64,000 bases of DNA, from positions 64,001 through 128,000 of the forward strand of contig CAVTBV010000007.1 in the NCBI GenBank assembly GCA_963733095.1. The letters are read 5' to 3'. Source of the stretch: Candidatus Bathyarchaeota archaeon. Lineage in GTDB: Archaea > Thermoproteota > Bathyarchaeia > Bathyarchaeales > Bathycorpusculaceae. Positions 1-64,000 of this stretch are shown here, in pieces (the first letter of the stretch is position 1; each line of letters begins with the position of its first letter). Position numbers and translations under genes: made by a program. Under the pieces are notes generated by a model. It made no database searches, was not told the origin of the DNA, and worked only from the letters and a program-made list of their open reading frames with translations.

Positions 1-132
1 ATTGCAGTCTGGGCTCATACACAAGCAGTAATCCTTTTCTCCAATTTCTTTTTCAAATTGGGTTTTTAGAATGTGTTTTACAGTTTCATTGGCAACTTTT
101 TGTCCTGTATTGCCACATGTTGGGCACTTCAA
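1..132 (-). CDS. CopZ-like N-terminal zinc/[2Fe-2S]-binding copper chaperone (partial, runs off window; missing from ORF track)
   Basis: Manual translation (L)KCPTCGNTGQKVANETVKHILK...DYCLCMSPDCN matches the CPxC...YxCxxxxC pattern of the A. fulgidus CopZ N-domain; copper-gene context; start uncertain. Confidence 0.7.
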   Translation of the reverse strand, partial: MKCPTCGNTGQKVANETVKHILKTQFEKEIGEKDYCLCMSPDCN

Positions 133-291
133 AGTTTTTTCCTGCCGAGAGAAAATACCTAATTCTGTTTTAAATATCGAGTGATTTTTAGATATTTTGC
201 TTTCGCACTTTCGGTTTTTGCCTGTCTCTTAACCTTCCCTTGGAGCGCAAGAAAAGAGGAAAAACAAATTATGGAACAGACTTACACCATT

Positions 292-512
292 AGAAGAACA
301 ATCAAAACTTACCAATGCACTCAGACAGCACTGGTCTGGATTTTATCTGTGCATGAAGAGTTCTTTTTTCCAGTGAACGTAGCCGTAGAAGGAAGCAGAA
401 CCGTAGATGAAGTAGTGCAGCATGATCAGGGCGTTTCCAAGTGTGAATACTTTCTTGGTTGCTGTATAGAAATCAGTATGGTTCTTAGGAGTTGTTGGTT
501 TGGTGTGGATTT
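292..512. repeat. Dispersed repeat A, copy 1
   Basis: Close match to 34096-34317; core also at 27571-27624. Confidence 0.9.
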
Positions 513-830
513 GGCGCCAGAAGGGTGATCCAAACCTCAATTTACCCGTAAAACTCACTTTTAAAGCCGTTATTTGCATTTAGCAATAAAACAATCTGTG
601 TTCAAATTCCAGGTTTTTTTTAAAATATTTAGCAAATCTTCAATTAATGGCACGGAATTCAAAGCGGATAAATTATTGGCTGGAGCGATTAAAACGTTTA
701 CAAAGTGAGGCTTCTAAACAGTGAGAGTAATATATGCGTGCTTGTTTTCTTTTAACATGAAGCATAGAAGTGAAGACTTTGCTCTGAACTATGGATGAAT
801 TTCTTTAACTTACCATGCTTAAAGCACGAC

Positions 831-846
831 ATTCTAATATTAGAAT
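831..846. promoter_or_regulatory. Perfect 16-bp palindrome, probable ArsR-family operator
   Basis: ATTCTAATATTAGAAT upstream of the operon containing the ArsR gene. Confidence 0.5.
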
Positions 847-996
847 ATCATTGGAGTGGTAAATGATGATTCAACATATAAACCAACCAACCCAGATAGT
901 TCATGGTCTTGAATCTGTTTCAAAACTGTTTCAGCGAACTATCTTATCACTCCAAGACATTAGTATATCATAATAATATAAAATGAGGTAAGAAAA

Positions 997-1818
997 ATGA
1001 AAACTTGGAAAATATTAACATTAGTTAGTGTGGCAGTTGTTGCAGCTGCCCTGCTAACCACATCTGCTTTGGCCTCAGGCCTAATGGGAATCCCAATCGG
1101 AGGATTTGGCGGAATGATGGGAGGAGGCTACGGCTACGGATACAATAACAACGGCAACTACAACAATTACAACGCGGCGCACTCAACCCAATACTACCAG
1201 CCAGTATACCCCTTCATGTTCGGAGGAGGCATGATGGGCAGACTAGGCAATGGCTATGGGTTCGGCGGAATGATGGGCAGCTATGGGTACGCTGAACCCT
1301 ACGCATACAATGGAGCGGAACTGAACATTTCCACTGCAGCAGCTATAGGACAAAACTATGTTGCATCAATTGGCAACCCTGACTTAGCAGTTAAAGAAGT
1401 CGAAGAGTACTCTGCCAACTTCTACGTTCAAGTTTATGAGAGAAGCACAGGCATAGGGGCTTTTGAGCTCTTGGTCGACAAGTACACCGGCAGCATCTAC
1501 CCAGAAATGGGCCCTAACATGATGTGGAACACCAAATACGGAATGATGAGAAGCGGAATCCTCGGCGGAATCTTTGGATCACCAACATCAACAATGCCCG
1601 TTTCCGCAGACCAAGCTAACATTGATGCACAGCAATGGCTAAACGCTAACATTCCTGGAGCTACGGTCGGAGAAGTCTTCCCATTCTACGGCTACTACCA
1701 CGTTATGGCTATGGTTAACGGTGCCAACTATGGAATGATGAGCGTCAACGGCTACAGCGGACAAGTCTGGTACCATACATGGCATGGAAGCTTCATACAA
1801 GATATAGACCTTAGCTAA
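997..1818 (+). CDS. Secreted Gly/Met-rich (GGMMG repeats) protein with PepSY-like C-terminal region, probably copper-associated
   Basis: Signal peptide; repeated GGMMG; C-terminal VWYHTWHG; context. Confidence 0.65.
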   Translation: MKTWKILTLVSVAVVAAALLTTSALASGLMGIPIGGFGGMMGGGYGYGYNNNGNYNNYNAAHSTQYYQPVYPFMFGGGMMGRLGNGYGFGGMMGSYGYAEPYAYNGAELNISTAAAIGQNYVASIGNPDLAVKEVEEYSANFYVQVYERSTGIGAFELLVDKYTGSIYPEMGPNMMWNTKYGMMRSGILGGIFGSPTSTMPVSADQANIDAQQWLNANIPGATVGEVFPFYGYYHVMAMVNGANYGMMSVNGYSGQVWYHTWHGSFIQDIDLS

Positions 1819-1881
1819 ACGAAGCTACACTAAGTCCCCTTCTCCATTTTTTGTTTATGAGAAACATAGAAGGCTGAAATT

Positions 1882-2265
1882 ATGTTAGAAAATTCGAATA
1901 GAACGGAAACCTCAATGACAAAAAAGGATTTCGACGTGTCAATCTACGATTTGCAAGCGGAGATTTCAAAAACACTATCTCATCCGCTGAGAATAGCTCT
2001 TTTGCATATCTTAAAGGATGGAGAAAAAACGGTTAATGAACTAGTTAATGTAGTAGGTGCAAGTCAATCTAATATTTCACAGCATTTAGCGTTAATGAGG
2101 CAAAGACAAATAGTTAAAACCCATAGAGTCGGCTCATCTGTCTATTACCGAGTGTCAAACCCCAAGATCTGCCAAGCCTGCGATACAATGCGAGAAGTGC
2201 TCATGGAGCAACTAAGCCAAAAACAAGAAATCGCAAACAACTATTCAAAACAAGGGATAATTTGA
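1882..2265 (+). CDS. ArsR/SmtB family transcriptional regulator
   Basis: LSHPLRIALL...SQSNISQHLALMR...VYYR wHTH motifs. Confidence 0.9.
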   Translation: MLENSNRTETSMTKKDFDVSIYDLQAEISKTLSHPLRIALLHILKDGEKTVNELVNVVGASQSNISQHLALMRQRQIVKTHRVGSSVYYRVSNPKICQACDTMREVLMEQLSQKQEIANNYSKQGII

Positions 2266-2267
2266 AA

Positions 2268-2429
2268 ATGGCACCTTTTGGTTTAGGTTGTGGTTGTGGC
2301 TCAGAGTCAAACGAGCAGAAGAAAGAGGTTCCTCGCGAAATTGTTATGATGCCTTGCAAATATTGTGGCGCACTTTTTCCTCAAACAGCGACGTTTTGCC
2401 CAAACTGTGGAGCTAAAAGAACCGCATAG
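2268..2429 (+). CDS. Small zinc-ribbon protein (53 aa; missing from ORF track)
   Basis: MAPFGLGCGCG...CKYCG...FCPNCGAKRTA*; starts 2 nt after the ArsR stop. Confidence 0.8.
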   Translation: MAPFGLGCGCGSESNEQKKEVPREIVMMPCKYCGALFPQTATFCPNCGAKRTA

Positions 2430-2471
2430 TTATTTAGCATAAACTTGGTTTAACATGTAGGAGATGTTTGT

Positions 2472-3221
2472 TTGTCGAATTTTAAATTCCTCTCATCACT
2501 TGTAGTGGCTTTAGTTATTTTGGTAGCCTTAGCCCTTCCTGTTTTTGCAATCCAATACAATCCGGGAGTTACAGAAGGTCAATACGTAAAGTATGGTAAC
2601 TTTGTTGGAAGTGGACCCGGTTATGAATCTTTCATCGATTATGGTTTTCTAAATCTTCAAGTGGTAAGCGTGTCTGGTAACACGGTAACATTGCTTTCAA
2701 CTGGGCAATTCAAAAATGGAACAGCCCTTCCGGGTAATAACACTACAGATATTTGGAACCTTGAAACTGGGACTGACAATGGAACTCCAAGCACTCAAGG
2801 ACCAATTATAGCTGCTAATCTCAACCAAGGCGACGGCATACCTCCGCCAAACACCTACTCTGTTAATCAAACAGTTAGCAGAACCTACTTGGGAGTTGAA
2901 AGAAGCGTTAATATTCTTAATGTTGCAGTTTCAACTCCTGATTACAACTCAACATTGACTTATGTATATGACAAGCTTTCTGGAATGTTATTGGATGCAA
3001 CATCTACGACAACTACTCAAGCCCAACCATCGCCCGTAACATCAACCTACTCCTATAGCATAATTGAAACTAACATTTTTTCATCCACAGGTCCGTCTCC
3101 TACTGTTCCGGAATTTTCTAGTAACATCTTAGCCTTTGCATTGGTGATAGTTTTGGTATTTGCTTCTGGCACGATTGTTCTGCTTAGAAAAAGAACTAAA
3201 AACAAAAATATGTATCCATGA
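2472..3221 (+). CDS. Cell-surface protein with PEF-CTERM-like sorting signal
   Basis: Signal peptide; C-terminal VPEF + TM helix + RKRTK. Confidence 0.75.
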   Translation: MSNFKFLSSLVVALVILVALALPVFAIQYNPGVTEGQYVKYGNFVGSGPGYESFIDYGFLNLQVVSVSGNTVTLLSTGQFKNGTALPGNNTTDIWNLETGTDNGTPSTQGPIIAANLNQGDGIPPPNTYSVNQTVSRTYLGVERSVNILNVAVSTPDYNSTLTYVYDKLSGMLLDATSTTTTQAQPSPVTSTYSYSIIETNIFSSTGPSPTVPEFSSNILAFALVIVLVFASGTIVLLRKRTKNKNMYP

Positions 3222-3290
3222 CCTTTCGTTTTGTGATCTGTGGTCTGGAACTTTGTTTTTGGGTATCATTGAGGTACATTTGAATGAGTA

Positions 3291-3590
3291 CTAAGTGGAT
3301 CCAGTTTTATGGACTGTTTGGCTGTTACTAGTTTTGTCTATGGACACATAACTTTTGAATCCTGTTTTGTCTATTGCTTTTCGAATAATTGATGAATCTA
3401 CGAGTTTTGGGTCATAGTCTATGAAAACTTTGTTGAGCATAATGGCAGGTTCGACACCCTTTATTCCGTTTATTTTCATCACCTGTTTTTGAATAGCCGT
3501 TGCGCAAACACTGCAGTTTATTTCGCTTACGGAAACGATCATTCGAGCGTTGTCTTTTTTCTCTTCATTTTTCGCGTTGTTCATTTTCAT
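3291..3590 (-). CDS. Heavy-metal-associated (HMA) domain chaperone
   Basis: INCSVC motif, IDYDP...AIDKTGF; downstream of copA. Confidence 0.85.
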   Translation of the reverse strand: MKMNNAKNEEKKDNARMIVSVSEINCSVCATAIQKQVMKINGIKGVEPAIMLNKVFIDYDPKLVDSSIIRKAIDKTGFKSYVSIDKTSNSQTVHKTGST

Positions 3591-3628
3591 GTCCTTCTGT
3601 AATTTTCGAATTTCATGGAGTTAAGGTC

Positions 3629-5713
3629 TTAGAAATCAGGCTTGAACCTCTCTAGTAGAAGTGAATTGCTGATTACTGTCACGGAGCTGAGAGCCATCGC
3701 TCCTGCAGCAAGAAAAGGTAGGACTGTGTAAACTTGCACGCCAAAGAAGGGGACTAGTGCTCCTGCAGCTATGGGAATTAGTGCTCCGTTGTATATGAAC
3801 GCCCAGAACAAGTTTTGTTTAATCTTTCTAACTGTGCTTTTGCTAAGTTTTATTGCGATAACAACATCTCGGAGGTCTTCTTTGACGAGAACTATCCCGC
3901 CTGTTTCTTTCGCAACATCAGTTCCGCTGCCTATCGCTATCCCTACATCCGCTTTGGCTAAAGCCGGAGCATCGTTTATCCCGTCTCCAACCATCGCCAC
4001 TATCTTTCCTTCAGTTTGAAGTTTTTCGATAACAGCTTCTTTTTGCTGTGGCAAAACCTCTGCGAAGACTCTGTCAATGTCAAGTTTTCGAGCTATTGAT
4101 TTAGCTGTACGTTCATTATCGCCTGTAAGCATGATTACATCTATATGCATTTTCTTGAGTTCTTCAATGGCTTCTTTTGCATGTTTTTTGAGAGTGTCTG
4201 CTGCTGCTATTATTCCTTCTAGTTCACCGTCGACCACCAGGAACATTAGTGTCTTGCCGTCTTCTTCAAATTCTCTTATTTTGTTTTCATATTTTGAGAG
4301 ATCAAAGGACATTTCAGTCATGAGTTTTCTGTTTCCCAAAACGACATTTCGGTCTTGGATTTTGGCTTGGACTCCTTTGCCTGGAATCGCTTCAAATTCA
4401 GATGGATCGATTGTTGTCAAAGATCGTGCTGAAGCTTCTTTGGCGACAGCTTCTGCCAATGGGTGCTCTGAGCCTTTTTCAACTGATGCTGCGAGCATTA
4501 TGATGGTATCGGCGTCGGTTTTGGCAGTGGGTAGTACGTTTGTAACGGATGGCTGTCCGACAGTTAGCGTGCCTGTCTTGTCAAAAACTACAGCTGATAC
4601 TTTGCGGGCAATTTCAAGGTAATCTCCACTTTTAATTAATACGCCGTTTTGTGCGCCTTTGCTTGTGCCTACGAGGAGAGCAGCGGGCGTTGCAACTCCA
4701 AGTGCGCATGGACAAGCGATCACAGTTACTGAAACAAATACCAACAAGGAAAACTGCAAACCTATGTTTCCAATGAAGTACCACGATAAAGCTGCCGCAA
4801 ACGCCACGATAGTTACGAATGGTACAAAGTACGCTGCCACTTGGTCAGCGATTTTTTGAATGGGTGCCTTGCCGATTTGTGCTTCTTCTACTAGTTTGAC
4901 TATCTGTGAGAGAGTTGTGTCTTGACCGACTTGTGTAGCTTGGACTTTTAACAAGCCGGTTTTGTTGATTGTTCCGCCTATTACCTGGTTGCCTTTACTT
5001 TTTTCTACTGGAATGCTTTCGCCTGTAATCATAGATTGATCGATTGATGAGTGTCCTTCCGCGACGGTGCCATCTACGGGTAGCCTTTCCCCGGGGCGAA
5101 CGATGAATATGTCGCCTACTTCGATCTGTTCAACGGCAATTTCAATTTCTTTTCCCTCTCTCACTACATGAGCGAGTTTAGGCTGCATATCCATAAGTTT
5201 CCTAACGGCCTCTGATGCTCTGCCCTTGCTTAGGTGCTCGAGGTATCGGCCTGCGAGAATCAAAGTTACTATGGCTGCTGCAGTGTCGAAGAAGACTGCG
5301 GTGTACGATAATAAGGAGGGGAAGAAGGTGACGACTGTGCTGTATACCCAAGCGGCGCTTGTGCCTAAAGCGATTAAGGAATCCATATTTCCCATTCGAT
5401 TGCGGATAGCATCAATTGTTCCATGGTAGAAGCGCAAACCAAAATAGAATTGAATTGGCAAGTCAAGGGCAAAAAGCACATAGTTATTGATACGCATTGG
5501 CAAAAGAGCTACAAATGTCAAAATAATTATGGGAATGGTGAGAGCAGCGCCTACGCCAACCGCGATTTTTAGCTTCCTTATTTCAATCTCAGGCGATAGA
5601 AACTCTTGCATACATGTGTGACTGCAGAAATAGTATGTTGTTCCTCTAACGGTTGTTTTAAATTCGGCCGTTTTTTCATCTACATACATTCCACAAATAG
5701 GGTCCTTTGCCAA
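3629..5713 (-). CDS. copA: Cu(I)-exporting P1B-type ATPase with N-terminal YHS/TRASH domain
   Basis: DPICGM...YYFCSxxC, TGES, CPC, DKTGT, SEHP, GDGIND, YN and MxxSS motifs. Confidence 0.95.
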   Translation of the reverse strand: MAKDPICGMYVDEKTAEFKTTVRGTTYYFCSHTCMQEFLSPEIEIRKLKIAVGVGAALTIPIIILTFVALLPMRINNYVLFALDLPIQFYFGLRFYHGTIDAIRNRMGNMDSLIALGTSAAWVYSTVVTFFPSLLSYTAVFFDTAAAIVTLILAGRYLEHLSKGRASEAVRKLMDMQPKLAHVVREGKEIEIAVEQIEVGDIFIVRPGERLPVDGTVAEGHSSIDQSMITGESIPVEKSKGNQVIGGTINKTGLLKVQATQVGQDTTLSQIVKLVEEAQIGKAPIQKIADQVAAYFVPFVTIVAFAAALSWYFIGNIGLQFSLLVFVSVTVIACPCALGVATPAALLVGTSKGAQNGVLIKSGDYLEIARKVSAVVFDKTGTLTVGQPSVTNVLPTAKTDADTIIMLAASVEKGSEHPLAEAVAKEASARSLTTIDPSEFEAIPGKGVQAKIQDRNVVLGNRKLMTEMSFDLSKYENKIREFEEDGKTLMFLVVDGELEGIIAAADTLKKHAKEAIEELKKMHIDVIMLTGDNERTAKSIARKLDIDRVFAEVLPQQKEAVIEKLQTEGKIVAMVGDGINDAPALAKADVGIAIGSGTDVAKETGGIVLVKEDLRDVVIAIKLSKSTVRKIKQNLFWAFIYNGALIPIAAGALVPFFGVQVYTVLPFLAAGAMALSSVTVISNSLLLERFKPDF

Positions 5714-5926
5714 TTAAAAGTCGCCTTAACAATCTATAGTAAAGGCTATGCTTATTCTTAAATAAAATGCTCAGCAATCCATCTTGATAGGAATTTTTTT
5801 CCGATACAAGCTAGAATTAATTGCAAAAGAACTAAGAACGAAAATCTTGAAGAGATACGTTTATTCGTGCTGTTGAGACTGATAATTTAACTTAATATTT
5901 TGATCTGAGCAAGGAGGTGGAGTGAT

Positions 5927-6070
5927 ATGGTTAAAGACCCTGTTTGCAAAATGGATGTTGATGAGAAAACTGCAAAATTCAAATCTGACTTTAAAGATAA
6001 GACATATTATTTCTGTAGCTCCTCATGCAAAACAAATTTTGATAAAAATCCTACCAAATATGTAAAGTAA
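5927..6070 (+). CDS. YHS/TRASH-domain metallochaperone (47 aa; missing from ORF track)
   Basis: MVKDPVCKMDVDEKTA...YYFCSSSCKTNFDKNPTKYVK*; GGAGGTG ribosome site. Confidence 0.9.
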   Translation: MVKDPVCKMDVDEKTAKFKSDFKDKTYYFCSSSCKTNFDKNPTKYVK

Positions 6071-6184
6071 CGAATTTGTAGGCGATTTTCCAAATTAACT
6101 TAGTTTACTATATGTGCTGAAAGAAAAATACAATGCCAATTAAATTCATTAAGCGAATCCTCATTTTTCCTTAAAAGCTTGAAA

Positions 6185-6207
6185 CGTGCGCGCTGGGACT
6201 CGAACCC
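6185..6207 (-). other. Degenerate tRNA 3'-end fragment
   Basis: Minus strand GGGTTCGAGTCCCAGCGCGCACG (T-loop + T-stem + acceptor strand); no 5' half. Confidence 0.55.
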
Positions 6208-6390
6208 TAAAACTTTGTTTCCGGTATCTATTCGCGAGAGAATTCAACAGGAAACGACGATAAAACGACGATTAACCTAATTTCAGGTTAATAATACATA
6301 AGCAAATGCAATGGTTAACAGGTTAAAGGGTTTAGAAGATTCCCCTCGAAAACTTTGTGGATGCGGAGCAAAGATTTCTGTGTCATTACC

Positions 6391-6443
6391 TGTCGCGTCA
6401 AAACTGGAGGCTAAATCTGTGTTTATGGTGCAGACGGGTTTTC
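6391..6443. repeat. Dispersed repeat E, copy 1
   Basis: TGTCGC..AAACTGGAGGCT..ATCTG..TGGTGCAGACGGGTTTTC also at 18880-18931. Confidence 0.8.
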
Positions 6444-6722
6444 TTTGTTTTTACAGTTTATTAAATTGTTTCAGCATAAAGCAACCATTTTAGCGGTCTT
6501 GGGGATGAATTAGGGCAAGTTTTGGGGTCAATATTGAAATACACCTTAATATCTGCTTCCAATACATAATAATTGAGGCTGCAAAAGGCTCCGACAACCA
6601 GAAAATTAAGGGGTTGCATTTTCCCCTTTCTCCTTCTCAAAGTGGTTAAGAGCCAAAGCAGCCCCCCTTCCCAAATAAACTTTTACACTCATATAGCGGG
6701 TTGGTCATCTCTGGTTTATTTA
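6444..6722 (+). ncRNA. Repeat B copy 1, containing candidate structured RNA (core 6575-6666)
   Basis: Near-identical to 15890-16165 and similar to 34390-34648; nested stems GGCTGC/GCAGCC, GGCTC/GAGCC, AACCA/TGGTT, AAGGGG/CCCCTT; CTTAATAT TATA-like box upstream. The repeat is certain; the RNA is inferred. Confidence 0.5.
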
Positions 6723-6834
6723 GCGCGCTCATTGTCTGTTATACAGGCCACAAACAAAAACAATTTCGGCTCTTTTTGTTTTGTAATGTGCCCATACAGA
6801 TTCTTTTGTGATTCTAACATAAGACAACTCAACA

Positions 6835-6918
6835 ACAAATTGGCTAAAGATATACCATGGCTAAACTAACCCAATAAAATTGGGGTCATTCACTACGCGA
6901 GTTGTCTTACTTTTTAAG
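6835..6918. repeat. Direct repeat D, copy 1
   Basis: ~84 bp match to 22549-22632. Confidence 0.9.
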
Positions 6919-6927
6919 GCTCCTCTT

Positions 6928-6954
6928 GAGGTTCAAATCCCAGCGGACCCGCCA
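6928..6954 (+). other. tRNA 3'-end fragment (att-like scar)
   Basis: GAGGTTCAAATCCCAGCGGACCCGCCA: T-loop, acceptor strand and CCA; no 5' half. Confidence 0.75.
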
Positions 6955-6956
6955 TT

Positions 6957-6988
6957 GGATTCGCTTAAAACATTAAACGAATCCTTTT
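6957..6988. terminator. Hairpin terminator candidate
   Basis: GGATTCG...CGAATCC followed by TTTT, just past the histidine kinase stop. Confidence 0.4.
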
Positions 6989-7005
6989 GAAGTTTTTAAG
7001 GTTCT

Positions 7006-9345
7006 TTACTGTTTGGCTTTTGGGGGCAAACGAATAAAGAAAGTGGTTCCTTTGCCTTCTTGGCTATCAAAAGAGACGGTGCCCCCTAACGCTTCAGTCA
7101 TGCGCTTAATCACAGGTAAGCCGAAGCCTTGACCTTTGGATTTTGTCGTCATCATTGGTGTAAATAGTTTAGGTTTGATTGCTTCTGGTATTCCCACACC
7201 CGTGTCTTTGACGGTTATAAGCACGTCGTCCGCTTCTTTGTAAGCACGTATGGTTAGTTTTCCGCCTTTGGGCATGGCTTGAACGGCGTTAGTGACCAAG
7301 TTGTTCATTATGCGATGTATGAAAGTGGAGTCAGCAAAAACTTTTTTTGCCTCGCTTTCCACGTTAACGGTTACTTTAATGTTCTCGGGTAAACCGTTCT
7401 TTTTCAACAACTCATCAATTATCAGTTTCACGTCAATTTCTTCAGCATTCGGTCTAAGCGGTCGGGCAAAATCTTGAAGATCCGCCACAATCTTGTTGAT
7501 GTAATCGGCGTTCTTTTCAATTTCTGTCAGACATTCTAATGCATTCTTTTTCTCCTCACTCTCAGGAATCGAAGCTAATTCCGTCTTAACCAAGTAGACA
7601 TCACCGGTTATAGCCTGCAGCGGATTGCGAATATCATGCCCAACCATACCGGCAGTAGCGCCAATAGCAGCTAAACGCTCAGCATCTTTCAACTGAGCGG
7701 CTCTTTTCTCTGCAAGCTCCTCCATTTGATTAGCATACTCTTCAACTCGAACAGCAGACTCCTCAAGTTTAATCTGCAACTCTTTTCGGTCAGTAACATC
7801 CACATTTGACTCTAACAGCTCAATAATTGTGCCGCCTGCACCAAATTTGCCCAACCAATAACTCTGCACAATCATTCTGTTTCCATTAGCGCATGTGTGG
7901 ACAATTTCGCCGGACCATTCACCGTCTAGCTTGAGCTTGTTTAGGATCTCATCCAGTGGTTGTGGGAATTCCGTTTTTAAGAGGGTGTTGATGTTTTGTC
8001 CAATGGCTTCTTCTTTGCTCCAACCGTACAGTTTCTCCGCACCTTTACTCCAGAAACTGATGGCGCCCTCAAGCTTTCTGACAATAATGGCGTCGGGACT
8101 AAGATCAATAAGTTCAGCTTGCCTTGCCGTAGCTTCCTCTACTCTCTTGCGCTCGGTGATGTCTCGAAATACGAGGACGACGCCCGTGGTTTTACCGTCT
8201 TTGTCTTTTATGGGTGCTCCGCTATCGTCGATTGGAACTTCCGCGCCGTTTTTTTGTATCAAGACAGTATGGTTTGCCAATCCAACAACCGCACCTTCTT
8301 TGAGAACTTTGGATATTGGGTTTTCAGCTTCTTGGCGTGTTTGCTCGTTGATGATGTTGAATACTGTCTTCATCGATTCTTTTGAAGCCTCATTTAGCTT
8401 CCAACCTGTCAGTTCTTCAGCTTCGCCATTCATGAATAGGATTTTTCCTGAAGTATCAGTGGCTATTACTGCGTCTCCGATGCTTGCCAGAGTAGTTGCC
8501 CAGCGTTGCTCACTCTGTTGTAGAGAAGCTTGAGCCTGTTCCAATTCAGTTTTGGAGGCGGTCACGGTTTTCAAATTAGTTGTCATTTTGTTGAAAGATC
8601 GTGATAATTCTCCGATTTCGTCATTTCTGTTTTCAGGAAGTTTGAAGTTCAAGTTGCCTGATCCTATGATAGCTGAACCAGCTTGCAGGTCTGATATCGA
8701 TTTGAGAGTGCGCCGAAAAGCCTGAAGGTATATAACTGCAATAAAAGCTAAGAATGCTCCTATCATGACAAAAATTAATGCTAGATTTATTGTGTTGAGT
8801 TGGTTTTCCTGGACGTTAAGTAAGGTCGACAGTTGTGAAGCATCCGATATTACTGCTTGACTTTGAATGGATATGCGGCTCCAAGATACCTGGAGCGTTG
8901 ATAATTCTTCATTTGGGTTTGACGTTAGATTCTGAGAATTTTCCACCGACGAAACTATACTGTTAAACACCACTTGCATATTTTGTTGATTAACTTGTAT
9001 GTCATGTACTAGCGCTTGCTGCCGTGGGGTATTTAGGCTTAAGTTGCCAATGTAGTTGGAAAGCGATGAATAGCTTGCTTGCCATTGGATAAGCTGTGTT
9101 TCAGAGTGGTAAAAAACGTAATCACTTGAGAGATAAGTTAGTTCAGTGGAGGCTTGCACAATGCTGTGGGCGAGGCTTTGTTGCATTCGAGTTGCGCTGG
9201 ATTGTTGAGAGGTAATTACTATCGATGACCCGATAACAACCAGTGCCAAGCTAAAGACGATGAGAATAATTTTGAATTGACTTGTAATTCGCATTGCTCT
9301 TTGCCTACTTAATGATTGTAACTGATTGGGGGTCCACAGTTTCAA
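7006..9345 (-). CDS. Membrane sensor histidine kinase (TM-HAMP-PAS-PAS-HisKA-HATPase); start probably ATG at 9294
   Basis: DEIGELSRSFNKM HAMP, two PAS/PAC, HDIRNPL H-box, NAVQA, DTGVGI, GQGFGL. Confidence 0.95.
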   Translation of the reverse strand: MKLWTPNQLQSLSRQRAMRITSQFKIILIVFSLALVVIGSSIVITSQQSSATRMQQSLAHSIVQASTELTYLSSDYVFYHSETQLIQWQASYSSLSNYIGNLSLNTPRQQALVHDIQVNQQNMQVVFNSIVSSVENSQNLTSNPNEELSTLQVSWSRISIQSQAVISDASQLSTLLNVQENQLNTINLALIFVMIGAFLAFIAVIYLQAFRRTLKSISDLQAGSAIIGSGNLNFKLPENRNDEIGELSRSFNKMTTNLKTVTASKTELEQAQASLQQSEQRWATTLASIGDAVIATDTSGKILFMNGEAEELTGWKLNEASKESMKTVFNIINEQTRQEAENPISKVLKEGAVVGLANHTVLIQKNGAEVPIDDSGAPIKDKDGKTTGVVLVFRDITERKRVEEATARQAELIDLSPDAIIVRKLEGAISFWSKGAEKLYGWSKEEAIGQNINTLLKTEFPQPLDEILNKLKLDGEWSGEIVHTCANGNRMIVQSYWLGKFGAGGTIIELLESNVDVTDRKELQIKLEESAVRVEEYANQMEELAEKRAAQLKDAERLAAIGATAGMVGHDIRNPLQAITGDVYLVKTELASIPESEEKKNALECLTEIEKNADYINKIVADLQDFARPLRPNAEEIDVKLIIDELLKKNGLPENIKVTVNVESEAKKVFADSTFIHRIMNNLVTNAVQAMPKGGKLTIRAYKEADDVLITVKDTGVGIPEAIKPKLFTPMMTTKSKGQGFGLPVIKRMTEALGGTVSFDSQEGKGTTFFIRLPPKAKQ

Positions 9346-10321
9346 GACCGGTGGTGTATATGTAGTTTGTGAAGTTGGGAATTTGCGTTTGATTAGTAAG
9401 ATGGTTGTTTATCATCCATTGAGCCTCGTCCTGCATAGCTATAACAAGTGACTGATCCAAGGAAAGGGCAAAGGAATTGTCTGGCCAATCCTGCAATGTA
9501 TATGCACTAGTGTAATTTGAGTCGTTTTGGAATATCGTTTTTGCCTCATCTGGATTGTTAATTGCGTATTCTTCTGCTTGCTTGAGTGATTTTAAGAGTC
9601 CGACTATTGCATCAGAATGACTGGATATCCAATCATTTCTGCACGATACAAGCCAAAAAGCAGTTTGTCCATTTTGCAATTGTAAACTGATGAAGTCACT
9701 TCCTAATAGCTTCTGAACCTGGCTAAAATAGACGTCCTGAGCTACAAAAGCGTCTACTGTACCATTCAAAAGGGAATTGACAGATTGCGAAAGAGGAATA
9801 TTAACCTCAGTTACATTCGTTATATTAATGCCGTTTAGGTTAAGATACCTGCCGAGATAAAATTCTAGTAACGTTCCTTGAGTTACCCCAATTTTCTTTC
9901 CTATAAGGCTTGTTGCGTTTTCGATTCCGCTGCTTTTTTTACCTATTACGCAGATATTCTGAAATGCATCGATATTTCCTAAAATGCTGATGTTGGCATT
10001 GTTGAACGATCGTGAAACAATCGGATACTCCGTGGATATCGAAACATCCGCTTTATTGTTTATCAAGCCAGTTAACGCTGCTGACCCTGAATCGTAATCT
10101 TGAATTATAACATTTAAGCCATTAGCTGCAAAGAACCCTTGATTTTCCGCGACGAAGATTAATTCCGATTGACCTGTGGATTCTTTTCCAATTATTAAAG
10201 GCTCAAGTTTTTGGTTTAAATTGTTAGTTAAAATGAAAAACGAAGCAGTAATAATCAGAATTAAAAGAATAACAGCGGCTGTTCCGATTGCAATATTTCT
10301 CTTGTTCATTTTTGCGTTCAT
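9305..10321 (-). CDS. NMT1/SsuA/THI5-like substrate-binding protein
   Basis: N-terminal TM anchor; GFFAANGLNV, GKKIGVTQGT motifs. Confidence 0.85.
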   Translation of the reverse strand: MNAKMNKRNIAIGTAAVILLILIITASFFILTNNLNQKLEPLIIGKESTGQSELIFVAENQGFFAANGLNVIIQDYDSGSAALTGLINNKADVSISTEYPIVSRSFNNANISILGNIDAFQNICVIGKKSSGIENATSLIGKKIGVTQGTLLEFYLGRYLNLNGINITNVTEVNIPLSQSVNSLLNGTVDAFVAQDVYFSQVQKLLGSDFISLQLQNGQTAFWLVSCRNDWISSHSDAIVGLLKSLKQAEEYAINNPDEAKTIFQNDSNYTSAYTLQDWPDNSFALSLDQSLVIAMQDEAQWMINNHLTNQTQIPNFTNYIYTTGLETVDPQSVTIIK

Positions 10322-10331
10322 TTTTTTGACC

Positions 10332-11366
10332 TCAATGAATGATAGTTATGGCTTCAGGATCAGCAATCATTAAGCCGTTTAAGTAAATGTAAGTCAGGAA
10401 GTTAGGCACTGAGTTTGCATCTGTCAAATTATTGCCTATTAGCCATTGGGCTTCATCCTGCAAAGCCAAAATTTGAGCCTGATCAAGAGAAACCGAGAAC
10501 TGATAATCTGACCAAACAGTTGGTAAGTACGAGCTGGAATAATTTAGGGCGTTAGTTACTATGGCGATGGATTGGTTTTGATGGGTTAAAAGATAGTTTT
10601 GGGCTTGAACCATTGATTTTAAGAATCTTACAATTAAGTCAGGATTTTGCTGCGCCCAACTATTCGTGCAGATCAAGTCCACATAAGCAAGCTGATTGGA
10701 TTGCACTTGCCACTCTACAACCTTATTTCCCAAGGAGTTTTCAATTTCGTTTACGTACGGTTGAAGCGTTACTACGGCATTAACTGAGCCATTTGCCAAA
10801 GCATTCTGAGCCCCTGTCAGGGGAACATTAACGAGTGTTACGTTACTAGGGTCTACACCGTTTAGGTCAAGAAATCTGCTAAGGTAGAATTCTCCGATAG
10901 TTCCGAATGCAACGCCTATTTTTTGACCATTCAGGTCCGAAATTTTATTAATGCCTTGGTCTGTTCTTGCAATCACATAGAAGCTTTGGAACTTGCCTAT
11001 AGATGCGAACGTGCAAAGGCTCGCATTGCCTAATGCTTCTTCGGCAACAACGAACTCGGCTGCCACTGCCAGGTTTACCTCACCGTTGAGCATCCCTTCT
11101 GCGGCGGCTGCACCTGACGCATAGTCTTTGAAGATTATGTTTAGACCGTTATTGACGAAATATTTCTGGTCTAGAGCTACGTAAATTAATGAACTTGTTT
11201 CGTTGGGAAGTATTCCTAACGTTACTGATTCGACTTTTCCTGAGTAAGGTTTTTGAGAATTAATGAAAACAAATGAACTTAAAACAATAGTTGATACCAA
11301 GATTATAACCGCTAAGGCCACCAAATTTCGCCTCTTCAGCGTCACCATCACAAACGTCCTCGACAA
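10332..11366 (-). CDS. NMT1/SsuA/THI5-like substrate-binding protein (paralog)
   Basis: Clear paralog of 9305-10321 (SLDQ..LQDEAQW..PNF..YIY). Confidence 0.85.
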   Translation of the reverse strand: MSRTFVMVTLKRRNLVALAVIILVSTIVLSSFVFINSQKPYSGKVESVTLGILPNETSSLIYVALDQKYFVNNGLNIIFKDYASGAAAAEGMLNGEVNLAVAAEFVVAEEALGNASLCTFASIGKFQSFYVIARTDQGINKISDLNGQKIGVAFGTIGEFYLSRFLDLNGVDPSNVTLVNVPLTGAQNALANGSVNAVVTLQPYVNEIENSLGNKVVEWQVQSNQLAYVDLICTNSWAQQNPDLIVRFLKSMVQAQNYLLTHQNQSIAIVTNALNYSSSYLPTVWSDYQFSVSLDQAQILALQDEAQWLIGNNLTDANSVPNFLTYIYLNGLMIADPEAITIIH

Positions 11367-11496
11367 GAAATTTGATTGTTTAAAGTAAACATTGAACGTA
11401 TTTATGAATATCTAAATAACGGCAAAAACACATTTTTCTGATTTTGACTAACTAAGAATGTTTACTGAATTAAGGGTTCGCTTAGACATTTAAGGC

Positions 11497-11509
11497 ATCC
11501 CAGCGGACC
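11497..11509 (+). other. Degenerate tRNA 3'-end fragment
   Basis: ATCCCAGCGGACC identical to part of 6928-6954. Confidence 0.45.
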
Positions 11510-11700
11510 GCTCCTTGGTGTTCCGGGAAAGACGGCTTCAAAGCTTGATTAAAATTTGCGAAATTGCCTTAACCGGCAAGTTTGAGCAAAGGGGCCAGAC
11601 CGTTTCTGGGTAAGCATGTTAGAGACTTAATCTGGTTTATGATTGAATCCAACCTATCAACAAAAGAAGGGGGAACTGTGTGTTTGGTTGGCTAGTATTT

Positions 11701-12570
11701 CTAAGCCGCGGGTTGGGTTGTCTGGGGTGCTGATTCTTGGGGTGAAGTTTTTCCTTCGAAGAATGCCAGGAGGTCTTCGTTGATTTGCTGCTTGTGTGTG
11801 GTGCACATGCCATGTGGGGCGCCTTTGTAGATTTTAAGGGTTGCATTCTTGATGATTTTGGAGGAGAGCATTGCCGAGTCTGCGATGGGAACGATTTGGT
11901 CATCGTCGCCGTGAAGAATCAAGGTTGGCACATCGATTCTTTTGAGGTCTTCGGTCATGTCTGTTTCTGAGAATGCTTTGATGCAGAAATACGCTGCTGG
12001 AAAACCTGCCATCATGCCTTGATGCCAGAAATTCTCGCGCACGCCTTCCGAAATTTTCGCGTTTGGTCTGTTGTAGCCGTAGAATGGCATTGATAGGTCT
12101 TTGAAGAATTGTGAACGGTCGGCAATGACGTTTGCGCGTATTTGGTCAAAAGCTTGTATTGGTAATCCACCGGGATTGGCTGCTGTCTTAACCATTATTG
12201 GTGGAACCGCGCCGATTAGAACGGTTTTCGCCACTCTTTTGTTTCCATGGCGACCTATGTATCTTGTAACTTCGCCGCCGCCAGTGGAATGACCGACTAA
12301 TATTACGCTTTTTAAGTCAAGTTTTTCGATGAGCTCATTTAGGTCATCCGCGTAGGTGTCCATGTCGTTTCCGTTCCAAGGTTGACTTGAGCGCCCATGC
12401 CCTCGACGGTCATGTGCAATGCAGCGGTAGCCTTTGGGCACTAGATAGAACATTTGATCTTCAAAAGCGTCTCCGTTTAGCGGCCAGCCATGACTGAAAA
12501 CAACGGTTTGCCCTTTGCCCCAATCTTTATAATAAATTTTCGTACCATCTTTGATAATAATATTAGGCAT
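11701..12570 (-). CDS. cpo: Non-heme haloperoxidase/perhydrolase (alpha/beta hydrolase)
   Basis: [35 protein letters not shown]. Confidence 0.9.
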
Positions 12571-12713
12571 TTCAAAAAACTCCTGTTCCAACAAAAGGAG
12601 CATAAGTATTTTAGCATTTGTGACGTCGCACCAACTATAACAGGTGTCAACTTCGACTGTTTGCTACGTCAACAGAGCTCCTACTGATTATAGCATTCTC
12701 GACCTTACCTTTT

Positions 12714-12740
12714 GGGGTCTGGAACCCAGCGGGCCTGCCA
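12714..12740 (+). other. Degenerate tRNA 3'-end fragment
   Basis: ...GGAACCCAGCGGGCCTGCCA, same family as 6928. Confidence 0.5.
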
Positions 12741-12953
12741 TCGCCGAGTGAATATGTACTTTTAGCGCGAAAAAGGAAGGCGGCTACAGATGATGTCTCC
12801 CTTCTTAGAGTATAACGCAACGGCTACTCAACTTACCAGGGGGTGAAAATTCGAAGCCCACCTCCAGTTTCTCAGTTACATCGTATAGATTCAATTCTTG
12901 CCAAAGCGTTCTTATCCATCATTTATTACCAAAGTGATAGACCTGAAGCCAGT

Positions 12954-14054
12954 ATGAGAAAAGACGCTTTCCTAAAACCGCTCCCATTCATTCTAGTTGT
13001 TATGCTTTGCATGACTTCCCTTATAGTGACTGTGCGAGCTGAAAGTTGGAGCTGGAGTAAAGTGGCAAGCCCCGCAGGGGAATATCTATCAGTGGATATG
13101 GTCAACTCATATGATGGGTGGGCAGTGGGATTTGACGGAGCCATAATTCATTGGGACGGAAAAAGCTGGAACAATGCGGCCAGTCCAACCAGTTATAAAT
13201 TAGTCTCAGTGGATATGGTGAGCTCTACTGAAGGATGGGCAATTGCCCAAAGAATAGACGGTTACCAGACTAATCAGTCAGTAATCAGATGGGACGGAAA
13301 AAGCTGGAACAATGTAACAAGCTCAACCGCAGCCATGCTAACATCCGTGGATATGGTTAACTCAACTGACGGATGGGCAGTGGGATATGGTGGCATGGTA
13401 ATTAGATGGAATGGAACAAACTGGAACCTTGTGGAAAGCCCCATCAATAATCCGTGGGAATCGGTAGATATGGTTAACTCAACTGACGGATGGGCAGTAG
13501 GGAGAAGAGCGCAGTATACAGGCATTAACAGTATAATCCATTGGAACGGAACTATCTGGAACCTAGTAGAAAGCCCAAAAATCGTTGGAACTCGAACATT
13601 ATGGTCAGTTGATATGGTGAGTTCAACTGACGGATGGGCTGTTGGTGATAGCGGAATAATAATCAGGTGGGATGGAACGAGCTGGAACAAAGTAATAAGC
13701 CCCATTCCAGTTACCAAACACTTGTTTTCGGTGGATATGGTTAACTCAACCGACGGATGGGCGGTGGGCTCAGATGGATGTATAATCCATTGGGATGGAG
13801 CAAGCTGGAGCAACGTTACGAGCCCAACTGGAGCTTGGTTGTATTGCGTGAATATGGTTAGCTCAACAGATGGGTGGATAGTAGGAGCCGATGGAATATA
13901 TCGTTGGCAGGAAGTTACTGGTTTTCCTACTGATTACTTTATTATCATAATCGCAGTTATCGTTGCCGTTATCGTGGTTGTTTGGTTTTTTATAAGAAAT
14001 AAGCAAGCCCAAAAACGCACTAGAAGAGTAGTTCTCGAAGAGGGTTCGAGGTAA
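12954..14054 (+). CDS. Membrane-anchored beta-propeller (Ycf48/BNR-like repeat) protein
   Basis: Seven ~40-aa repeats SVDMVxSTDGWAVG..IIxWDGxSW; signal peptide; C-terminal TM. Confidence 0.85.
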   Translation: MRKDAFLKPLPFILVVMLCMTSLIVTVRAESWSWSKVASPAGEYLSVDMVNSYDGWAVGFDGAIIHWDGKSWNNAASPTSYKLVSVDMVSSTEGWAIAQRIDGYQTNQSVIRWDGKSWNNVTSSTAAMLTSVDMVNSTDGWAVGYGGMVIRWNGTNWNLVESPINNPWESVDMVNSTDGWAVGRRAQYTGINSIIHWNGTIWNLVESPKIVGTRTLWSVDMVSSTDGWAVGDSGIIIRWDGTSWNKVISPIPVTKHLFSVDMVNSTDGWAVGSDGCIIHWDGASWSNVTSPTGAWLYCVNMVSSTDGWIVGADGIYRWQEVTGFPTDYFIIIIAVIVAVIVVVWFFIRNKQAQKRTRRVVLEEGSR

Positions 14055-14168
14055 CTGCTGCTTAAAATGCCAGGGGTGTAGCTTCTATGTCCTGCAAGCT
14101 TCATCTTTCTTGGAGAGTTAAACTCCCCATCATAGGTACAATTTGCTGCTTAGAGTTCGGTTCCCCAG
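14040..14168 (+). repeat. T-arm element with ~70-bp insert (repeat C)
   Basis: Inverted copy at 21101-21236; partial copy at 12817-12845. Confidence 0.85.
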
Positions 14169-14264
14169 ATATGTTCCTACTTATGGCAATATGTTGTAGC
14201 CAGTTATCAATCACAAAAGGTTAACTTTCAAGCGCCAGTTAATCTTCTTGAGGTTTAGTTATTT

Positions 14265-14669
14265 ATGGAAAAAGAACTACTTTTTGAAGGAAAAGAAAAC
14301 ACCAGCTCAGTCAACATAAAGGAATTCACTCCAGCAGGCGTAAGGCTTGAAATCACAGTCGCAGGTAAAGTTAGCGGCAAAGTGGCTGGACAAATTATGT
14401 CTACACATAACATTCTCATGAAGCCAGGTGGAACAAGCGATCTTGACCTGAAATCAATCATATTCAGCAATGGCGAACCTATCTTCGTAATGGGAAAAGC
14501 CAGCGGTAAACTCATAGACCCAACTCCTATTGGACAGATTGAGGCAAACCTGACATTCCAGACCCCTTCTCAAAAACTGGCATACTTAAATACAGCCAAA
14601 GGCTGGTCAGAAGCAACATACAACATGGCAACAGGCGAATACACCTTTAAGGTCTATGCCGTCAAATAG
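14265..14669 (+). CDS. Hypothetical beta-rich protein
   Basis: Clean 134-aa ORF with ribosome site and T-rich end. Confidence 0.7.
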   Translation: MEKELLFEGKENTSSVNIKEFTPAGVRLEITVAGKVSGKVAGQIMSTHNILMKPGGTSDLDLKSIIFSNGEPIFVMGKASGKLIDPTPIGQIEANLTFQTPSQKLAYLNTAKGWSEATYNMATGEYTFKVYAVK

Positions 14670-14739
14670 CACCAACGATCATCCTTTTTTCATTCTTTAG
14701 TCGCATAAATCAGTAGTTCTTTCAAATGTTACATTGGGG

Positions 14740-14870
14740 AAAAAGGGGAAAAGGTGGGTGACATCTCCGCTCTAGTAAGAGTCCAACGATATTCAAGTTA
14801 TCGTCCAAAGCAACTCAAATGTCAATCCCCAATACAATTAGTAATATGGATGCAGAGGGTTCGGTTCCCA
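14740..14870 (+). repeat. T-arm element copy
   Basis: AAAAGGGG..GGGTGACATCTCC..ATCCCCAATACAATTAG..ATGGATG..GGTTCGGTTCCC, homologous to the inverted copy at 21937-22034. Confidence 0.7.
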
Positions 14871-15007
14871 ACCGTATACACTTTCAGGCTAAAACAAATG
14901 TACAACTCGGAACTTGCTATTTTCTCTGCAATGATGTTTACTATCTCTATGGCAAGCATTAAATAGCTAACAATCTGATAGACGCTAACCTGGAGAAAGG
15001 GGTCAAA

Positions 15008-15274
15008 ATGGAGTCATACAAAAAGAACGCAATAGCTGCGGGAGTATTATTTGTAATTGCAGACCTTGTAGGTTTTGTGAGCTTACCCTTTATACAACCT
15101 ATGAATGATACGAATTATCTTGTAAGTGTTTCTGCAAATGCAAACAGGGTAACTACAGCAGCCCTTCTTTTGTTCATCGGTGCAATGCTTAACGTGCCAA
15201 GGTTTCTCTTCCCTGGAATAGTTGTTGGCTATCTGTACAAAAGGCTGCACGAATCAGGAATGGCTAAGAAATAA
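15008..15274 (+). pseudogene. Truncated/chimeric DUF4386-like membrane protein
   Basis: N-terminus KKNAIAAGVLFVIA..NYLVSVSANANRV resembles DUF4386, but the ORF is only 88 aa. Confidence 0.5.
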
Positions 15275-15295
15275 AGTTGGAAAGAAGGGTTTTCG

Positions 15296-15778
15296 ATGAA
15301 GTGCTTGCTAATTGTGTATTCTTACCATCACAACAACACCCAAAAAATAGCAGAAGTCTTCGCAAAGGTGCTTGATGCGGAAATTAGAACTCCCCAGCAG
15401 ACTAACCCTGAAGAGCTTCAAGATTATGACTTAGTAGGCTTTGGGTCAGGGATAGACACTGACAAAAACTACAAAGAACTCCTTGACTTTGCAGATAGAC
15501 TACCTCAAGTCACAGACAAGAAAGCATTCGTCTTCTCAACCAGCGGAATGCCCGTTGGAATTTCAAGTCAACAGCGATTGGAAGAGTACACAAGCAAATG
15601 TCATACGACTCTTAAAGAAACTCTTCAATCCAAAGGCTACACGATTGTTGACGAGTTTGGTTGCGCGGGTTTCAACACTAACAAATTTCTCAAGTATTTT
15701 GGTGGAATAAACAAAGGAAGACCTAATGAAGAAGACCTCAAACACGCCGAATCCTTTGCTGAGAAGCTTAAAGTTTAA
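15296..15778 (+). CDS. Flavodoxin family protein
   Basis: YSYHHNNTQKIA, YDLVGFGSGI, FVFSTSG, KGRPNEEDL. Confidence 0.9.
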   Translation: MKCLLIVYSYHHNNTQKIAEVFAKVLDAEIRTPQQTNPEELQDYDLVGFGSGIDTDKNYKELLDFADRLPQVTDKKAFVFSTSGMPVGISSQQRLEEYTSKCHTTLKETLQSKGYTIVDEFGCAGFNTNKFLKYFGGINKGRPNEEDLKHAESFAEKLKV

Positions 15779-15863
15779 GCCAGAAAAAATTGGTGCCTTG
15801 GCGAGCTATCTGCGTAAGACGTACTTAAGTCTCAGAGTCATGAAACTTCAATATTTAGTTGTG

Positions 15864-16165
15864 TTCTTAATATTATGGTAACTTCAGATTTTGTTTTTAC
15901 AGTTCACTAAATTTTTTCTGCATAAAGCAACCATTTTAGCGGTCTTGGGGATGAATTAGGGCAAGTTTTGGGGTCAATATTGAAATACACCTTAATATCT
16001 GCTTCCAATACATAATAATTGAGGCTGCAAAAGGCTCCGACAACCAGAAAATTAAGGGGTTGCATTTTCCCCTTTCTCCTCAAGTGGTTAAGAGCCAAAG
16101 CAGCCCCCCTTCCCAAATAAACTTTTACACTCATATAGCGGGTTGGTCATTCTCTGGTTTATTTA
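15864..16165 (+). ncRNA. Repeat B copy 2 (core 16021-16108)
   Basis: Near-identical to copy 1. Confidence 0.5.
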
Positions 16166-16287
16166 TGAAATTGTTTAATTAGAAATTAAAAAACTGGCTG
16201 AGATTTTATTTTTTGTTAACCTATTATGTTTATTGTGTAGAATACTGGTTTTTGGATGCTAAAAAAAGAGAAAGAAAGGTTTAGTGT

Positions 16288-18003
16288 TTATCTGGGTATC
16301 TTTAGGGTTATCGCTGTTGTGTGTGTAGTTGTTCCATCGGTTCCTTGGATGGTGATTGTGTAGGTCCCTGTTTGAGTAAATCTTGGCACAGTAATTGTTA
16401 AAGTTGAAGCTGTAGCTTGAGATGTTATTGTTACGGGGTTTGTGCTAAAGCTGTATGTTACACCTGTTGGCGTGTCACTAGTAGCTGAGAGGGTGACTTT
16501 GCCTGTGTAGCCGTTGATTGGGGATATGGTGATTCTGTCGGTTCCTGATCTGCCTGTTTGGATGTTTAGGTTTGTTGAACTTGCTGATAGTGAGTAGTCA
16601 GTGGGCGATGTTACTTGTACGTTTATGGTTATTGGGTGGGTTATTGCTGGATTGCTGTTGTCAGTGCCGGTTATCATTACTTGGTAGGATCCCGCTGCGG
16701 TGCCTGCTGGTATTGTGAGGGTTGCTGTTTCAAAGCCCGTTATGGACGATGGGTCAATTGATACTCCAGTTATTCCTGTGGCTGTTAGCTGGACTGTGTC
16801 GGAGAAGCCGCCAACTGAAGCGATGGTTATGGTTGAGGTTCCTTGGCTACCGTAGGGTATTGTTAATGTTGGTGGGTTGGCTGAGATTGTGAAGTCTGGT
16901 TGTGGTGGTGCTGCAAAGTTGGTTGTTAGTGGGCTGCCTATTCCTGTGGTCAGATCATATCCTGTTCCTGCTGAGTAGCCGCCGCTTTGACCAATGGTTA
17001 CGTCTCTAAAGTCTGCGGAATAACTAGTTGTTGAAGCGTAAAGGCTGTAGAGGTTAGTGCTGGTTGCTGATTTTCCGAGGGCTTGGATTGCTGCCCATTG
17101 AGGTGCTCCTGCACTGGTGCCGCCGACGACGTACCAACCCTTTGTTGGCATGAAGGTGTCGTATACTGCGAATCCTGTGTTTGGATCGGCGTTGAATGAA
17201 ACGTCTGGTGTTGCCCTGTGTTTGTAGCCTAAATTGGCTATGGCTTGGCCTGAGGATACTGGTTCATAGCTGCTTACTCCGCCGCCGCTTCCGCTCCAAG
17301 CTGTTTCTGACCACTGGCCGTTGGTGTTTGTGAGGGTTGTGCCTCCTACTGAAATGACGTTTGCGCTACTGCTTGGCCAGATGATTGCTCCGCCGGTATC
17401 GCCTGATGCAGCAAAGAATTGTACGCCTGTGGTGCTTGTGAAGTAGCTGTCGTAGCTGGTTTCGCTTGAGAATTCATTTCCGCCCCAGCTCATGGAAACA
17501 GACACTACTCCGGGTTGGCTTTTTGCATAGATGACTGCGCTAAGTAAGTCATTTAAGCTTGCAGATCTCGCTTCGACGAGTAAGATTTTTGCTTCTGGAG
17601 CTATGGCGTGTGCCCATTGAACATCGAGTGCTTCTTCCATTCCCCAGTTGTAGTCATTGGAAATGCGACTTGACATCTTATGTATAGTTAGACTTGGGGT
17701 TGGTAGGTTGTTGTATGTTGAGAAATAAGCGAGGTCAGAGGCTAAGTTTGGGTTGTTGTATGCGTCCACTATCGCGATTGTTGTTCCAGCTCCTCCATCC
17801 GAGGGAAGGTTGTATGCTGTTTTAATGTCAGAAGGCCAGTAAACCACTGTGCCGCTTGTTGCTTGCTGCTTTATGTGGTGCATTGGTTGTGCTTGCCAAT
17901 CTGTTGTTTGCGCGTTTACAAGTGAAGGTGCGATTGCTAAAATCATGAGGAACATTAAGGTTAGAGTTAATATTTTCAGCGTTATTTTCGCCAATTTCTT
18001 CAT
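16288..18003 (-). CDS. Secreted S53 (sedolisin/kumamolisin-like) peptidase with two C-terminal Ig-like repeats
   Basis: EEALD, AASGD, PDVS, GGTSAGAP, GYDLTTGIGSP. Confidence 0.9.
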   Translation of the reverse strand: MKKLAKITLKILTLTLMFLMILAIAPSLVNAQTTDWQAQPMHHIKQQATSGTVVYWPSDIKTAYNLPSDGGAGTTIAIVDAYNNPNLASDLAYFSTYNNLPTPSLTIHKMSSRISNDYNWGMEEALDVQWAHAIAPEAKILLVEARSASLNDLLSAVIYAKSQPGVVSVSMSWGGNEFSSETSYDSYFTSTTGVQFFAASGDTGGAIIWPSSSANVISVGGTTLTNTNGQWSETAWSGSGGGVSSYEPVSSGQAIANLGYKHRATPDVSFNADPNTGFAVYDTFMPTKGWYVVGGTSAGAPQWAAIQALGKSATSTNLYSLYASTTSYSADFRDVTIGQSGGYSAGTGYDLTTGIGSPLTTNFAAPPQPDFTISANPPTLTIPYGSQGTSTITIASVGGFSDTVQLTATGITGVSIDPSSITGFETATLTIPAGTAAGSYQVMITGTDNSNPAITHPITINVQVTSPTDYSLSASSTNLNIQTGRSGTDRITISPINGYTGKVTLSATSDTPTGVTYSFSTNPVTITSQATASTLTITVPRFTQTGTYTITIQGTDGTTTHTTAITLKIPR

Positions 18004-18364
18004 TCTCCATGCATTTTTTGTTAAAATTGCTATTAAATTCTTGTTGATGTTCTAAGCATATAAGCGTTATCTTTGTATGATGGTTAGCTATACTTTTTGT
18101 CAGGCAAAAACTAGCGGGCAACATGGCATTTAACTCGTGTTTACATTATGGCATGTGTTGATGATGTATTAGGAAAAAAATGCGAGCAATAGCTGAAACA
18201 AATCATCGCCTTTTGTTCGAGTTCTTTAAGAATTAATGGAATAAGAGGTGGGTAATTAGGGTTGGAAAAGGAAAAAAGGGATTGTTCACTGACTTCAACT
18301 ATTAAGGGAATAGCAAATTAGAAAAGGAAGATTTGAGCTAGTGATCTCTTAGTTTACTTTAAGT

Positions 18365-18766
18365 CTAGGGTGGCATGTCAGGCTGCAGAAGTCCAAAAGA
18401 GTTCCCTTCTGGGTCCGCGACTACTGCAAACCAGCCTACTGTGGGTATTTGTTTTTTTGGAACCAAGATCTTTCCGCCTTCTTTCGTAACCTTATCTGTG
18501 TATTTGTCGATGTCTTCTACGCTGATGTAATTGACTTGTGGAGCGCTTTGCATTCCTTGAGTACGCGGGTATAAGCCACCGTTAACGCCTGGGCGCTGAA
18601 GCATTCCTTTCTCGTCGATGGGAACCGTAGCTATATTGTAGTATTCGACATCTGGCATGGAGGTTTTCGTGATTTTCCATCCGAGGACATTTTCATAGAA
18701 TTTTTGCAGTTTCTTAACATCATTTGCAGGAATTTCAAAATGAACAACTGTATGATCCATTTTCAA
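18365..18766 (-). CDS. VOC/glyoxalase family protein
   Basis: VVHFEIPA..FYENVLGW..DPEGNSFGL. Confidence 0.9.
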   Translation of the reverse strand: MKMDHTVVHFEIPANDVKKLQKFYENVLGWKITKTSMPDVEYYNIATVPIDEKGMLQRPGVNGGLYPRTQGMQSAPQVNYISVEDIDKYTDKVTKEGGKILVPKKQIPTVGWFAVVADPEGNSFGLLQPDMPP

Positions 18767-18879
18767 ACAACTCTTTGTTTAGGATTTCAAAGTTTGCCGT
18801 TAAGTTAAAACTATGTGTTTGTTCTATGCCTACCACAAGCAGTTAAGCCTTAAGCATGTAGAATCAAAAAATACTACTT

Positions 18880-18931
18880 GTCGCACCGAAACTGGAGGCT
18901 GCATCTGCGCTTGTGGTGCAGACGGGTTTTC
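18880..18931. repeat. Dispersed repeat E, copy 2
   Basis: Match to 6391-6443. Confidence 0.8.
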
Positions 18932-19169
18932 GGGAAGTTGATGTCCGTGGTTATTTTCACTGGGCTCTTACGGACAATTATGTGGGAAAAAGGGTTTGGT
19001 CAGAAGTTTGGATTGTTCTGTTGACTTATGAGACTAAGTCTTGGAAAGCAGGAAAAAGGGGGAGGTTCTTTAGGGGATAATAATCGCAGAGAAGACGGAA
19101 GAACCGTGAAGGCCACATGCATAAAACAGAAATATTTCCAGCACCATATTATTGGGTGAGGCTGTTAGG

Positions 19170-19340
19170 ATGAGCCAATACGTTAAGGGAGCTGAACCTG
19201 ACAGGTGGCATTGGATTAAAGATTGCAAGATGTATCCTCGCGTAGTCATCCAGAAAAGAGGCATCAGACCAACTCGTGACCTCTGCGACGAATGCCAGGA
19301 ACTAGAGAAAAAGATACTTCTCAAAACAGCAGCAACATAA
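19170..19340 (+). CDS. Small His/Cys putative zinc-binding protein
   Basis: MSQYVKG..WHWxxxCxxYP...LCDEC. Confidence 0.6.
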   Translation: MSQYVKGAEPDRWHWIKDCKMYPRVVIQKRGIRPTRDLCDECQELEKKILLKTAAT

Positions 19341-19424
19341 ACAAAACTTACTCCCTAAACAAAGAATTGCGATATCAAGGTAGCTTGCGCTCTAAAACTT
19401 GAATAGTGGTTTGAGCGGCAGGCA

Positions 19425-19708
19425 GAGACGGATTTGAACCCGTCTGAAGTGGAGATGTCACCCGCAAATCTCCTCTTTTTTATGGGCTTAGGAAAAAAGC
19501 GATAACTATTCTCTAGTTCTGGGGATGGGCTTTTGAGTTGATGTACGATTCCCTACCCCGCTTAGGCTTCAAGGGAGTGGTTTGCATAGGTTATTACCGA
19601 CCCTCCAGTAGCTTGACTGGCTTATAAAAATGAGCATCACCCGCCACCTTGGGGTTGGATTCGAACACTCTGTGGATGGAGAAATCACCCGCAAAACTCT
19701 CCTTTTTG
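19425..19708 (-). repeat. Three tandem T-arm elements without intervening genes
   Basis: Minus strand: GCGGGTGATTTCTCC..GTGTTCGAATCCAACCCC (19649-19708), CCCATCCCCAG (19515-19541), GCGGGTGACATCTCC..GACGGGTTCAAATCCGTC (19425-19481). Confidence 0.7.
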
Positions 19709-19759
19709 TTTAACATATAGCGCGCGCTATCACAGGGTATTTTTTCAAGCTATTTTTCA

Positions 19760-20221
19760 CTACCACTTATGTACTCTCTTCTTATAATCGCTGTATTGTT
19801 GACCCAGTATTCGTGTCAGGTCTTTTTCCTCATACGTTGCCATCTTATCAATGAAGATGAAGAATGCAATCCACACTATGAAGGACAGGATTGAGAGTGT
19901 GGCTATCGAGAAGCCTAATAGGATTAGCAATTCTCCCAGATACATTGGGTGTCTAACCCTTCCGTAGACTCCTATATCGATAACTTTTCCCTCGGTGTTG
20001 CTGAATACTACTGCTGCAGATTTTCTCACAAAATAGACTCCAACTATGAAGGAGATGACTCCGATGGGGACTGATGCAAAGAGTGATGTTAATCCTAACA
20101 GGTTTAACGTATAGTGTAGTAAGAAGGAATCTATTCCCCAGATTATCAAGAAAATAAACGCGAAGACGACTTGTGCACTATCGTTAATGGGGTTCTCTGC
20201 ACCGATACCATGACGTGACAT
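19760..20221 (-). CDS. Isoprenylcysteine carboxylmethyltransferase/PEMT family protein
   Basis: GVYGRVRHPMYLG, EEKDL..GQQYSDYKKRV. Confidence 0.9.
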   Translation of the reverse strand: MSRHGIGAENPINDSAQVVFAFIFLIIWGIDSFLLHYTLNLLGLTSLFASVPIGVISFIVGVYFVRKSAAVVFSNTEGKVIDIGVYGRVRHPMYLGELLILLGFSIATLSILSFIVWIAFFIFIDKMATYEEKDLTRILGQQYSDYKKRVHKW

Positions 20222-20251
20222 AGTTATCAGATTCTCATCTGTCTTGGCATT

Positions 20252-20638
20252 TTAGGTTTCTGTTTTTGGGTCAACAGCTTTTTTTTCGAGCATTAAACCA
20301 ATGATGGTTGGTGCGATGATGCCTATAAAATATGGAATCCACGTTCTAACATCTGAGAAGTAGCTAAACCCTGTGAAGGGTACTGCAACAAAGCAGACGT
20401 CAAGTAGAATAAAAAAGCCTGCCCAAACTGCACCTATAGTTAATCCCTTCCTAAAACTAAGAGGTTTAGCTATAAATGCGAACGCAAAAACAAGTGCAGT
20501 CACAAAAACTGTTGTTACAACCCAAACCCACCAAACGTTTGAGTCGAAGCCAAGCAATACTATGGCTGCAACCTCTAAAGAAATGATGACATAAATTAAA
20601 ATGGGGTAAAGAAGGAGCTTCTTTAAATCTTTAGGCAT
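20252..20638 (-). CDS. Hypothetical 4-TM membrane protein
   Basis: Hydrophobic ORF co-oriented with neighbours. Confidence 0.7.
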   Translation of the reverse strand: MPKDLKKLLLYPILIYVIISLEVAAIVLLGFDSNVWWVWVVTTVFVTALVFAFAFIAKPLSFRKGLTIGAVWAGFFILLDVCFVAVPFTGFSYFSDVRTWIPYFIGIIAPTIIGLMLEKKAVDPKTET

Positions 20639-20777
20639 AAGCTAAATTGTTTATCTATCTAGTTTATTTATGTTTTTTGTAAATGAATCATACGGCGGTA
20701 AAACCCTTGTGCTGTTTGTGTTCTTTAAGCATCGTTTAACGCTTGTTTCTTTTGCCATTTGCGCCTTTTTCCGTGGA

Positions 20778-20803
20778 TGGTGGACTCGCTGGGATTTGAA
20801 CTC
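20778..20803 (-). other. tRNA 3'-end fragment (att-like scar)
   Basis: Minus strand GAGTTCAAATCCCAGCGAGTCCACCA. Confidence 0.75.
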
Positions 20804-20988
20804 TATTTTCTCGATCTCCTTACCAAGTAAAAAAGATTCATAACCAATGAAAGACCGATCATTATTCCTTCAACGAAAGCTGAAATAGAAAAGCCCAAAT
20901 ACTCAAAATCTGTAAAGCGCCCTAAAAGAATCCCGATAGCTAAAGAAATCATGCCTATTGACAAGGCAGTTTCATCCTTAAGCCCCAT
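20803..20988 (-). CDS. Small 2-TM membrane protein
   Basis: 61 aa, two hydrophobic helices, GGTGA ribosome site. Confidence 0.7.
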   Translation of the reverse strand: MGLKDETALSIGMISLAIGILLGRFTDFEYLGFSISAFVEGIMIGLSLVMNLFYLVRRSRK

Positions 20989-21100
20989 CTAATTCACCAA
21001 GAATAATAGTAAGCCTTTTTCAATTAAGATTTTTTGGTCGTTTGATCCTGTACTGCAGAAAAAATAATTCCCACAAATTCTTCCATCCATAAGGAGCTTG

Positions 21101-21272
21101 CAGGGGAACCAAATCCCAAACTTCAAAATAGAAATTGTGCTGGGGATGGAGTTTAACTCTCCAAGAAAGATGAAGCTTGCGGGATATAGAAGCTACACCC
21201 CCCTGGCAACTTGAGCAGCCGTTGCCTCGAACCCTCTGTGATTGGAGAAATCACCCGTACCACCTCATTTTT
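21101..21272 (-). repeat. T-arm element with repeat-C insert
   Basis: Inverted match to 14040-14168 plus CGGGTGATTTCTCC head. Confidence 0.85.
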
Positions 21273-21284
21273 CATTAAAAATAC

Positions 21285-21456
21285 AGGGCGATTTGGTATT
21301 GCTGATTCCGCAACAACCTACGAGTATAAACGCTCCTTTGGGGTTGCGTGAGAAAGGAACGGTACCCTGAGCTTCGGCAAGACGGGAGGCGTATTTCACC
21401 CCAAAGCCTGCATCTAAGACCAGATAAGGCAACGTTAGATCTCGCTTGCCCGCCCC
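21285..21456 (-). ncRNA. Candidate structured ncRNA
   Basis: GC-richer intergenic segment with several nested stems (see findings). Confidence 0.35.
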
Positions 21457-21505
21457 ACGTATAATACTTCATAAAAACTTCGTTGTGATGGTTGGATGAG
21501 TTTAT

Positions 21506-21805
21506 TCATGATGTAGCAACAACCTCTCCATCGTAGGTTTGCAGGACAAGCTTATTCCAAATACCGCTTTCCCGCAACCAGTTTCTATAGTTTTCAGCTC
21601 CTACTTTTCCCAGCTCCTCGGATTGCCATTCAGCTACGGCTACTGTTACTTCTGCGCTGGCACGCATCAGCCTATAACTTATGAACCCCGCCTGCTTCTG
21701 GAAAACCTTAATGCCTTCATTATTTATCCTTTCAAATACCTCCTCTGCCTCAGGTGAACTGAGGTCTATACTCCATTTCCCTATGGAACAACGAAGATAC
21801 GTCAA
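21506..21805 (-). CDS. ABM-like (dimeric alpha+beta barrel) protein
   Basis: KQAGFISYRLM..AVAEWQSEE pattern. Confidence 0.65.
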   Translation of the reverse strand: MTYLRCSIGKWSIDLSSPEAEEVFERINNEGIKVFQKQAGFISYRLMRASAEVTVAVAEWQSEELGKVGAENYRNWLRESGIWNKLVLQTYDGEVVATS

Positions 21806-21936
21806 AAAATTTTCACCCTTGAAGGTTTAGAACAACGCCATAATTAACAATTTTGCTGAAAAGCGCTTTAAATGTCTGATTGAGTCACTTCTCGTTTCTT
21901 GGCATTAGTTGATTCGCATCGCATCAGCTGGTGAAT

Positions 21937-22034
21937 AGGGAACCGAACCTTGACCATCCATCTCAGTATTTGTACTGGGGATGGGGGTTGAACCCATGAC
22001 AGGCTCGGGATTTCACTCGCATAACCCCCTTTTT
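21937..22034 (-). repeat. T-arm element, most complete copy
   Basis: Minus strand AAAAAGGGGG..GCGAGTGAAATCCC..ATGGG-TTCAACC-CCCAT-CCCCAGTACAA..ATGGATGG..GGTTCGGTTCCC. Confidence 0.75.
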
Positions 22035-22074
22035 CTAATTCAGTTATTAGGTTGTTAGGCTGCTTTGTCTTTTC

Positions 22075-22410
22075 TTATTCAGGTTGTTCGCCATCTCCAC
22101 ATGCTAGTCCAGTCATAGCTTTGACGTAAGCTGATGCTTCTTTAAATGTCTTGAATGGTCCATAAAAGAAGTCGTATTGAGAATGGGATTCTTTGGTGGG
22201 TTGCGTATCAGACTCGATAGTTTCGGGTCTCTTTCCTTCTTTAAACCCTAAGTAAATTTGCAAGTCATTAACGCCTTTTAGTATTTCATACGACGAAGTG
22301 ACAGGTACAACTTTATTTAGCATTCCGCCTACGGACCAGTATTTTTCTTCGGAGAGTTTGATTGAACATTCTCCATCTCGAGGCGTCCACTCGCGAAACC
22401 CTTTGGGCAC
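22075..22410 (-). CDS. Hypothetical protein
   Basis: 111-aa ORF, GTG start overlapping the upstream stop. Confidence 0.55.
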   Translation of the reverse strand: MPKGFREWTPRDGECSIKLSEEKYWSVGGMLNKVVPVTSSYEILKGVNDLQIYLGFKEGKRPETIESDTQPTKESHSQYDFFYGPFKTFKEASAYVKAMTGLACGDGEQPE

Positions 22411-22550
22411 TATTTTTTCTCGCGTTTTTTGCCTAATTTGATTAAGCTTCTGACTCGCTGCCCTCCGCGTTGGCCGGCTTCTTCTAAGCTGACTTTTTCC
22501 CGAGCTCCTTTTGAGCCTTCATGCTGCTTGGCCCGTTTGGCGCCGACGAC
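22410..22550 (-). pseudogene. 5'-truncated KGG/stress-protein-like fragment
   Basis: ..KVSLEEAGQRGGQRVRSLIKLGKKREKK*; no in-frame start, cut at repeat D. Confidence 0.4.
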
Positions 22551-22632
22551 AAATTGGCTTAAGATATACCATGGCTAAACTACCCCAACAAACTCGGGGT
22601 CATTCACTACGCGAGTTGTCTCACTTTTTAAG
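22549..22632. repeat. Direct repeat D, copy 2
   Basis: Match to 6835-6918. Confidence 0.9.
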
Positions 22633-22751
22633 CCTGTCTTCGCTTTGCCCCCAACTAATACCGTGTGTAGCTAATGCGGTTTTTCTAAAAGAGGGTTAAA
22701 GCCCAATACTAATTAGCTTAGACGCCTAGAAATGTAAGTTGGTAATCAAGT

Positions 22752-23666
22752 TTGCCTGAGTTTCTTGTCGGCACTGGCGGTTGGGCTTACTTCAAAGTTC
22801 CAAACAAGTCCTCTCTTAAGGCATACTCTGAAGTGTTCAACTTTGTAGAAGTCAACTATACATTCTATGAATATCCCTCAGTTCAGGCGGTTCAAAGATG
22901 GCGCAAGACTGTTCCGAGTGATTTTACTTTTTCAGTTCGATGCCACCAAGACCTAACCCACAGCAAAGGTTTTGTACCTACCAGTCAAGCTTACGAAGTA
23001 TTCTATCAAATGAGAAATTATTGTAACCTGCTCAACTCTCCATACTTAGTTTTTGAAACACCCGCCAAATACGAGATTAATCAGGAGAATCTGCAGGATG
23101 CAAAAGATTTCTTTTCTTCTTTAAATTTTGATGGATTGAGGCTGGTTTGGGAGTACAGGGCACCTATAACTCAAACAGTCGTTGACCTCATGGAGGATTT
23201 TGACATTATTCAATGCGTTGACCTATCAAGGCAACGTCCAGGTTACAGTGTGGATGTTACTTATTCAAGGCTGTTTGGCAAAGGGCAGCACAACATCTAT
23301 CAATTTAGCGACGTTGAATTGGCAGAGATAGATCATAAAGCTCAAGAAACAAATTCCAAAACAGTAATTTTATCATACCACGGCTTGAGAATGAACTCCG
23401 ACGCCATACGCTTCAAGCACTACAAGAGCACAGGGCACTTTCTCCCCGTTACTTCTTACACAGGTGTTGATTCCGCGAGAGCAGTCTTAGCTGAAGATAT
23501 GACTTTTCCGGCTTCGAAAGCCGAGTTGAAAGCTAAGCAAGGATGGAAAGTCATCGACGCAAGCAAGGATAGACGAGTGCATCTTTTTGAGTTCTTGGAC
23601 AAGATTCCTGACAAAACATATTCTAACGTTGATGAGGTCATTGAAGAGTTGAGGGCGATGTTTTGA
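22752..23666 (+). CDS. DUF72 (YecE-like) protein with C-terminal DUF2795-like domain
   Basis: VGTGGW, VEVNYTFY; tail FPASKAEL..IPDKTYSNVDEV. Confidence 0.8.
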   Translation: MPEFLVGTGGWAYFKVPNKSSLKAYSEVFNFVEVNYTFYEYPSVQAVQRWRKTVPSDFTFSVRCHQDLTHSKGFVPTSQAYEVFYQMRNYCNLLNSPYLVFETPAKYEINQENLQDAKDFFSSLNFDGLRLVWEYRAPITQTVVDLMEDFDIIQCVDLSRQRPGYSVDVTYSRLFGKGQHNIYQFSDVELAEIDHKAQETNSKTVILSYHGLRMNSDAIRFKHYKSTGHFLPVTSYTGVDSARAVLAEDMTFPASKAELKAKQGWKVIDASKDRRVHLFEFLDKIPDKTYSNVDEVIEELRAMF

Positions 23667-24490
23667 GCAACGAAAATATTCTTCTTGGAACCTGTGGCTG
23701 GAGCTACAAGGAATGGGAAGGTGTCTTTTACCCCAAGAAAAACATCGAAAGCAAGCTCAGGGCCTATTCAAGAATTTTTAAAACCGCTGAGATAGATTCA
23801 ACCTTCTACCGTAATCCAACAAAAGGCACAGTTATGGGTTGGCTTAGGTATTCGCCTCCAGATTTTGTGTTCACGGCTAAACTGCCCAAAACTATAACGC
23901 ATGACAACATGCTTGGATTAAAGAAAGAGGTTAAGGCAGACTTGGAGGTTTTCTTGGATTTGATGAGGCCGTTGCTGCTTGGGGGTAAACTCGGTTGTCT
24001 GCTTATTCAGCTACCGCCAAAATACTCCTATAACCCTGAGAACCTTGAAGCATTCTTTGGGATGCTTGATCCAACTTTTCGTTACGCGGTGGAATTCAGA
24101 AACGTCACGTGGATATTGCCGGAAACCAAGACATTCGAACTTCTAAAGCAATATGGGGTTGCTTACACGATTGTTGATGAGCCGCTTCTGCCCCCAGAAG
24201 TTCATCTAACGACTGATTTCGCCTATTTTCGTTGGCATGGCAGAGGTGATGACATTTGGTTTGACTACCTTTACACTGAAGAAGAATTGGCGCCTTGGGT
24301 GCCAAAGGTCCAGGAAGCAGCCAAGAACGTCAAGAAAGTCTACGGATACTTCAACAATCACTATCACGGCTACGCGCCTGAGAATTGCCTGCAAATGCTT
24401 GAAAAACTTAATTTGCTGTCAGAAAACCAAAGGAAGGTCAAGTATAAACCGAAGACTAAGCAAGCCCAGTTAGGATCATTCTTCAATTAG
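23663..24490 (+). CDS. DUF72 (YecE-like) protein with C-terminal PIP box
   Basis: LGTCGWSYKEW, EIDSTFY, QLPP, VEFR, YFRWHGR, YFNNH; ends QAQLGSFFN. Confidence 0.9.
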   Translation: MSNENILLGTCGWSYKEWEGVFYPKKNIESKLRAYSRIFKTAEIDSTFYRNPTKGTVMGWLRYSPPDFVFTAKLPKTITHDNMLGLKKEVKADLEVFLDLMRPLLLGGKLGCLLIQLPPKYSYNPENLEAFFGMLDPTFRYAVEFRNVTWILPETKTFELLKQYGVAYTIVDEPLLPPEVHLTTDFAYFRWHGRGDDIWFDYLYTEEELAPWVPKVQEAAKNVKKVYGYFNNHYHGYAPENCLQMLEKLNLLSENQRKVKYKPKTKQAQLGSFFN

Positions 24491-24598
24491 TTTGCTCCAA
24501 TTACCGGATGTTGTTTGAAAAACCCCTTAATTAGAAGAAAGAATTATTTGAAATCTTGAGCAAGGAAAAAAAGAAAAGAAGATGATTTGTGTTTTGAC

Positions 24599-27202
24599 TT
24601 AAGGTCGTTTTCTTACTGTTAGCAATGCGAGCACTACAAATCCTATTATGATAACAACGATTATCGCTGCAACTGATGGAACAAAGTATTGGTCGGCCAT
24701 CGATGGTGCCGCAGTAGCCACTGGTGCTGTTGTTGGTGCTGGATTTGCTGCGTTAAAGTGTGTCTCAGCAGATGATGGGTAATATGATTCTGAACCCGCG
24801 AAGTTAGCAAACACAGTATAGTCACCTGATATATCTGGAGTCCAAGTCAATGCAAACGTGCCGCTGACATCGCTTGTTGTGCTTCCGATTTGTCTATAGT
24901 TGCCGTTAGAATCAACCACGCTTATGGTTACTGGTACACCGGTTGTGTTGGTTAGCATTGGTTGCTGCTGATATACTGTTTCCATGAACCGACTCATGCT
25001 TTCATCAGAGACGCATGGTAGACCGTTGGGGAAGTTTGCTGCTACCGCATCTTGCTTTGTTCCGGCGGAAATATCGGTTATTGTACCACTGATCGTTATT
25101 GATGTTGAAGTTGTTACACCAACATTAGGAGCTGTGACTGTCAGGTGGCTTGGTCCTTTGCCGTAGGAGTATATTTGATTGTCATAACCGTTGAACCAAA
25201 CCATATAGCCGTCGGCGACAGCGGGTGAACTGCCGATGTCAAAGCTTAGGCTATCCCAGATTAAGTCGCCCGTCGTTGCGTTTAGGCAGTAAAGCTTTGC
25301 GCCTTTAAACACTGGGGGCGTATAGTCGTGTCCAGCTCTAACGTAAATTTTGTCGTCTGCAAGAATGTAGTGTGACCACCAAGTACCTAAGGGCCAGGTG
25401 CCATATGGCGTATCGATTCCGGCATTTCCAGCATACCAACTCCACTTAAGCTGTCCAGATGTACCATCATAGCAGTAAACTGAGCCGCCTAGTCCCCAGG
25501 TGTAGAAGTTACCGTTGCCAAATGCGCCGTTGCCGCTAAAGTCATAGTAGTCCCATGAACTGTTTTCTGGTGGAGTTGTCCATAGTTTCTCGCCTGTTGT
25601 TACATCATAAGCAGTCCAGGTCATAGTTTGTTGAGTGTATTCAGCGTATTTGTCTTCACCTGCTTGTGTAACAACAGTGGTAAAGGGTGTTAGTGTTCTG
25701 TTTACGGGTCCCCATAGCAATTGTCCTGTGCTTGCACTGTAGCCAGCGTCAATCTCATAGCCCAATTGAGAGCCTCCAGGTGGTCCTGTGAATATTCCTC
25801 CCGGGATTGCACTTGTCAGTACTACATTATCTGTAACTTTGGATACGGCCAGTCCGGGGATTATTGGTACTCCGCTAATATTGGTGGCTAGAGGTATACT
25901 CCATTGGTATCCGTCATTCCAATCGATTGTTGCTCCTTGAGGAGGTCGCCAGATTTCAGCAGAGCTATAGGTTAAATAGAACAGGTTTTTCTGAGAGCCT
26001 GCTGCGATGCATTTTGTTGAGTTCCACATGTTTAACTTGCCGTTTGCTGCAGTGTAACTTAGTATTTCGCCGTTTGGACCCGCGACAAGCGTTCCAGAGC
26101 TTACGTTTGCAATGTTGAGAATCCAAGCGCCAGTCATAGCGTCGTACATTTCCCAGTTGCTTCCAGGCGGATAAGGAATGAATCCGATAGTTGCTGGTGC
26201 GCAGAACAAGTAGGCGTGGCCTCCGTATTGATCTCCGGTTATGAAGTTGAGTATCATTCCGCATTTTAGTGGGGTGGTAATGTTTCTTTCCCAAACAGTT
26301 TCGCCTGTTCGCATGTCTACAGCTTTCAAGCCTGTCGGATTGTTTCCAGCTCCCGGATATTCACTGTAGTAGAGGATTCCATTAAGAATAACTGCTCCAA
26401 ACTTGGTTTCATAGGCCGTCCCAGTAGCGTAGAGACCAGTTTCTGAACTGCCAAATTCGCCTCCGATTTGACCGCCGAAAGCCTCTGGCAGAGTCCACAT
26501 AACGTGCGCGCTATTGGGAGCTGTCGTGTATGGATCATAGTTGCCAGTGTTTGCATATAGTCCTGTTGCGCCAAAGTTTGTTGCTCCAAGTCCAAGCCAG
26601 TTCCCGCCGATTGAAGCCCATTCTCTATTCATCGAGCTTATTGGACGTGTCCAGTAATTTGTCGGTAGAGGATTAGGTGTATATGTTAGGCTTACTGGAT
26701 CTTGCTGCACAGTGAGAGTTGCGCTTGCACTGCTCGCTAGATAAGTATCGTTTAAGTAGTCAAGCCCAAGAGGAACAAAGCCGGCACCATAGGGATAGGG
26801 ATTTTCATTTAATGCTACTTGACCGGGGTATTCCATGTAGAATTTGTATGTTCCAGCGACAGTTGGTGTATATCTTGTTGATGCGCCGCCGTTTACGTCT
26901 GAGTTGAAGCTTCCCAGCGTTTCGTTAGTTCCATCTGGTTTGGTTACGGTGACTTTCATGTTGTGCCATCTTGAACCCCATTGTCCTTCTGCGCCAATTG
27001 GCACTTTATCAAGCCAGAACGCGACAGTAGTTTGTTGGCCAACTCCTATTGGGTTTGGTGCAACGACCATGAAGGCGTAGGTTGGAACTTGCCATGGAGG
27101 TGTGTGTGCACTTGCGGCTGGGATTAGCGTTATTGAAGGTAGTGAGGATAGCATAAAGAGCAATGTTGTTGCAATTGCAAGAAATTTACGTATTTTTTTC
27201 AT
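24599..27202 (-). CDS. PQQ-like beta-propeller cell-surface protein (Bathyarchaeia-type family)
   Basis: Signal peptide, repeated xTGxxxW blades, C-terminal TM + RKRP; paralog of 62299-64000. Confidence 0.85.
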   Translation of the reverse strand: MKKIRKFLAIATTLLFMLSSLPSITLIPAASAHTPPWQVPTYAFMVVAPNPIGVGQQTTVAFWLDKVPIGAEGQWGSRWHNMKVTVTKPDGTNETLGSFNSDVNGGASTRYTPTVAGTYKFYMEYPGQVALNENPYPYGAGFVPLGLDYLNDTYLASSASATLTVQQDPVSLTYTPNPLPTNYWTRPISSMNREWASIGGNWLGLGATNFGATGLYANTGNYDPYTTAPNSAHVMWTLPEAFGGQIGGEFGSSETGLYATGTAYETKFGAVILNGILYYSEYPGAGNNPTGLKAVDMRTGETVWERNITTPLKCGMILNFITGDQYGGHAYLFCAPATIGFIPYPPGSNWEMYDAMTGAWILNIANVSSGTLVAGPNGEILSYTAANGKLNMWNSTKCIAAGSQKNLFYLTYSSAEIWRPPQGATIDWNDGYQWSIPLATNISGVPIIPGLAVSKVTDNVVLTSAIPGGIFTGPPGGSQLGYEIDAGYSASTGQLLWGPVNRTLTPFTTVVTQAGEDKYAEYTQQTMTWTAYDVTTGEKLWTTPPENSSWDYYDFSGNGAFGNGNFYTWGLGGSVYCYDGTSGQLKWSWYAGNAGIDTPYGTWPLGTWWSHYILADDKIYVRAGHDYTPPVFKGAKLYCLNATTGDLIWDSLSFDIGSSPAVADGYMVWFNGYDNQIYSYGKGPSHLTVTAPNVGVTTSTSITISGTITDISAGTKQDAVAANFPNGLPCVSDESMSRFMETVYQQQPMLTNTTGVPVTISVVDSNGNYRQIGSTTSDVSGTFALTWTPDISGDYTVFANFAGSESYYPSSAETHFNAANPAPTTAPVATAAPSMADQYFVPSVAAIIVVIIIGFVVLALLTVRKRP

Positions 27203-27570
27203 TTTTATTCTCCTTAGAATTTAAGTCATGAAAAGTGCTTACAAACGCGTTTTCACAACTAACGACTTATGGGTTGTTTTAGTTTAAATAATTTTCCATT
27301 AAAATATTCTACCAAAAAAATAACAGAATAAATGTTGGAATTTAGTCGAGCTTCAATATTGTTGACTTATATCAGTCATTGTAAGATAACTGCAAAGAGC
27401 TCTTTTTTCGTACCCTCCGATTGAATCATAAATGGTTTTTTCGGTGAATATGAGAAGCTAAGCAAACTTGCCGCCGAGGAATATAGGAGCTTTTGGTAGG
27501 GTTTGTTCTTAGTTGCCAAACCAAATCCATTCGAGTGGTTGTGTGTCTGGACCGCCCACATGTTTGCTTT

Positions 27571-27624
27571 TTATCTGTGCATGAAGAGTTCTTTTTTCCA
27601 ATGAATATAGCCGTAGAAGGTAGC
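27571..27624. repeat. Repeat A core, copy 2
   Basis: TTATCTGTGCATGAAGAGTTCTTTTTTCCA..AGCCGTAGAAGG. Confidence 0.85.
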
Positions 27625-27947
27625 AAGCGAACATAAAAATGAGCCTCCTCAGGATACGAGTCCCCTACACATAATTACTTAACGTAGACGGTAAAAGTAC
27701 CCAATTGTCTAGCATGGGAAATGCTTTGAAAAAGCGGTAATAAAACGCTTGGTAATGAAAGCAGCTTGAGATGTTTTGAACATAAAGCTTTTAACCGTTC
27801 AAATTAAAGGATCAAACACACAGTTGAACTCACTTAAACTTGCCACCAGGGCAGAAAAGCGTCTGCAAATTGATATTAAATGTTTAGCCCGCCGTATTAC
27901 AACGTTTTCTTTTGAGGAGAAAAAAAGAAGTCCACCAGTTCATCAAT

Positions 27948-28931
27948 TTAGTGATGATGGTGAGTTAGTGTGCACTGATGTTGGTTGATAGCTAATGCCA
28001 ATAGTTGCGAAAGAGCTGCCGGTGCCTGAGCCATAGTTTGGGCGTCTAGATGTCCTCCAGTTGGTACTACGATCATTGTGTATAAACTGGAATGCCCTGC
28101 GGCTGTTAGGGCTGTTTGGTATTCGATTGTTTGAGAGAGTGGTACAACGAAGTCAGCGCCACCTACCAGACTAATGATTGGAACTTTGATGTTAGTGTTG
28201 TCGACTGGGGATAGGTTTGTGTATGCCTTTGGGTTGTTGTCTGGTGTGCCGTGAGCTTCTAGCTCGATATCCGCCGTGGCTATAGTGCAGAAGTCCTTGA
28301 ATCCTTGAACGACTGAGTCAGGAACTGTTGTAGGCCAGCCTAGCAACGTTCTAATTTGGCTGAGGCTGCTGGTGGCTGTCACTGCACCTGCCTTGTATAT
28401 TAGCGCTAAGTCTTTGGGACCACAAATGTCTAAGACTCCGCTGAAGAGATGTGGGTACTTGTCTGCTAGTAGCAATGCAATTTCACCGCCCATTGACCCT
28501 CCGAAGATGAAGATGTCACCTTTGACGTGGTAGTGTGCGACAACGAATTCAGTTAGCTGATAAGTTGCAGTCATGCCTTCTTTTACACAGTATCCTTGGG
28601 CTCCGTAGTCTGATGCTGCGTAAGCGTATCCTTGGGCGATGAATGGTTCGGCAAGAGCATCAAATTGGAATTGAAGATTAGATTCACGAGTAAATGAGTA
28701 TGCGTGACATCCAATTATTAGCATACCATTCCAGTTGTCGGGGAGTCGTATTACATAGTTTGCATTATTTAGAGTTCCAGTTATCTGAGTATAGTCTACG
28801 CCATAGGCAGTGCCGCGAGTGGTTGTTGTGGTTGATTTGCATGCCATTGCTGGGTTTATAGAAATAAGTGTAATAGTGAAGATAAGCAAAATTGGAACGA
28901 TCATTTTTGCAAGTTTGTTCGTTTCTTTCAC
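27948..28931 (-). CDS. Secreted alpha/beta hydrolase
   Basis: PDNWNG, GGSMGG nucleophile elbow, DFVVP, GGH. Confidence 0.8.
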   Translation of the reverse strand: MKETNKLAKMIVPILLIFTITLISINPAMACKSTTTTTRGTAYGVDYTQITGTLNNANYVIRLPDNWNGMLIIGCHAYSFTRESNLQFQFDALAEPFIAQGYAYAASDYGAQGYCVKEGMTATYQLTEFVVAHYHVKGDIFIFGGSMGGEIALLLADKYPHLFSGVLDICGPKDLALIYKAGAVTATSSLSQIRTLLGWPTTVPDSVVQGFKDFCTIATADIELEAHGTPDNNPKAYTNLSPVDNTNIKVPIISLVGGADFVVPLSQTIEYQTALTAAGHSSLYTMIVVPTGGHLDAQTMAQAPAALSQLLALAINQHQCTLTHHHH

Positions 28932-29125
28932 CTCCGTTTCTGATAGCCTTTAAGTTCAAAAAAATAGTTAACTTTTTTTTATGTGAAATATAGCTTGAAA
29001 AAGCTTGCAAATGGCATCAAAGGTTTAATACATGGTTTTTTTTAATTTTAGAATTATATTGGCTGATAAAAAGCTAAAATAAACTAAAATTTAGGTTTGA
29101 TGGTTATTAAGGGGTTAAAATAGCG

Positions 29126-32100
29126 TTATTGATTTTTCTTGCTTCGGATTTGGTTATCAACGTGCCTCTTTATTGTGTCTTTTTCATAGCTTAACCTGAG
29201 GCGCATAATTTTTCCTCCTCGCCCTCTTTCTCCTGTGAAGAACCTTACCTCGACCAACCCTCGTCGTTCCAGTTCAACTATCGCTCGACCTCTATGGTTC
29301 TTAAAACCGTAGAGGCTTGATTGAGGTATCTTCTGGTTGGTACTGATTTCAATGAGTGATCTCCATCCTGCTTTCTCTGCTGCTAATCTGTGTTGCATAT
29401 AATCTTTGATGAACTCCTTTGTTAGGTAATTGAACACTTTTTCCGCAACTTCGGAGGTAAATTGAAAGTGCCCTTCTCTTGGTTCTTGATTAATGAATTC
29501 AGCAGCAGATTTCTCTTTTAAATTATTAAGATCAGATTCTTTAGGTTCCCCTTCTTTGTTTGAGGTCTGAACGGTAATGTTGATTGGCGTTTCGCACATT
29601 TTGGTGTTCCCTTGTTCGTCTTTGTACTTAACGATAGAAGTGATGGTAAATTGTCCGGTTTTTTTGGCCTGCATCGCAAAGTCGACTGTGATTACGCTGA
29701 ATGGTTGAAGCTCAGTTTCCTGCAGCAATAATGTTGTTTTATTTAGTTTTGAGGTATGCGATTGTTCGAGCACATCAATCTCTGAAGGCACAATACTGCA
29801 CATTTCTATTGAAAAAGCTCCCCTCGAGACATTGATTATGTCCAACCTGCCATGGAATGTTTCGCCCGCAATGACTTTTATGGGTGTTATAAAATATGCC
29901 TTGACATTTGGCTTGGCAAACTTTTGGTCCCATTCTGAATTTGTTTGTGTTATTTTTTCTCTAATTGTGTTTGCGTTACTTTTGTCGCCGCTTTTTTCTA
30001 GCACCCATGCGTAATCAGATAGTAGGAGATTGAGTAATCGTGGATTCGAGAATTTCCTGTGAAATATGGTGATATATTTTTCAAGTTGTTCTGAGGCTTG
30101 TTTGAATTTGCCTAGTCCAGCAAGCAAAACGGCTTGAGCTAGGGCGTAGTAGAATATCAATATTGTCTCGCGGTTGGTTTCTGTTGGTGTAAATATTGTT
30201 TTTAGTTTGGCGTCATATTCCAATGCTTTGGCTGTTTTTCCCAGTTTTACGAATTGTTTTACCAGATTCGAGTATACCATTGCAAGGAATAGGGGTGAGT
30301 TGGCTTTGTTGGAGTATTCGATAGCTGTGAAGTTTTTTTCTGTCGCGCCTTTTAAATCACCTGTTGCACTGAGTAGCAGGGATAAAAAGCAATTTGCCTT
30401 TGCTAGGATGATGTGATTGCCCATCCTTGTTTCTTGCTCGATTGTGGAGACTTTTTCCAGCATTCTTTGTGCTTCAGGGTAGAGTCCGCAGTAGATGAAT
30501 ACTTTTCCAGCCTGATTGTAGGCTTCCATCATTGAACGTAAATCGCCTAATCCATTGTATATTGCGAGTGAGCGCAAACAGTAGGCTATTGCTTTTTCCA
30601 CCTCTCCTTGTCCTGAGGCGAAATCGGCGACTACGAACAATAACCATGCTGTGTCGGAGAGGGCGTATTCTTCTTCAAAGATTCTTAGGGATTCTTCGCA
30701 TAGTTTTATCGCTTCTGGGATTTGGCCATATAGGTTTGTCTCCACGACTCCTTTGTAGTGAAGGATTCGGGCTTTTTCAATTTGGTTTAGGTTTTCTTCG
30801 TTTTCTTCCTTCTTTATCAGGTTTTCAATTTCGTGTGTGTCTCCTTGGAAAAAGGCGGCGCGCATGGCTTTGATTAAGGCTTGTTGGCGAATAGGTCGGG
30901 TGCTGATTTCAGCTAAGGTCTTGTATGTTTTTATTGCATCTTTGAAAGCGTTATTTGCGTAGAAGGCCTCACCTAGTCCTTCTAAGACTTTCTTTCTTGT
31001 TTCTAAGTTCTCTGGTGTATCGTTGATTGTTTGGAGGGCCCAGGTAAAAAGCTGTATGGCTTCAGTGTTGCTGTATCTTGCTAAGGCATCTTTGCCTGCC
31101 AGGATGCTGTATTCTATTGCTTTTGGGTTATTTCCGGCTTGAGTGTAATGGAAGGCTAGTTGATTTACGGAGAAACCCGAATCTTGTTTGTTTTCCATTT
31201 GTTGCCCGATTCTTTGGTGATAGGCTATTTTTAGTGGCTTTGAGATTTCTTGGTAGAGAACTTCCCTTGTCATGGCATGATCAAAAGTGTAGACGTTGTC
31301 TTCTAGTCGTAATAGGAACGTGGTATGGAACATTTTGTTTAGTGTTTCAAGAACGATCAGGCTGTCAATTGAGAGGACAGAGGCAATTAGGTTGCCGTCA
31401 AATTTGTCTCCTATGACTGCAGCTACGTCAAGGATTCTTCTTTCTTCAGGTTTTAGGGGTTCTAGTCTTCGGAGGATTATTTCTCTAACTCTGTAAGGGA
31501 TTCCTATCTTGTTTTTTAGCTGCCATGTTTTTTGTTTTCTGACGAGGCCTCCGTTTTCTGATAGCATGCGGATGGTCTCTACGACAAAGAGGGGATTGCC
31601 ATGGCTTTCGTCTGATATGCTCTGTATTAAGGCTGGATCAAGGAAGCCTCCGAGCATGCTTTTGGCAATCTTTCCTATGTTTGTTTTATTTAGGTTTGCT
31701 AGTTTGATTTCTTTGAACAATGCTTCTCGACCCATTAGATGCAATGTACTGGCAAGTGGTCGGGAGCCTTCTCCGCTAGTTAATTCTTCGTTTCTGAATG
31801 TTCCCACTATCATTATTCGTTCTGAGCCCATGGCGCGGGACATGTAGTGAAGAAGGGCTAAGGATGCGGTGTCTGCCCAATGTAGGTCTTCTAGTATCAA
31901 CACCAACGGTTTTGATGCGGACAGGAAAAGTAGTTCTTTAGTGACTGTTAAAAAAGTTCGGTCTTTCCAAACGAGCGTTGGTTCATGGGTTGGTCCGTCG
32001 TTTTGTGGTGGGGAGCGTTCGGTTAGGTAAGAGGCCATTTTTGATACGGTATAAGAAAGGTTGCCGTTAGCTGTATTTTCTTGATCGGGTGATAGAAAGG

Positions 32101-32359
32101 AGTTGAAAGCTTCTACGAATGGGAAATAGGGAACATTGCTGCTGCTTAGGCACCAGCCTAAAAGAATGCTGACATTTTTGTCCTTGGCTATGTTGAGGAA
32201 TTCATTGACCAATCTTGTTTTCCCGCTTCCAGCCACGCCTGAAACCAGGACTGTTGATCCTTTTCCTTGAAGCATGGAATATAGGTGCTTTTGTAAATCA
32301 TCCAATTCGGTTTTTCTGCCAACAAAGATTGGCTCACCCAACACGAGGGATTGTTGCAT
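29126..32359 (-). CDS. STAND-type AAA ATPase-TPR protein with Ig-like and C-terminal wHTH domains
   Basis: FVGR, GVAGSGKT, LEDLHWAD, GNPLF, TPR helices, C-terminal ELERRGLVE..GERGRGG. Confidence 0.85.
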   Translation of the reverse strand: MQQSLVLGEPIFVGRKTELDDLQKHLYSMLQGKGSTVLVSGVAGSGKTRLVNEFLNIAKDKNVSILLGWCLSSSNVPYFPFVEAFNSFLSPDQENTANGNLSYTVSKMASYLTERSPPQNDGPTHEPTLVWKDRTFLTVTKELLFLSASKPLVLILEDLHWADTASLALLHYMSRAMGSERIMIVGTFRNEELTSGEGSRPLASTLHLMGREALFKEIKLANLNKTNIGKIAKSMLGGFLDPALIQSISDESHGNPLFVVETIRMLSENGGLVRKQKTWQLKNKIGIPYRVREIILRRLEPLKPEERRILDVAAVIGDKFDGNLIASVLSIDSLIVLETLNKMFHTTFLLRLEDNVYTFDHAMTREVLYQEISKPLKIAYHQRIGQQMENKQDSGFSVNQLAFHYTQAGNNPKAIEYSILAGKDALARYSNTEAIQLFTWALQTINDTPENLETRKKVLEGLGEAFYANNAFKDAIKTYKTLAEISTRPIRQQALIKAMRAAFFQGDTHEIENLIKKEENEENLNQIEKARILHYKGVVETNLYGQIPEAIKLCEESLRIFEEEYALSDTAWLLFVVADFASGQGEVEKAIAYCLRSLAIYNGLGDLRSMMEAYNQAGKVFIYCGLYPEAQRMLEKVSTIEQETRMGNHIILAKANCFLSLLLSATGDLKGATEKNFTAIEYSNKANSPLFLAMVYSNLVKQFVKLGKTAKALEYDAKLKTIFTPTETNRETILIFYYALAQAVLLAGLGKFKQASEQLEKYITIFHRKFSNPRLLNLLLSDYAWVLEKSGDKSNANTIREKITQTNSEWDQKFAKPNVKAYFITPIKVIAGETFHGRLDIINVSRGAFSIEMCSIVPSEIDVLEQSHTSKLNKTTLLLQETELQPFSVITVDFAMQAKKTGQFTITSIVKYKDEQGNTKMCETPINITVQTSNKEGEPKESDLNNLKEKSAAEFINQEPREGHFQFTSEVAEKVFNYLTKEFIKDYMQHRLAAEKAGWRSLIEISTNQKIPQSSLYGFKNHRGRAIVELERRGLVEVRFFTGERGRGGKIMRLRLSYEKDTIKRHVDNQIRSKKNQ

Positions 32360-32484
32360 TGGTTCCCGCTCTATAGGGTTTATTTATCTCGTTGATCCTT
32401 AAAAATTGTTCTTTTGGTTTGCAACAATGGACTTGCAGAAGTTAGCATTAGGAAAATCTTAAAAACAATCTTGATTCATACCTT

Positions 32485-33762
32485 TTGAATTGTGAAGTAG
32501 TTTTGCAAAAAAAAGATGCGAAGAAGTCTGGAAAGCTCTTTGTTCCTGCGCTTATTATTTCGTTTTTTGCAGTAACCCTTTCGGTTCCCATGCTATCGTT
32601 ATTGACTGTTGATATATCTCAGACCTTTTTTGGAAATACTGGGGCCATTGCAGTAGGGCAGGTTGCGCAGGTGAGTACTATCAATAAGTTGTTCGAAGTG
32701 TTATTTGCGTTGGTTATGGGTGCCCTTACTATTCGTTTTAAAAGTAAACCCCTTTTGCTTATGGGCGTAATGTTTCTGTTCGTGTCTGCAATCGGTAGTT
32801 TTTTTGCGCCCGACATTTTTTGGCTGCAGTTTTTCTATGCAATAGAGGGAGGTGGAAGTGTCATTGTTGCAATAATGGCGTTTACATTGATTGGGGACTG
32901 GTTATCCTCGAAGGAAAAGCCAAAAGCGGTTAGCTACCTCAATGCGGCGGGTTTTGGAGCAATCCTGATTGCGTCTCCTATAATAAGTGTGATTACTAAC
33001 ATCGGTGGTTGGAGACTGAATTATGTTTGGTTTGTATTGCCGCTTTCCTTAGCTGGCTTAGTGCTCGCATACATAGGGCTTCCTGGGAGGCAAGTTGCTT
33101 TAGTCGGACCAAAACCTAAACAGTCTTTTTATAAAGGTTACAAGGAGGTCCTTAAGAATAAATCGGCAGTCTCTTGTTTAATTGCAGGTTTGTGCGGTAC
33201 GGCAGGTAATCTTGCAGTTTTTAGTATAGCATATTATAGACAACAATTCTTAAGTAATAGCTCAGTTGTGGATCAGGTTAATTTTAGTACCGTTATATTA
33301 ATGGTTGCAGCGACGTTGTTTATAGTCGCAACTATAGTTATGGGCCGTCTCCTGAGCAAAATAAACGCTGTTACCGCAACGGTGATTGGTATTGTTGGAA
33401 ACGGCGTATTTACGGCGTTATTCTTCTCGATGCAGGCTTTATCCTTAGCAATTACCATGCATATGCTCCAGATTTGGTTTTTTGCCATGGCGGTGACCCC
33501 TTGGAGTCTTTTGGCGCTTGATCAAGTTCCAGCTTTTAGAGGGACCATGATGTCGCTAAGATCTATTGTTCTAAGTATAGGTTCGGCTATTGCTACTGGT
33601 GCAGGCGGTTTAGCACTTATTTTTCTGAACTCATATGAAATCCTCGGCATTATCTTGGGAGTAATAATTCTGCTGGGAAGTCCACTCATTTACTTTTTCA
33701 CTAAGGACCCAAGTGAAAGCAATAACCAATCGATGGCGTTAAATTACTCCAACGAGCTCTAA
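32485..33762 (+). CDS. MFS transporter
   Basis: About 12 TM helices; P.FRGTMMSL motif. Confidence 0.85.
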   Translation: MNCEVVLQKKDAKKSGKLFVPALIISFFAVTLSVPMLSLLTVDISQTFFGNTGAIAVGQVAQVSTINKLFEVLFALVMGALTIRFKSKPLLLMGVMFLFVSAIGSFFAPDIFWLQFFYAIEGGGSVIVAIMAFTLIGDWLSSKEKPKAVSYLNAAGFGAILIASPIISVITNIGGWRLNYVWFVLPLSLAGLVLAYIGLPGRQVALVGPKPKQSFYKGYKEVLKNKSAVSCLIAGLCGTAGNLAVFSIAYYRQQFLSNSSVVDQVNFSTVILMVAATLFIVATIVMGRLLSKINAVTATVIGIVGNGVFTALFFSMQALSLAITMHMLQIWFFAMAVTPWSLLALDQVPAFRGTMMSLRSIVLSIGSAIATGAGGLALIFLNSYEILGIILGVIILLGSPLIYFFTKDPSESNNQSMALNYSNEL

Positions 33763-34095
33763 TTTATTAGACACCGATATAAACCAAGAACCCAAAATAT
33801 GCAATGAAAGCAAAAATACGCTTTAACGCGGCTGGTTTCCAAAAAATTAGAAGTAAGGATTTATTGCAGGGTATTGCGGCTATTTCCATCCTTCAACATG
33901 TAAGGGCAGAAATAATGGTCAAGGCTAAACTCGGGGCTGTTGAGAGTACAACGCATCCTAAACCTGCTACCACACTAAAAGGAAAGTAGCGGGATAAATG
34001 TTCCTCCGGAGGGCATACCCCGTCGAACCCCCATTTTTTGACTTATTTTTGTTTTTCTTTTACCATTAGCTAAGCAGTCCTTTGTGTGGACCACA

Positions 34096-34317
34096 AGAAG
34101 AACAATCAAAACTTACCAATGCACTGAAACAAAAACCTCATGGATGTTATCTGTGCATGAAGAGTTCTTTTTTCCAGTGAACGTAGCCGTAGAAGGAGGC
34201 AGAACCGTAGATGAAGTAATGTGGCATAACCGAGGCGTTTCTAAGTGTGAATGCTGTTTTGGTTGCTGTATAGAAGATCCGTATGGTTCTTTGGAGTTGT
34301 TTGTTTGGTGTGGATTT
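34096..34317. repeat. Repeat A, copy 3
   Basis: Match to 292-512. Confidence 0.9.
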
Positions 34318-34363
34318 TGTCAAGTTGATGTAGCGGAGGCCTGTGGTGTTCCATTTCTGTTTT

Positions 34364-34648
34364 TTCTTAATATTGATAGGTAACTTCAGATTTTGTTTTT
34401 ACAGTTTACTAAATTGTTTCATCATAAAGCAACCATTTTAGCGGTCTTTGGGGTGAATTAGGGCGTGTTTTGGGGTTAATCTTGAAATATGCCTTAATAT
34501 CTGCTTCATATAATGGAATGGTTGAGGCTGCGAAAGGCTCCGACAACCAGTAAAATAGGGTTTTGCATTTTCCCCTATCTCCTTCCTCAAGTGGTTTAGA
34601 GCCTAAGCAGCCCCCTCTTAAATAAATAATAAACCTTTAAACTCATAT
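34364..34648 (+). ncRNA. Repeat B copy 3, diverged (core 34524-34615)
   Basis: All stems retained; inner stem changed to ATAGGG/CCCTAT. Confidence 0.5.
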
Positions 34649-34663
34649 TGGGAGCTTACAATT

Positions 34664-35020
34664 ATGAAGGGAACAGCTTTGCTATTTCGACATAAAGATA
34701 AACCTCAAATGGAATTCAAAGTGGACTTGGGCGACTTGCAAAATGAAAAAGAAAACCTAACTAGTTTTCTGCAGTTGCACCTTAAAGTTTCCGTTTCCCA
34801 AGTTGAAGATAAGTTGAGTGTGGAGTCTGAAGTGGTTTCTTTGCAGGAACTTGAGCATGTGGTTAACAAGTTTGTTTACCATCGGGACTTAAACAGGACT
34901 CATTGGGTCTCCGTTGAGGGCACAACCGTGAAAATCAACAAGTTTAAGGTCACCGAGAAAGAGAAGAAACCCGAGAGAGAGCCGCCCCATCAAACTGCTG
35001 CGCAGAGCTGGGGACTGTAA
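34664..35020 (+). CDS. Ribosomal protein eL22-like protein (start may be 34709)
   Basis: FKVD..LTSFLQ.HLKV..KLSVESE..L..VVNKF....L...WV pattern resembles eL22; TTTAAA box ~22 nt before ATG. Confidence 0.45.
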   Translation: MKGTALLFRHKDKPQMEFKVDLGDLQNEKENLTSFLQLHLKVSVSQVEDKLSVESEVVSLQELEHVVNKFVYHRDLNRTHWVSVEGTTVKINKFKVTEKEKKPEREPPHQTAAQSWGL

Positions 35021-35275
35021 AAAGCAGTTCTTTAAGGTTATAGAGGCGTCTCCAAACCATTTGCTATGCTTAAAAGTTTCAATAAGCTGGCGCGCTGCTT
35101 GTTTGGGCTTCCTGGTTGGTGTGGGATAATTTGTGTTGGGTTACTGCGTGCGCAAAGACAGTTAGTTTGGCTGTGTGTTTTAGATAATGGTTTTGTTGGA
35201 GATGGTTAGGTTTTATAAGGTGTTAGAAGTCAGAAGGGTGTATTGAGAATTATGAATTTATGTGCGGTTGGTTAA

Positions 35276-35917
35276 ATGAAGGTTTTGGCAGTTAATGGTA
35301 GTCCCAGAAAAACTTGGAATACGGCAAAATTGTTAAGTGAAGCTTTGGAAGGTGCTGCTTCAGTTGGGGCAGAAACAGAACTGGTTCACCTCTATGATCT
35401 TAACTTTAAAGGCTGCGCAAGTTATTTTGATTGCAAGCTAAAAAACGGAAAATCATATGGACGCTGCTCTATTGAAGATGACTTATCACCAGTTCTAGAT
35501 AAAATACCTGCAATCGACGCTTTGATATTAGGCTCACCAATATACCTTGGCACGATAACTGGCGAGCTGAAAATGTTTCTGGAACGGTTAACATTTCCGT
35601 ATTTAGTTTATGATGCTGTGCGTTCTTCGTTATTTCCCAAAAAGCTGCCTGTCGGCTTCATATATACTATGGGTGCACCTGAACAGTTTATTAAAAATAT
35701 GGGGATAGATCAGCATGTTAAACTAAATGAGAATTTACTGGCTCAAAGATTTGGCTCGGTCGAGTCACTGCTCGTTACAGACACATATCAGTTTGATGAT
35801 TATTCCAAGTATGTTCAAGCATTTAACGTAGAAGAAAAAACCCGTAGACACAAAGATATCTTCCCAATCGACTGCAAAAAAGCCTTCGAAATGGGCGCAA
35901 GACTCGCAAAACTCTAA
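35276..35917 (+). CDS. Iron-sulfur flavoprotein-like / NADPH-dependent FMN reductase
   Basis: NGSPRKTWNT, GSPIYLG, FLER. Confidence 0.85.
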   Translation: MKVLAVNGSPRKTWNTAKLLSEALEGAASVGAETELVHLYDLNFKGCASYFDCKLKNGKSYGRCSIEDDLSPVLDKIPAIDALILGSPIYLGTITGELKMFLERLTFPYLVYDAVRSSLFPKKLPVGFIYTMGAPEQFIKNMGIDQHVKLNENLLAQRFGSVESLLVTDTYQFDDYSKYVQAFNVEEKTRRHKDIFPIDCKKAFEMGARLAKL

Positions 35918-35991
35918 AGGACAAAAAACAGCGCGCGTCACGCTAAATATGGTAAACGTTTCTTGAGAAACTGGGCTTCTTTTCTTAAATA

Positions 35992-36010
35992 GCTGGTCCG
36001 GAGGGATTTG
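35992..36010 (-). other. Possible degenerate tRNA 3'-end fragment
   Basis: Minus strand CAAATCCCTCCGGACCAGC. Confidence 0.3.
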
Positions 36011-36129
36011 CCCCTAAAAGGGGGTCGGAACCGTTGCTTTGAAAACTTAATTTTTCAGATTTTAGTTTTTCTTGGCGCAGCGAAACCTATATTGAGTTTT
36101 ATGAGATAGGCTTTAGAGGTGAATAAACA

Positions 36130-37113
36130 ATGACGTCATTGAGGTCATTAGCCCCCTCATTAACAAGAATCACCACTGCCGCAGCTGTTGGCGCAGCCCT
36201 CCATATCGGTAAAGGTGACGCTGACAAAGTAGACCAAACAGCACTCGATTTTTCCAGAGCAGCCCTAAACCAGACAGAAGTCGACGGCGAAGTAATCTGC
36301 TGCGAAGGACCCAAAGACAATGCACCAGCGTTTAGATGCAAAGAAAAAGTCGGTACAGGTAATGGACCCAAAGTGGAGTTTGTTATAGACCAAGTTGATG
36401 GCACAACAGCTACATCTAAGGGGAAGAAAGACGCCATATCAATTTTGGCATGTGCTCCAGTGGGATGCCTGCAAGTTCTTCCCGACGATGGTTACTACTT
36501 CAAGATAGCAACCTGCGGCAAATCAAAAGGGAAAATCTCTGCCGATATGTCTATTGAAGAAATCGTACAGACTGTAGTTTCTCAAAAGAACATGCAGCTT
36601 TCAAACTTCACAGTTATCATGCTTGAACGTGAAAGGCACGATGACTTACTTGCAAGATTACGCAAGATGGGTGTTAGAATTCACCTTATTAATGACGGCG
36701 ACGTTGCAGGGGCACTCCTCACATGTCTACCTGACTCGGGTGTGGATTTGCTTATAGGCGCTGGTGCAGGTGCAGAAGCAACGATTGCTGCTACAGCCAT
36801 AAAATGCTTAGGTGGAACCATGCTAACTAAGGTTTGGCATGACAAGAAAGATGATGCAGGCAGAATGGATCGATTAAAAGCTGCAGGCGTAGACATAGAG
36901 AAAACCTACACGGAAAACGAGTTGGCGAAAGGTAATGAGCTCATCTTTGCAGCGTCAGGCATCACTAAAGGTGAATTGCTTGATGGCGTACGGTTTACTC
37001 GGTTAGGCGCCATTGTGAACTCCATCTGTACGAGGTTTCCAAGCGGCACGGTCGAGCGTTCAGAAACCATTTTGAAGTACAGTGGTCACCCAATCTACAG
37101 TCAAATAACCTAG
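36130..37113 (+). CDS. glpX: Class II fructose-1,6-bisphosphatase
   Basis: GKGDADKVD, EGPKDNAP, ERERH, DGDVAGA, FAASGITKGELLDGVRF. Confidence 0.88.
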   Translation: MTSLRSLAPSLTRITTAAAVGAALHIGKGDADKVDQTALDFSRAALNQTEVDGEVICCEGPKDNAPAFRCKEKVGTGNGPKVEFVIDQVDGTTATSKGKKDAISILACAPVGCLQVLPDDGYYFKIATCGKSKGKISADMSIEEIVQTVVSQKNMQLSNFTVIMLERERHDDLLARLRKMGVRIHLINDGDVAGALLTCLPDSGVDLLIGAGAGAEATIAATAIKCLGGTMLTKVWHDKKDDAGRMDRLKAAGVDIEKTYTENELAKGNELIFAASGITKGELLDGVRFTRLGAIVNSICTRFPSGTVERSETILKYSGHPIYSQIT

Positions 37114-37252
37114 CCACTCTATTTAGTGCTATAAACACCGCCAAATTTTTTGTAGTTAGGCGTTTTGCCCCAAATAGCTTTTGCCGCTTCAGTAAGTTCT
37201 GCTGGGTAGTTTCCAAAAACTTGTGCAATTGGACTAATTACTCTCTCAACAA

Positions 37253-37430
37253 ATGAAAGTTCATGAGTGTACCCTCAGGGCAAGCGCGCACATGCTTAAA
37301 CTCGGCGAAAAAATTGGGCTTCCAATGCCCATCAACCGAGCAGTCTACGAATTAGCCAAAGAACGGTTTGGACCGAACTTTCAACCGATGACTAAAAAAG
37401 AACGCTATCTCCAATCCAAGAAGGAATTAA
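37253..37430 (+). pseudogene. Possible C-terminal remnant of ketopantoate reductase-like gene
   Basis: MLKLGEKIGLPMPINRAVYEL resembles the ApbA C-terminal helix motif. Confidence 0.3.
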
Positions 37431-37596
37431 ATGTGATTTTTCGAGCTGAACTATCTCTATCGTTTTCTCATTTCGGTTGCAAATTAGCCATGAGACTCAG
37501 TCCGACTGAGGCTCTATTAAAGACTTTTCTTGAATCTTGAATTCCTCTTTGAAAATTGTCTCTTTAGATAGGTTGTTTTTTGAATAGATCACGGTT

Positions 37597-37912
37597 TCAG
37601 CTTAATTTTCTTGAAATGTCGGCGTACAAGAAGTAAGTTGCGGCGATGGCTATTGACACTATAGTGTAGGCAAGTAAGATTTCTATTGATAGGCTAAGTG
37701 TGGGAACGGTTGTTGTGGGGTTGAGGTTCAAAATTGTGGATACGCTTGAGGGCAGTTTTGGCAGGGCATACTGGCTTGGCAGGCTGCTTGCTGGGCTTGT
37801 TGGCAAGTAGGTTTGAATTGTTCTGTAGATTTGTTTATCGGTTATTCGGTAGATTAAACCCATAAACGAGCTGATTATGAAGCTGGCAAAGAAGGTTGCA
37901 GAAGAGAAAATG
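37597..37912 (-). pseudogene. 3' fragment of an ABC-2-type permease-like membrane gene
   Basis: TM..YLP..ILLAYTIVSIAIAATYFLYADIS; 5' part replaced by antisense asnB sequence. Confidence 0.45.
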
Positions 37913-37915
37913 TAA

Positions 37916-39169
37916 GCCAGGCACAATCTGGTTTTTGACCTCACAAGCAATAAAGCCAAGATATGGCAGTACTATAATGTTCCAAAGTATGAACCTGAAT
38001 ACAATTATGACAAACTCGTTAAAGAAGGTAGAGAATTACTCGAAGATGCTGTGAAGGTTCAAATGGTCGCCGATGTGCCCGTGGGCGCTTTCTTAAGCGG
38101 TGGCTTAGACTCAACCACAACTGTGGGTGTCATGAGTCATTTTACCAATCTTAAGAACTTACATACTTTCTCTATTGGGTTTGAGGGCAAATATGACGAA
38201 ACCACCTATATCGATATTGCGAAAAATTTCTTTAAAACTATACATCATCATAAACGCTTCATTGAGGACGATTTTGAAAGACTTTTTGATTTTTACGCTT
38301 GTACTTTTGACGAGCCTTTTGGTGATTATTCAAGTTTTCCGACTTTAACCTTATCTGAGATGACCCGCAATTTCGTTACTGTAGCTTTAAGCGGTGACGG
38401 GGGCGACGAAATCTTCGGTGGCTATCCTGAACATATAAGCGGCTACAGGTTTGAGCTTATTTCAAAGATTCCCAAGACCCTACGGCTAATTTTCTCAAAG
38501 ATTCCGGCAAGAAAAAACTTGGACAGTTACTTTTCACCTTATTTGTTGAAGAATGCATTGAAGGTTTCTCTTGGTGATCGATCTGACTTTTTTGCGAATG
38601 CACTTACTGACGACTTAATGCTACCGGATATTTATAAAAAATGGACTTCCGAAAGATTAAACGACTGTTTTCAAACCGGAGTCAAAAATTTTGGTGATGT
38701 ACTTCGTTTATACGATTTAATGTTCAACACTTTGCCGGATAACTATCTTTCAAAGGTAGATAAGGCTTCGATGGCGTTTGCTTTGGAAGTGAGAAGTCCT
38801 TTTCTTGATTATAGATTTGTCGAGTTTTCGCAGCGTATACCGACAGAGTGGAAGGTTGACGCTTTTAGGTCAAAGAAACTGATGAGGGAAATTACAAAGG
38901 ATATAGTCCCGAATGAAATATTGCATAGAAGTAAAAGGGGTTTCATACCGCCTGTTCAAGAGTGGATACATGCTGCTTGTTATGAACCACATCTTCAAAA
39001 AACAAATGAATTGCTGAGAAGTTTGGATACAGCTCTTGCTAACTTTTTTGATGAAAAAGTCAATAACAGTAAAAATAAGTTGTATGGTCGCTATAAAATT
39101 AGGCTTTTCATGTTTGGTCTTTGGTATGAAAAGTGGATAAACAAACGCGATTTGCGGTTTCCTGATTGA
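37916..39169 (+). pseudogene. asnB: Asparagine synthase-like amidotransferase lacking its N-terminal glutaminase domain
   Basis: ADVPVGAFLSGGLDS, SGDGGDEIFGGY, EVRSPFLD; frame open upstream only to a TAA at 37913. Confidence 0.85.
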
Positions 39170-39360
39170 CACTAAGCGTAAACCTACCCAATTATCAACG
39201 AGAACAACTTTAAATTTGAAATATTTTGTTTCTAGCATTTAGGATACGTTTTTTTCAAATATTTTTTTCATTAAAATTCAGAATTGTTATAATTACGAAG
39301 ACACATTGAACTTTTTCCACATATCATGCTTTTACTTAAGTTCTAAATAAGTCACTGAAA

Positions 39361-40560
39361 ATGATTTTATCTTCACGTAAGTGCGGCCAAGGAATCATCG
39401 ATCGATATCACATCTTCAGTGAATGCATCCGTCAGAAACCAAGAATCTTATTTGTATATTGGGATACACGTGGAAAATATTCTGATGATGCGCTCCAAAA
39501 AAACTGTTGCTATATTGACGTTCTTTACATAAAAATAGATTTAAAGGAACTATTATTTTGGACAAACCTACTGATGTGCACTCTAAGAATCTAAAGCTAT
39601 GGTTAAGAAAGGCAAATTCAGTTTAATCAGCAAAGAAATGCTGATAAATTGGTTTATCAGGCGACCCAAATATCTATAAAACTGTCTTCAAAAGTTGAAC
39701 AGCACATTAATTCAGTGACAGTGAAACCTGATCTTGTAATTCAATGGATAGGTATGTTCGCGCCTTATGTTGATTCCCCAAAGACCCTTTTGCAGTAATT
39801 ATCGACAACTATTGCTGACCCGCCAAACTCCTTAACTAACAAGAACAAAATCAGAGGTTGGAATACAATCTATGATGAATCCCATTTTTTGTTTGAAAAG
39901 AAACTTTTTTCCCAGGCAAGATACATTTTTAGCCTTTCTAAATGGGTCAAAGATGGGCTGTCAAATGAATACATGATTGAGACAGAAAAAATTCATTCGA
40001 TAGGATGGGGACCTTGTAAAAAGATAGAAACAGATAAAACTTTTTGCAAAAGAGAAAAAACAATTTTGGCCATAGGAACTGATTACAAAGCAAAAGGAAT
40101 AGATATTCTAATAAAATTCGCAAACTACTTAAAAGATTTTTCAATCACAATTGTCGGAAAAGATAGCTCTTTTGACAAGACTATCATGCCATCAAACGTC
40201 AAGATCATAGGATTCGTGCGGGATGAGGAATTAATTAGTCTTTATAAAAAATCTGAACTAATTTTTTTATTCTCTGAGTTTGAACCATCCGCACACACAT
40301 TATGGGAAGCACAAGCTTGCAGTTGCGTTGTAATCGGATACGATGCCTATGGAATTTCTGAAGCAATCATTAATGGGAAAACTGGATTGTTGTTGAAAAC
40401 AAGAAATCCCAAAACGATTGCGGAGAATTTCGCCAACTGTACCAAGACACTTCAGTATTGAAGAAAATGCAGAAAGCGGCAATTGATAATTATGCGAAAA
40501 ATGGAACTTGGAAAAAGCATGCCAGACGTTACTTTCTTATTGTGGTCGAAAGCTCATGAT
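39361..40560 (+). pseudogene. Fragmented GT4 glycosyltransferase
   Basis: KGIDIL, SEFEP..WEAQAC, GISEAIINGKTG in the 39889-40461 piece; flanks frameshifted. Confidence 0.65.
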
Positions 40561-41104
40561 TGGTATCGTCTTCAACAACGAAAACAACTCAACCCATTTC
40601 TTGACGCCACAAAAGCAACACTAGACTCACTATAAACTCGTCTTGGATCAACTTGGTGCAATCAGGGAAAACTCGAAATCTCCTTTTGGTTTAAGCAAGT
40701 TGGGGCTTCAAATATAATTAGGACTTTATGATTTTTGAAGGAGCCAAACCCCAAGACCTTGACTGTATGTTTCGACAACTCAAGCTTTCAGAACGCAACA
40801 TTCGCATTCGTGCTTATTTTTGGCGATATCTGATCGACTTGAGATTTCGTATAGCTTCAAAATCCTACCTATCCCTGCGCGTTATTCAGAATTTGCTGCA
40901 ACTGAAATGGTAGTAAATTAACGAGCTTTCTATGAAATCTGCCACTTGATGATAGAAGCAAATGAACTAACATTTAGGAACACGATACAAAATTTAGGCT
41001 CAATTGAACTTTTTCTTCCAAACTGACAGAAGTTGAAAATACAGATTACTTGTTATATATATAAGAGAATTAACAGAAAGTTAAAAAAAATGATCTGATT
41101 TGTT

Positions 41105-42039
41105 ATGGAGAAACCACATGTTTCTGTCGTAATTCCGACAAAGAATTCATCTAGGACTTTGAGCGATTGCCTGCAATCGCTGGTTAGGCAAGAATATAAG
41201 AGTTTTGAAATTATTGTTGTCGATGCGCACTCCAGGATAATACTGTTGAAATTGCGAAGAAATATACAGACAAAGTCTTTTTTGAAGAAGGCGGAACTCG
41301 TGCCTCGGGATGAATGTCGGAATCAGTATGCTCATGGAGATATTATTGCTTTCACAGATGATGACTGTGAAGTTCCAAAAGATTGGTTAAAACAAATAGT
41401 TTCAAATTTTGAAGATGAGACTTTGGATGTTTTAGGTGGTTTAGCTAAAACACCTGAAGACTCGAGTAAAATTGAAAAAGCATTTGGAGCAGTCTTAAAT
41501 GATTTATTATTGATAACTTATTCATGGGATGATTGGGAAAAAGTAATAGGCTGTAATTCAGCCTATAGAAAGGCAACACTTATTGACGCAGAGGATTTAG
41601 AGAGAACCTGCTAACGGCTGAGGAAACAGAATTACATTTTAGGTTGAAACAAGCAGGCAAACGGATTCGATATTTAGACAGTCTGTTTGTCTTACATAAC
41701 CGTCGATGCACTCCTAGACAATTTTGGAAGCAGCAATTCAGGTTTGGCGTTGGAAAAGGAAAATGGTTACGTTCAAATCCGTCAGCGATTAAAGCAAGCA
41801 ACTTTTTAGCCCAATTATTGCTGTTTGTATCTTTTGTATTCCTTCCTATGTTAGCCATCATAGGCTTTCTAACGATTGTAATCGGTATTCTATTGGTGGG
41901 TGCATTTCTGCTTTCAGTTTTATCTTTGTATGCAAGTGTGAAAGAAAAGGAGCTTTCTCTTTTCCCTTTTATCATTTTAGCTTCAATAATATGGATCTAT
42001 TCACAAGGTTTGGGACAATTAAAAGGATTTTTCAGTTAA
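41105..42039 (+). pseudogene. Frameshifted GT2 glycosyltransferase with C-terminal TM
   Basis: VSVVIPTKN, EIIVVDA, AFTDDD, QQFRFG; split over two ORFs. Confidence 0.8.
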
Positions 42040-42205
42040 CACATATTTCTTGCTGAAATGGTAAACAAAATTTCTTGTATTATCATTTTGTTTTATGGCT
42101 TCTCTATTTTTGGGTTTTAAAACAAAAAGATTTGCTCATATACTTAAAAATCCAGATTATTTGATAAACCAATTAAGGAATAACCGATAGGCTGGTAACA
42201 CAGGC

Positions 42206-43925
42206 TTGAAGAATGCCCGAAAACTAATATTTTATATCTCAATTGTTGCTTCGTTCTTCTTGCTCTTCGGTTATCCTTTTTTTAGGATTAGTTATGCGCT
42301 ATATTTTGAGCCTAATTCTGGGCCGCCCGATATTATTAGCATGCTCCCATTGTCTTATTGGTTTTTTACTGCGCTCGTTTTATCTTTTGTAATAATTCAA
42401 ATTGTTTTCGCAAAAAGTAAATTTGAAATTAAGTTAGAAAAGTTGTTTCTCACCATTTTTGTACCGTGGATGATGTACGGCTCTCTTCCCATAAGCCAGT
42501 TTTCGTCAATTTTTACGATTAATGATGCGGTTGTACATTTAGCTAATGCTGAAAACATAATTTTGAATGGTGGTGTCCATTATCCAGCTTCTGGGTATCT
42601 TCAGTTTCCAGGGACTTTTCAGATGGCTGCTATCATTGGAAACTTTATTGGAGTAACCAAAGGAGCATCATTTCTTGACCTAGGTATTATTCTTAATACG
42701 ATATTTGTTTTGCTTATTTCTTTGTTTTTGTTGATTATTGGTCAAAGAATGTTAGGCCCCAGAAATGGGTTTATTCTTCCGATTCTCTATTTTCTTGTAA
42801 ATACTGGTTTTTTCAAGCAGTTTTGTCCTCAAAACTTTGCTTTACTTCTTTATTTTTTTGGCATTTTTGTTTTTTTGGTTTTGGGCGAAAGCTATATTAA
42901 GTCAAGATACACAACCGGCATTCTTTTACTTACCAGTTTTGTTTTATCAATTACTCATCCTATTACGAGTGTGTATTTTATTGCAACTTTCTTCGGAGTC
43001 TACTTAGGTCAAAAACTGTTTAAGAGAAAAATCGGGGTAACTATTTCAAAAAAATTTCTTCTATGCACAACAGGAATATTGATTGCTTGGTGGGTTTTTT
43101 TTGCAACGAAAATTTTGAAGCTCTTATAAGCTCCCTCTTTTATTTGTTTCAAGCTGGGATCCACTCACCAATCAGTCTATTAAGCCCACCACTCTCCTCA
43201 TTTTTCTCGGTATTCCTTTCATTTTTTACAAAAAGCTTTCAATTCCTTATGGCTGGTGCTGCTGTTGTTGGATTAATCTATGTCTGGCGCAGGCGAAAAA
43301 CAAAAGCTGTTCCATTCGTGTTTTTTGAGTTTCTTATAGGTCTATTAATCATAAGTATTTTCCCGCTTCTTCTTTTCACGGGTTTGTGGTCCGATCGTGC
43401 TTTACAATTTGCTTATTTTCCTTTGTGTGCTTTAGCCATATACGGTTTTGAAACATTATCTCATCTAATTGGTAAAAGAATCCAATTTACTAAGAACTTG
43501 AGAACACTGGGGCTTTGCTTAATTATAGTAATTCTTCCTTTGCTTTTATTTACCATCATCAACTTGATTCATACGAAAATGTTTTAAGTTCAGATTTTTC
43601 TACCACTGCTTTCTTAATAAATTTCAGTCTTCAAACTGTGCCTGTAGCCCTCCCTTGGAGTAACGGAGGATATGCTACTTATTTCTATCAGGATCCTGCA
43701 ATTGCGGACATTCAAATATCTCACTCTCCCAGCTCACTTACCCAACCCTACATATTTGTGGCATGGCTGAGCAATCCTCAAGTGATTGTTTTTTCACTCA
43801 AAGAAATTCGCAGTTTTGAATATGTTGGAGCAGTCAGCAACGATTACAATAATAGAATTTCTTACCTGAACGGGTCTTCCACTTGGAACGAGTATATGAC
43901 AATCGTTTTAATACAGTATATGTAG
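42206..43925 (+). pseudogene. Frameshifted polytopic membrane protein (DUF2206/GT-C-like)
   Basis: Three consecutive overlapping ORFs, the first two hydrophobic (D..VH, YLQFPG, PQNFA, ITHPIT). Confidence 0.65.
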
Positions 43926-44164
43926 CATCCAGCTTGGCAAATGATACTTACCCCCTTGTTTAGGTGCTGCAATTTAATTCCTTGGGAATTAGATGAGTAA
44001 TGTAATAATGTTCCTTTTTGAAAATTGGCTGATTTGCTTTGAGACTTGAGCGCTATCAACAAAAAGGATTTTTCTTGGCGTTAACAAGAAATAGTCTATT
44101 AAAAATTAGTTGTCGCAGAGTACTTTTTATCGATTAATAGAATTTTGAGAGTTGTCATTACTTC

Positions 44165-45372
44165 ATGAAAATTTGCTTGGTTTCGATGGAATATCCTCCA
44201 GAGACAGGTTGGGGTGGTATTGGAACATATACCTATAATCAGGCGCATGCCCTAGCCAATTATGGGAATGAAGTGCATGTCATAGCACTTGGGATCGATT
44301 CTGGACGAGATTACCTTGACGGAAGCGTGAATGTACACAGAATAAAAACAATTAAAGTAATAAAAACTAAAAATCCTCACTTCTTTGGAGATTGCGTGGC
44401 TCACAGTCGTAAAGTATTTAAAAAGATAAAACAACTCAATTTAAACTTTGACGTCATAGAAATCCCTGAATGGCGAGCAGAAGGAATCGTAAGTGTTTTT
44501 CAAGATACGACTCCATTGATTACCCGTCTTCATACTCCGCTGTATTTGGTAAACCATTTTTCAGAAAAACAAAACACCTTTAAGACGCGTTTAATTGCAC
44601 TCAATGATAGTTTAGTGAATATTCTTGAAAGAAACCAAACTATGTACAGTATAGTATTACTGCCCCTACTGAGGCTCTTCGAAAAGAAGTTGCCAAGACT
44701 TGGAATATTGACCTTTCTCGCATAAGTGTAATTCCAAATGGCATTAACATTGAGAGAATTAGATCGGCCAGAATTGAAACAAATTCAATCGGATCGGAGT
44801 ACGTTATTTATATTGGAGGCTTGAAGCACGGAAAGGAGTTTGTTCTCGCCAAAGCTTTACCGGAAATATTTGCTAAATTCCCAAATCTGAAGGTGGTATT
44901 TGTGGGGATTGATATGCCTTATGGCAAGGGAACTATGAAAGAGCTGATTTTAAGAATCAATTCAAAATACACTCATAATATTATTTTTACCGGTTTTGTG
45001 ACAGAAGAAAATAAGTTTACATTAATTAGAAATTCTAAAATTGTGGTTTTGCCATCTATTTGGGAAGCTTTTGGATATACTTGTTAAGAATCAATGGCAC
45101 TAGGTAAAGCTGTAATAGCTAGTAATAATTCTGGTTTTGAAGAAATAATTGAAGACAATTCTTCTGGCTTTCTTGTTGAATCTGGAAATTATAAGGCATT
45201 GCAGAACAAAATAATTAGTTGCTTGGATTCAGCCGATCAACTTAAAATAGTGGAAAAAAATGCGGAGAAACGGGGAGAAGAATTTGACATCGTTAAGATA
45301 TCGCGAGAATCTATCAATTATTATGAAAAGATATTGAACATGTGCAAGAACCGCTATTCTAAGAATACTTGA
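44165..45372 (+). pseudogene. Fragmented GT4 glycosyltransferase
   Basis: EYPP..GGIGTY, PSIWEAFG, then in-frame TAA at 45085 followed by ESMALGKAVI. Confidence 0.85.
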
Positions 45373-45613
45373 AACAAAAATTGTCAATAAAACCAGAGAA
45401 AAAGGGCTGACGAAATCCTTATATAGCTGCCTTAAAGAAAAAGAGATTTTCTTAACAAAGAGGCAAACAAAGGCAATTGAGATTGACAAAATAGCTTTGC
45501 TAAATCTTCAACTTAAATAAATAGACAAAGTCGTTTGATTAAAGTTTGCCTTATTCTATTACTTGGGTTAATAATCTATCAAAAGGCGATATCTTTTTTG
45601 TTAGAATATGAGT

Positions 45614-46288
45614 TCAGAGAATCCATCTTACATCTTCTTTGATAATTTTTGCTGGGATGCCAGCAACCAAACATGCTTTTGGAACATCTTTTGTGACAAC
45701 TGCCCCTGTGGCAACTACAACCCCCTCGCCTAGCCTAACACCTTTTAAGATTACTGCTCTACTACCAATCCAGACATGGCGACCAATGAAAACTGGTTTG
45801 GAGACAATAAAATCATCACGAATTATTCTATGAAAATCACTATCTCTTATTTCAACATCATATGAAATAAGTGAGTCGTCCCCAATAGAAATGTTATTTG
45901 CACAAATAATCTTGGAATCAGTTCCAACACTTATTCGGTCCCCAAATTCTAAAGTTGCATTTTTGTCAATAAGAATTTTGGCGCCATTCCCGACGCAAAC
46001 GGATCCGTTAACTATCATTTTGCTGTTCTTACGCATTTCGAAGGTGCTGGGATTGCGAGATGCGAAGCTGGTCTTGAAAGTTCCAAGACTAAACACACCT
46101 TTATTGATTATCCGCGCGCTTTTATCAACCGCCACTGCCGAGTTTCCATTCACTAACAAGCAGCTTAAGCCTTTGCCGTTGTCGCCTGCTCTTGTTCGAG
46201 AATAAACATACGCGCTCGTAAGAAATGTTCTTAAACCAATCCTATTAGAAATCATACCCCTCAGGTTTACTATAATCATATGATGCAT
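45614..46288 (-). CDS. Hexapeptide-repeat O-acyltransferase
   Basis: [35 protein letters not shown]. Confidence 0.9.
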
Positions 46289-46386
46289 TCTTATCTTATT
46301 TCGGGTAGGTTTTTAAGTATTATCATGTAACGAAGTAGCAAATGTTGACTGATTATTTCTGATTACATTTTTGAGGGGAAGGTATT

Positions 46387-47220
46387 TTGTTGTACAAATT
46401 AATAAGAAGATTCGTTGGACCAGATCGAATGAAAATTAAACTTATCGGTCTAATCCGTTTGGCTAAAACAATGGAAATGAATCCGATGACTTTTACCCAC
46501 ATGTCTTACAATGATAAGGAAATGCTTTCACTTCTTGCCTCAGAATGTGGTTTCCCTTTGTCAAAGGACTTATTTAAGAAATATGCAGACCACGTTACTT
46601 CAATGGTCAGAATTGATAGTTATTCATTTATCACTCAAGATTATGAGGATTTTTATCACGCTTTGTTATTTTATGAAAAAGAAACGCTTGACTTTTCTTT
46701 GAAGAATTTGGCTGGCGGAGGAGTTTTTGTTGATGTAGGTGCCAATTTAGGTGGTTTTGCAGTAAGGTGTGGTAAAAAGGCAAGGTTATATGCCTTTGAA
46801 CCCGACCCAAGAAACTATGAATTACTAAATAGGAACATAAAACTAAATAACCTGACAAACTACAAAATTTTTAACAAAGTTGTTTCCAACAAAAAAGGAA
46901 AGGTAAACTTTTATAAATCAGCATTTCATGGCAGGAATAGTGTACTGAAAATTAACGAGGATGTGATCTCGGCTGAGTCAATTACCTTGGATTCCATTCT
47001 TGAAGCAGAAAGAACGATTGACATAATTAAGATAGATGTGGAGGGCGCCGAACTTTCTGTTTTAGAAGGTTCACAACAATCGCTCAGAAAAACGAAGTTT
47101 GTTATTGTTGAAACTTCAGATCCAATTGTTGAAAAGCTTTTATCCCCATTTATGTTTAATAGTGGATTTGAGTTTTTGAAAAAAAGTAATAATAACACCA
47201 TTTTTCTAAGAAAACAATGA
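46387..47220 (+). CDS. FkbM family methyltransferase
   Basis: VDVGANLG, AFEP, KIDVEGAE. Confidence 0.9.
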   Translation: MLYKLIRRFVGPDRMKIKLIGLIRLAKTMEMNPMTFTHMSYNDKEMLSLLASECGFPLSKDLFKKYADHVTSMVRIDSYSFITQDYEDFYHALLFYEKETLDFSLKNLAGGGVFVDVGANLGGFAVRCGKKARLYAFEPDPRNYELLNRNIKLNNLTNYKIFNKVVSNKKGKVNFYKSAFHGRNSVLKINEDVISAESITLDSILEAERTIDIIKIDVEGAELSVLEGSQQSLRKTKFVIVETSDPIVEKLLSPFMFNSGFEFLKKSNNNTIFLRKQ

Positions 47221-47420
47221 ATTGGGATAATAGTTTGCTAAGTTTTACAATATTTTCATAGTTCTAAGATTCGTATAAATTTCTATTAGCCTAACCAGCG
47301 ATGCAACTTAGTAGTTTACCAAATTCTCCAAAAGTTTGGATTAGAATTTGTTGCTTCGACAATTAAAAGCGACAAGTTCGTAGAAAATAGAATTAGCTTG
47401 GTCCACAATAAATGCCTTTC

Positions 47421-47443
47421 GATGCCGCCAGCGGGACTTTGAA
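47421..47443 (-). other. Degenerate tRNA 3'-end fragment
   Basis: Minus strand TTCAAAGTCCCGCTGGCGGCATC. Confidence 0.45.
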
Positions 47444-47577
47444 AAATTTGAGAACCTATTTGGAAGAACTTTTAGATATCTGACTACTCACAGATTATAA
47501 AGGGGCAATCAACCCAGCTTTTTTGTCGTCAACTAACTAAGCTTGAATATACTCTTATGCATACAGAAACATGGAAG

Positions 47578-48864
47578 TTATGGAGACTGGCAATATTGTT
47601 GCCAGAGCTCACCTCGTGCATTAAGAATTAGTACGTTATTCATCCAGTTTTGGTAATCAAGCAAACCTTGATTGTAAGAAGCCAAGTTATGCCCTAAATA
47701 GTCAGTTCCTATTGTATCAATGTCCCAAGTCCAGTATTGTGACCCAATTCCATTCTGAGCAAATATTTGCAAAGCGTCACTTGTGAATTGAAGATACGCA
47801 GGTTCCAGAGATGCATCATAATTATTCCACTGCTCACTGCCCCACTCCATAACGATAACGGGGAATCTTGCTGACATAGGTAAAATATCATTTTGAGTTA
47901 AATACTGCAGATATTCTGTTTTTGCCTGAACATATTTTCCCGCAATGTAGTCGTTTGCCCAATTCCAATTGCCTACTTGATAGGCCATGTATGCACCTTC
48001 GGCGGCATAAACAACATTGTTTTGTGGCAAAGGGTTGTTATACCAATCTACTAATGAGTTCCCCCAAGCCATCCCGTAAACGGCAACTAAAAGTTTCGGG
48101 TTTACTGCGTGAATTGCATCAACAGCTTGTGACGCGGCACTGCGCCAGATGCCAAAGAGGGTTGAATCAGCCATTTGATTTGAGCATGGTTCATTCAAGA
48201 TATTAAACATGCTCACAGTTGGATTGTTGATATAACGATTTGCGTAAAATTGCATCAAACCAATCCAACTCACATTAGGATAGTTACCATACCATTGCGC
48301 GCTTTGAGAAGATGGAGTCAATATCGTATTGAGAGGTGCATTAGGATTCTGCATTATTTTAAGCGCATCTTGATCTGCGACACCAACCATGTTCGGGTCA
48401 CCGTAATGAAAATCAAGAATAACATAGACATTGTGGGCTGCGGACCAGTTTACCACTTGGTCAATGATAGCAAAGTATGTTGGGTTGTACTGATACCAGG
48501 TAAGTGTTAGGCGTATGCTGTTACCTCCAGAGGCTTTCAAATAGGCAATTAGGTTTTCGTTCCAATTGCCGTTGGTGTAGGCGTTTAGTTGGCTCCAACC
48601 CCAATTCGTAGTTCCAATCGCAGCGCCTTTGAATATAAATTGCGATCCACTTGCGGTTTGAATTTGATTGCGATTCGTATGAAGCCATCCAAGTCCGAGT
48701 TCTCCTATGCTGCCCTGAATCGAAATTGTTTTTTGCGCGGTCATTTCAGTGGTGGCTGTGGTTGTGTTTGGTATAACTGTAACTATTATTGCTAAGAGAA
48801 GAATTAGAGCAGTATACTTTGGGGTCAAGCCATTCATCAATGTATATAGTTTATTAATACTCAA
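47578..48864 (-). CDS. Secreted GH5 family glycoside hydrolase
   Basis: NSIRL, ILDFH, ILNEP acid/base, VMEWG nucleophile, YWTW. Confidence 0.85.
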   Translation of the reverse strand: MSINKLYTLMNGLTPKYTALILLLAIIVTVIPNTTTATTEMTAQKTISIQGSIGELGLGWLHTNRNQIQTASGSQFIFKGAAIGTTNWGWSQLNAYTNGNWNENLIAYLKASGGNSIRLTLTWYQYNPTYFAIIDQVVNWSAAHNVYVILDFHYGDPNMVGVADQDALKIMQNPNAPLNTILTPSSQSAQWYGNYPNVSWIGLMQFYANRYINNPTVSMFNILNEPCSNQMADSTLFGIWRSAASQAVDAIHAVNPKLLVAVYGMAWGNSLVDWYNNPLPQNNVVYAAEGAYMAYQVGNWNWANDYIAGKYVQAKTEYLQYLTQNDILPMSARFPVIVMEWGSEQWNNYDASLEPAYLQFTSDALQIFAQNGIGSQYWTWDIDTIGTDYLGHNLASYNQGLLDYQNWMNNVLILNARGELWQQYCQSP

Positions 48865-49257
48865 TAAATACTTTACTTGTTTGGACTACTTAGGCATTGC
48901 CTAAAAAAACAAGAATCCACATGGAACATCAGTGATTAGTGGTGATTACTTTTAACGGTAGGCTTTACAAAGGAGGACAAAGAGAATTTCCCGAACTATA
49001 GAAAGACTTGCATTAAAAAATTGAAAAGAATAATGTTGTTTGCAATACTCGTTTGTTACTCTGCCAATAAAAAATAAGAAAACTATTCGATGACTTTCAA
49101 GATGCGCCAACCGCAGATCTGGTATGTCTTAACAATAAAGTATGCATTGATAACGCAGTATTCGATAAGAAAAGACAACGAAACGTCATCAGAGCAAACG
49201 GAGTATTATTATAACAATAAAGTGCAAATAATCAAATCGCTTCATCAAAAAAAATAG

Positions 49258-49947
49258 TTGCAGGCAAATAACGTGACCAGTAACCAAACCACCAACGACC
49301 AAATCAAGCAACTCATACTTGATACTGTTAAGAAGCAGAAGCCCGAAACTTTAGAACAACTTATCTCCTTAATTCAAGAACACATCGCGATACTGCCAGA
49401 AAGAATAAATGACCTGCTTATTGAACTAGAAAATGAAGATCTCCTGCATTTCATCAACCCTGAACTGCCAACACCTACCTCAGCCAAAGCTTACATGTTC
49501 TCGCCAAAAGTCCTTTGGTACTGGATTACAATTATCTTTTCCTTCGCAACGATTTTAACCGTTTTTTCAATTCCAAATTCTGATTATCCATTAGTTTACT
49601 TGCGCTACGTATTGGGCTTTGTCTTCGTGCTTTTTCTGCCAGGTTACACTTTCACAAAGCTTCTCTTTTCAACAAGACTTCCTAAAATCGCCGTTTTTTC
49701 AACAAAAGGGCGAATTCAAGCAGATAGCCACAACTTCGAAACAATAGAACTCTTTTCGTTAAGCGTAGGTTTGAGTTTGGCGCTGTTACCTCTGTTAGGT
49801 TTAATTCTTAACTTTACTCCCTGGGGCGTACGACTTGCACCAATTACCTTCAGTCTACTTGCATTAACAATAGTTTTTGCAACATCCGCCGTCCTACGTG
49901 AATATCAGACAAGACTGAGGGTATCAAAATTATTGGCTAATGATTAA
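49258..49947 (+). CDS. DUF1616-domain membrane protein
   Basis: LRYVLG..LFLPGY, LSVGLSLA, LNFTPWG. Confidence 0.8.
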   Translation: MQANNVTSNQTTNDQIKQLILDTVKKQKPETLEQLISLIQEHIAILPERINDLLIELENEDLLHFINPELPTPTSAKAYMFSPKVLWYWITIIFSFATILTVFSIPNSDYPLVYLRYVLGFVFVLFLPGYTFTKLLFSTRLPKIAVFSTKGRIQADSHNFETIELFSLSVGLSLALLPLLGLILNFTPWGVRLAPITFSLLALTIVFATSAVLREYQTRLRVSKLLAND

Positions 49948-50646
49948 ATTAAACACTATTAACAAATCTACTGTTTATTCTCACAGCTTTAATAAAGAAG
50001 CACTGCAAAACACCGGTCTTCTTCTAACAGACAACAAACACTCCAAAACAGAAACTTGACTTGTCATAAAAATAAGATAGCTTTATTCAGCTTTCCCCAA
50101 AAAAGTGTGTGGAAAAAAAAATAAAAGAGAATTTTTGTTTGAATCAGCATGTGCCGTTGTCCTTCTCCCAATAAGGAGACAGTGAGCATCTAAAACTAAC
50201 TACGTTCAATCTAATTGATCTGAAAGAAGAAAAAACAGCTCATATTCGACGAACTCTGCAAAAGACTGGATGGACTCAAAGCATAACATCATTCTTATCT
50301 TTTTCAGGTAAGAACACGTTTAGTAATGATATTTGAAACTGGTTTTCGCTGACCAGTCAGGCATGAAGCTTTAAACATTAAAAGCAATATTTCCCCTATG
50401 ATGCCTCATTAACAATTAAAAAAAGAACAGGTCGCTGTAAAAGCTCAAGGGCTCCTAATTCCCAAGCGCATTTTTACTTGTTTTTACTTCCATTGTTGGG
50501 ACTCGGGGGTAAATCACAAGTCGTCATCCCGGCTGTTTCGGTGTCTGACAAAGGTTTCTCTGACTCGGCATATCCAAGCACCTTCTAATTAGAGTCATTT
50601 TTAAAATTTTGCGTTAGAAAGAAATGTGGGAAATGGCTAAGAGATT

Positions 50647-51468
50647 CTATAACGTTTTGTTTTTAACCCAATTATGGAAATTTTGTACTGATTCTTTTGG
50701 TAAATCATCTCTGGCTCTCACTGGTAGCTGCAATCTTTCGCTAATCTTGATAGATAGAGCTTCATAGTTGAGTGGGTACAGCTGTTCTTTGAAGGTCCAA
50801 GAAAAACCCTTTCGCTGATTGACAAGTTGCTCGTATGGTTTTAGCCAGCGAGTGGCAAAAACAGGGGTTATTCCTAGGAAATTGCAGATTTCTAACTTTT
50901 TCTCTACTTCGCTTTTGTCTAAGACAGATAGGGTGTTTTTGACTTCAACGCCTATTGTCAATTTGCCTGAACAGTGGCGGGCAATTATGTCAAGGGTGTT
51001 TTCTGTTTTTGTCCATTTTTTATTTTGATATTCTTTTGTATGTTCTCCTTTTATTTTGAAGCCTTGAATCTTTAATTCCGATTGGACTAGTTGTTCAAGA
51101 TGTTCTCCGTAGAGCGTACACATTTTATGGTTGGAGTATTTATCGATTAGTTTGCAGGTTGATTTTATATGAGTATTTAGTAGATGGTTGGAGTCAGATT
51201 TATCGAGTTTTGAGTTATAGTAGAAACAAACCGTTTGCGTTTGGGTTCGAGCTTTTCTTCTTCGCAGTTTGCCTTCCTCCTCAAGCTGAGTTAGTGCTTG
51301 ATAGACTACATCGTCGGAAAGGTTGTCTTCATATATCGTTTGGATCTGTGTAAGATAGTACGGTTTTCTTTTTGCTCGTCCGATTTTGTCTTCGAAAAGC
51401 GGCATCACACAGAGCTTGGCTGTCTGAGTTTTAGAGTCACTGTTCTGCAACAAATTCACCGCTTGCAT
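50647..51468 (-). CDS. wHTH + PD-(D/E)xK restriction-endonuclease-like protein
   Basis: GEHLEQLV, LDIIA, VEVKN; N-terminal ALTQLEEEGKL wHTH. Confidence 0.7.
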   Translation of the reverse strand: MQAVNLLQNSDSKTQTAKLCVMPLFEDKIGRAKRKPYYLTQIQTIYEDNLSDDVVYQALTQLEEEGKLRRRKARTQTQTVCFYYNSKLDKSDSNHLLNTHIKSTCKLIDKYSNHKMCTLYGEHLEQLVQSELKIQGFKIKGEHTKEYQNKKWTKTENTLDIIARHCSGKLTIGVEVKNTLSVLDKSEVEKKLEICNFLGITPVFATRWLKPYEQLVNQRKGFSWTFKEQLYPLNYEALSIKISERLQLPVRARDDLPKESVQNFHNWVKNKTL

Positions 51469-51519
51469 TTTTCTGCTAGTTGCATGCTCGTTTCTCCATG
51501 TTCCCTATATAAATAATTT

Positions 51520-53505
51520 CTAATCAATCAAACCCCTACCAAATTTTAGCTGAGGTTGACGGCTTAGTTTTTCCCGGTTTATCCAGTAAAGATAGTTGCC
51601 ATCCGAATGCAAAGTTTTTCCGAGTAGTTCAGGGGTTACTGATTTTACTTTTATGAACGGTTGTTCGACGAATTCTTTGAGGTAGCCGATGAGGGATTGT
51701 TTGTCCTCAGCGTTTAGTTGATTGAAGTATTGGTTACAGTAGCTTTTTGATTTGGCCATTTGGAAATCAAAGTTGCGTTCTTTTAGGAAGTTGTTGATTT
51801 TTTTATCTATAGCGGTTTCTTCTTTTTTGTAGTCTACTCTTTTCATGCCAGCTCTTTCAAAGAATGGGTTGTATTTGGCCATGACTGCTAAGACCTCAAC
51901 TACTTTAGCTTCAGCTGTGGGTAGGGTATGCTTTACCAAGTATTCTCCTAGTCCAATTCCCCGAAACTTTGGATGGATAATAACTCGGCTTATTCGAGCC
52001 ACTTCATCATTGATTAGTTTTGCTTTATGCAAATCTCCAGGTGTAAACTTGTAGCGTTCCCCAAAAACCATGTTCCGAGGTTTAAGGTTCAAGTATGAGT
52101 TGGAATAGATGATAATTCCGATTAAGTTGTTGCCGCAGACAAGTTTGTAGCAGTTTCGCATTCTTAATTGCATGTTCTCTTTTTCGTTTGTGCTTCGGTA
52201 ATGGAAGCATTTTAACTTCTCGTAGTCTTCAAGGTCGCCTTCCTCAACAAGTATCGAGTCGAGCAGGCTGCACGGTTTAGCCGCAAATCTGTTTTTCTCT
52301 ACTGTAACATCTCCTTCAAAGCCCTTCCTAACCGTTATGTCAGGCTGAAAATCACCAAGTAAATCATCATGCGTGGTCGCAACAACCACAGTTTTCCCCA
52401 GCTTTCGAGCAAGCTTCTGCAAAGAGTAAGCGATTACCTTAGCCATAACACGGTCTAAACAACCGCAGAACTCATCAATCAACCAAACCTTCTTTTCTGT
52501 GCAATTAACGAGCTTAGCAAGCCGATAGCGGAATTTTTGACCATCGCTTAACTCCTTGAACTTACGCAGAAACATAAAAGCGTCATTCAACCCACATAAA
52601 CTCAGAATTTCAACAGCTTCCTTAACATCTTTACCAATACCTTCAACCAACGTCTCCTCAGGATCCACCGGAAAATCGCAAAGATCGATTGACTCTTCTC
52701 CAAAAAAGTTTTTAAAAGCCTTCAAAAGCAAAGATTTACCTCCTCCAGAATCACCCGTAACATAAATCAGATCGCCCCGTCTAAAATCAAGGCTAAAATT
52801 ATCAAATACCACAAACCGCTTAGTCTCGTCGATACCTAAGCCGAATGCTTCACAAACAGCCAAAGTCCGTTCTGAAATAGCTGCTTTAGTTGAGAATTCA
52901 ACGTTGCATTTTAACGTTAGAAGCTCGTCTGAATGCTCACCAGCAGGATTATGTATGTTGTTTTCAACTTTAGACTCGAAGCCTCCTGCAAGCCGTTTAA
53001 TATCGTCATCGCAGACGCTTGCTGGCTCACGAAGTCTGATCAAATTGTCAATACGCAAATCAGTCTCGTTAAGCAGAGACTTTAGTAGGCCGCGCTCGCC
53101 TTCGCTAATTATTCGGTAGTATTCTTCAGCATCTAGCAGTAAATCGTGTTCTCCGCGTAGCTTATTCATAACCTGTCTAATCAATCGTCTATCCACTTCG
53201 GAAACAGGCAACCGGACAACACTTACTTGTCGAATTCCAAGAGCTTTAGCAGCTTTGAGTCTGTGCTCGCCATCTGCAACCAGCAAATCCTTGTTAGTAA
53301 TGATGGGTACGACAAAGCCGAAGTGTTCAATGCTTTTCTTTAAAGCAGAGAAACGCTTGGGGGACAGCTTGTTGGGGTTGGCGCCATCTGTTTTTAACAA
53401 ATCAACAGAGACTAGTTCGGTTGGGGGGACAAATACTTCAATTTCTATAATAGGGGTCGTAGTGTTCATTATCTGTATCCTCACTATATTCGGTTTTTTT
53501 GTCAA
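51520..53505 (-). CDS. ParB/Srx - ABC ATPase - GNAT acetyltransferase fusion (COG2401-like; start probably 53469)
   Basis: NPNK..SIEHFGF..PI..DGEHRL; GDSGGGKS, LSDGQ, LIDEF, ATTH; ISRVIIHPKFRGIGLG, YNPFFERAG. Confidence 0.9.
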   Translation of the reverse strand: MTKKPNIVRIQIMNTTTPIIEIEVFVPPTELVSVDLLKTDGANPNKLSPKRFSALKKSIEHFGFVVPIITNKDLLVADGEHRLKAAKALGIRQVSVVRLPVSEVDRRLIRQVMNKLRGEHDLLLDAEEYYRIISEGERGLLKSLLNETDLRIDNLIRLREPASVCDDDIKRLAGGFESKVENNIHNPAGEHSDELLTLKCNVEFSTKAAISERTLAVCEAFGLGIDETKRFVVFDNFSLDFRRGDLIYVTGDSGGGKSLLLKAFKNFFGEESIDLCDFPVDPEETLVEGIGKDVKEAVEILSLCGLNDAFMFLRKFKELSDGQKFRYRLAKLVNCTEKKVWLIDEFCGCLDRVMAKVIAYSLQKLARKLGKTVVVATTHDDLLGDFQPDITVRKGFEGDVTVEKNRFAAKPCSLLDSILVEEGDLEDYEKLKCFHYRSTNEKENMQLRMRNCYKLVCGNNLIGIIIYSNSYLNLKPRNMVFGERYKFTPGDLHKAKLINDEVARISRVIIHPKFRGIGLGEYLVKHTLPTAEAKVVEVLAVMAKYNPFFERAGMKRVDYKKEETAIDKKINNFLKERNFDFQMAKSKSYCNQYFNQLNAEDKQSLIGYLKEFVEQPFIKVKSVTPELLGKTLHSDGNYLYWINREKLSRQPQLKFGRGLID

Positions 53506-53968
53506 CTGAGGAATCGGTGAAAGGTTGTTTGTTTGCAGCTGCCCTTCTTTCCGTCATGTTTAGAAAAAAATCAGCTAATCTATCGTAGGCGATTTCCGGG
53601 TTTTCATGAGCTTTTTTCAAAGCAATCTTCAAATTGCTAAAGAATTCAAGGTAATGCAGGTCAAAATACAGCTGGTCTACTCTATTGTTAGGATCGCCGA
53701 TTAAAGAGAGCAATGTGAACTTGAGTGTTCCTGTTGCATACCTGAAGAGGATCTCACAACCCTTGTTGATTATATCCTTGTTCGCCTGCAATATCTCAGG
53801 AGTAAGCTTAGGACCAAACTCCTCCTGCAGTTTCTCTATCCTTAGAAAGAGAGCTTTCTCAGCCTCACTGAAGGTCGAGTTGTCAAATCGACCTATATAA
53901 TCTCTTGGCTCGTCGACAAGTTTAGAAGACAAAGCGTCAATTCTCTTAGTTAAACGAGGCATGTTCAT
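53438..53968 (-). CDS. Hypothetical helical protein
   Basis: Overlaps both neighbours (operonic). Confidence 0.7.
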   Translation of the reverse strand: MNMPRLTKRIDALSSKLVDEPRDYIGRFDNSTFSEAEKALFLRIEKLQEEFGPKLTPEILQANKDIINKGCEILFRYATGTLKFTLLSLIGDPNNRVDQLYFDLHYLEFFSNLKIALKKAHENPEIAYDRLADFFLNMTERRAAANKQPFTDSSVDKKTEYSEDTDNEHYDPYYRN

Positions 53969-54357
53969 GGTACAAACACTCCATGTTTGGCTTTTTCCTC
54001 TAAAGCTTGTAGTCGATTGATAAGCTCGGGGAGAACAGCGGTTTGAAACAGCATCGTGTTTGCCTTGAGCATGATGTTAAGGGCGCCAAGCTGAGCAAAT
54101 TCATTTTGGCTTGTTAGTAGGCGGACGCTGGCTTGCCGATAGATTTGTTCGTACCGGTTGACCACCTTCATCATAACGTCTTCACAATTTAGGACACTTT
54201 GAAGGGCTGGTTGCCACCGTGCTCTGGTTTCAAAGTCCAAGTAGATAGTGCGTTCGCTGCAACCCGCTTTTTGGCTAAGTTCCGAGACGATTTCGGCTTG
54301 GGAGAAGCCTAAGCCCTCCAGCCTGAGCAGTTCTAAGCGTCTGGTTATTGTTTGCAT
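53965..54357 (-). CDS. HTH protein, terminase-small-subunit-like architecture
   Basis: RRLELLRL..GFSQAEIV..GCSERTIYLD, then helical tail. Confidence 0.6.
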   Translation of the reverse strand: MQTITRRLELLRLEGLGFSQAEIVSELSQKAGCSERTIYLDFETRARWQPALQSVLNCEDVMMKVVNRYEQIYRQASVRLLTSQNEFAQLGALNIMLKANTMLFQTAVLPELINRLQALEEKAKHGVFVP

Positions 54358-54890
54358 GTTATTGACCTTGGTACTTTCGGTTTATTCGTACCAAAGAAAA
54401 ATTCTTGAAAACTCGCAGAACTCACAGCTCCAAAATTTCCCGTTGCATAAATTGGCGATACCATCTAATTCCGTGTCATGAAGCCAAAATTGGATTGTTG
54501 GTCCGCTAATTTACCCCCCAAAAATTGCAACTTTTCTTCAAATTACACACTCAGCCTAAACTATAGAAAAAAAGGTTTGCCTTTTTCCTTTGAGCATTCA
54601 AATGGGTTTTAAAAAGATGTGGGTAAGGCATTGTGGTGCTATCGATATCCTCTGGATTGCAAAAAATCAGACTACTCAGGCAATGAATGCTTTGGCAGAG
54701 TTCGTGAGACTTGGGGTTAAGGAGTATCCACTAATGTTTGCTGATGAGTCAGACACTATGAAGATTAAGCCTTCGAAACAATATTTCTCTTACGCCTTTC
54801 AGACAACAGATACTTTCAGGTCGCGTAAAGAACCAGGCTGAAGACTGAGAATATAAAAAAAGAAAAGTGTTAAGAAAGGAATGTTTTGTG

Positions 54891-56093
54891 TTATGGGATT
54901 TCAGGGTTGCTGATGCATCTTGACGCCCACGGCATTAGTGTGTATGAAAAGAGTGGATTGCCTAAGTGGGTGCAGTTGTTTCCGCTTTGGGCATGCGGGT
55001 TGTCTTTGTAGAAACCGCTTGGTTCCATTACGGTATTTGCAGTTCCCGTTCCTGTCATTGGAGGATAAGTTGGAACTCCTGGGTGTTGTAAGCCCATTAC
55101 GTGTCCCAGCTCATGAGCTAGGTGATTGATGTTTATAGCTCCAAGATAGGCGCCCGGATTGTTTGGGTCAGGTACTCTGAGCTGTGCATCGCATGTTACG
55201 ATTTGGGCGTTGGCTGTACCTGAGCCAAAGGTTGCTCCTCCTCCCCAGTTAGCGTAGAAATACTGATTCATGCTATCAGCTACAAACACTTCTATAGCGT
55301 TAGATTGAGTTACTTCGTTTCTTAAGTTATCAATTTCAGTCGCAGTATCTAAAACTTTGTAGTTAGCCTTGTTAACATAGACTGGAGGGAGAACGTTGAA
55401 GAAAATACAGCATTTTCTCCACATACACTTAGCGGCTTGCATCAATGTGTCAAACGACCAGCCAGTAGGGCTCGCATCGGTTGGTCCTGATCTGATGAAA
55501 ACAGGTTGAATCGGAAGAGTCTTAAAAAAAGCAAAGGCTATGATGACTGTTCCCACGATGGATACATTTTGGACAACTATTTGAGTTACCCATGGGAACT
55601 CTTGCGCCTTCAAATCTAAACTTAAGGTAATCGGTACTCTCATTTCTTTGGTAGGTTCCCTCATTGGAAAACTCAATTTTTCCCCAAATTTTCCTTGGAT
55701 CTTGCCCATTATTGTATCGACGAAAGGAACAAAATAGTCCAAGTCTTTTCCTTCAGATTTTCTGTAGCCTTTTGATTTATCGATTAGCGGATAATGCAGA
55801 TTCATTTGGAAGGATACTTCAAATGTTCCGTCCGGAGAATATTTTGCTACCGATGGGTTTCTTAAGTTAAGTGAAATTTGTCCCGAATCTCCCTCTTTGG
55901 CCTCTACAGTTGACGCAATAAGATTTGCTTCATCGAGGGTAAGTTTAGGCGTTTCTTTGTCGTTTGAAATAGAAAATAGCAGTTCACCGTTAATTTGAGA
56001 TTTTTGTTTTCCCTTGTTTGTGATTACGAATGCGGATGCATTTACGAGTTTTGCTATCAGATGATTTTGTTTTGTTGTTGACATGTTTTTCAC
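54891..56093 (-). CDS. Metzincin zinc metalloprotease
   Basis: HELGHVMGLQH (HExxHxxGxxH) and Met-turn TVMEP; no signal peptide seen. Confidence 0.8.
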   Translation of the reverse strand: MKNMSTTKQNHLIAKLVNASAFVITNKGKQKSQINGELLFSISNDKETPKLTLDEANLIASTVEAKEGDSGQISLNLRNPSVAKYSPDGTFEVSFQMNLHYPLIDKSKGYRKSEGKDLDYFVPFVDTIMGKIQGKFGEKLSFPMREPTKEMRVPITLSLDLKAQEFPWVTQIVVQNVSIVGTVIIAFAFFKTLPIQPVFIRSGPTDASPTGWSFDTLMQAAKCMWRKCCIFFNVLPPVYVNKANYKVLDTATEIDNLRNEVTQSNAIEVFVADSMNQYFYANWGGGATFGSGTANAQIVTCDAQLRVPDPNNPGAYLGAININHLAHELGHVMGLQHPGVPTYPPMTGTGTANTVMEPSGFYKDNPHAQSGNNCTHLGNPLFSYTLMPWASRCISNPEIP

Positions 56094-56309
56094 CTCGATT
56101 TATTTTATAAAAAAACCTCATTTATTATTAGATATTTCTTAATATATAAAGAATAACTTGTTCAAAAGTGTAAATTTACACGGTTATTTTAATAGTTTTT
56201 TTGATGATGCTGAAATTACGCTTATAAACTGAAGCACTTAATTTATCGCTTGATTTATTATTTAGAAACGCTTAAGAGTTAAGAGAACAATAAATTATTT
56301 GGTGTTTTT

Positions 56310-57182
56310 ATGCCAAATTCAGTACAGGTGACAATCGATATTTTTAGCGGTCGACCCAATCCAGTACTAGAGTTTAAAGACCAAGAAGCCAAAACCATTT
56401 TAGACAAACTGCAACCAGGAAAAAAAATAATCGCCCAAAAACCACTCCCCTCCGAACCTATACTAGGATACAGAGGAATGATAATAAATCAAATCGGAGA
56501 ACAGACCAAAGATTTGCCACAGACTTTTCGAGTCGCCAACGGAGAGCTTTTCGGCACCAATCTAGCCCATAAAGCAAAGGACGAAACTTTTGAAGACTTC
56601 ATATGCGGCACAAACCAAGCGAAAAAAATGGAAGAACCTCTATGCCGAATTATGAAGGAGCAAATCAAGAATTTCCACGAAATAAGAGAAAAATGGGTCC
56701 ATGAGAAAATAGTCTGGCCTCCCCACACGAATCCTTGCAAATGCGCGCCCCTATATGAGCCAACATGGTGGAATGTCCCTGCTATTCAGCCATACAACAA
56801 CTGCTACAACTATGGCACTAATTATCGTTCAAACACTTTTGCACAGCCAGGCCGTTCAGGAGGAGCCATGTACACATCTTTAACTTGTGCCTCAGTAAAA
56901 CCAGCAGCATTAAAAGACGACCTAATCGATAGTCCTACCCAAGAAAATGCTTGCCCCAAAGAAGGACATTTGGTTGCACTAGTAATATGGCCCAATTATG
57001 ATTTTCATTGGTATCGCAAGGGTCAAAACGGGTATTGGTCTCATAAGCCTGGAGGTACTGCAGTAACCAACGTCGATAACAGCGGACATCTGATTCTTGA
57101 TCCAAGGAATGCTAACAGAGGGGGATACACCGATTTCTGCGGATTCATGGTTGTCAAAGATGGACACATCAAAATCAGCTAA
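56310..57182 (+). CDS. Putative papain-like Cys-His enzyme with N-terminal FSGRxNP domain
   Basis: NNCYNY, DFHWYR, WSHKPG motifs. Confidence 0.55.
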   Translation: MPNSVQVTIDIFSGRPNPVLEFKDQEAKTILDKLQPGKKIIAQKPLPSEPILGYRGMIINQIGEQTKDLPQTFRVANGELFGTNLAHKAKDETFEDFICGTNQAKKMEEPLCRIMKEQIKNFHEIREKWVHEKIVWPPHTNPCKCAPLYEPTWWNVPAIQPYNNCYNYGTNYRSNTFAQPGRSGGAMYTSLTCASVKPAALKDDLIDSPTQENACPKEGHLVALVIWPNYDFHWYRKGQNGYWSHKPGGTAVTNVDNSGHLILDPRNANRGGYTDFCGFMVVKDGHIKIS

Positions 57183-57510
57183 AAACCAAAAATGCGTCGG
57201 CGGTGCGCTGGTGTTTTCTGGCCGCGAAAACCCCAAATGGGAGATTGAGAAAGAACTCTATTCGGAGTTAATGGCAATCTGGGATTCACTAAAACCTATA
57301 CAAAGTGTTAATCCAACTACTCCTAGACTGGGCTATCAAGGCTGCTTCTTAAGATGCCCAAACGACAAGGAATGGATTGCATTTGAGGGGTTAGTTACAC
57401 TAAAAACGCTAAAGTTATCAGTATACCGTGAAGATAAATATCGGAAATTTGAAAAAAAAATACTTTCCTCCGCTCCGAAAGATACCCTCCCTCCCTTTTT
57501 ATTTGAATAA
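57160..57510 (+). CDS. Stand-alone FSGRxNP-domain protein
   Basis: VFSGRENPKW..RLGYQG parallels IFSGRPNPV..ILGYRG of the upstream gene. Confidence 0.65.
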   Translation: MDTSKSAKNQKCVGGALVFSGRENPKWEIEKELYSELMAIWDSLKPIQSVNPTTPRLGYQGCFLRCPNDKEWIAFEGLVTLKTLKLSVYREDKYRKFEKKILSSAPKDTLPPFLFE

Positions 57511-57676
57511 AGTGCCTTTAGGTCGTTGAGGCAACTGTCGAAACCATTCTGTTTCCCTTGTCTATCGTTTTTAAGAGCCAATTCTTTGCAATTTTTTTGT
57601 TGGCAACCTTAGCCACTGCAGGTAAAGCAGGTTTTTGGGCATACAAATTTTTTTCGCCAGCGGAGCTCAGATTCGT

Positions 57677-57890
57677 TGCAAAGCTTGCTTAACCAAGAAA
57701 CTTGCATGCAGCCGGGTAGCGAAACTTACTCGCTCATACAACGGCAACTAGAACAGTTCTTCTTTCCCAACCTTCCCCAGACACACAGCTACGCACACAA
57801 CCGCAACCAAAACCTAACCCAAAGCCCAAACAAAAAAAGCAACCCAAAACAAACCCCCCATCCTGCAAAAAAAACCGTGTTGTTGTTCTA
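57677..57890. repeat. C/A-rich repeat F, copy 1
   Basis: Match to 60604-60784, 59617-59720, 61293-61321. Confidence 0.85.
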
Positions 57891-57946
57891 GCAGACAGAA
57901 CCTTGTAACTCAAAAAACCCGGCGCTCCTTTAGAAGCGAGCACCAA

Positions 57947-58348
57947 TTATTCCATTTGGTCAATTGGAATTGCGACTTTGCACTTCTTAAGCAAATCTTT
58001 GTCCTGCGTTACTAATTTCATATTTTGCCTTTCAGCAATGTATGCATACGAAGCATCATAGAACGTGAGGTTCCGTTCTATAGCAATCGCCAGAACATCA
58101 GCGATAGAATCTATCGTCATCTTTTGCAATGGAGCGAGGGCATCAGAAAAAATCGTTGCAACCCTGCTGGGATCCTTGAGTTTTTCTTGTTTATTTTCCC
58201 GCCATAGCACATTACCAACTTCAAATTCAATAAGTGAACTCACAGCGCACTCCTCGACACTGAAGGGAATACCTGAGATAAGCATCGGATAGAGCGCTGA
58301 GGTATCTATGAGGTACTTACATCTCTTGTCTTGTCGCTGTGACATCAT
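57947..58348 (-). CDS. vapC: VapC PIN toxin
   Basis: LIDTSA, E, LTFYDASY, LVTQD. Confidence 0.9.
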   Translation of the reverse strand: MMSQRQDKRCKYLIDTSALYPMLISGIPFSVEECAVSSLIEFEVGNVLWRENKQEKLKDPSRVATIFSDALAPLQKMTIDSIADVLAIAIERNLTFYDASYAYIAERQNMKLVTQDKDLLKKCKVAIPIDQME

Positions 58349-58543
58349 CGACCCATTCCTGAGGTTTAACGTTCATGAGCTCTTTGAGTTCCTTTGCGAT
58401 TCGCTGGGCATTTGTTTTCTTCTCGGCTACGAGTTCCTCAAGGGTTTTCTCCACAGCCAATCTTAAGTCGATCCCTAGCTTTTCAGCTTCAAGTTTTAGG
58501 CTTTTCTTGACCCTTACAGATAATACTTCGGTCAACAGTTCCA
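58317..58543 (-). CDS. vapB: VapB-type RHH antitoxin (start approximate)
   Basis: VLSVRVKKSLKLEAEKLGID; overlaps vapC. Confidence 0.75.
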
Positions 58544-58545
58544 CC

Positions 58546-58573
58546 CGTATACAAAAATAATAATCTGTATACG
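58546..58573. promoter_or_regulatory. Inverted repeat, probable TA autoregulatory operator
   Basis: CGTATACA-N12-TGTATACG. Confidence 0.55.
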
Positions 58574-58654
58574 ACAAATATAAGAATACTGCAAAGAAGA
58601 CGTGACCTCTTTTTTCAAACAAACCATTTGCTAATCAAAAGGTTAAAAAAAATA

Positions 58655-59095
58655 TTAAACGTCGAACGGATAATCCTTGATATGTGTCACTTTAAAGTGT
58701 TCCTTGGCTTTTTCAAACAATTTGTTGTCTGCTGTAATCAGTTCTGCGCCTATTTTTTCGCAAAGAAAAAGATAAGCTGCATCATAAATCGCAATATCAA
58801 TCTTGCAGGCAATTGCTAAGCTCTGGGAAACATCGGTCCAATCTAATTCATAAAGCCTTAGTTGAGTATCCTGCAAGAATTTGAGTGCCTCTTGAGCATC
58901 AGTCTGCTGGATTCTTCTTTGTTTAACCGCTATCCACAATGCGTTTGCTGTTTCTTGTGTAATAAATGACGGCGCGAACAGCTGAACTTCGCCGCTGAGG
59001 AAATTGTGTTTTAGTTTATCTGCGTTTTCCTGATAAATTTCATCGGGCAAAACCCATTTCAAGACTACGCTTGCATCTATGATACAGTTAAGCAT
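58655..59095 (-). CDS. vapC: VapC PIN toxin
   Basis: IIDASVVLKW, ETANAL, IYDAAY, LITAD. Confidence 0.92.
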   Translation of the reverse strand: MLNCIIDASVVLKWVLPDEIYQENADKLKHNFLSGEVQLFAPSFITQETANALWIAVKQRRIQQTDAQEALKFLQDTQLRLYELDWTDVSQSLAIACKIDIAIYDAAYLFLCEKIGAELITADNKLFEKAKEHFKVTHIKDYPFDV

Positions 59096-59102
59096 GCTGC
59101 TC

Positions 59103-59327
59103 TCACATCAGGCCTTCTCGAATCCAACCAAGAATCTCTTCATTAGTTGCTGGCTTTGACCGTTTTCTTATTTGGTCAAGCTTTTCAAAAGCTTCTCGTT
59201 TCTTTTGTTCATCAATTTTAGTCTGCAAGCATTCTCTGATATATTGGCTCCAGTTTAGCTCAATTTTCTTCATGTCTTTTTTCATTGCTCTGGGAATTTT
59301 CACGGTGATCACATCGATTTCGTCCAT
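59103..59327 (-). CDS. vapB: VapB-type RHH antitoxin
   Basis: VITVKIPRAMK..NWSQYIRE. Confidence 0.8.
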   Translation of the reverse strand: MDEIDVITVKIPRAMKKDMKKIELNWSQYIRECLQTKIDEQKKREAFEKLDQIRKRSKPATNEEILGWIREGLM

Positions 59328-59348
59328 GACCCAATAGTATTCCCTCAA

Positions 59349-59371
59349 AGTATATATCAACAATATATACT
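59349..59371. promoter_or_regulatory. Inverted repeat, probable TA operator
   Basis: AGTATATAT-CAACA-ATATATACT. Confidence 0.55.
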
Positions 59372-59616
59372 AAAGAATTACACACCTATAGATTTTTCGT
59401 TTTAGGCTAACTGCCTGCTTTTTAGTCCTCTATTTCGACTAATGGACCTTAAGCGGCCATCTAGTCCACGACCGCTCATCTTTCAACATTCTCATCGAAA
59501 AACTAATGACCGGCTTCTAAATTTCCATACTAAACTAATTAAAAAAAACACATAGAAATAGTATTCAACAAATTCTTCAACGGAATATGCCTGATTATTT
59601 CGTCAAGCAACAAAAA

Positions 59617-59720
59617 CACTCCGCCTCCCCCCAACCTTCCCAAGACGCACACAAACGCAACCAAAACTTGTCCATAAGCCTAAATCAAAAAGGCAGCCTA
59701 AAGCAAGTCCCCAAATTTTC
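59617..59720. repeat. Repeat F, diverged copy 2
   Basis: CCCCAACCTTCCC..GACGCACACAA.CGCAACCAAAAC. Confidence 0.7.
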
Positions 59721-59773
59721 GCGCAGCAATACGTTTTTTATAATCAGCCTAATGAGAGGAAAAAATCAATCGT

Positions 59774-60199
59774 CTATAAGGTCGGCAGTTTAACTATGCC
59801 GTCTATGTTGCTGAAGTGCTCATCGAACGTGTATATTTCGTCGATATCGTTTTGTCGCATTCTATCAACGGCTAACGCATCGTTTGGTTCAAGCTTTAAG
59901 TCGTTACCAATTTCAGCCGCGGCAAAATACGCATCTTTAGTTACATCAAGGATTCTTACATTATCTAACATAAAGAGCCCCAAAATCAACGACGTTAGCT
60001 GATCTTGAGGCATGCCATTTTTAAGAATGTTAACAATTTCCGAAACATGTACAACTGTTGTAGTGACTTGTTCTTCGCCTGATGAAACCCTTCTGATTAT
60101 TTCTTTCGCTTGATCTTTCATAGCCTCTTCTTTTTCGGTTAAAGTCTTCTTCGGTCTATAATAGGCATAGACAAAAACGTTTGCATCCAAGAACCTCAT
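59774..60199 (-). CDS. vapC: VapC PIN toxin
   Basis: FLDANVF, SEI, PNDAL, TFDEHF. Confidence 0.92.
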   Translation of the reverse strand: MRFLDANVFVYAYYRPKKTLTEKEEAMKDQAKEIIRRVSSGEEQVTTTVVHVSEIVNILKNGMPQDQLTSLILGLFMLDNVRILDVTKDAYFAAAEIGNDLKLEPNDALAVDRMRQNDIDEIYTFDEHFSNIDGIVKLPTL

Positions 60200-60459
60200 A
60201 CAGAGTCCTCGGACACTTTCTTCTCAAATTCGCTCCAACTGCCAATCGACTTGACACCCAAATCAACTTTATCAAAGCACTCGGTCAAATCTACCCGTCG
60301 CTTTGGAACCAATTTTAGGTAGCCTTTCCGCTTGATTACGTACAGTTCTCTGGTTTCACCGATTTCAGATTCACGCCAATCAGCAGGCAAGATAAGACGT
60401 CCCTGAGCATCCACCTTTTTGATTTCCACACCACTTTCCAAGTTTTCCACCACAAACAC
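60196..60459 (-). CDS. AbrB/MraZ-fold antitoxin
   Basis: KKVDAQGRLILPADWR; 4-nt overlap with vapC. Confidence 0.8.
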   Translation of the reverse strand: MFVVENLESGVEIKKVDAQGRLILPADWRESEIGETRELYVIKRKGYLKLVPKRRVDLTECFDKVDLGVKSIGSWSEFEKKVSEDSV

Positions 60460-60603
60460 TGATAGCCATCCACTCTAAAAAACTTTCACAGCCAACAACC
60501 CCAAAAATAACAGAGAACTTCATGCAACGTAATACACCCCATATTTTTGATGACTTGATTAGGATAGAAAGTTCTAGAATTACATGCAAAAATCAGCTTC
60601 TTG

Positions 60604-60784
60604 GCGAAACTTGCGCGCAAATAGAGCGACAACTAGAACAATCCGCCACCCCCAACCGTCCCCAACCTTCCCCAGACACACAGCGACGCACACAACCGCA
60701 ACCAGAAAAAGCTGCAAAGCCCAAGCAAAAAAAGCAACCCAAAACAAACCCCTCATCATGCAAAAAAAACCGCGTTGTTGTTCT
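60604..60784. repeat. Repeat F, copy 3
   Basis: Match to 57719-57890. Confidence 0.85.
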
Positions 60785-60890
60785 TCTATCAGACAAAAAA
60801 GTTAGAAGGATTCTATGGTTACTCCTTTAGCTTTCAACACTCTAATCTTCTCAGCAGCGGTTTTTGTGGCCTTTTGAAAATGCATCCACA

Positions 60891-61115
60891 CTATTCCAAA
60901 ACCAAACTAAAAACTTGGGCAACTAAGTAGTCTTCTCTGGCGTCTGCTTCTTTTTGCGTTAAACCATACTTCATTTGATCCGCCAGCACATGTTTCTGGA
61001 TTGCGTTTCCCAAAGCATTCAAATCAGGCAATAGAAGAATCTCATAACCGCAGGTACACTTCAAAACAGGCAAATTATCCTTCAACGAATGCTTTTTTGG
61101 GTCTTTCGGTTCCAT
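60891..61115 (-). CDS. Small CxC..H putative zinc-binding protein
   Basis: LKCTCGYEILLLPD..AIQKH. Confidence 0.6.
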   Translation of the reverse strand: MEPKDPKKHSLKDNLPVLKCTCGYEILLLPDLNALGNAIQKHVLADQMKYGLTQKEADAREDYLVAQVFSLVLE

Positions 61116-61339
61116 TAATTTACCATATCCAAGACAACTGTACGTTCTTCATCAATTAAAGGCAAGTTCCAAAACCTGTAATATGTCAAAAAAAATAAAT
61201 GAAATAGCTTTAAAATAAAATAGACCTTAGGTCTTTTCTACAGCTTATTAATTCCGCAAACAGCGATTGACGCATTTTTTGCATTACACCCATGCAAAAG
61301 CTTGCTTAACCAAGAAACTTGACGGTTTATTCAAAATCT

Positions 61340-61747
61340 TTAGCTTATCCATAGGGTTTCGGGTAAGTCTTTGAAGTGCTCGTCTCCGGTTAGAACTTTG
61401 CATTGATTTATTCTAGCTGTTGCAAGGACTATAGCGTCGAATAGGCTGGGTGGGTTTTGTTTGGATCTTTTTGATTTTTCCACAAGTTCAAGGTGGCATT
61501 TTGCTGCTTCCAGAGCTAATGCTGAATCGATTTGGGTTATGTTTGAAGCCGCGTTGATCATGTCAAGCCATTCTGCGACTGTACTTTCATCGTTGCCTTC
61601 TCTTAGAAATTTTCGGGCGCTCTCAGCTAACACAATACTTGGAGTATAGACTTCTTCTGCGTTTTCAAGAATTTCCACCACTTTCTTGCCTTTTTCGCTT
61701 CCAAGCAGCAGCTCAACCCATGCATACGTGTCAATTACGATCTTCAC
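61340..61747 (-). CDS. vapC: VapC PIN toxin
   Basis: VIDTYAWVE, LAE, SLFDAIVLA, LTGDEHF. Confidence 0.92.
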   Translation of the reverse strand: MKIVIDTYAWVELLLGSEKGKKVVEILENAEEVYTPSIVLAESARKFLREGNDESTVAEWLDMINAASNITQIDSALALEAAKCHLELVEKSKRSKQNPPSLFDAIVLATARINQCKVLTGDEHFKDLPETLWIS

Positions 61748-61940
61748 CGCGGTCTGCCTCAGTATATGGTTTTAAACGGTTCTTTGCGGCGCCAAAGCCT
61801 TTGGTTAATGCAGCTTTTCGCTGTTTTTTGACCAGTAACTGAATTGTTTCGTCGAGATTTTGAGCGTCAAGTTTCTCTCTTAAATTTTCGAGTACTTGAG
61901 CAGTTTTTTTTGAAACACGAATGGTTGTCGTATCATTCAT
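61731..61940 (-). CDS. vapB: VapB-type RHH antitoxin
   Basis: TTTIRVSKKT..LDETI; ATATACAA direct repeats upstream (61959-61983). Confidence 0.8.
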   Translation of the reverse strand: MNDTTTIRVSKKTAQVLENLREKLDAQNLDETIQLLVKKQRKAALTKGFGAAKNRLKPYTEADRGEDRN

Positions 61941-62298
61941 TAAATCTACCCCTCTACACATATACAAATATACAAATATACAATCTGTTAGTTAAACCTT
62001 GCAGGCCACCTTTCTATGAAACAACATACCCCCTAATTCTTCGACAAAGATCTGCTAGAAAGGGTCTAGAGTTACTTCCATAGTGTAGCCTTCAAGGTCC
62101 AACTTTCTATCCTGCAGCAAAACCACATTCACCTTCGGAATCGAAATTCTTCCATCCATTGTCATTCTTGCCAAAAAAACCCGTGCAACAAACAACTATC
62201 AACAAAATAGAGATCAAAAATTTATCAGGCGACGCAGAGCATTATTTCTTATTCGGATCAAGACAAAAAAAGGGAAAGATTGGTTTAGTTTGGTATTT

Positions 62299-64000
62299 TT
62301 ATGGTCGTTTTCTGAGCATCAATAGAGCTAGCATAATGCCAACTACAATTATAGTGATAATTGTGGCAATTATTCCGGGCAGTATATATTGGTCAGACGT
62401 TGAAGCAGGTGCGGATGTTGGTCCAGCTGTTGATGCTGGTGCTTGCATTACTGTAAATCTGTCTTCTGTTGAAGATGGCCAGTAGCCATTGGTGCCTTGG
62501 AAGTTTGCGATAACAGTGAAGTCACCTGGAATGTCAGGTGTCCATGTTAAGCTGTAGGTGCCTGTTTCATCAGTTGTTGCCGTTCCAATAGTCCTATAGT
62601 TACCGTTAGAGTCCAAAACGTTTATCGTGACTGGAACGCCGGTGAAGTTGTTAGGCAGGGGTTTTTGTTGGTAGACGTAACCCATCCAGTCCTTCATGCT
62701 TGCGTCAGAAGCAACTGGAACTCCCTTGGGGAAGTCAGCTGCCTGCTGGTCTTGGTTTGTGCCTGCTGAAATATCCATTACTGTGCCTTTGATCACGATT
62801 GGTGTTCCCTCTGGCACACCCACGTTTGGTGCTGTGACGGTAGTTGTACTCGGTCCTCTGCCTACGCTGTAGATTTGGTTGTCGTATCCATTGTAAAATG
62901 TTGCAAAGCCATCTGCGATAGCGAAACTGATAAGATTAAATTCTCCAACGTATGATGAAAGAGTCCAAATTTCTTGTCCCGTGGATGCGTTAACAGCCCG
63001 TACTAGTGCACCTTTGTAAATTGGATCAGTGATAGTGTGTTCAGTGCTTGCCAAGTATATTACTCCATTACCGATAGCGTTTATGAAAGTTGGATATTCA
63101 CCATAAAAGACGTTCAAGCCCGCGTAAGTTGTGTTGCCTTCCCCGCCATTGCCAAAGGTAAACACCAAGTCTCCAGTTGTTAAATTCCAGCAGTACAGTA
63201 TTCCTGCGAATGCACTTGCGTAGAGGTTGCCGTAAGCAGCTTGATAGTCGGCGTCTGGAGTGCCGGGTTCGCCATAATAGTCAAAGGGTGCGCGAGGTTC
63301 AGTTGGACCCCATATTCTTTCGCCCGTGGCCAGGCTGTATCCTACAACTTGCATAGTTTCTCCATATGATTCAGTGAATACACCGTGTCCATTGTCGGCT
63401 GTTGGATCAATTACGCCTGATACGACAGTGAGGTTTCCTGCGGGAGGGTTATACGTCTTGGTCCAAAGTACCTGACCTATTGAGCCTTTAGAAGAGTCAA
63501 GATTGATGGTAAAGTAGGTGTATGGATCTTGCGGTAAACCATTTTTATTTGCTGCAAAACCATTAGGCAATGTACCGATTCTGCAAAGCAACAGATTGTT
63601 GGTGAAAGCTGCAACAATCGTAGGTGCTGAGGTCTGAGTATTAAGTGATGATATTGAAACGTTCCAGTCGTAAGTAGTTGTTCCGTGGCCAGAAAGAGTT
63701 CCGCCTATAGTAGAGGAGTTAAGTGGGACGTTTGCATCGACTATAAGCGCAGAGCCATAAGGTACCTGAGTGGTGCGTCCATTTGGCAGATAACCATTTG
63801 TGCCTGTAACTGGAATAGGGACATTTGTGACTAGGACTCCGTTGCTTGCATTTATGATGGACGGCGACAGGCTTCCGCCTCCAGTGTATGGGTTAATGTC
63901 GTATTGCCAAAGCTTGCTTGAGTTCCACTGAGCCAAATACCATTGTGGATTCGAATTTGTGCCTGCGTTTGCAAAGACATACCTCAATTGTTCACCGTTT
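62299..64000 (-). CDS. PQQ-like beta-propeller cell-surface protein (5' end outside window)
   Basis: Paralog of 24599-27202 (NGYDNQIY, DISAGT, YQQ, WTPDI, RKRP). Confidence 0.85.
   Translation of the reverse strand, partial: NGEQLRYVFANAGTNSNPQWYLAQWNSSKLWQYDINPYTGGGSLSPSIINASNGVLVTNVPIPVTGTNGYLPNGRTTQVPYGSALIVDANVPLNSSTIGGTLSGHGTTTYDWNVSISSLNTQTSAPTIVAAFTNNLLLCRIGTLPNGFAANKNGLPQDPYTYFTINLDSSKGSIGQVLWTKTYNPPAGNLTVVSGVIDPTADNGHGVFTESYGETMQVVGYSLATGERIWGPTEPRAPFDYYGEPGTPDADYQAAYGNLYASAFAGILYCWNLTTGDLVFTFGNGGEGNTTYAGLNVFYGEYPTFINAIGNGVIYLASTEHTITDPIYKGALVRAVNASTGQEIWTLSSYVGEFNLISFAIADGFATFYNGYDNQIYSVGRGPSTTTVTAPNVGVPEGTPIVIKGTVMDISAGTNQDQQAADFPKGVPVASDASMKDWMGYVYQQKPLPNNFTGVPVTINVLDSNGNYRTIGTATTDETGTYSLTWTPDIPGDFTVIANFQGTNGYWPSSTEDRFTVMQAPASTAGPTSAPASTSDQYILPGIIATIITIIVVGIMLALLMLRKRP

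Follow-up and report, generated by a model that had tools for sequence, protein, structure and literature searches.

A Bathyarchaeia genome stretch dense in leftover att sites of tRNA-targeting mobile elements

Described tRNA-associated systems and the Bathyarchaeia locus

In the accretion model of Pavlovic, Bellanger and Guedon for CIMEs, ICEs, and IMEs, as set out in the pertinent passages of PMC5704250, elements use the 3' end of a tRNA gene as their specific integration site, decay to att-flanked blocks devoid of an integrase, and are joined by new arrivals that stack beside the old ones, and the composites can move together and capture genes. Similarly, the tycheposon islands of Prochlorococcus lie beside tRNA genes, are remodelled by tyrosine-recombinase elements, and contain tandem elements that are split by partial tRNAs and carry niche genes, with fragmented integrases and further partial tRNAs scattered throughout (10.1101/2020.12.28.424599, in the passages on these islands). 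For archaeal integrated elements with SSV-type or pNOB8-type integrases and for tandem iMGEs, sections of PMC8371274 describe tRNA targets, displaced 3' fragments forming direct repeats, tandem integration, and later integrase loss. Integrons have also been reported in Archaea (10.1101/2022.02.06.479319).

The window analyzed here comprises 64,000 nt of a Candidatus Bathyarchaeota archaeon (GCA_963733095.1 CAVTBV010000007.1:64001-128000) and lies on a contig of 173.7 kb (C7; C1, C2, C3, C5, C9, C14, and C16 are other contigs of the same genome); related genomes carry the title Candidatus Bathycorpusculum. The part studied, positions 6185-22632, is dense in leftover att sites of tRNA-targeting mobile elements. 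The collection of foreign genes via tRNA genes is already known, and what is unusual here is its density together with a common flanking motif. The locus is comparable to CIME accretion, to tycheposon islands, and to the archaeal "gene capture" reportedly described in papers by She et al.; it is not an integron.

From CIME accretion the locus differs by its archaeal host, by modules as small as 0.23-3 kb, by cores from several tRNA types within one array, and by being detached from tRNA gene and integrase and free of conjugation genes. Compared with tycheposons, it belongs to another domain of life, involves another integrase lineage, and shows a shared arm of about 40 nt before every fragment, whereas tycheposon islands, as the source passages portray them, stay anchored at the tRNA gene. 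Unlike in the SSV "suicidal" type (PMC7253208), integrases are not split by integration here and end before the tRNA gene, which is a non-partitioning arrangement. With integrons the locus shares short, mostly single-gene modules, recombination sites in one orientation, and an integrase that could serve many modules. In contrast to integrons, the array has no adjacent IntI-type integrase, no attI, and no attC-type folded site, its modules carry their own upstream regions, and its sites are duplex att sites derived from tRNAs.

Literature searches brought up no account of elements or att sites of this kind in Bathyarchaeia, and the matching passages of PMC10848311 mention integrases of Bathyarchaeia viruses and no att sites. 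Bathyarchaeia are abundant and hardly cultured, and little is known about the turnover of their large accessory gene pools. Combined with the tRNA 3' core, the arm motif provides a concrete, searchable marker for their integrative elements, by which island borders, old integrations, and cargo can be mapped in metagenome-assembled genomes, where integrases are often lost.

tRNA 3'-end pieces and arm-bearing units

An ungapped genome scan with the 3' 25-mers of 39 of the genome's tRNA genes yields, at up to five mismatches, 37 non-gene matches compared with 4 in the reversed and 0 in a Markov-1 genome; at exactly six mismatches, 34 matches stand against 12 and 16 in these two nulls. Four of the 37 fall within 6185-22632. 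The tRNA 3'-end pieces that an earlier note on this DNA had proposed are confirmed by these counts as real and non-random. ARAGORN detects no tRNA gene in the window and an Rfam scan of positions 1-40000 (E ≤ 10) returns five chance-level matches and no tRNA, and therefore the pieces lack 5' halves, as had also been stated. Displaced tRNA 3' fragments, a feature of tRNA-targeting integrative elements, are present in the window and match Arg and Cys tRNA genes of this genome at 20-24 of the 25 positions of the 3' end. In clean copies the similarity sets in with the final two G on the 5' side of the T-stem, i.e., just before the T-loop, where the earlier note had placed it. Mapped to the tRNAs of the genome, its first family goes back to Arg-type tRNA genes and its second to tRNA-Cys, and its view that the pieces are att-site remnants of tyrosine-integrase elements targeting tRNA genes is upheld. 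A six-mismatch match at 12199-12223 (-) sits within the hydrolase gene and is probably due to chance.

The longer att-like unit to which the pieces belong consists of a conserved arm of about 40 nt and a core reaching from the T-loop to the tRNA 3' end, in some cases followed by a second flank motif. The arm contains the motif GCGGGTGAYATCTCC, located about 21-23 nt ahead of GGTTCRAATCC. A profile of this longer unit finds further copies at 14739-14787 (+), 19651-19707 (-), and 21214-21275 (-). What we call a long Cys-type unit is composed of an arm, half a T-loop, about 60 nt, and a Cys-like acceptor.

At the beginning of the studied part, an Arg-type fragment lies on the - strand at 6186-6207 (site 6149..6207; 15/17 to the tRNA), with the flank motif GGATTCGCTTAA downstream of it at 6149-6160 (-, 12 nt exact); in diverged form, this motif also follows the tRNA-Arg(CCG) gene of the genome. 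Pointing away from this piece, an Arg-type fragment with CCA at 6930-6954 (+) equals the 3' end of tRNA-Arg(TCT) in 24/25 positions and is followed by a hairpin, GGATTCGCTTAA...TTAAACGAATCC, at 6957-6984 (+). Two weak pieces on the + strand are an interrupted Arg-like T-arm/acceptor piece at 11474-11509, recognized by eye, and an Arg(CCG)-like acceptor piece at 12725-12740 (14/16). Among the copies listed in the earlier note, the pieces at 6186-6207, 11474-11509, and 12725-12740 are weaker and would not stand alone. A degenerate copy of arm plus long Cys-type unit at 12769-12843 (+, 74% to 21199-21273) adjoins the start of the propeller gene. The ORF of the latter ends at 14054, within the start of an arm-less long Cys-type unit (14040-14165, +) and at the position where the arm would be expected; positions 14040-14126 of this copy are 90% identical to 21148-21237 (-), and the second flank motif, GTTCGGTTCCC, follows at 14155-14165 (+). 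Unit U1 (14739-14869, +) comprises an arm (14739-14787), a degenerate Cys-like end (14827-14837), and the second flank motif (14859-14869).

Units U2 to U5 are all encoded on the - strand within 2.6 kb. U2 (19416-19481) combines an arm with a T-arm/acceptor-like core at 19416-19440 (20/25), and U3 (19643-19707), again arm and core, is only 230 nt away from it; an arm-less Cys-like acceptor piece is found near U3 at 19516-19529. An arm-less, tRNA-Arg(CCG)-like 3' fragment with CCA follows at 20778-20802 (-, 22/25). U4 (21103-21275) is of the long Cys type, with its arm at 21214-21275, a Cys-like acceptor end at 21135-21145, and the second flank motif at 21103-21114. U5 (21938-22037) has an arm and a tRNA-Cys-like core at 21970-21994 (20/25), the match to arm plus core spanning 21978-22037, and carries the second flank motif at 21938-21948 (-). 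Three or four units of the window keep motifs on both sides of the core. The reported orientation of the pieces, + at 6.9-14.9 kb and - at 19.4-22 kb, holds.

Some interpretations of these motifs had to be discarded. As a general feature of units the second flank motif fails, as a fuzzy search gives convincing matches only behind the Cys-type units of the window; four other matches are doubtful, one of them inside a long Cys-type unit on C3. The arm is not the C-terminus of an integrase read on the opposite strand, as integrase frames end before the tRNA genes, nor is it the start of a short ORF, as the spacing from the GTG of the arm to the T-loop is out of frame and some copies contain stops.

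The genes among these sites encode a PAS histidine kinase (7006-9345), two NMT1-type binding proteins (9305-11366), an alpha/beta hydrolase (11701-12603), a BNR propeller (12843-14054), a 134-aa protein (14265-14669), a small ORF (15008-15274), a flavodoxin (15296-15778), a 571-aa protein with an Ig-like tail (16288-18003), a glyoxalase (18365-18766), a 56-aa protein (19170-19340, +), a PEMT/ICMT-like methyltransferase (19760-20221), membrane proteins (20252-20638 and 20803-20988), a 65-aa ORF (21275-21472), an ABM-like protein with a weak match (21506-21805), and a 111-aa ORF (22075-22410). The gene content given earlier is recovered for hydrolase, propeller, flavodoxin, glyoxalase, methyltransferase, and, weakly, the ABM-like protein, whereas the "S53 protease" at 16288-18003 has no Pfam support.

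Genome-wide, a profile search of both strands detects 41 arm+core units. They form 29 same-contig neighbour pairs, of which 17 are spaced by less than 3.5 kb, whereas uniform placement yields 1.9 such pairs on average and never more than 7 in 2000 trials; the units are strongly clustered rather than evenly scattered. Arrays outside the window lie, among other places, at C9:256-267 kb and C14:10-31 kb. In each of the 17 close pairs both units are on the same strand, and eight inter-unit spacings are below 1.3 kb, too short for an integrase gene. Direct-orientation att sites separated by element remains, as in CIME-like arrays, are therefore present. In 41 genomes of the order, a model of the marker has its best match at E ≤ 1e-8 in 23, and 39 matches are found in the window's own genome. 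Unit counts and counts of integrase homologues rise together across the 41 genomes (Spearman 0.52), which is a weak indication because related genomes are not independent.

Integrases and tRNA-anchored elements elsewhere in the genome

A PF00589 search of the whole genome yields 20 matches, none on C7, and tblastn with 20 integrase frames against C7 reaches at best an E value of 0.03 over 25 aa. No tRNA gene, integrase, or integrase remnant was found on the entire contig, which extends the earlier statement that the window encodes no integrase, and we therefore infer both anchor and enzyme for the window locus. At other loci with the same unit family, intact target tRNA genes are present, and integrases lie convergently behind tRNA genes on C14, C16, C5, and C2. 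Elsewhere in the genome and in relatives, units terminate elements that start at an intact tRNA gene with its convergent tyrosine integrase.

On C14, a convergent 375-aa integrase (10549-11676) lies 63 nt beyond a probable intron-bearing tRNA-Leu(UAA) at 10362-10486, and a matching core with arm is located 17.6 kb away. This tRNA-Leu(UAA) was read by eye, is missed by ARAGORN, and has no Rfam match at E ≤ 0.01; its acceptor stem shows a compensatory change with respect to the orthologous locus L037. Among 11 Bathyarchaeia loci, orthologous integrases are situated directly behind tRNA-Leu(UAG) in seven, an eighth locus has a tRNA-Leu(UAA)-like gene in this place, and the flank motif between tRNA and integrase is kept across these loci. 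Relatives carry arrays of Leu-type or Ala-type units after tRNA-Leu(UAG) and tRNA-Ala(UGC), and a predicted viral contig ends in an arm with a Leu-like core. Beside tRNA genes, the integrase frames are complete and end 34-80 nt short of the tRNA; a partitioned integrase of the SSV type, with att inside a split ORF, is absent. A tblastx comparison of the tRNA-Thr/tRNA-Leu(UAG) pair between the genome and G033 shows no common flank genes.

Altogether, 33 integrase-like segments were found, 13 of them being 90-430 nt long. Short integrase remnants occur in 4 of the 17 short inter-unit intervals and the other 13 show no integrase trace; in the C14 array, remnants lie directly behind cores at three sites (23.6, 28.1, and 30.6 kb). 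Remnants of mobility genes are found inside other arrays of the genome and not in the window. On C1, a 13.3-kb cobalamin/ABC cargo block is enclosed by tRNA-Ser(CGA) and an arm+core (23/25, 21 nt exact); there is no PF00589 match on this contig and no integrase family among the 11 large ORFs of the block.

Origin of the arrays and competing readings

The best reading of the locus, to which we assign a probability of roughly 0.6, is that tRNA-targeting integrative elements, arranged in tandem or accreted, have left an orphaned and rearranged graveyard here. Members of an element family widespread in this archaeal order would recombine, by means of tyrosine integrases, into the 3' part of tRNA genes, with a crossover region that seems to begin at the T-loop. 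One end of the integrated element would then be a restored tRNA gene, directly followed by the convergent integrase gene, and at the far end the conserved arm, perhaps a protein-binding site, would be fused to the displaced tRNA 3' fragment. Repeated integration at the same or at resident att sites could stack elements head to tail, and a subsequent loss of integrases and most element genes would leave short cargo modules between co-oriented arm+core scars. The flank motifs that remain on both sides of some scars are what one would expect where one tandem element borders on the next. Recombination between att sites, or another rearrangement, may then have severed the arrays from the tRNA gene, inverted one block, possibly with the help of an integrase, and mixed Arg- and Cys-type cores. 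The process as such is established: for archaea, tandem integration and a loss of integrases are described (PMC8371274), CIMEs bounded by att sites arise by decay and accrete (PMC5704250), and islands can contain scattered partial tRNAs (10.1101/2020.12.28.424599). The integrase remnants in 4/17 short intervals show that at least some mini-modules are decay products of larger elements. However, Arg, Cys, and other cores are mixed in one array, a mixture not foreseen by simple stacking at one tRNA gene. Eight spacings are below 1.3 kb and 13/17 short intervals are free of integrase traces, and random decay should often strip arms too. These short spacings, the contexts of the module at 14181-14722, and the C1 block fit decay no better than they fit a mobilization of integrase-less modules.

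Such mobilization seems rather unlikely to us. The arrays would then consist of non-autonomous mini-elements, each with one or few cargo genes and an arm-core-flank site, which resident Zn-ribbon tyrosine-family integrases would excise, circularize, and re-insert in trans, at tRNA genes or at any resident unit, so that arrays would grow and shuffle like integron cassettes after independent evolution from ordinary duplex att sites. If true, it would amount to a second cassette system, one that evolved independently, and modules moving in trans would account for the almost total absence of conserved gene order among species of the genus. For action in trans, the genome offers about 11 integrases of the matching family that are intact or nearly so, and the cores with motifs on both sides resemble attP-like junctions; the consistent co-orientation of close pairs, their short spacings, and the integrase-free C1 block also agree with this reading. 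So does the single-gene module at 14181-14722 (+), i.e., the gene for the 134-aa protein with its upstream region, which two other species and two metagenome contigs carry at 88-89% nucleotide identity beside Leu-type, Cys-type, or other units, different each time; at least four att contexts are represented. In this respect, and in that the units are clustered and gene order is not conserved in 30+ relatives, the earlier note is supported; an integron-like platform is not, for want of a resident integrase, an attI-like site, and a hairpin recombination site, the units being arm plus tRNA T-arm/acceptor sequence with no attC-like symmetry. Nor do genes genome-wide appear to follow the orientation of the units, which, with crude ORF calls, lie 3' of a same-strand ORF in 5/5 cases in the window and in only 20/36 genome-wide. 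A cassette origin is supported neither by the distal-end position of the same units at other loci, in ordinary tRNA-anchored elements with adjacent integrase, nor by the integrase remnants mentioned, which point to decay of larger elements and not to cassette capture. Fifteen of 21 metagenome loci of the 134-aa gene are without a unit, although many of these contigs are short, and of 12 loci in relatives with homologues of nine window modules, two show a unit at a distance of up to 4 kb and ten do not. A 434-nt block of arm, core, flank, and the convergent 56-aa gene (19045-19479, -) is duplicated at 97% identity 24 kb upstream (C7:58845-59278) with unrelated flanks on both sides, as a mobile module might be; however, the duplicate is contiguous across the core and therefore was not inserted through it. 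The 56-aa gene has no paralogue except in this duplicate. Sequence runs showed neither excised or circular forms nor an empty site; the nine runs found (at most 28% of sampled words; no joints in four) are all of low-depth contigs and therefore carry no weight for or against excision.

Two other readings are less favoured still. It is improbable that about C7:59.2-86.6 kb forms one large present or past element that accreted smaller elements before its arrival and imported their scars together. It would be bracketed by direct repeats, namely the 434-nt block and a 90-nt repeat at 6832-6921 and 22546-22635 (both +, 91% identical), the copies of which enclose almost exactly the region delimited in the earlier note; the two repeat pairs overlap, however, instead of nesting cleanly. 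The first 43 kb of the window lack synteny with 30+ relatives, and an extra glpX copy is a paralogue of one on C1. In addition, a local repeat of about 265 nt at 6444-6708 (+) and 15890-16150 (98-100% identical), with more diverged copies at 34392-34615 and C7:50696, belongs to a family found only on C7. On the other hand, GC content is flat at 0.40-0.46 over 1-38 kb, like that of the remaining genome, and no mobility gene of any kind was detected in 1-40 kb. Very improbable, finally, is a role of the units as functional tRNA-like RNAs, be it mRNA 3'-end processing signals, small RNAs, or 3' halves of split tRNAs. Conservation of the arm across an order and the position of all five window units just 3' of a same-strand ORF would suit such RNAs, but the genome-wide proportion given above does not, and RNAalifold finds no base pairs or consensus structure in 37 aligned units. 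There is no Rfam match, and acceptor and T-stem portions are degenerate or truncated in many copies. Against split tRNAs, profile searches on both strands gave only copies with the arm before the T-arm, and no 5'-half partner with a complementary leader.

With regard to the local repeat, the copy at 15890-16150 is located where the + and - arrays meet.

Displaced tRNA 3' ends and the composite units that contain them

An ungapped two-strand scan of the genome to which the window belongs (G000; 2.84 Mb in 16 contigs, GC about 43%), employing as queries the last 25 nt of 39 tRNA genes (T-stem end to CCA), gave 37 matches with five or fewer mismatches outside tRNA genes, compared to 4 in the reversed genome and 0 in a first-order Markov genome, while at exactly six mismatches 34 matches compare to 12 and 16 in the same two null genomes, respectively. 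The assembly is 95% complete but fragmented, and several of the arrays described here touch contig ends. Four of the 37 matches (6930+, 19416-, 20778-, and 21970-) lie within the 16.4 kb from 6185 to 22632, where an earlier note had seen such pieces between single genes, and a fifth window match is located at 35990-. The two families of pieces distinguished in that note trace back to Arg-type tRNA genes and to tRNA-Cys, respectively; from the first family the copies 6930+ and 20778- are recovered, whereas 6186-, 11474+, and 12725+ are weak when taken alone. No tRNA-like Rfam match exists in window positions 1-40000, and the pieces are therefore devoid of 5' halves. The gene content of the region, based on crude longest-ORF calls, is as had been described, except that Pfam provides no support for the S53 protease.

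ARAGORN predicts 33 tRNA genes in G000, or 42 in intron mode including one false 2.9-kb call on contig C7, of which the window covers positions 64001-128000, and no true tRNA gene in the window or anywhere on C7. CCA is encoded in most of these genes. At least one gene escaped ARAGORN, which leaves the set incomplete, and several expected isoacceptors, e.g., Trp and Tyr, are absent from it. Two tRNA-Thr genes (C12:66693-66769 and C12:78141-78217, anticodons TGT and CGT) both possess an unusual T-arm with a GGAGCAAGGCC-like sequence instead of the usual GGTTCRAATCC.

The T-arm pieces are preceded, on their immediate 5' side, by about 40 conserved nt (the arm), which the earlier note had missed. 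The arm contains an A-run, a G-run, and then the motif GCGGGTGAYATCTCC, and ends about 21-23 nt 5' of GGTTCRAATCC; at other loci, a longer variant with a short palindrome occurs. As the acceptor part 3' of the T-loop varies from unit to unit, with Leu, Ala, Arg, Cys, Pro, and Ser types all present, the arm is element sequence and the core, from T-loop to tRNA 3' end, target sequence. Some cores (tRNA-Ala, tRNA-Cys) run on into the sequence that natively flanks the tRNA gene on its 3' side, and the hairpin GGATTCGCTTAA behind Arg-type pieces is such a continuation. Cys-type units of the window carry 3' of the core the motif GTTCGGTTCCC, which resembles the conserved flank separating tRNA-Leu genes from their integrases. 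This order of arm, core, and flank is the one expected where two tandem elements meet. A 65-aa ORF without family match (21275-21472) has a 65%-identical paralogue at C3:3618-3782, and since both copies directly adjoin a long Cys-type unit on its 5' side, it may be part of the element end.

A profile search detects 41 units in G000 at E≤0.01, a count that is partly circular, the profile being derived from copies in G000 itself; matches in relatives and metagenomes are independent. Seventeen of 29 same-contig neighbour pairs are spaced by less than 3.5 kb (uniform placement: mean 1.9, maximum 7 in 2000 trials), all 17 on the same strand and 8 with spacings below 1.3 kb. The window cluster, with five units (U1-U5) within 7.3 kb and one more unit located 4.7 kb upstream of the window, is one among several; further clusters occupy C9:109-121 kb, C9:229-233 kb, C9:257-267 kb (7 units in 10.4 kb), C3:0.4-3.6 kb, C12:170-179 kb, and C13:14-29 kb. 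Applied to 41 genomes of the order, a sequence-only model (R1) finds matches at E≤0.001 in 39 (1-39 per genome, where single weak matches may be real tRNA genes), and in 23 of the 41 the best match reaches E≤1e-8. In one nhmmer search of relatives, 3' halves of intact tRNA genes accounted for 2 of 33 matches.

Units are the distal ends of integrative elements

Several anchored examples show that the units are distal ends of integrative elements. On contig C14, a probable tRNA-Leu(UAA) gene with an odd intron, read by eye and missed by both ARAGORN and Rfam, is followed 63 nt beyond by a convergent gene for a 375-aa tyrosine integrase with a Zn-ribbon-like N-terminus, and an arm plus a core matching at 25 of 26 nt is encountered 17.6 kb downstream. 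This tRNA gene (C14:10362-10486, locus L021) has an insertion of about 32 nt in the D-arm region and, compared with the orthologous locus L037, a compensatory change in its acceptor stem. Orthologues of the integrase (70-82% identity) from other Bathyarchaeia are encoded directly behind tRNA-Leu(UAG) in 7 of 11 loci and, in an eighth (L037), behind a tRNA-Leu(UAA)-like gene, likewise read by eye; the flank motif between tRNA-Leu and integrase is conserved across these loci. Relatives recovered with one G000 integrase bear names such as Candidatus Bathycorpusculum and Bathyarchaeia. In relatives, arrays of Leu-type and Ala-type units follow tRNA-Leu(UAG) and tRNA-Ala(UGC) with spacings of 375 nt to 7.9 kb, and a predicted viral contig terminates in an arm and a Leu-like core.

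G000 has 20 PF00589 matches, about 11 of them from one family (C-terminus ...FRKRK); many adjoin tRNA genes, and the integrases are whole, not split by integration. A second type of tyrosine recombinase with a long coiled-coil-like C-terminal extension is encoded at C9:114719-116095 and C13:16337-17611 (80% identical); each copy is followed, 2.1-2.5 kb downstream, by a unit with an arm that has no A/G-run but retains CGGGTGAYATCTCC, and thus the arm motif is common to elements with two integrase types. At C1:89069-102491 (L019), 13.3 kb separate tRNA-Ser(CGA) from an arm and a core which is the displaced 3' fragment (23/25, 21 nt exact). This block encodes a MarR-type regulator, ChlI/D-like and CobN chelatase subunits, CbiZ, a FecCD/ABC uptake system, and isochorismatase, with no PF00589 match on its contig and no integrase family among its 11 large ORFs, and looks like an att-flanked metabolic island. 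No McrA match was found in G000; AmoA gave none either, which carries little weight as the same search had no match in any control genome.

Among 33 integrase-like segments in G000 (tblastn), 13 are only 90-430 nt long. Short integrase remnants occupy 4 of 17 short inter-unit intervals, and in the C14 array they are situated directly behind cores at 23.6, 28.1, and 30.6 kb. Numbers of units and integrase homologues correlate across 41 genomes (Spearman 0.52), which is only indicative because the genomes are related, and exceptions exist both ways, one relative (G012) having 10 units and 0 integrases and another (G040) 0 units and 6 integrases.

Layout of the window locus and its modules in relatives

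At the left edge of the region, the Arg-type pieces 6186- and 6930+ point away from each other. The array on the + strand opens with a weak Arg piece (12725) and a degenerate unit (12769-12843). The propeller gene comes next, then an arm-less Cys-type unit together with its flank motif (14040-14165), the module with a 134-aa gene, unit U1 (14739-14869), and two small genes. Read from the right, the - strand array begins with a 111-aa gene and U5, followed by the ABM-like and 65-aa genes and U4, a 61-aa gene and the Arg fragment (20778), two membrane or methyltransferase genes and U3, and, after a 230 nt spacer, U2, glyoxalase, and a 571-aa gene. Both arrays converge on a contig-specific repeat copy at 15890-16150, and the region lies between the two copies of a 90-nt repeat (6832-6921 and 22546-22635). 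Neither integrase, integrase remnant, nor other mobility gene is found in the first 40 kb of the window or elsewhere on C7, and the GC content of the locus is unremarkable.

Gene order is not conserved for 3001-23000 in 30 relatives nor for 23001-43000 in 20, all of different species, and single window genes match scattered places with 65-94% identity. Homologues of nine window modules at 12 loci in relatives have a unit within 4 kb at only two. The module 14181-14722 is the exception, with different units beside each copy. It is preceded by a Leu-type unit ending in CCA and followed by an arm in one relative (G010), and preceded by a Cys-like piece with flank motif in another (G001). On metagenome contig L053, it comes after a Leu-type and then a Cys-type unit and before a different unit, while on L054 a unit like that at C12:170.7 kb precedes and a Cys core plus Leu unit follow. 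Of 29 metagenome loci returned for the 134-aa gene, the 21 with a near-full-length match, many of them on short contigs, were scanned (8 partial ones were left out), and 6 of the 21 have any unit; G000 also has an ordinary paralogue far from any unit. A 434-nt block (arm, core, flank, convergent 56-aa gene) duplicated 24 kb away with 97% identity and unrelated flanks, as well as the C1 block, fit the same picture as this module.

Origin of the locus and repeats on its contig

The simplest account of all loci is a known cycle at tRNA genes, in which elements would integrate site-specifically, stack in tandem, lose their integrases and other genes, and finally be rearranged; the window locus would be an old, orphaned example. 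Its mixed core types and convergent arrays suggest that att sites have recombined with one another, and integrase-mediated inversion between tRNA-derived sites is reported for Thermococcales (PMC5495485). The same cycle is described for ICE/IME/CIME accretion in bacteria (PMC5704250), for tycheposon islands of Prochlorococcus (10.1101/2020.12.28.424599), and for integrated elements of archaea (PMC8371274). Neither these Bathyarchaeia elements nor their att sites are described in the literature searched; PMC10848311 mentions viral integrases and, in the passages covered, no att sites.

The earlier note had proposed an archaeal integron analogue, but none of the defining features tested identifies the locus as an integron. 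A refined version, in which short integrase-less modules are moved in trans by integrases encoded elsewhere, seems unlikely to us, yet it stays alive because the decay cycle explains poorly both the many very short modules with intact arms and the occurrence of one module in several att contexts.

The contig-specific repeat, of about 265-280 nt, is present in four same-strand copies (6444-6708, 15890-16150, 34392-34615, and C7:50696-50974), two of them 96-100% identical; a short hairpin within it gives a chance-level Rfam match (Atu_C9). A direct repeat of about 230 nt (286-512 and 34090-34317, 87-90% identical, 33.8 kb apart) adjoins with its second copy one of these repeats and has a third, partial copy at 27557-27625. 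Window positions 36130-37113 encode a glpX-type fructose-1,6-bisphosphatase, which is an extra paralogue given the 76%-identical copy at C1:213055-214038. From 38000 to 50000, GC drops to 0.35-0.36 from about 0.41-0.45 elsewhere, and as asparagine synthase and glycosyltransferase genes are located at its start, this region is probably a surface-polysaccharide island.

Follow-up and report, generated by a model that had tools for sequence, protein, structure and literature searches.

A chromosomal ParB–ABC-ATPase–GNAT cassette in a Bathyarchaeota archaeon and its probable kinship with a virus-borne module

The 64,000-nucleotide stretch of archaeal DNA analysed here (the window) contains a cassette whose central gene encodes a ParB domain, an ABC ATPase and a GNAT acyltransferase in one polypeptide chain. 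This locus is the single-protein, chromosomal form of a module already predicted in print: an ABC–GNAT system for the acyl modification of DNA bases was proposed by Iyer et al. (PMC7824862, 2021). We consider it reasonably probable that the locus is a terminase-less copy of a virus-borne ParB/ABC/GNAT module, and that the module acts as one DNA-directed enzyme. The ParB domain (NTP-binding, DNA-loading) would place this enzyme on DNA, aided by a helix–turn–helix (HTH) protein; ATP-driven dimerisation of the ABC domain would gate or move it; and the GNAT domain would transfer an acyl group onto a DNA base, at first in connection with genome packaging. In the archaeon, the cassette would have been kept as an accessory element among toxin–antitoxin and glycan genes, and the nuclease encoded beside it would be a neighbour gained within a single lineage rather than an obligate restriction partner.

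The locus

The locus comprises four ORFs, all co-oriented on the minus strand. These, the three domains of the fusion and one candidate promoter element are as follows.

53965..54357, minus strand: ORF for an HTH protein of 130 aa; first gene of the cassette
53438..53968, minus strand: ORF for an orphan-family protein of 176 aa; second gene of the cassette
51520..53505, minus strand: ORF for the ParB-N/ABC-ATPase/GNAT triple fusion, 661 aa from a TTG codon
53101..53430, minus strand: ParB/Srx N-terminal (CTPase-fold) domain of the fusion, about residues 26–135, with DGEHR box
52321..52908, minus strand: single ABC nucleotide-binding domain (NBD) of the fusion, about residues 200–395 (PF00005)
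51568..52272, minus strand: GNAT acyltransferase domain of the fusion, with an inserted helical subdomain, about residues 412–646
51506..51513, minus strand: candidate TATA-like box, TTTATATA, read from the sequence, in the spacer before the nuclease gene
50647..51468, minus strand: ORF for a winged-helix + PD-(D/E)xK nuclease of 273 aa, assigned from its fold and D160/E175-x-K177 motif

The first two genes overlap by 4 nt, and the second overlaps the fusion gene by 32–68 nt depending on the start codon of the latter. In the database the fusion stands at 649 aa, and homologues begin at the ATG at 53469; this codon, giving 649 aa, is the likely real start. The nuclease gene follows after a 51-nt spacer, within which TTTATATA lies ~42 nt before the nuclease ATG. 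The layout described in the earlier note, three overlapping genes and then a co-oriented nuclease 51 bp on with a TATA-like box ahead of it, is thus present in all its parts, the box as a candidate element.

The four-gene block is found at 11 other loci with 65–76% DNA identity, and the edges of the block are the edges of the genes. Conservation at the DNA level with edges matching the four genes argues that the arrangement has not arisen by chance. Insertion sites of the fusion loci vary, with housekeeping genes around them, and within the genus the intact triple fusion is present in two of 61 genomes, plus one pseudogene; its distribution is patchy and accessory. The cassette, of three to four genes, spreads as a unit, in the window copy without terminase or capsid genes nearby. 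Toxin–antitoxin and glycan genes surround it in this archaeon.

Domains of the triple fusion

To judge from sequence, the catalytic motifs of all three domains are intact. Among 17 homologues, on which conservation was judged, these motifs are invariant or nearly so, in agreement with the earlier description of a ~650-aa fusion with intact ParB (DGEHR), ABC and GNAT motifs. Invariant in the ParB domain are D78, E80 and R82 of DGEHR, and D105–R107. Pfam ParB_N is sub-threshold here (E 0.0044, 17.5 bits vs a cut-off of 26.3), and PF02195 is precomputed in many homologues. The domain matches PHROG 498 (E 9.5e-20), 620 (E 6.8e-16) and 8071, PADLOC MTase_II (E 8.7e-13), and the PDB entries 5k5a (ParB chain; E 4e-8) and 7bnk (E 1.5e-6). 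These matches and the Box II arginine motif place it in the ParB/Srx family. The ABC domain matches PF00005 (E 6.7e-9), NCBIfam NBD families and NBDs in the PDB (E 1e-13); Walker A (GDSGGGKS), LSDGQ, Walker B (IDEF; D344–E345) and the H-loop (His379) are invariant in the 17 sequences. The GNAT domain matches PF13673 at its cut-off, and PF13508 and PF00583 as well; its invariants are P-K-x-R-G-x-G-L and MAKYNPFFE-AGM, and RGIGLG is kept across the 17 homologues, with R-G-x-G-L-G as its invariant form. An NBD with all four motifs, a GNAT domain C-terminal to it in the same chain, and homology to phage members identify the protein as an ABC-ATPase + GNAT of the COG2401/MK0520 type, labelled in databases as an ABC ATPase with a fused, predicted acetyltransferase.

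Viral relatives and packaging genes

The ABC–GNAT part of the fusion is ~40% identical to relatives in archaeal genomes and viral contigs that stand beside the gene for the terminase large subunit (TerL). In the genome collection, 70 loci carry ABC–GNAT only; TerL is directly upstream in 48 of them, directly downstream in two and elsewhere in four, while 13 gave no TerL match and three had no room for one. Of 31 such loci on viral contigs, 20 have TerL upstream, two downstream, two elsewhere and five none, and two had no room. TerL and neck/tail genes were both identified among the neighbours of these relatives. The ParB-fused form, too, occurs on a viral contig (L171; 32 kb), as a protein of 666 aa that is 42% identical to the window fusion. 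The order there is integrase ... ParB, the 666-aa fusion, a 168-aa HTH protein, TerL, portal, scaffold and major capsid protein. The nine ParB-fused genome loci gave no TerL within 8 kb, with a query that also missed the divergent TerL of L171.

Among bacterial phages, 84 records match the module, and Tenacibaculum phage pT24 does so at E 7e-15. In phiK7B1 and Klebsiella ST13-OXA48phi12.3 the order is ParB–ParB–ABC–small–GNAT, small ORFs, and then large terminase and portal; in SSU5 the module stands at the end of the linear record. A split ParB/ParB/ABC/GNAT operon precedes terminase in two of the three phage regions inspected. In a quick, midpoint-rooted tree, the seven chromosomal ParB-fused rows make up one clade (SH-aLRT 100), which joins the viral L171/L172 and L030 (support 95; L030 and L172 are on long branches) apart from 88 TerL-linked rows. 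As aligned, then, the ParB-fused forms, including one viral, appear as a single clade.

The 130-aa HTH protein is a candidate small-terminase-like DNA-binding subunit. Its residues 4–55 match the 168-aa ORF of L171 (37% identity, E 1e-10, pairwise), which lies between the triple fusion and TerL; the small-terminase reading rests on this one viral homologue and its position, and the window has no TerL. Otherwise the protein gives weak matches to HTH_11 and PHROG 22757, no match in the PDB and none to TerS families in profile searches. Its gene is upstream of the fusion in eight of nine related genome loci. The 176-aa gene is found there in five of the nine; its product has no match in Pfam, NCBIfam or PADLOC and no lead in the PDB or Atlas, and its family has only 37 representatives among 1.84 billion proteins.

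The earlier note had offered two readings: an acyl-modifying enzyme paired with a cognate nuclease, and a relic viral module of modification linked to packaging. Comparison of sequences and gene neighbourhoods supports the second as the better fit. Homology and gene context, in viral contigs from archaea and in phages of bacteria, uphold its viral packaging link; ‘relic’ fits in part, as we describe later. At the window copy itself, a domain scan of the neighbours found no terminase, portal or capsid genes, as the note had said of terminase large subunit and capsid, and the sole clear TerL in this genome lies on another contig. For the window copy, this excludes a role coupled to packaging as such.

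The target of the GNAT domain

From context, we infer that the target of the GNAT domain is DNA. The ParB part of the fusion matches ParB–DNA-methyltransferase fusions of the haloarchaeal viruses PhiCh1, phiH, HSTV-1 and HRTV-28, so that ABC–GNAT sits where a DNA-base-modifying enzyme sits in these relatives. The GNAT domain might instead acetylate a protein (terminase, portal, a chromatin protein or another DNA-bound factor), with ParB and ABC merely bringing it to DNA. Some phage GNATs are known to modify proteins of the host (PMC7824862), and the predicted structure of the domain is compatible with such a role. The model (pLDDT 81) has a GNAT fold (top Z 13.5; 221 chains at Z >= 8), and its best matches, at Z 12.5–13.5, are protein N-acetyltransferases and small-molecule GNATs: Ard1, RimI, Naa50/Naa60 and phosphinothricin acetyltransferase. 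Differences of ~1 Z, however, cannot separate GNAT targets, and Mom and TmcA fall within the same band. Against a protein target, moreover, many viruses have a ParB domain of this type fused to DNA methyltransferases, and we regard this alternative as unlikely.

Phage Mu Mom and TmcA/NAT10 are GNAT-fold acyl-CoA enzymes that act on nucleic-acid bases. Compared with the model, neither stands out from the generic GNATs: Mom (8bv8) scores Z 12.4 over 158 aligned residues, where generic GNATs reach 13.5, and the TmcA GNAT is Foldseek rank 14 (E 2.5e-5). In a Pfam-type profile search, the fusion matched neither the Mom nor the TmcA sequence family. TmcA, like the fusion, couples a GNAT to an ATPase, but through a helicase module rather than an ABC NBD; with an ABC NBD as its ATPase, no match to PF05127, and the TmcA GNAT only at that rank, the fusion was rejected as a TmcA/NAT10 member.

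The nuclease and restriction–modification

The neighbouring protein is, as first described, a wHTH–PD-(D/E)xK nuclease. Its model (pLDDT 94) has an N-terminal winged helix (Z 10.3) and a C-terminal PD-(D/E)xK fold that matches NucS (Z 9.9), AF1548 (9.8), Can2 (9.7) and Hjc (8.2). D160 and K177 are invariant and E175 is nearly so; the restriction-endonuclease-like fold and the D...(D/E)xK motif put it in the PD-(D/E)xK superfamily.

Two schemes would give this nuclease a part beside the fusion. One, to which we give a slim chance, is a domesticated viral enzyme: the single-chain, NTP-gated ParB–ABC–GNAT protein, aimed by the small-terminase-like HTH protein and the 176-aa partner, would write a non-methyl acyl mark on the chromosome, and in the window's sublineage the adjacent nuclease would read that mark. 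If true, this would amount to a new kind of defence based on modification. The other, a non-methyl restriction–modification (R–M) pair in which host DNA would be acylated by the fusion and the nuclease would cleave unmarked (or marked) DNA, is quite improbable. For it speak the co-orientation of the two genes, 51 nt apart, the restriction-endonuclease fold with its intact D...ExK motif, and the description, from jumbo phages, of Mom-type GNATs joined to REase domains (PMC7824862). The nuclease also follows the fusion in the window, L015, L018 and L023, and in L124 and L142, the last two found through the nuclease search itself.

Association across genomes, the test put forward for the R–M pair, proved loose. 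The nuclease family was assessable at 29 metagenome loci, each with at least 1 kb of upstream sequence; only two of these have the fusion upstream, and no neighbour of any kind is conserved. In the class survey, two of 401 genomes have the nuclease, and in one of them (G398) the genus search gave no fusion match on the nuclease contig. Three of five related fusion loci with room downstream have the nuclease and two do not; these last (L017 = G411, a 95%-complete genome without the nuclease, and L019) carry intact fusions. Family sizes are unlike: 41 clusters for the nuclease, at least 429 matches in the fusion search, and 953 clusters for the HTH protein. At L018 the nuclease ORF is whole and the fusion in pieces, a weak point since the assembly may carry frameshift errors. 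With this lack of consistent co-occurrence (2/29, 3/5 and 2/401), the R–M pair is not supported. Linkage of the nuclease to the cassette is confined to the closest relatives of the window, and the nuclease looks like a neighbour picked up by a single lineage.

Persistence of the cassette

The cassette could also be what a decaying provirus has left behind, functionless today. No viral structural gene lies close to the window copy, a broken ParB/ABC/GNAT copy lies on contig 16 of the same genome, and fragmented copies occur elsewhere (L018, and L023 = G430, which has many stops in HTH, fusion and nuclease genes). In the window, by contrast, all four ORFs are open and their motifs intact. The fusion has >120 close clusters at 63–87% identity among the matches listed, and the HTH protein has 68–89% identity to the 120 clusters listed of its 953. 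These identities argue for purifying selection; a functionless leftover is very improbable, and ‘relic’ applies only in part to a gene that is whole.

The most improbable reading makes the cassette the partition or maintenance machinery of a mobile element, in which ParB would bind the centromere and the ABC ATPase would replace ParA. In its favour, ParB structures from plasmids, such as that of pNOB8 (5k5a), match the ParB domain, and databases name the phage homologues partition proteins. Against it, no replicon genes were seen, the viral modules adjoin packaging rather than replication genes, and partition offers no role for a conserved GNAT active site. A ParABS system was rejected as well, with no ParA, ParB HTH or C-terminal dimerisation domain found in the fusion or ~25 kb of neighbours.

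Relation to known systems

The predicted phage ABC–GNAT system has the same NBD + GNAT core as the DNA-directed enzyme proposed here, and pT24, named as one of its carriers (PMC7824862), matches it; the window protein differs in its in-chain ParB domain, its location on a cellular chromosome and its lack of a terminase. The ParB–ParB–ABC–GNAT operons of Nickievirus, the Klebsiella phage-plasmid and SSU5 have the same domain types in the same order, with 43–45% identity in the ABC part and 24–30% in GNAT. In Nickievirus and the Klebsiella phage-plasmid, they are split into four to five genes, with two ParB paralogues, directly before TerS/TerL/portal, whereas the window form is one polypeptide without packaging genes. 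ParB–DNA-methyltransferase fusions (PHROG 498; MTase_II) have a homologous N-terminal ParB ahead of the enzyme module, which is a SAM methyltransferase there and ABC–GNAT here. A further likeness, by description, is to the 5mYOX thymine dioxygenases: a phage ParB-like protein of CTPase fold, without a classical DNA-binding domain, activates the dioxygenase on dsDNA (PMC13229309). That enzyme is of another class, and the two proteins are separate polypeptides.

ABC–GNAT fusions had been called uncharacterised, and in the literature searched we found no characterisation and no experimental test of the predicted acyl mark; a role in DNA-base acylation was already in print. The module is kept beside the packaging genes of unrelated tailed viruses, bacterial and archaeal; if that prediction is true, it would represent a new class of ATP-dependent DNA modification. 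With three predicted activities in one intact protein of ~650 aa, the fusion offers a simple construct for biochemistry and structural work, and its terminase-less spread on chromosomes raises the question of whether hosts reuse a viral enzyme. Public records call the module a transporter or a partition system; JGI and phage records also label homologues ‘ABC-type ATPase fused to a predicted acetyltransferase domain’, and the label of the Klebsiella phage CDS reads ‘ABC-type ATPase fused to a predicted acyltransferase domain’.

The cassette and its fusion protein

The window belongs to contig 7 of a metagenome-assembled genome (MAG) of 2.84 Mb, 95% complete; Bathyarchaeia is the label that close homologues of its proteins carry in public records. 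The sequencing runs listed as containing this genome include none of RNA, and in the DNA runs its share is small. The cassette of interest comprises four genes, of which the third encodes a single chain with ParB-N, ABC-ATPase and GNAT domains (the triple fusion).

Features of the cassette (window positions; genes from ORF calls)
50647-54357, minus: four-gene block, co-oriented
first gene, minus: helix-turn-helix (HTH) protein, 130 aa (HTH130)
second gene, minus: hyp176, 176 aa
third gene, minus: triple fusion, 661 aa; 649 aa if begun at the ATG at 53469, as in the database copy and homologues
fourth gene, minus: nuclease, 273 aa, after a 51-nt spacer
50249-50264 / 54690-54705: 16-nt inverted repeat with one mismatch, bracketing the block about 330-400 nt outside

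As read from the sequence, the spacer between the fusion and nuclease genes contains TTTATATA. DNA similarity to 11 other loci begins just before the HTH gene and stops at the end of either the nuclease gene or the fusion gene. The inverted repeat is close to chance expectation (about 0.15 such pairs, by our own estimate), and its conservation was not found in the related loci, where homology stops short of it. A tRNA scan of the whole window found no tRNA genes.

Pfam detects ABC_tran in the fusion (E 6.7e-9) and GNAT families (PF13673 at its cut-off), with ParB_N below threshold. Among PHROGs, the ParB part matches a ParB-methyltransferase family (E 9.5e-20) and a ParB-like family (E 6.8e-16), and the remainder matches phage families labelled 'ABC transporter'. 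Aligning 17 homologues shows the DGEHR motif, Walker A, LSDGQ, Walker B and the H-loop histidine to be invariant or nearly so, together with the GNAT R-G-x-G-L-G and MAKYNPFFE-AGM blocks. Judged by these motifs, the single chain carries three predicted catalytic modules, all intact. ORFs, profile and motif matches, the alignment and a structure model of the nuclease were all found to agree with the earlier note, and so bear out its account of four genes, a three-domain fusion and a winged-helix, PD-(D/E)xK nuclease.

Homologues beside viral packaging genes

The triple fusion is common: at least 120 protein clusters share 63-87% identity with it, and the contigs concerned reach 820 kb. Homologues exceed 400; for each scan, locus context covers the 80 best loci. 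With every species represented by one genome, the scan yielded 79 loci, nine with the full fusion and 70 with the ABC-GNAT part only. These shorter genes, from Bathyarchaeia and Nitrososphaeria, match residues ~197-620 at about 40% identity. Clustering of their neighbours revealed a recurrent gene set ending in a gene of ~455-480 aa followed by the ABC-GNAT gene. The former encodes the large subunit of terminase (TerL; PHROG 2, E 1.9e-46; Terminase_6N, E 1e-18), and some loci also have, upstream of it, neck and tail genes of HK97-gp10-like type.

Position of TerL relative to ABC-GNAT-only genes
Genome contigs (70 loci): directly upstream 48; directly downstream 2; elsewhere in locus 4; no hit 13; no room 3
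IMG/VR viral contigs (31 loci): directly upstream 20; directly downstream 2; elsewhere in locus 2; no hit 5; no room 2

A 32nd viral locus, L171, on a 32-kb contig, encodes a ParB-ABC-GNAT protein of 666 aa that shares 42% identity with the window's. Upstream of it are genes for an integrase and another ParB; downstream come an HTH protein of 168 aa, TerL, portal, scaffold and major capsid protein. Between ParB and ABC, the L171 fusion (7011-9008) has a CPKC-containing insertion, absent from the chromosomal forms, which may be a zinc ribbon.

Bacterial phages contribute 84 matching records, of which three regions were inspected. In two of them, from Pseudomonas phage phiK7B1 (Nickievirus) and from the Klebsiella phage ST13-OXA48phi12.3, a pair of ParB genes precedes the gene for an ABC ATPase, one small ORF and the gene with the GNAT domain; further small ORFs separate these five from the genes for large terminase, portal and capsid. 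SSU5 has the same five genes at the end of its linear record. Tenacibaculum phage pT24, which matches at E 7e-15, is listed in one paper among carriers of a predicted ABC-GNAT DNA-modification system (PMC7824862).

In a tree of the ABC-GNAT core built quickly by maximum likelihood, midpoint-rooted and with L030 and L172 on long branches, the seven chromosomal ParB-fused rows form one clade (SH-aLRT 100). This joins viral L171 and L172 together with L030 (support 95), apart from 88 TerL-linked rows. Homology and gene context tie the predicted module to viral DNA packaging; the TerL-adjacent homologues, L171 and the phage operons all favor the packaging-linked viral module of the earlier note's second reading, for which 'relic' fits only in part, the window gene being intact.

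L030 (6387-9416) is a real ORF of 1009 aa, in which the core follows an N-terminal module of P-loop NTPase (GGTGEGKSS) and HTH that matches no Pfam family. Because this N-terminus differs, the core can be said to pair with any one of several modules on the DNA side, namely ParB, TerL or P-loop plus HTH. Apparent TerL-ABC-GNAT 'fusions' in three other loci (L034, L039 and L063) are artefacts, a wrong, low-complexity frame read over TerL.

The nuclease

The 273-aa protein matches no family in Pfam, NCBIfam, PHROGs or PADLOC. In its structure model (pLDDT 94), a winged helix at the N-terminus (Z 10.3) is joined to a PD-(D/E)xK domain at the C-terminus that resembles NucS (Z 9.9), AF1548 (9.8), Can2 (9.7) and Hjc (8.2). 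No variation occurs at D160 or K177 across 26 homologues, and almost none at E175.

The earlier note's first reading made this nuclease the cognate partner of an acyl-modification enzyme. The nuclease family numbers 41 clusters. A metagenome scan with the single protein as query found no relative; an unbiased motif scan of metagenome contigs with an alignment of the family (A1) gave 45 loci. The fusion lies upstream in two (L124 and L142) of the 29 loci with at least 1 kb of upstream sequence, and no gene recurs beside the nuclease in the metagenome loci apart from those on three near-identical contigs. Among 401 genomes of the class, the nuclease was detected in two, the window's and G398, and in a genus search the fusion was not matched on the G398 nuclease's contig. 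Seen from the other side, the nuclease is downstream in three of five related triple-fusion genome loci with room for it (L015, L018 and L023). In L017 a PIN/MazE pair occupies that place, and its genome (G411, 95% complete) is without any nuclease; in L019 the place is taken by a NosD/PKD protein. All nuclease-bearing loci are the window's closest relatives, with fusions 70-78% identical. The linkage is real inside one sublineage and is a property of neither family, and therefore a cognate modification-restriction pair is not supported. We reject it on co-occurrence.

A possible mechanism and its acyl acceptor

The locus very probably holds a virus-derived ParB-ABC-GNAT module to which the nuclease is not obligate. 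In the mechanism we envisage, the ParB domain and the HTH protein would load the enzyme onto DNA, ATP-driven dimerisation of its single NBD would gate or move it, and the GNAT domain would transfer an acyl group to a DNA base. The acceptor is quite possibly DNA, an assignment we make tentatively. The ParB domain is of the kind fused to DNA methyltransferases in viruses (PHROG 498, PADLOC MTase_II); haloarchaeal viruses with a related ParB-DNA methyltransferase include PhiCh1, phiH, HSTV-1 and HRTV-28. Published work describes a ParB-like protein of a phage that activates, on dsDNA, a DNA thymine dioxygenase (PMC13229309). It also describes ParB-CTPase folds, often joined to enzymes, with CTP, ATP or GTP as the bound nucleotide; a bacterial protein that combines ParB with an acetyltransferase binds GTP (PMC12704722).

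The main rival is a protein acceptor, because the GNAT model (pLDDT 81) fits generic protein and small-molecule GNATs, which give the top Z of 13.5, as well as it does Mom (Z 12.4) or TmcA. The comparison with Mom and TmcA that the earlier note proposed thus upholds the GNAT fold and does not discriminate between acyl targets.

The HTH gene lies upstream of the fusion in eight of nine triple-fusion loci, and its family is large (953 clusters, at least 120 at 68-89% identity). The N-terminal 52 residues of HTH130 match the L171 ORF between fusion and TerL (E 1e-10), and we tentatively regard HTH130, which has no PDB match, as a small-terminase-like DNA-binding subunit. For hyp176, whose orphan family comprises 37 representatives, no lead came from Pfam, NCBIfam, PHROGs, PADLOC, the Atlas or a profile search of the PDB.

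The ABC-GNAT kind is known as a prediction and is uncharacterised in the searchable literature; nothing relevant was found under COG2401 or MK0520, and the literature we found on Bathyarchaeia viruses and proviruses mentions no ParB, ABC, GNAT or acetyltransferase. The present locus adds to this the single-chain form, the terminase-less chromosomal cassette of three to four genes spread in Bathyarchaeia, the two conserved small partners and, in one sublineage, the restriction-fold nuclease. The module's role is a real and testable question, for which the bacterial phage versions are easier to handle.

Copies in cellular genomes

No packaging or capsid genes accompany the window copy. A glycosylation island (Asn synthase, glycosyltransferases, FkbM methyltransferase, GH5 and DUF1616) borders it on one side; on the other are a zincin-like protein and four PIN toxins.

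Other features (window positions unless stated)
54891-56093, minus: 400-aa protein, weak zincin (reprolysin-like) matches around an HELGH motif
56310-57182: 290-aa ORF beside it, no family match
57947-61747, minus: run of four genes for PIN-domain (VapC-like) toxins, a small ORF upstream of each
29126-32359, minus: 1077-aa STAND-type ATPase (AAA_16), TPR repeats, weak BrxC/BrxD-like N-terminal match
Contig 8, 3558-7521, minus: L094, paralogous cassette: 92-aa ORF, 147-aa HTH/coiled-coil, TerL (481 aa), 96-aa winged-helix (HTH_45), ABC-GNAT (520 aa)
Contig 16, about 42352-43892: L096, broken second ParB / ABC / GNAT copy in at least three pieces

In other MAGs the cassette sits amid unrelated housekeeping genes, frequently with PIN toxin genes close by, and at one locus an integrase is 4.4 kb away. 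Within the genus, two of 61 genomes have an intact triple fusion and there is one stop-riddled copy. Genes for ABC-GNAT alone or ParB alone are frequent there, often in multiple copies, and several of the genus's genomes have three to four copies of ABC-GNAT. The sole clear TerL of the window's genome is that of L094, beside the paralogous ABC-GNAT gene. A histidine-kinase-like gene flanks L094, and genes for capsid or tail are absent from the 16 kb read there. The ABC and GNAT pieces of L096 match phrog_11143 (E 3e-38 and 1.5e-23).

In many Bathyarchaeia species a five-gene set (130-aa, 85-aa membrane, 112-aa, TerL and ABC-GNAT) ends at a shared group of host genes, which encode a membrane protein of 81 aa, two paralogues of ~460 aa that by eye we take to be TldD/PmbA-like, and a membrane protein of 230 aa. 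The junction is shared by L037, L038, L041, L043, L044, L049 and L061, and also by L048, L050, L053 and L059; it points to either a common integration site or a virus-derived element that has been inherited vertically. ParB-ABC matches with exactly one in-frame TAG occur at five places in four genomes (two in G411, one each in G038, G420 and G347). These cover query residues ~17-406 in open frames of 437-457 aa, and the TAG could reflect a pseudogene, an assembly error or recoding.
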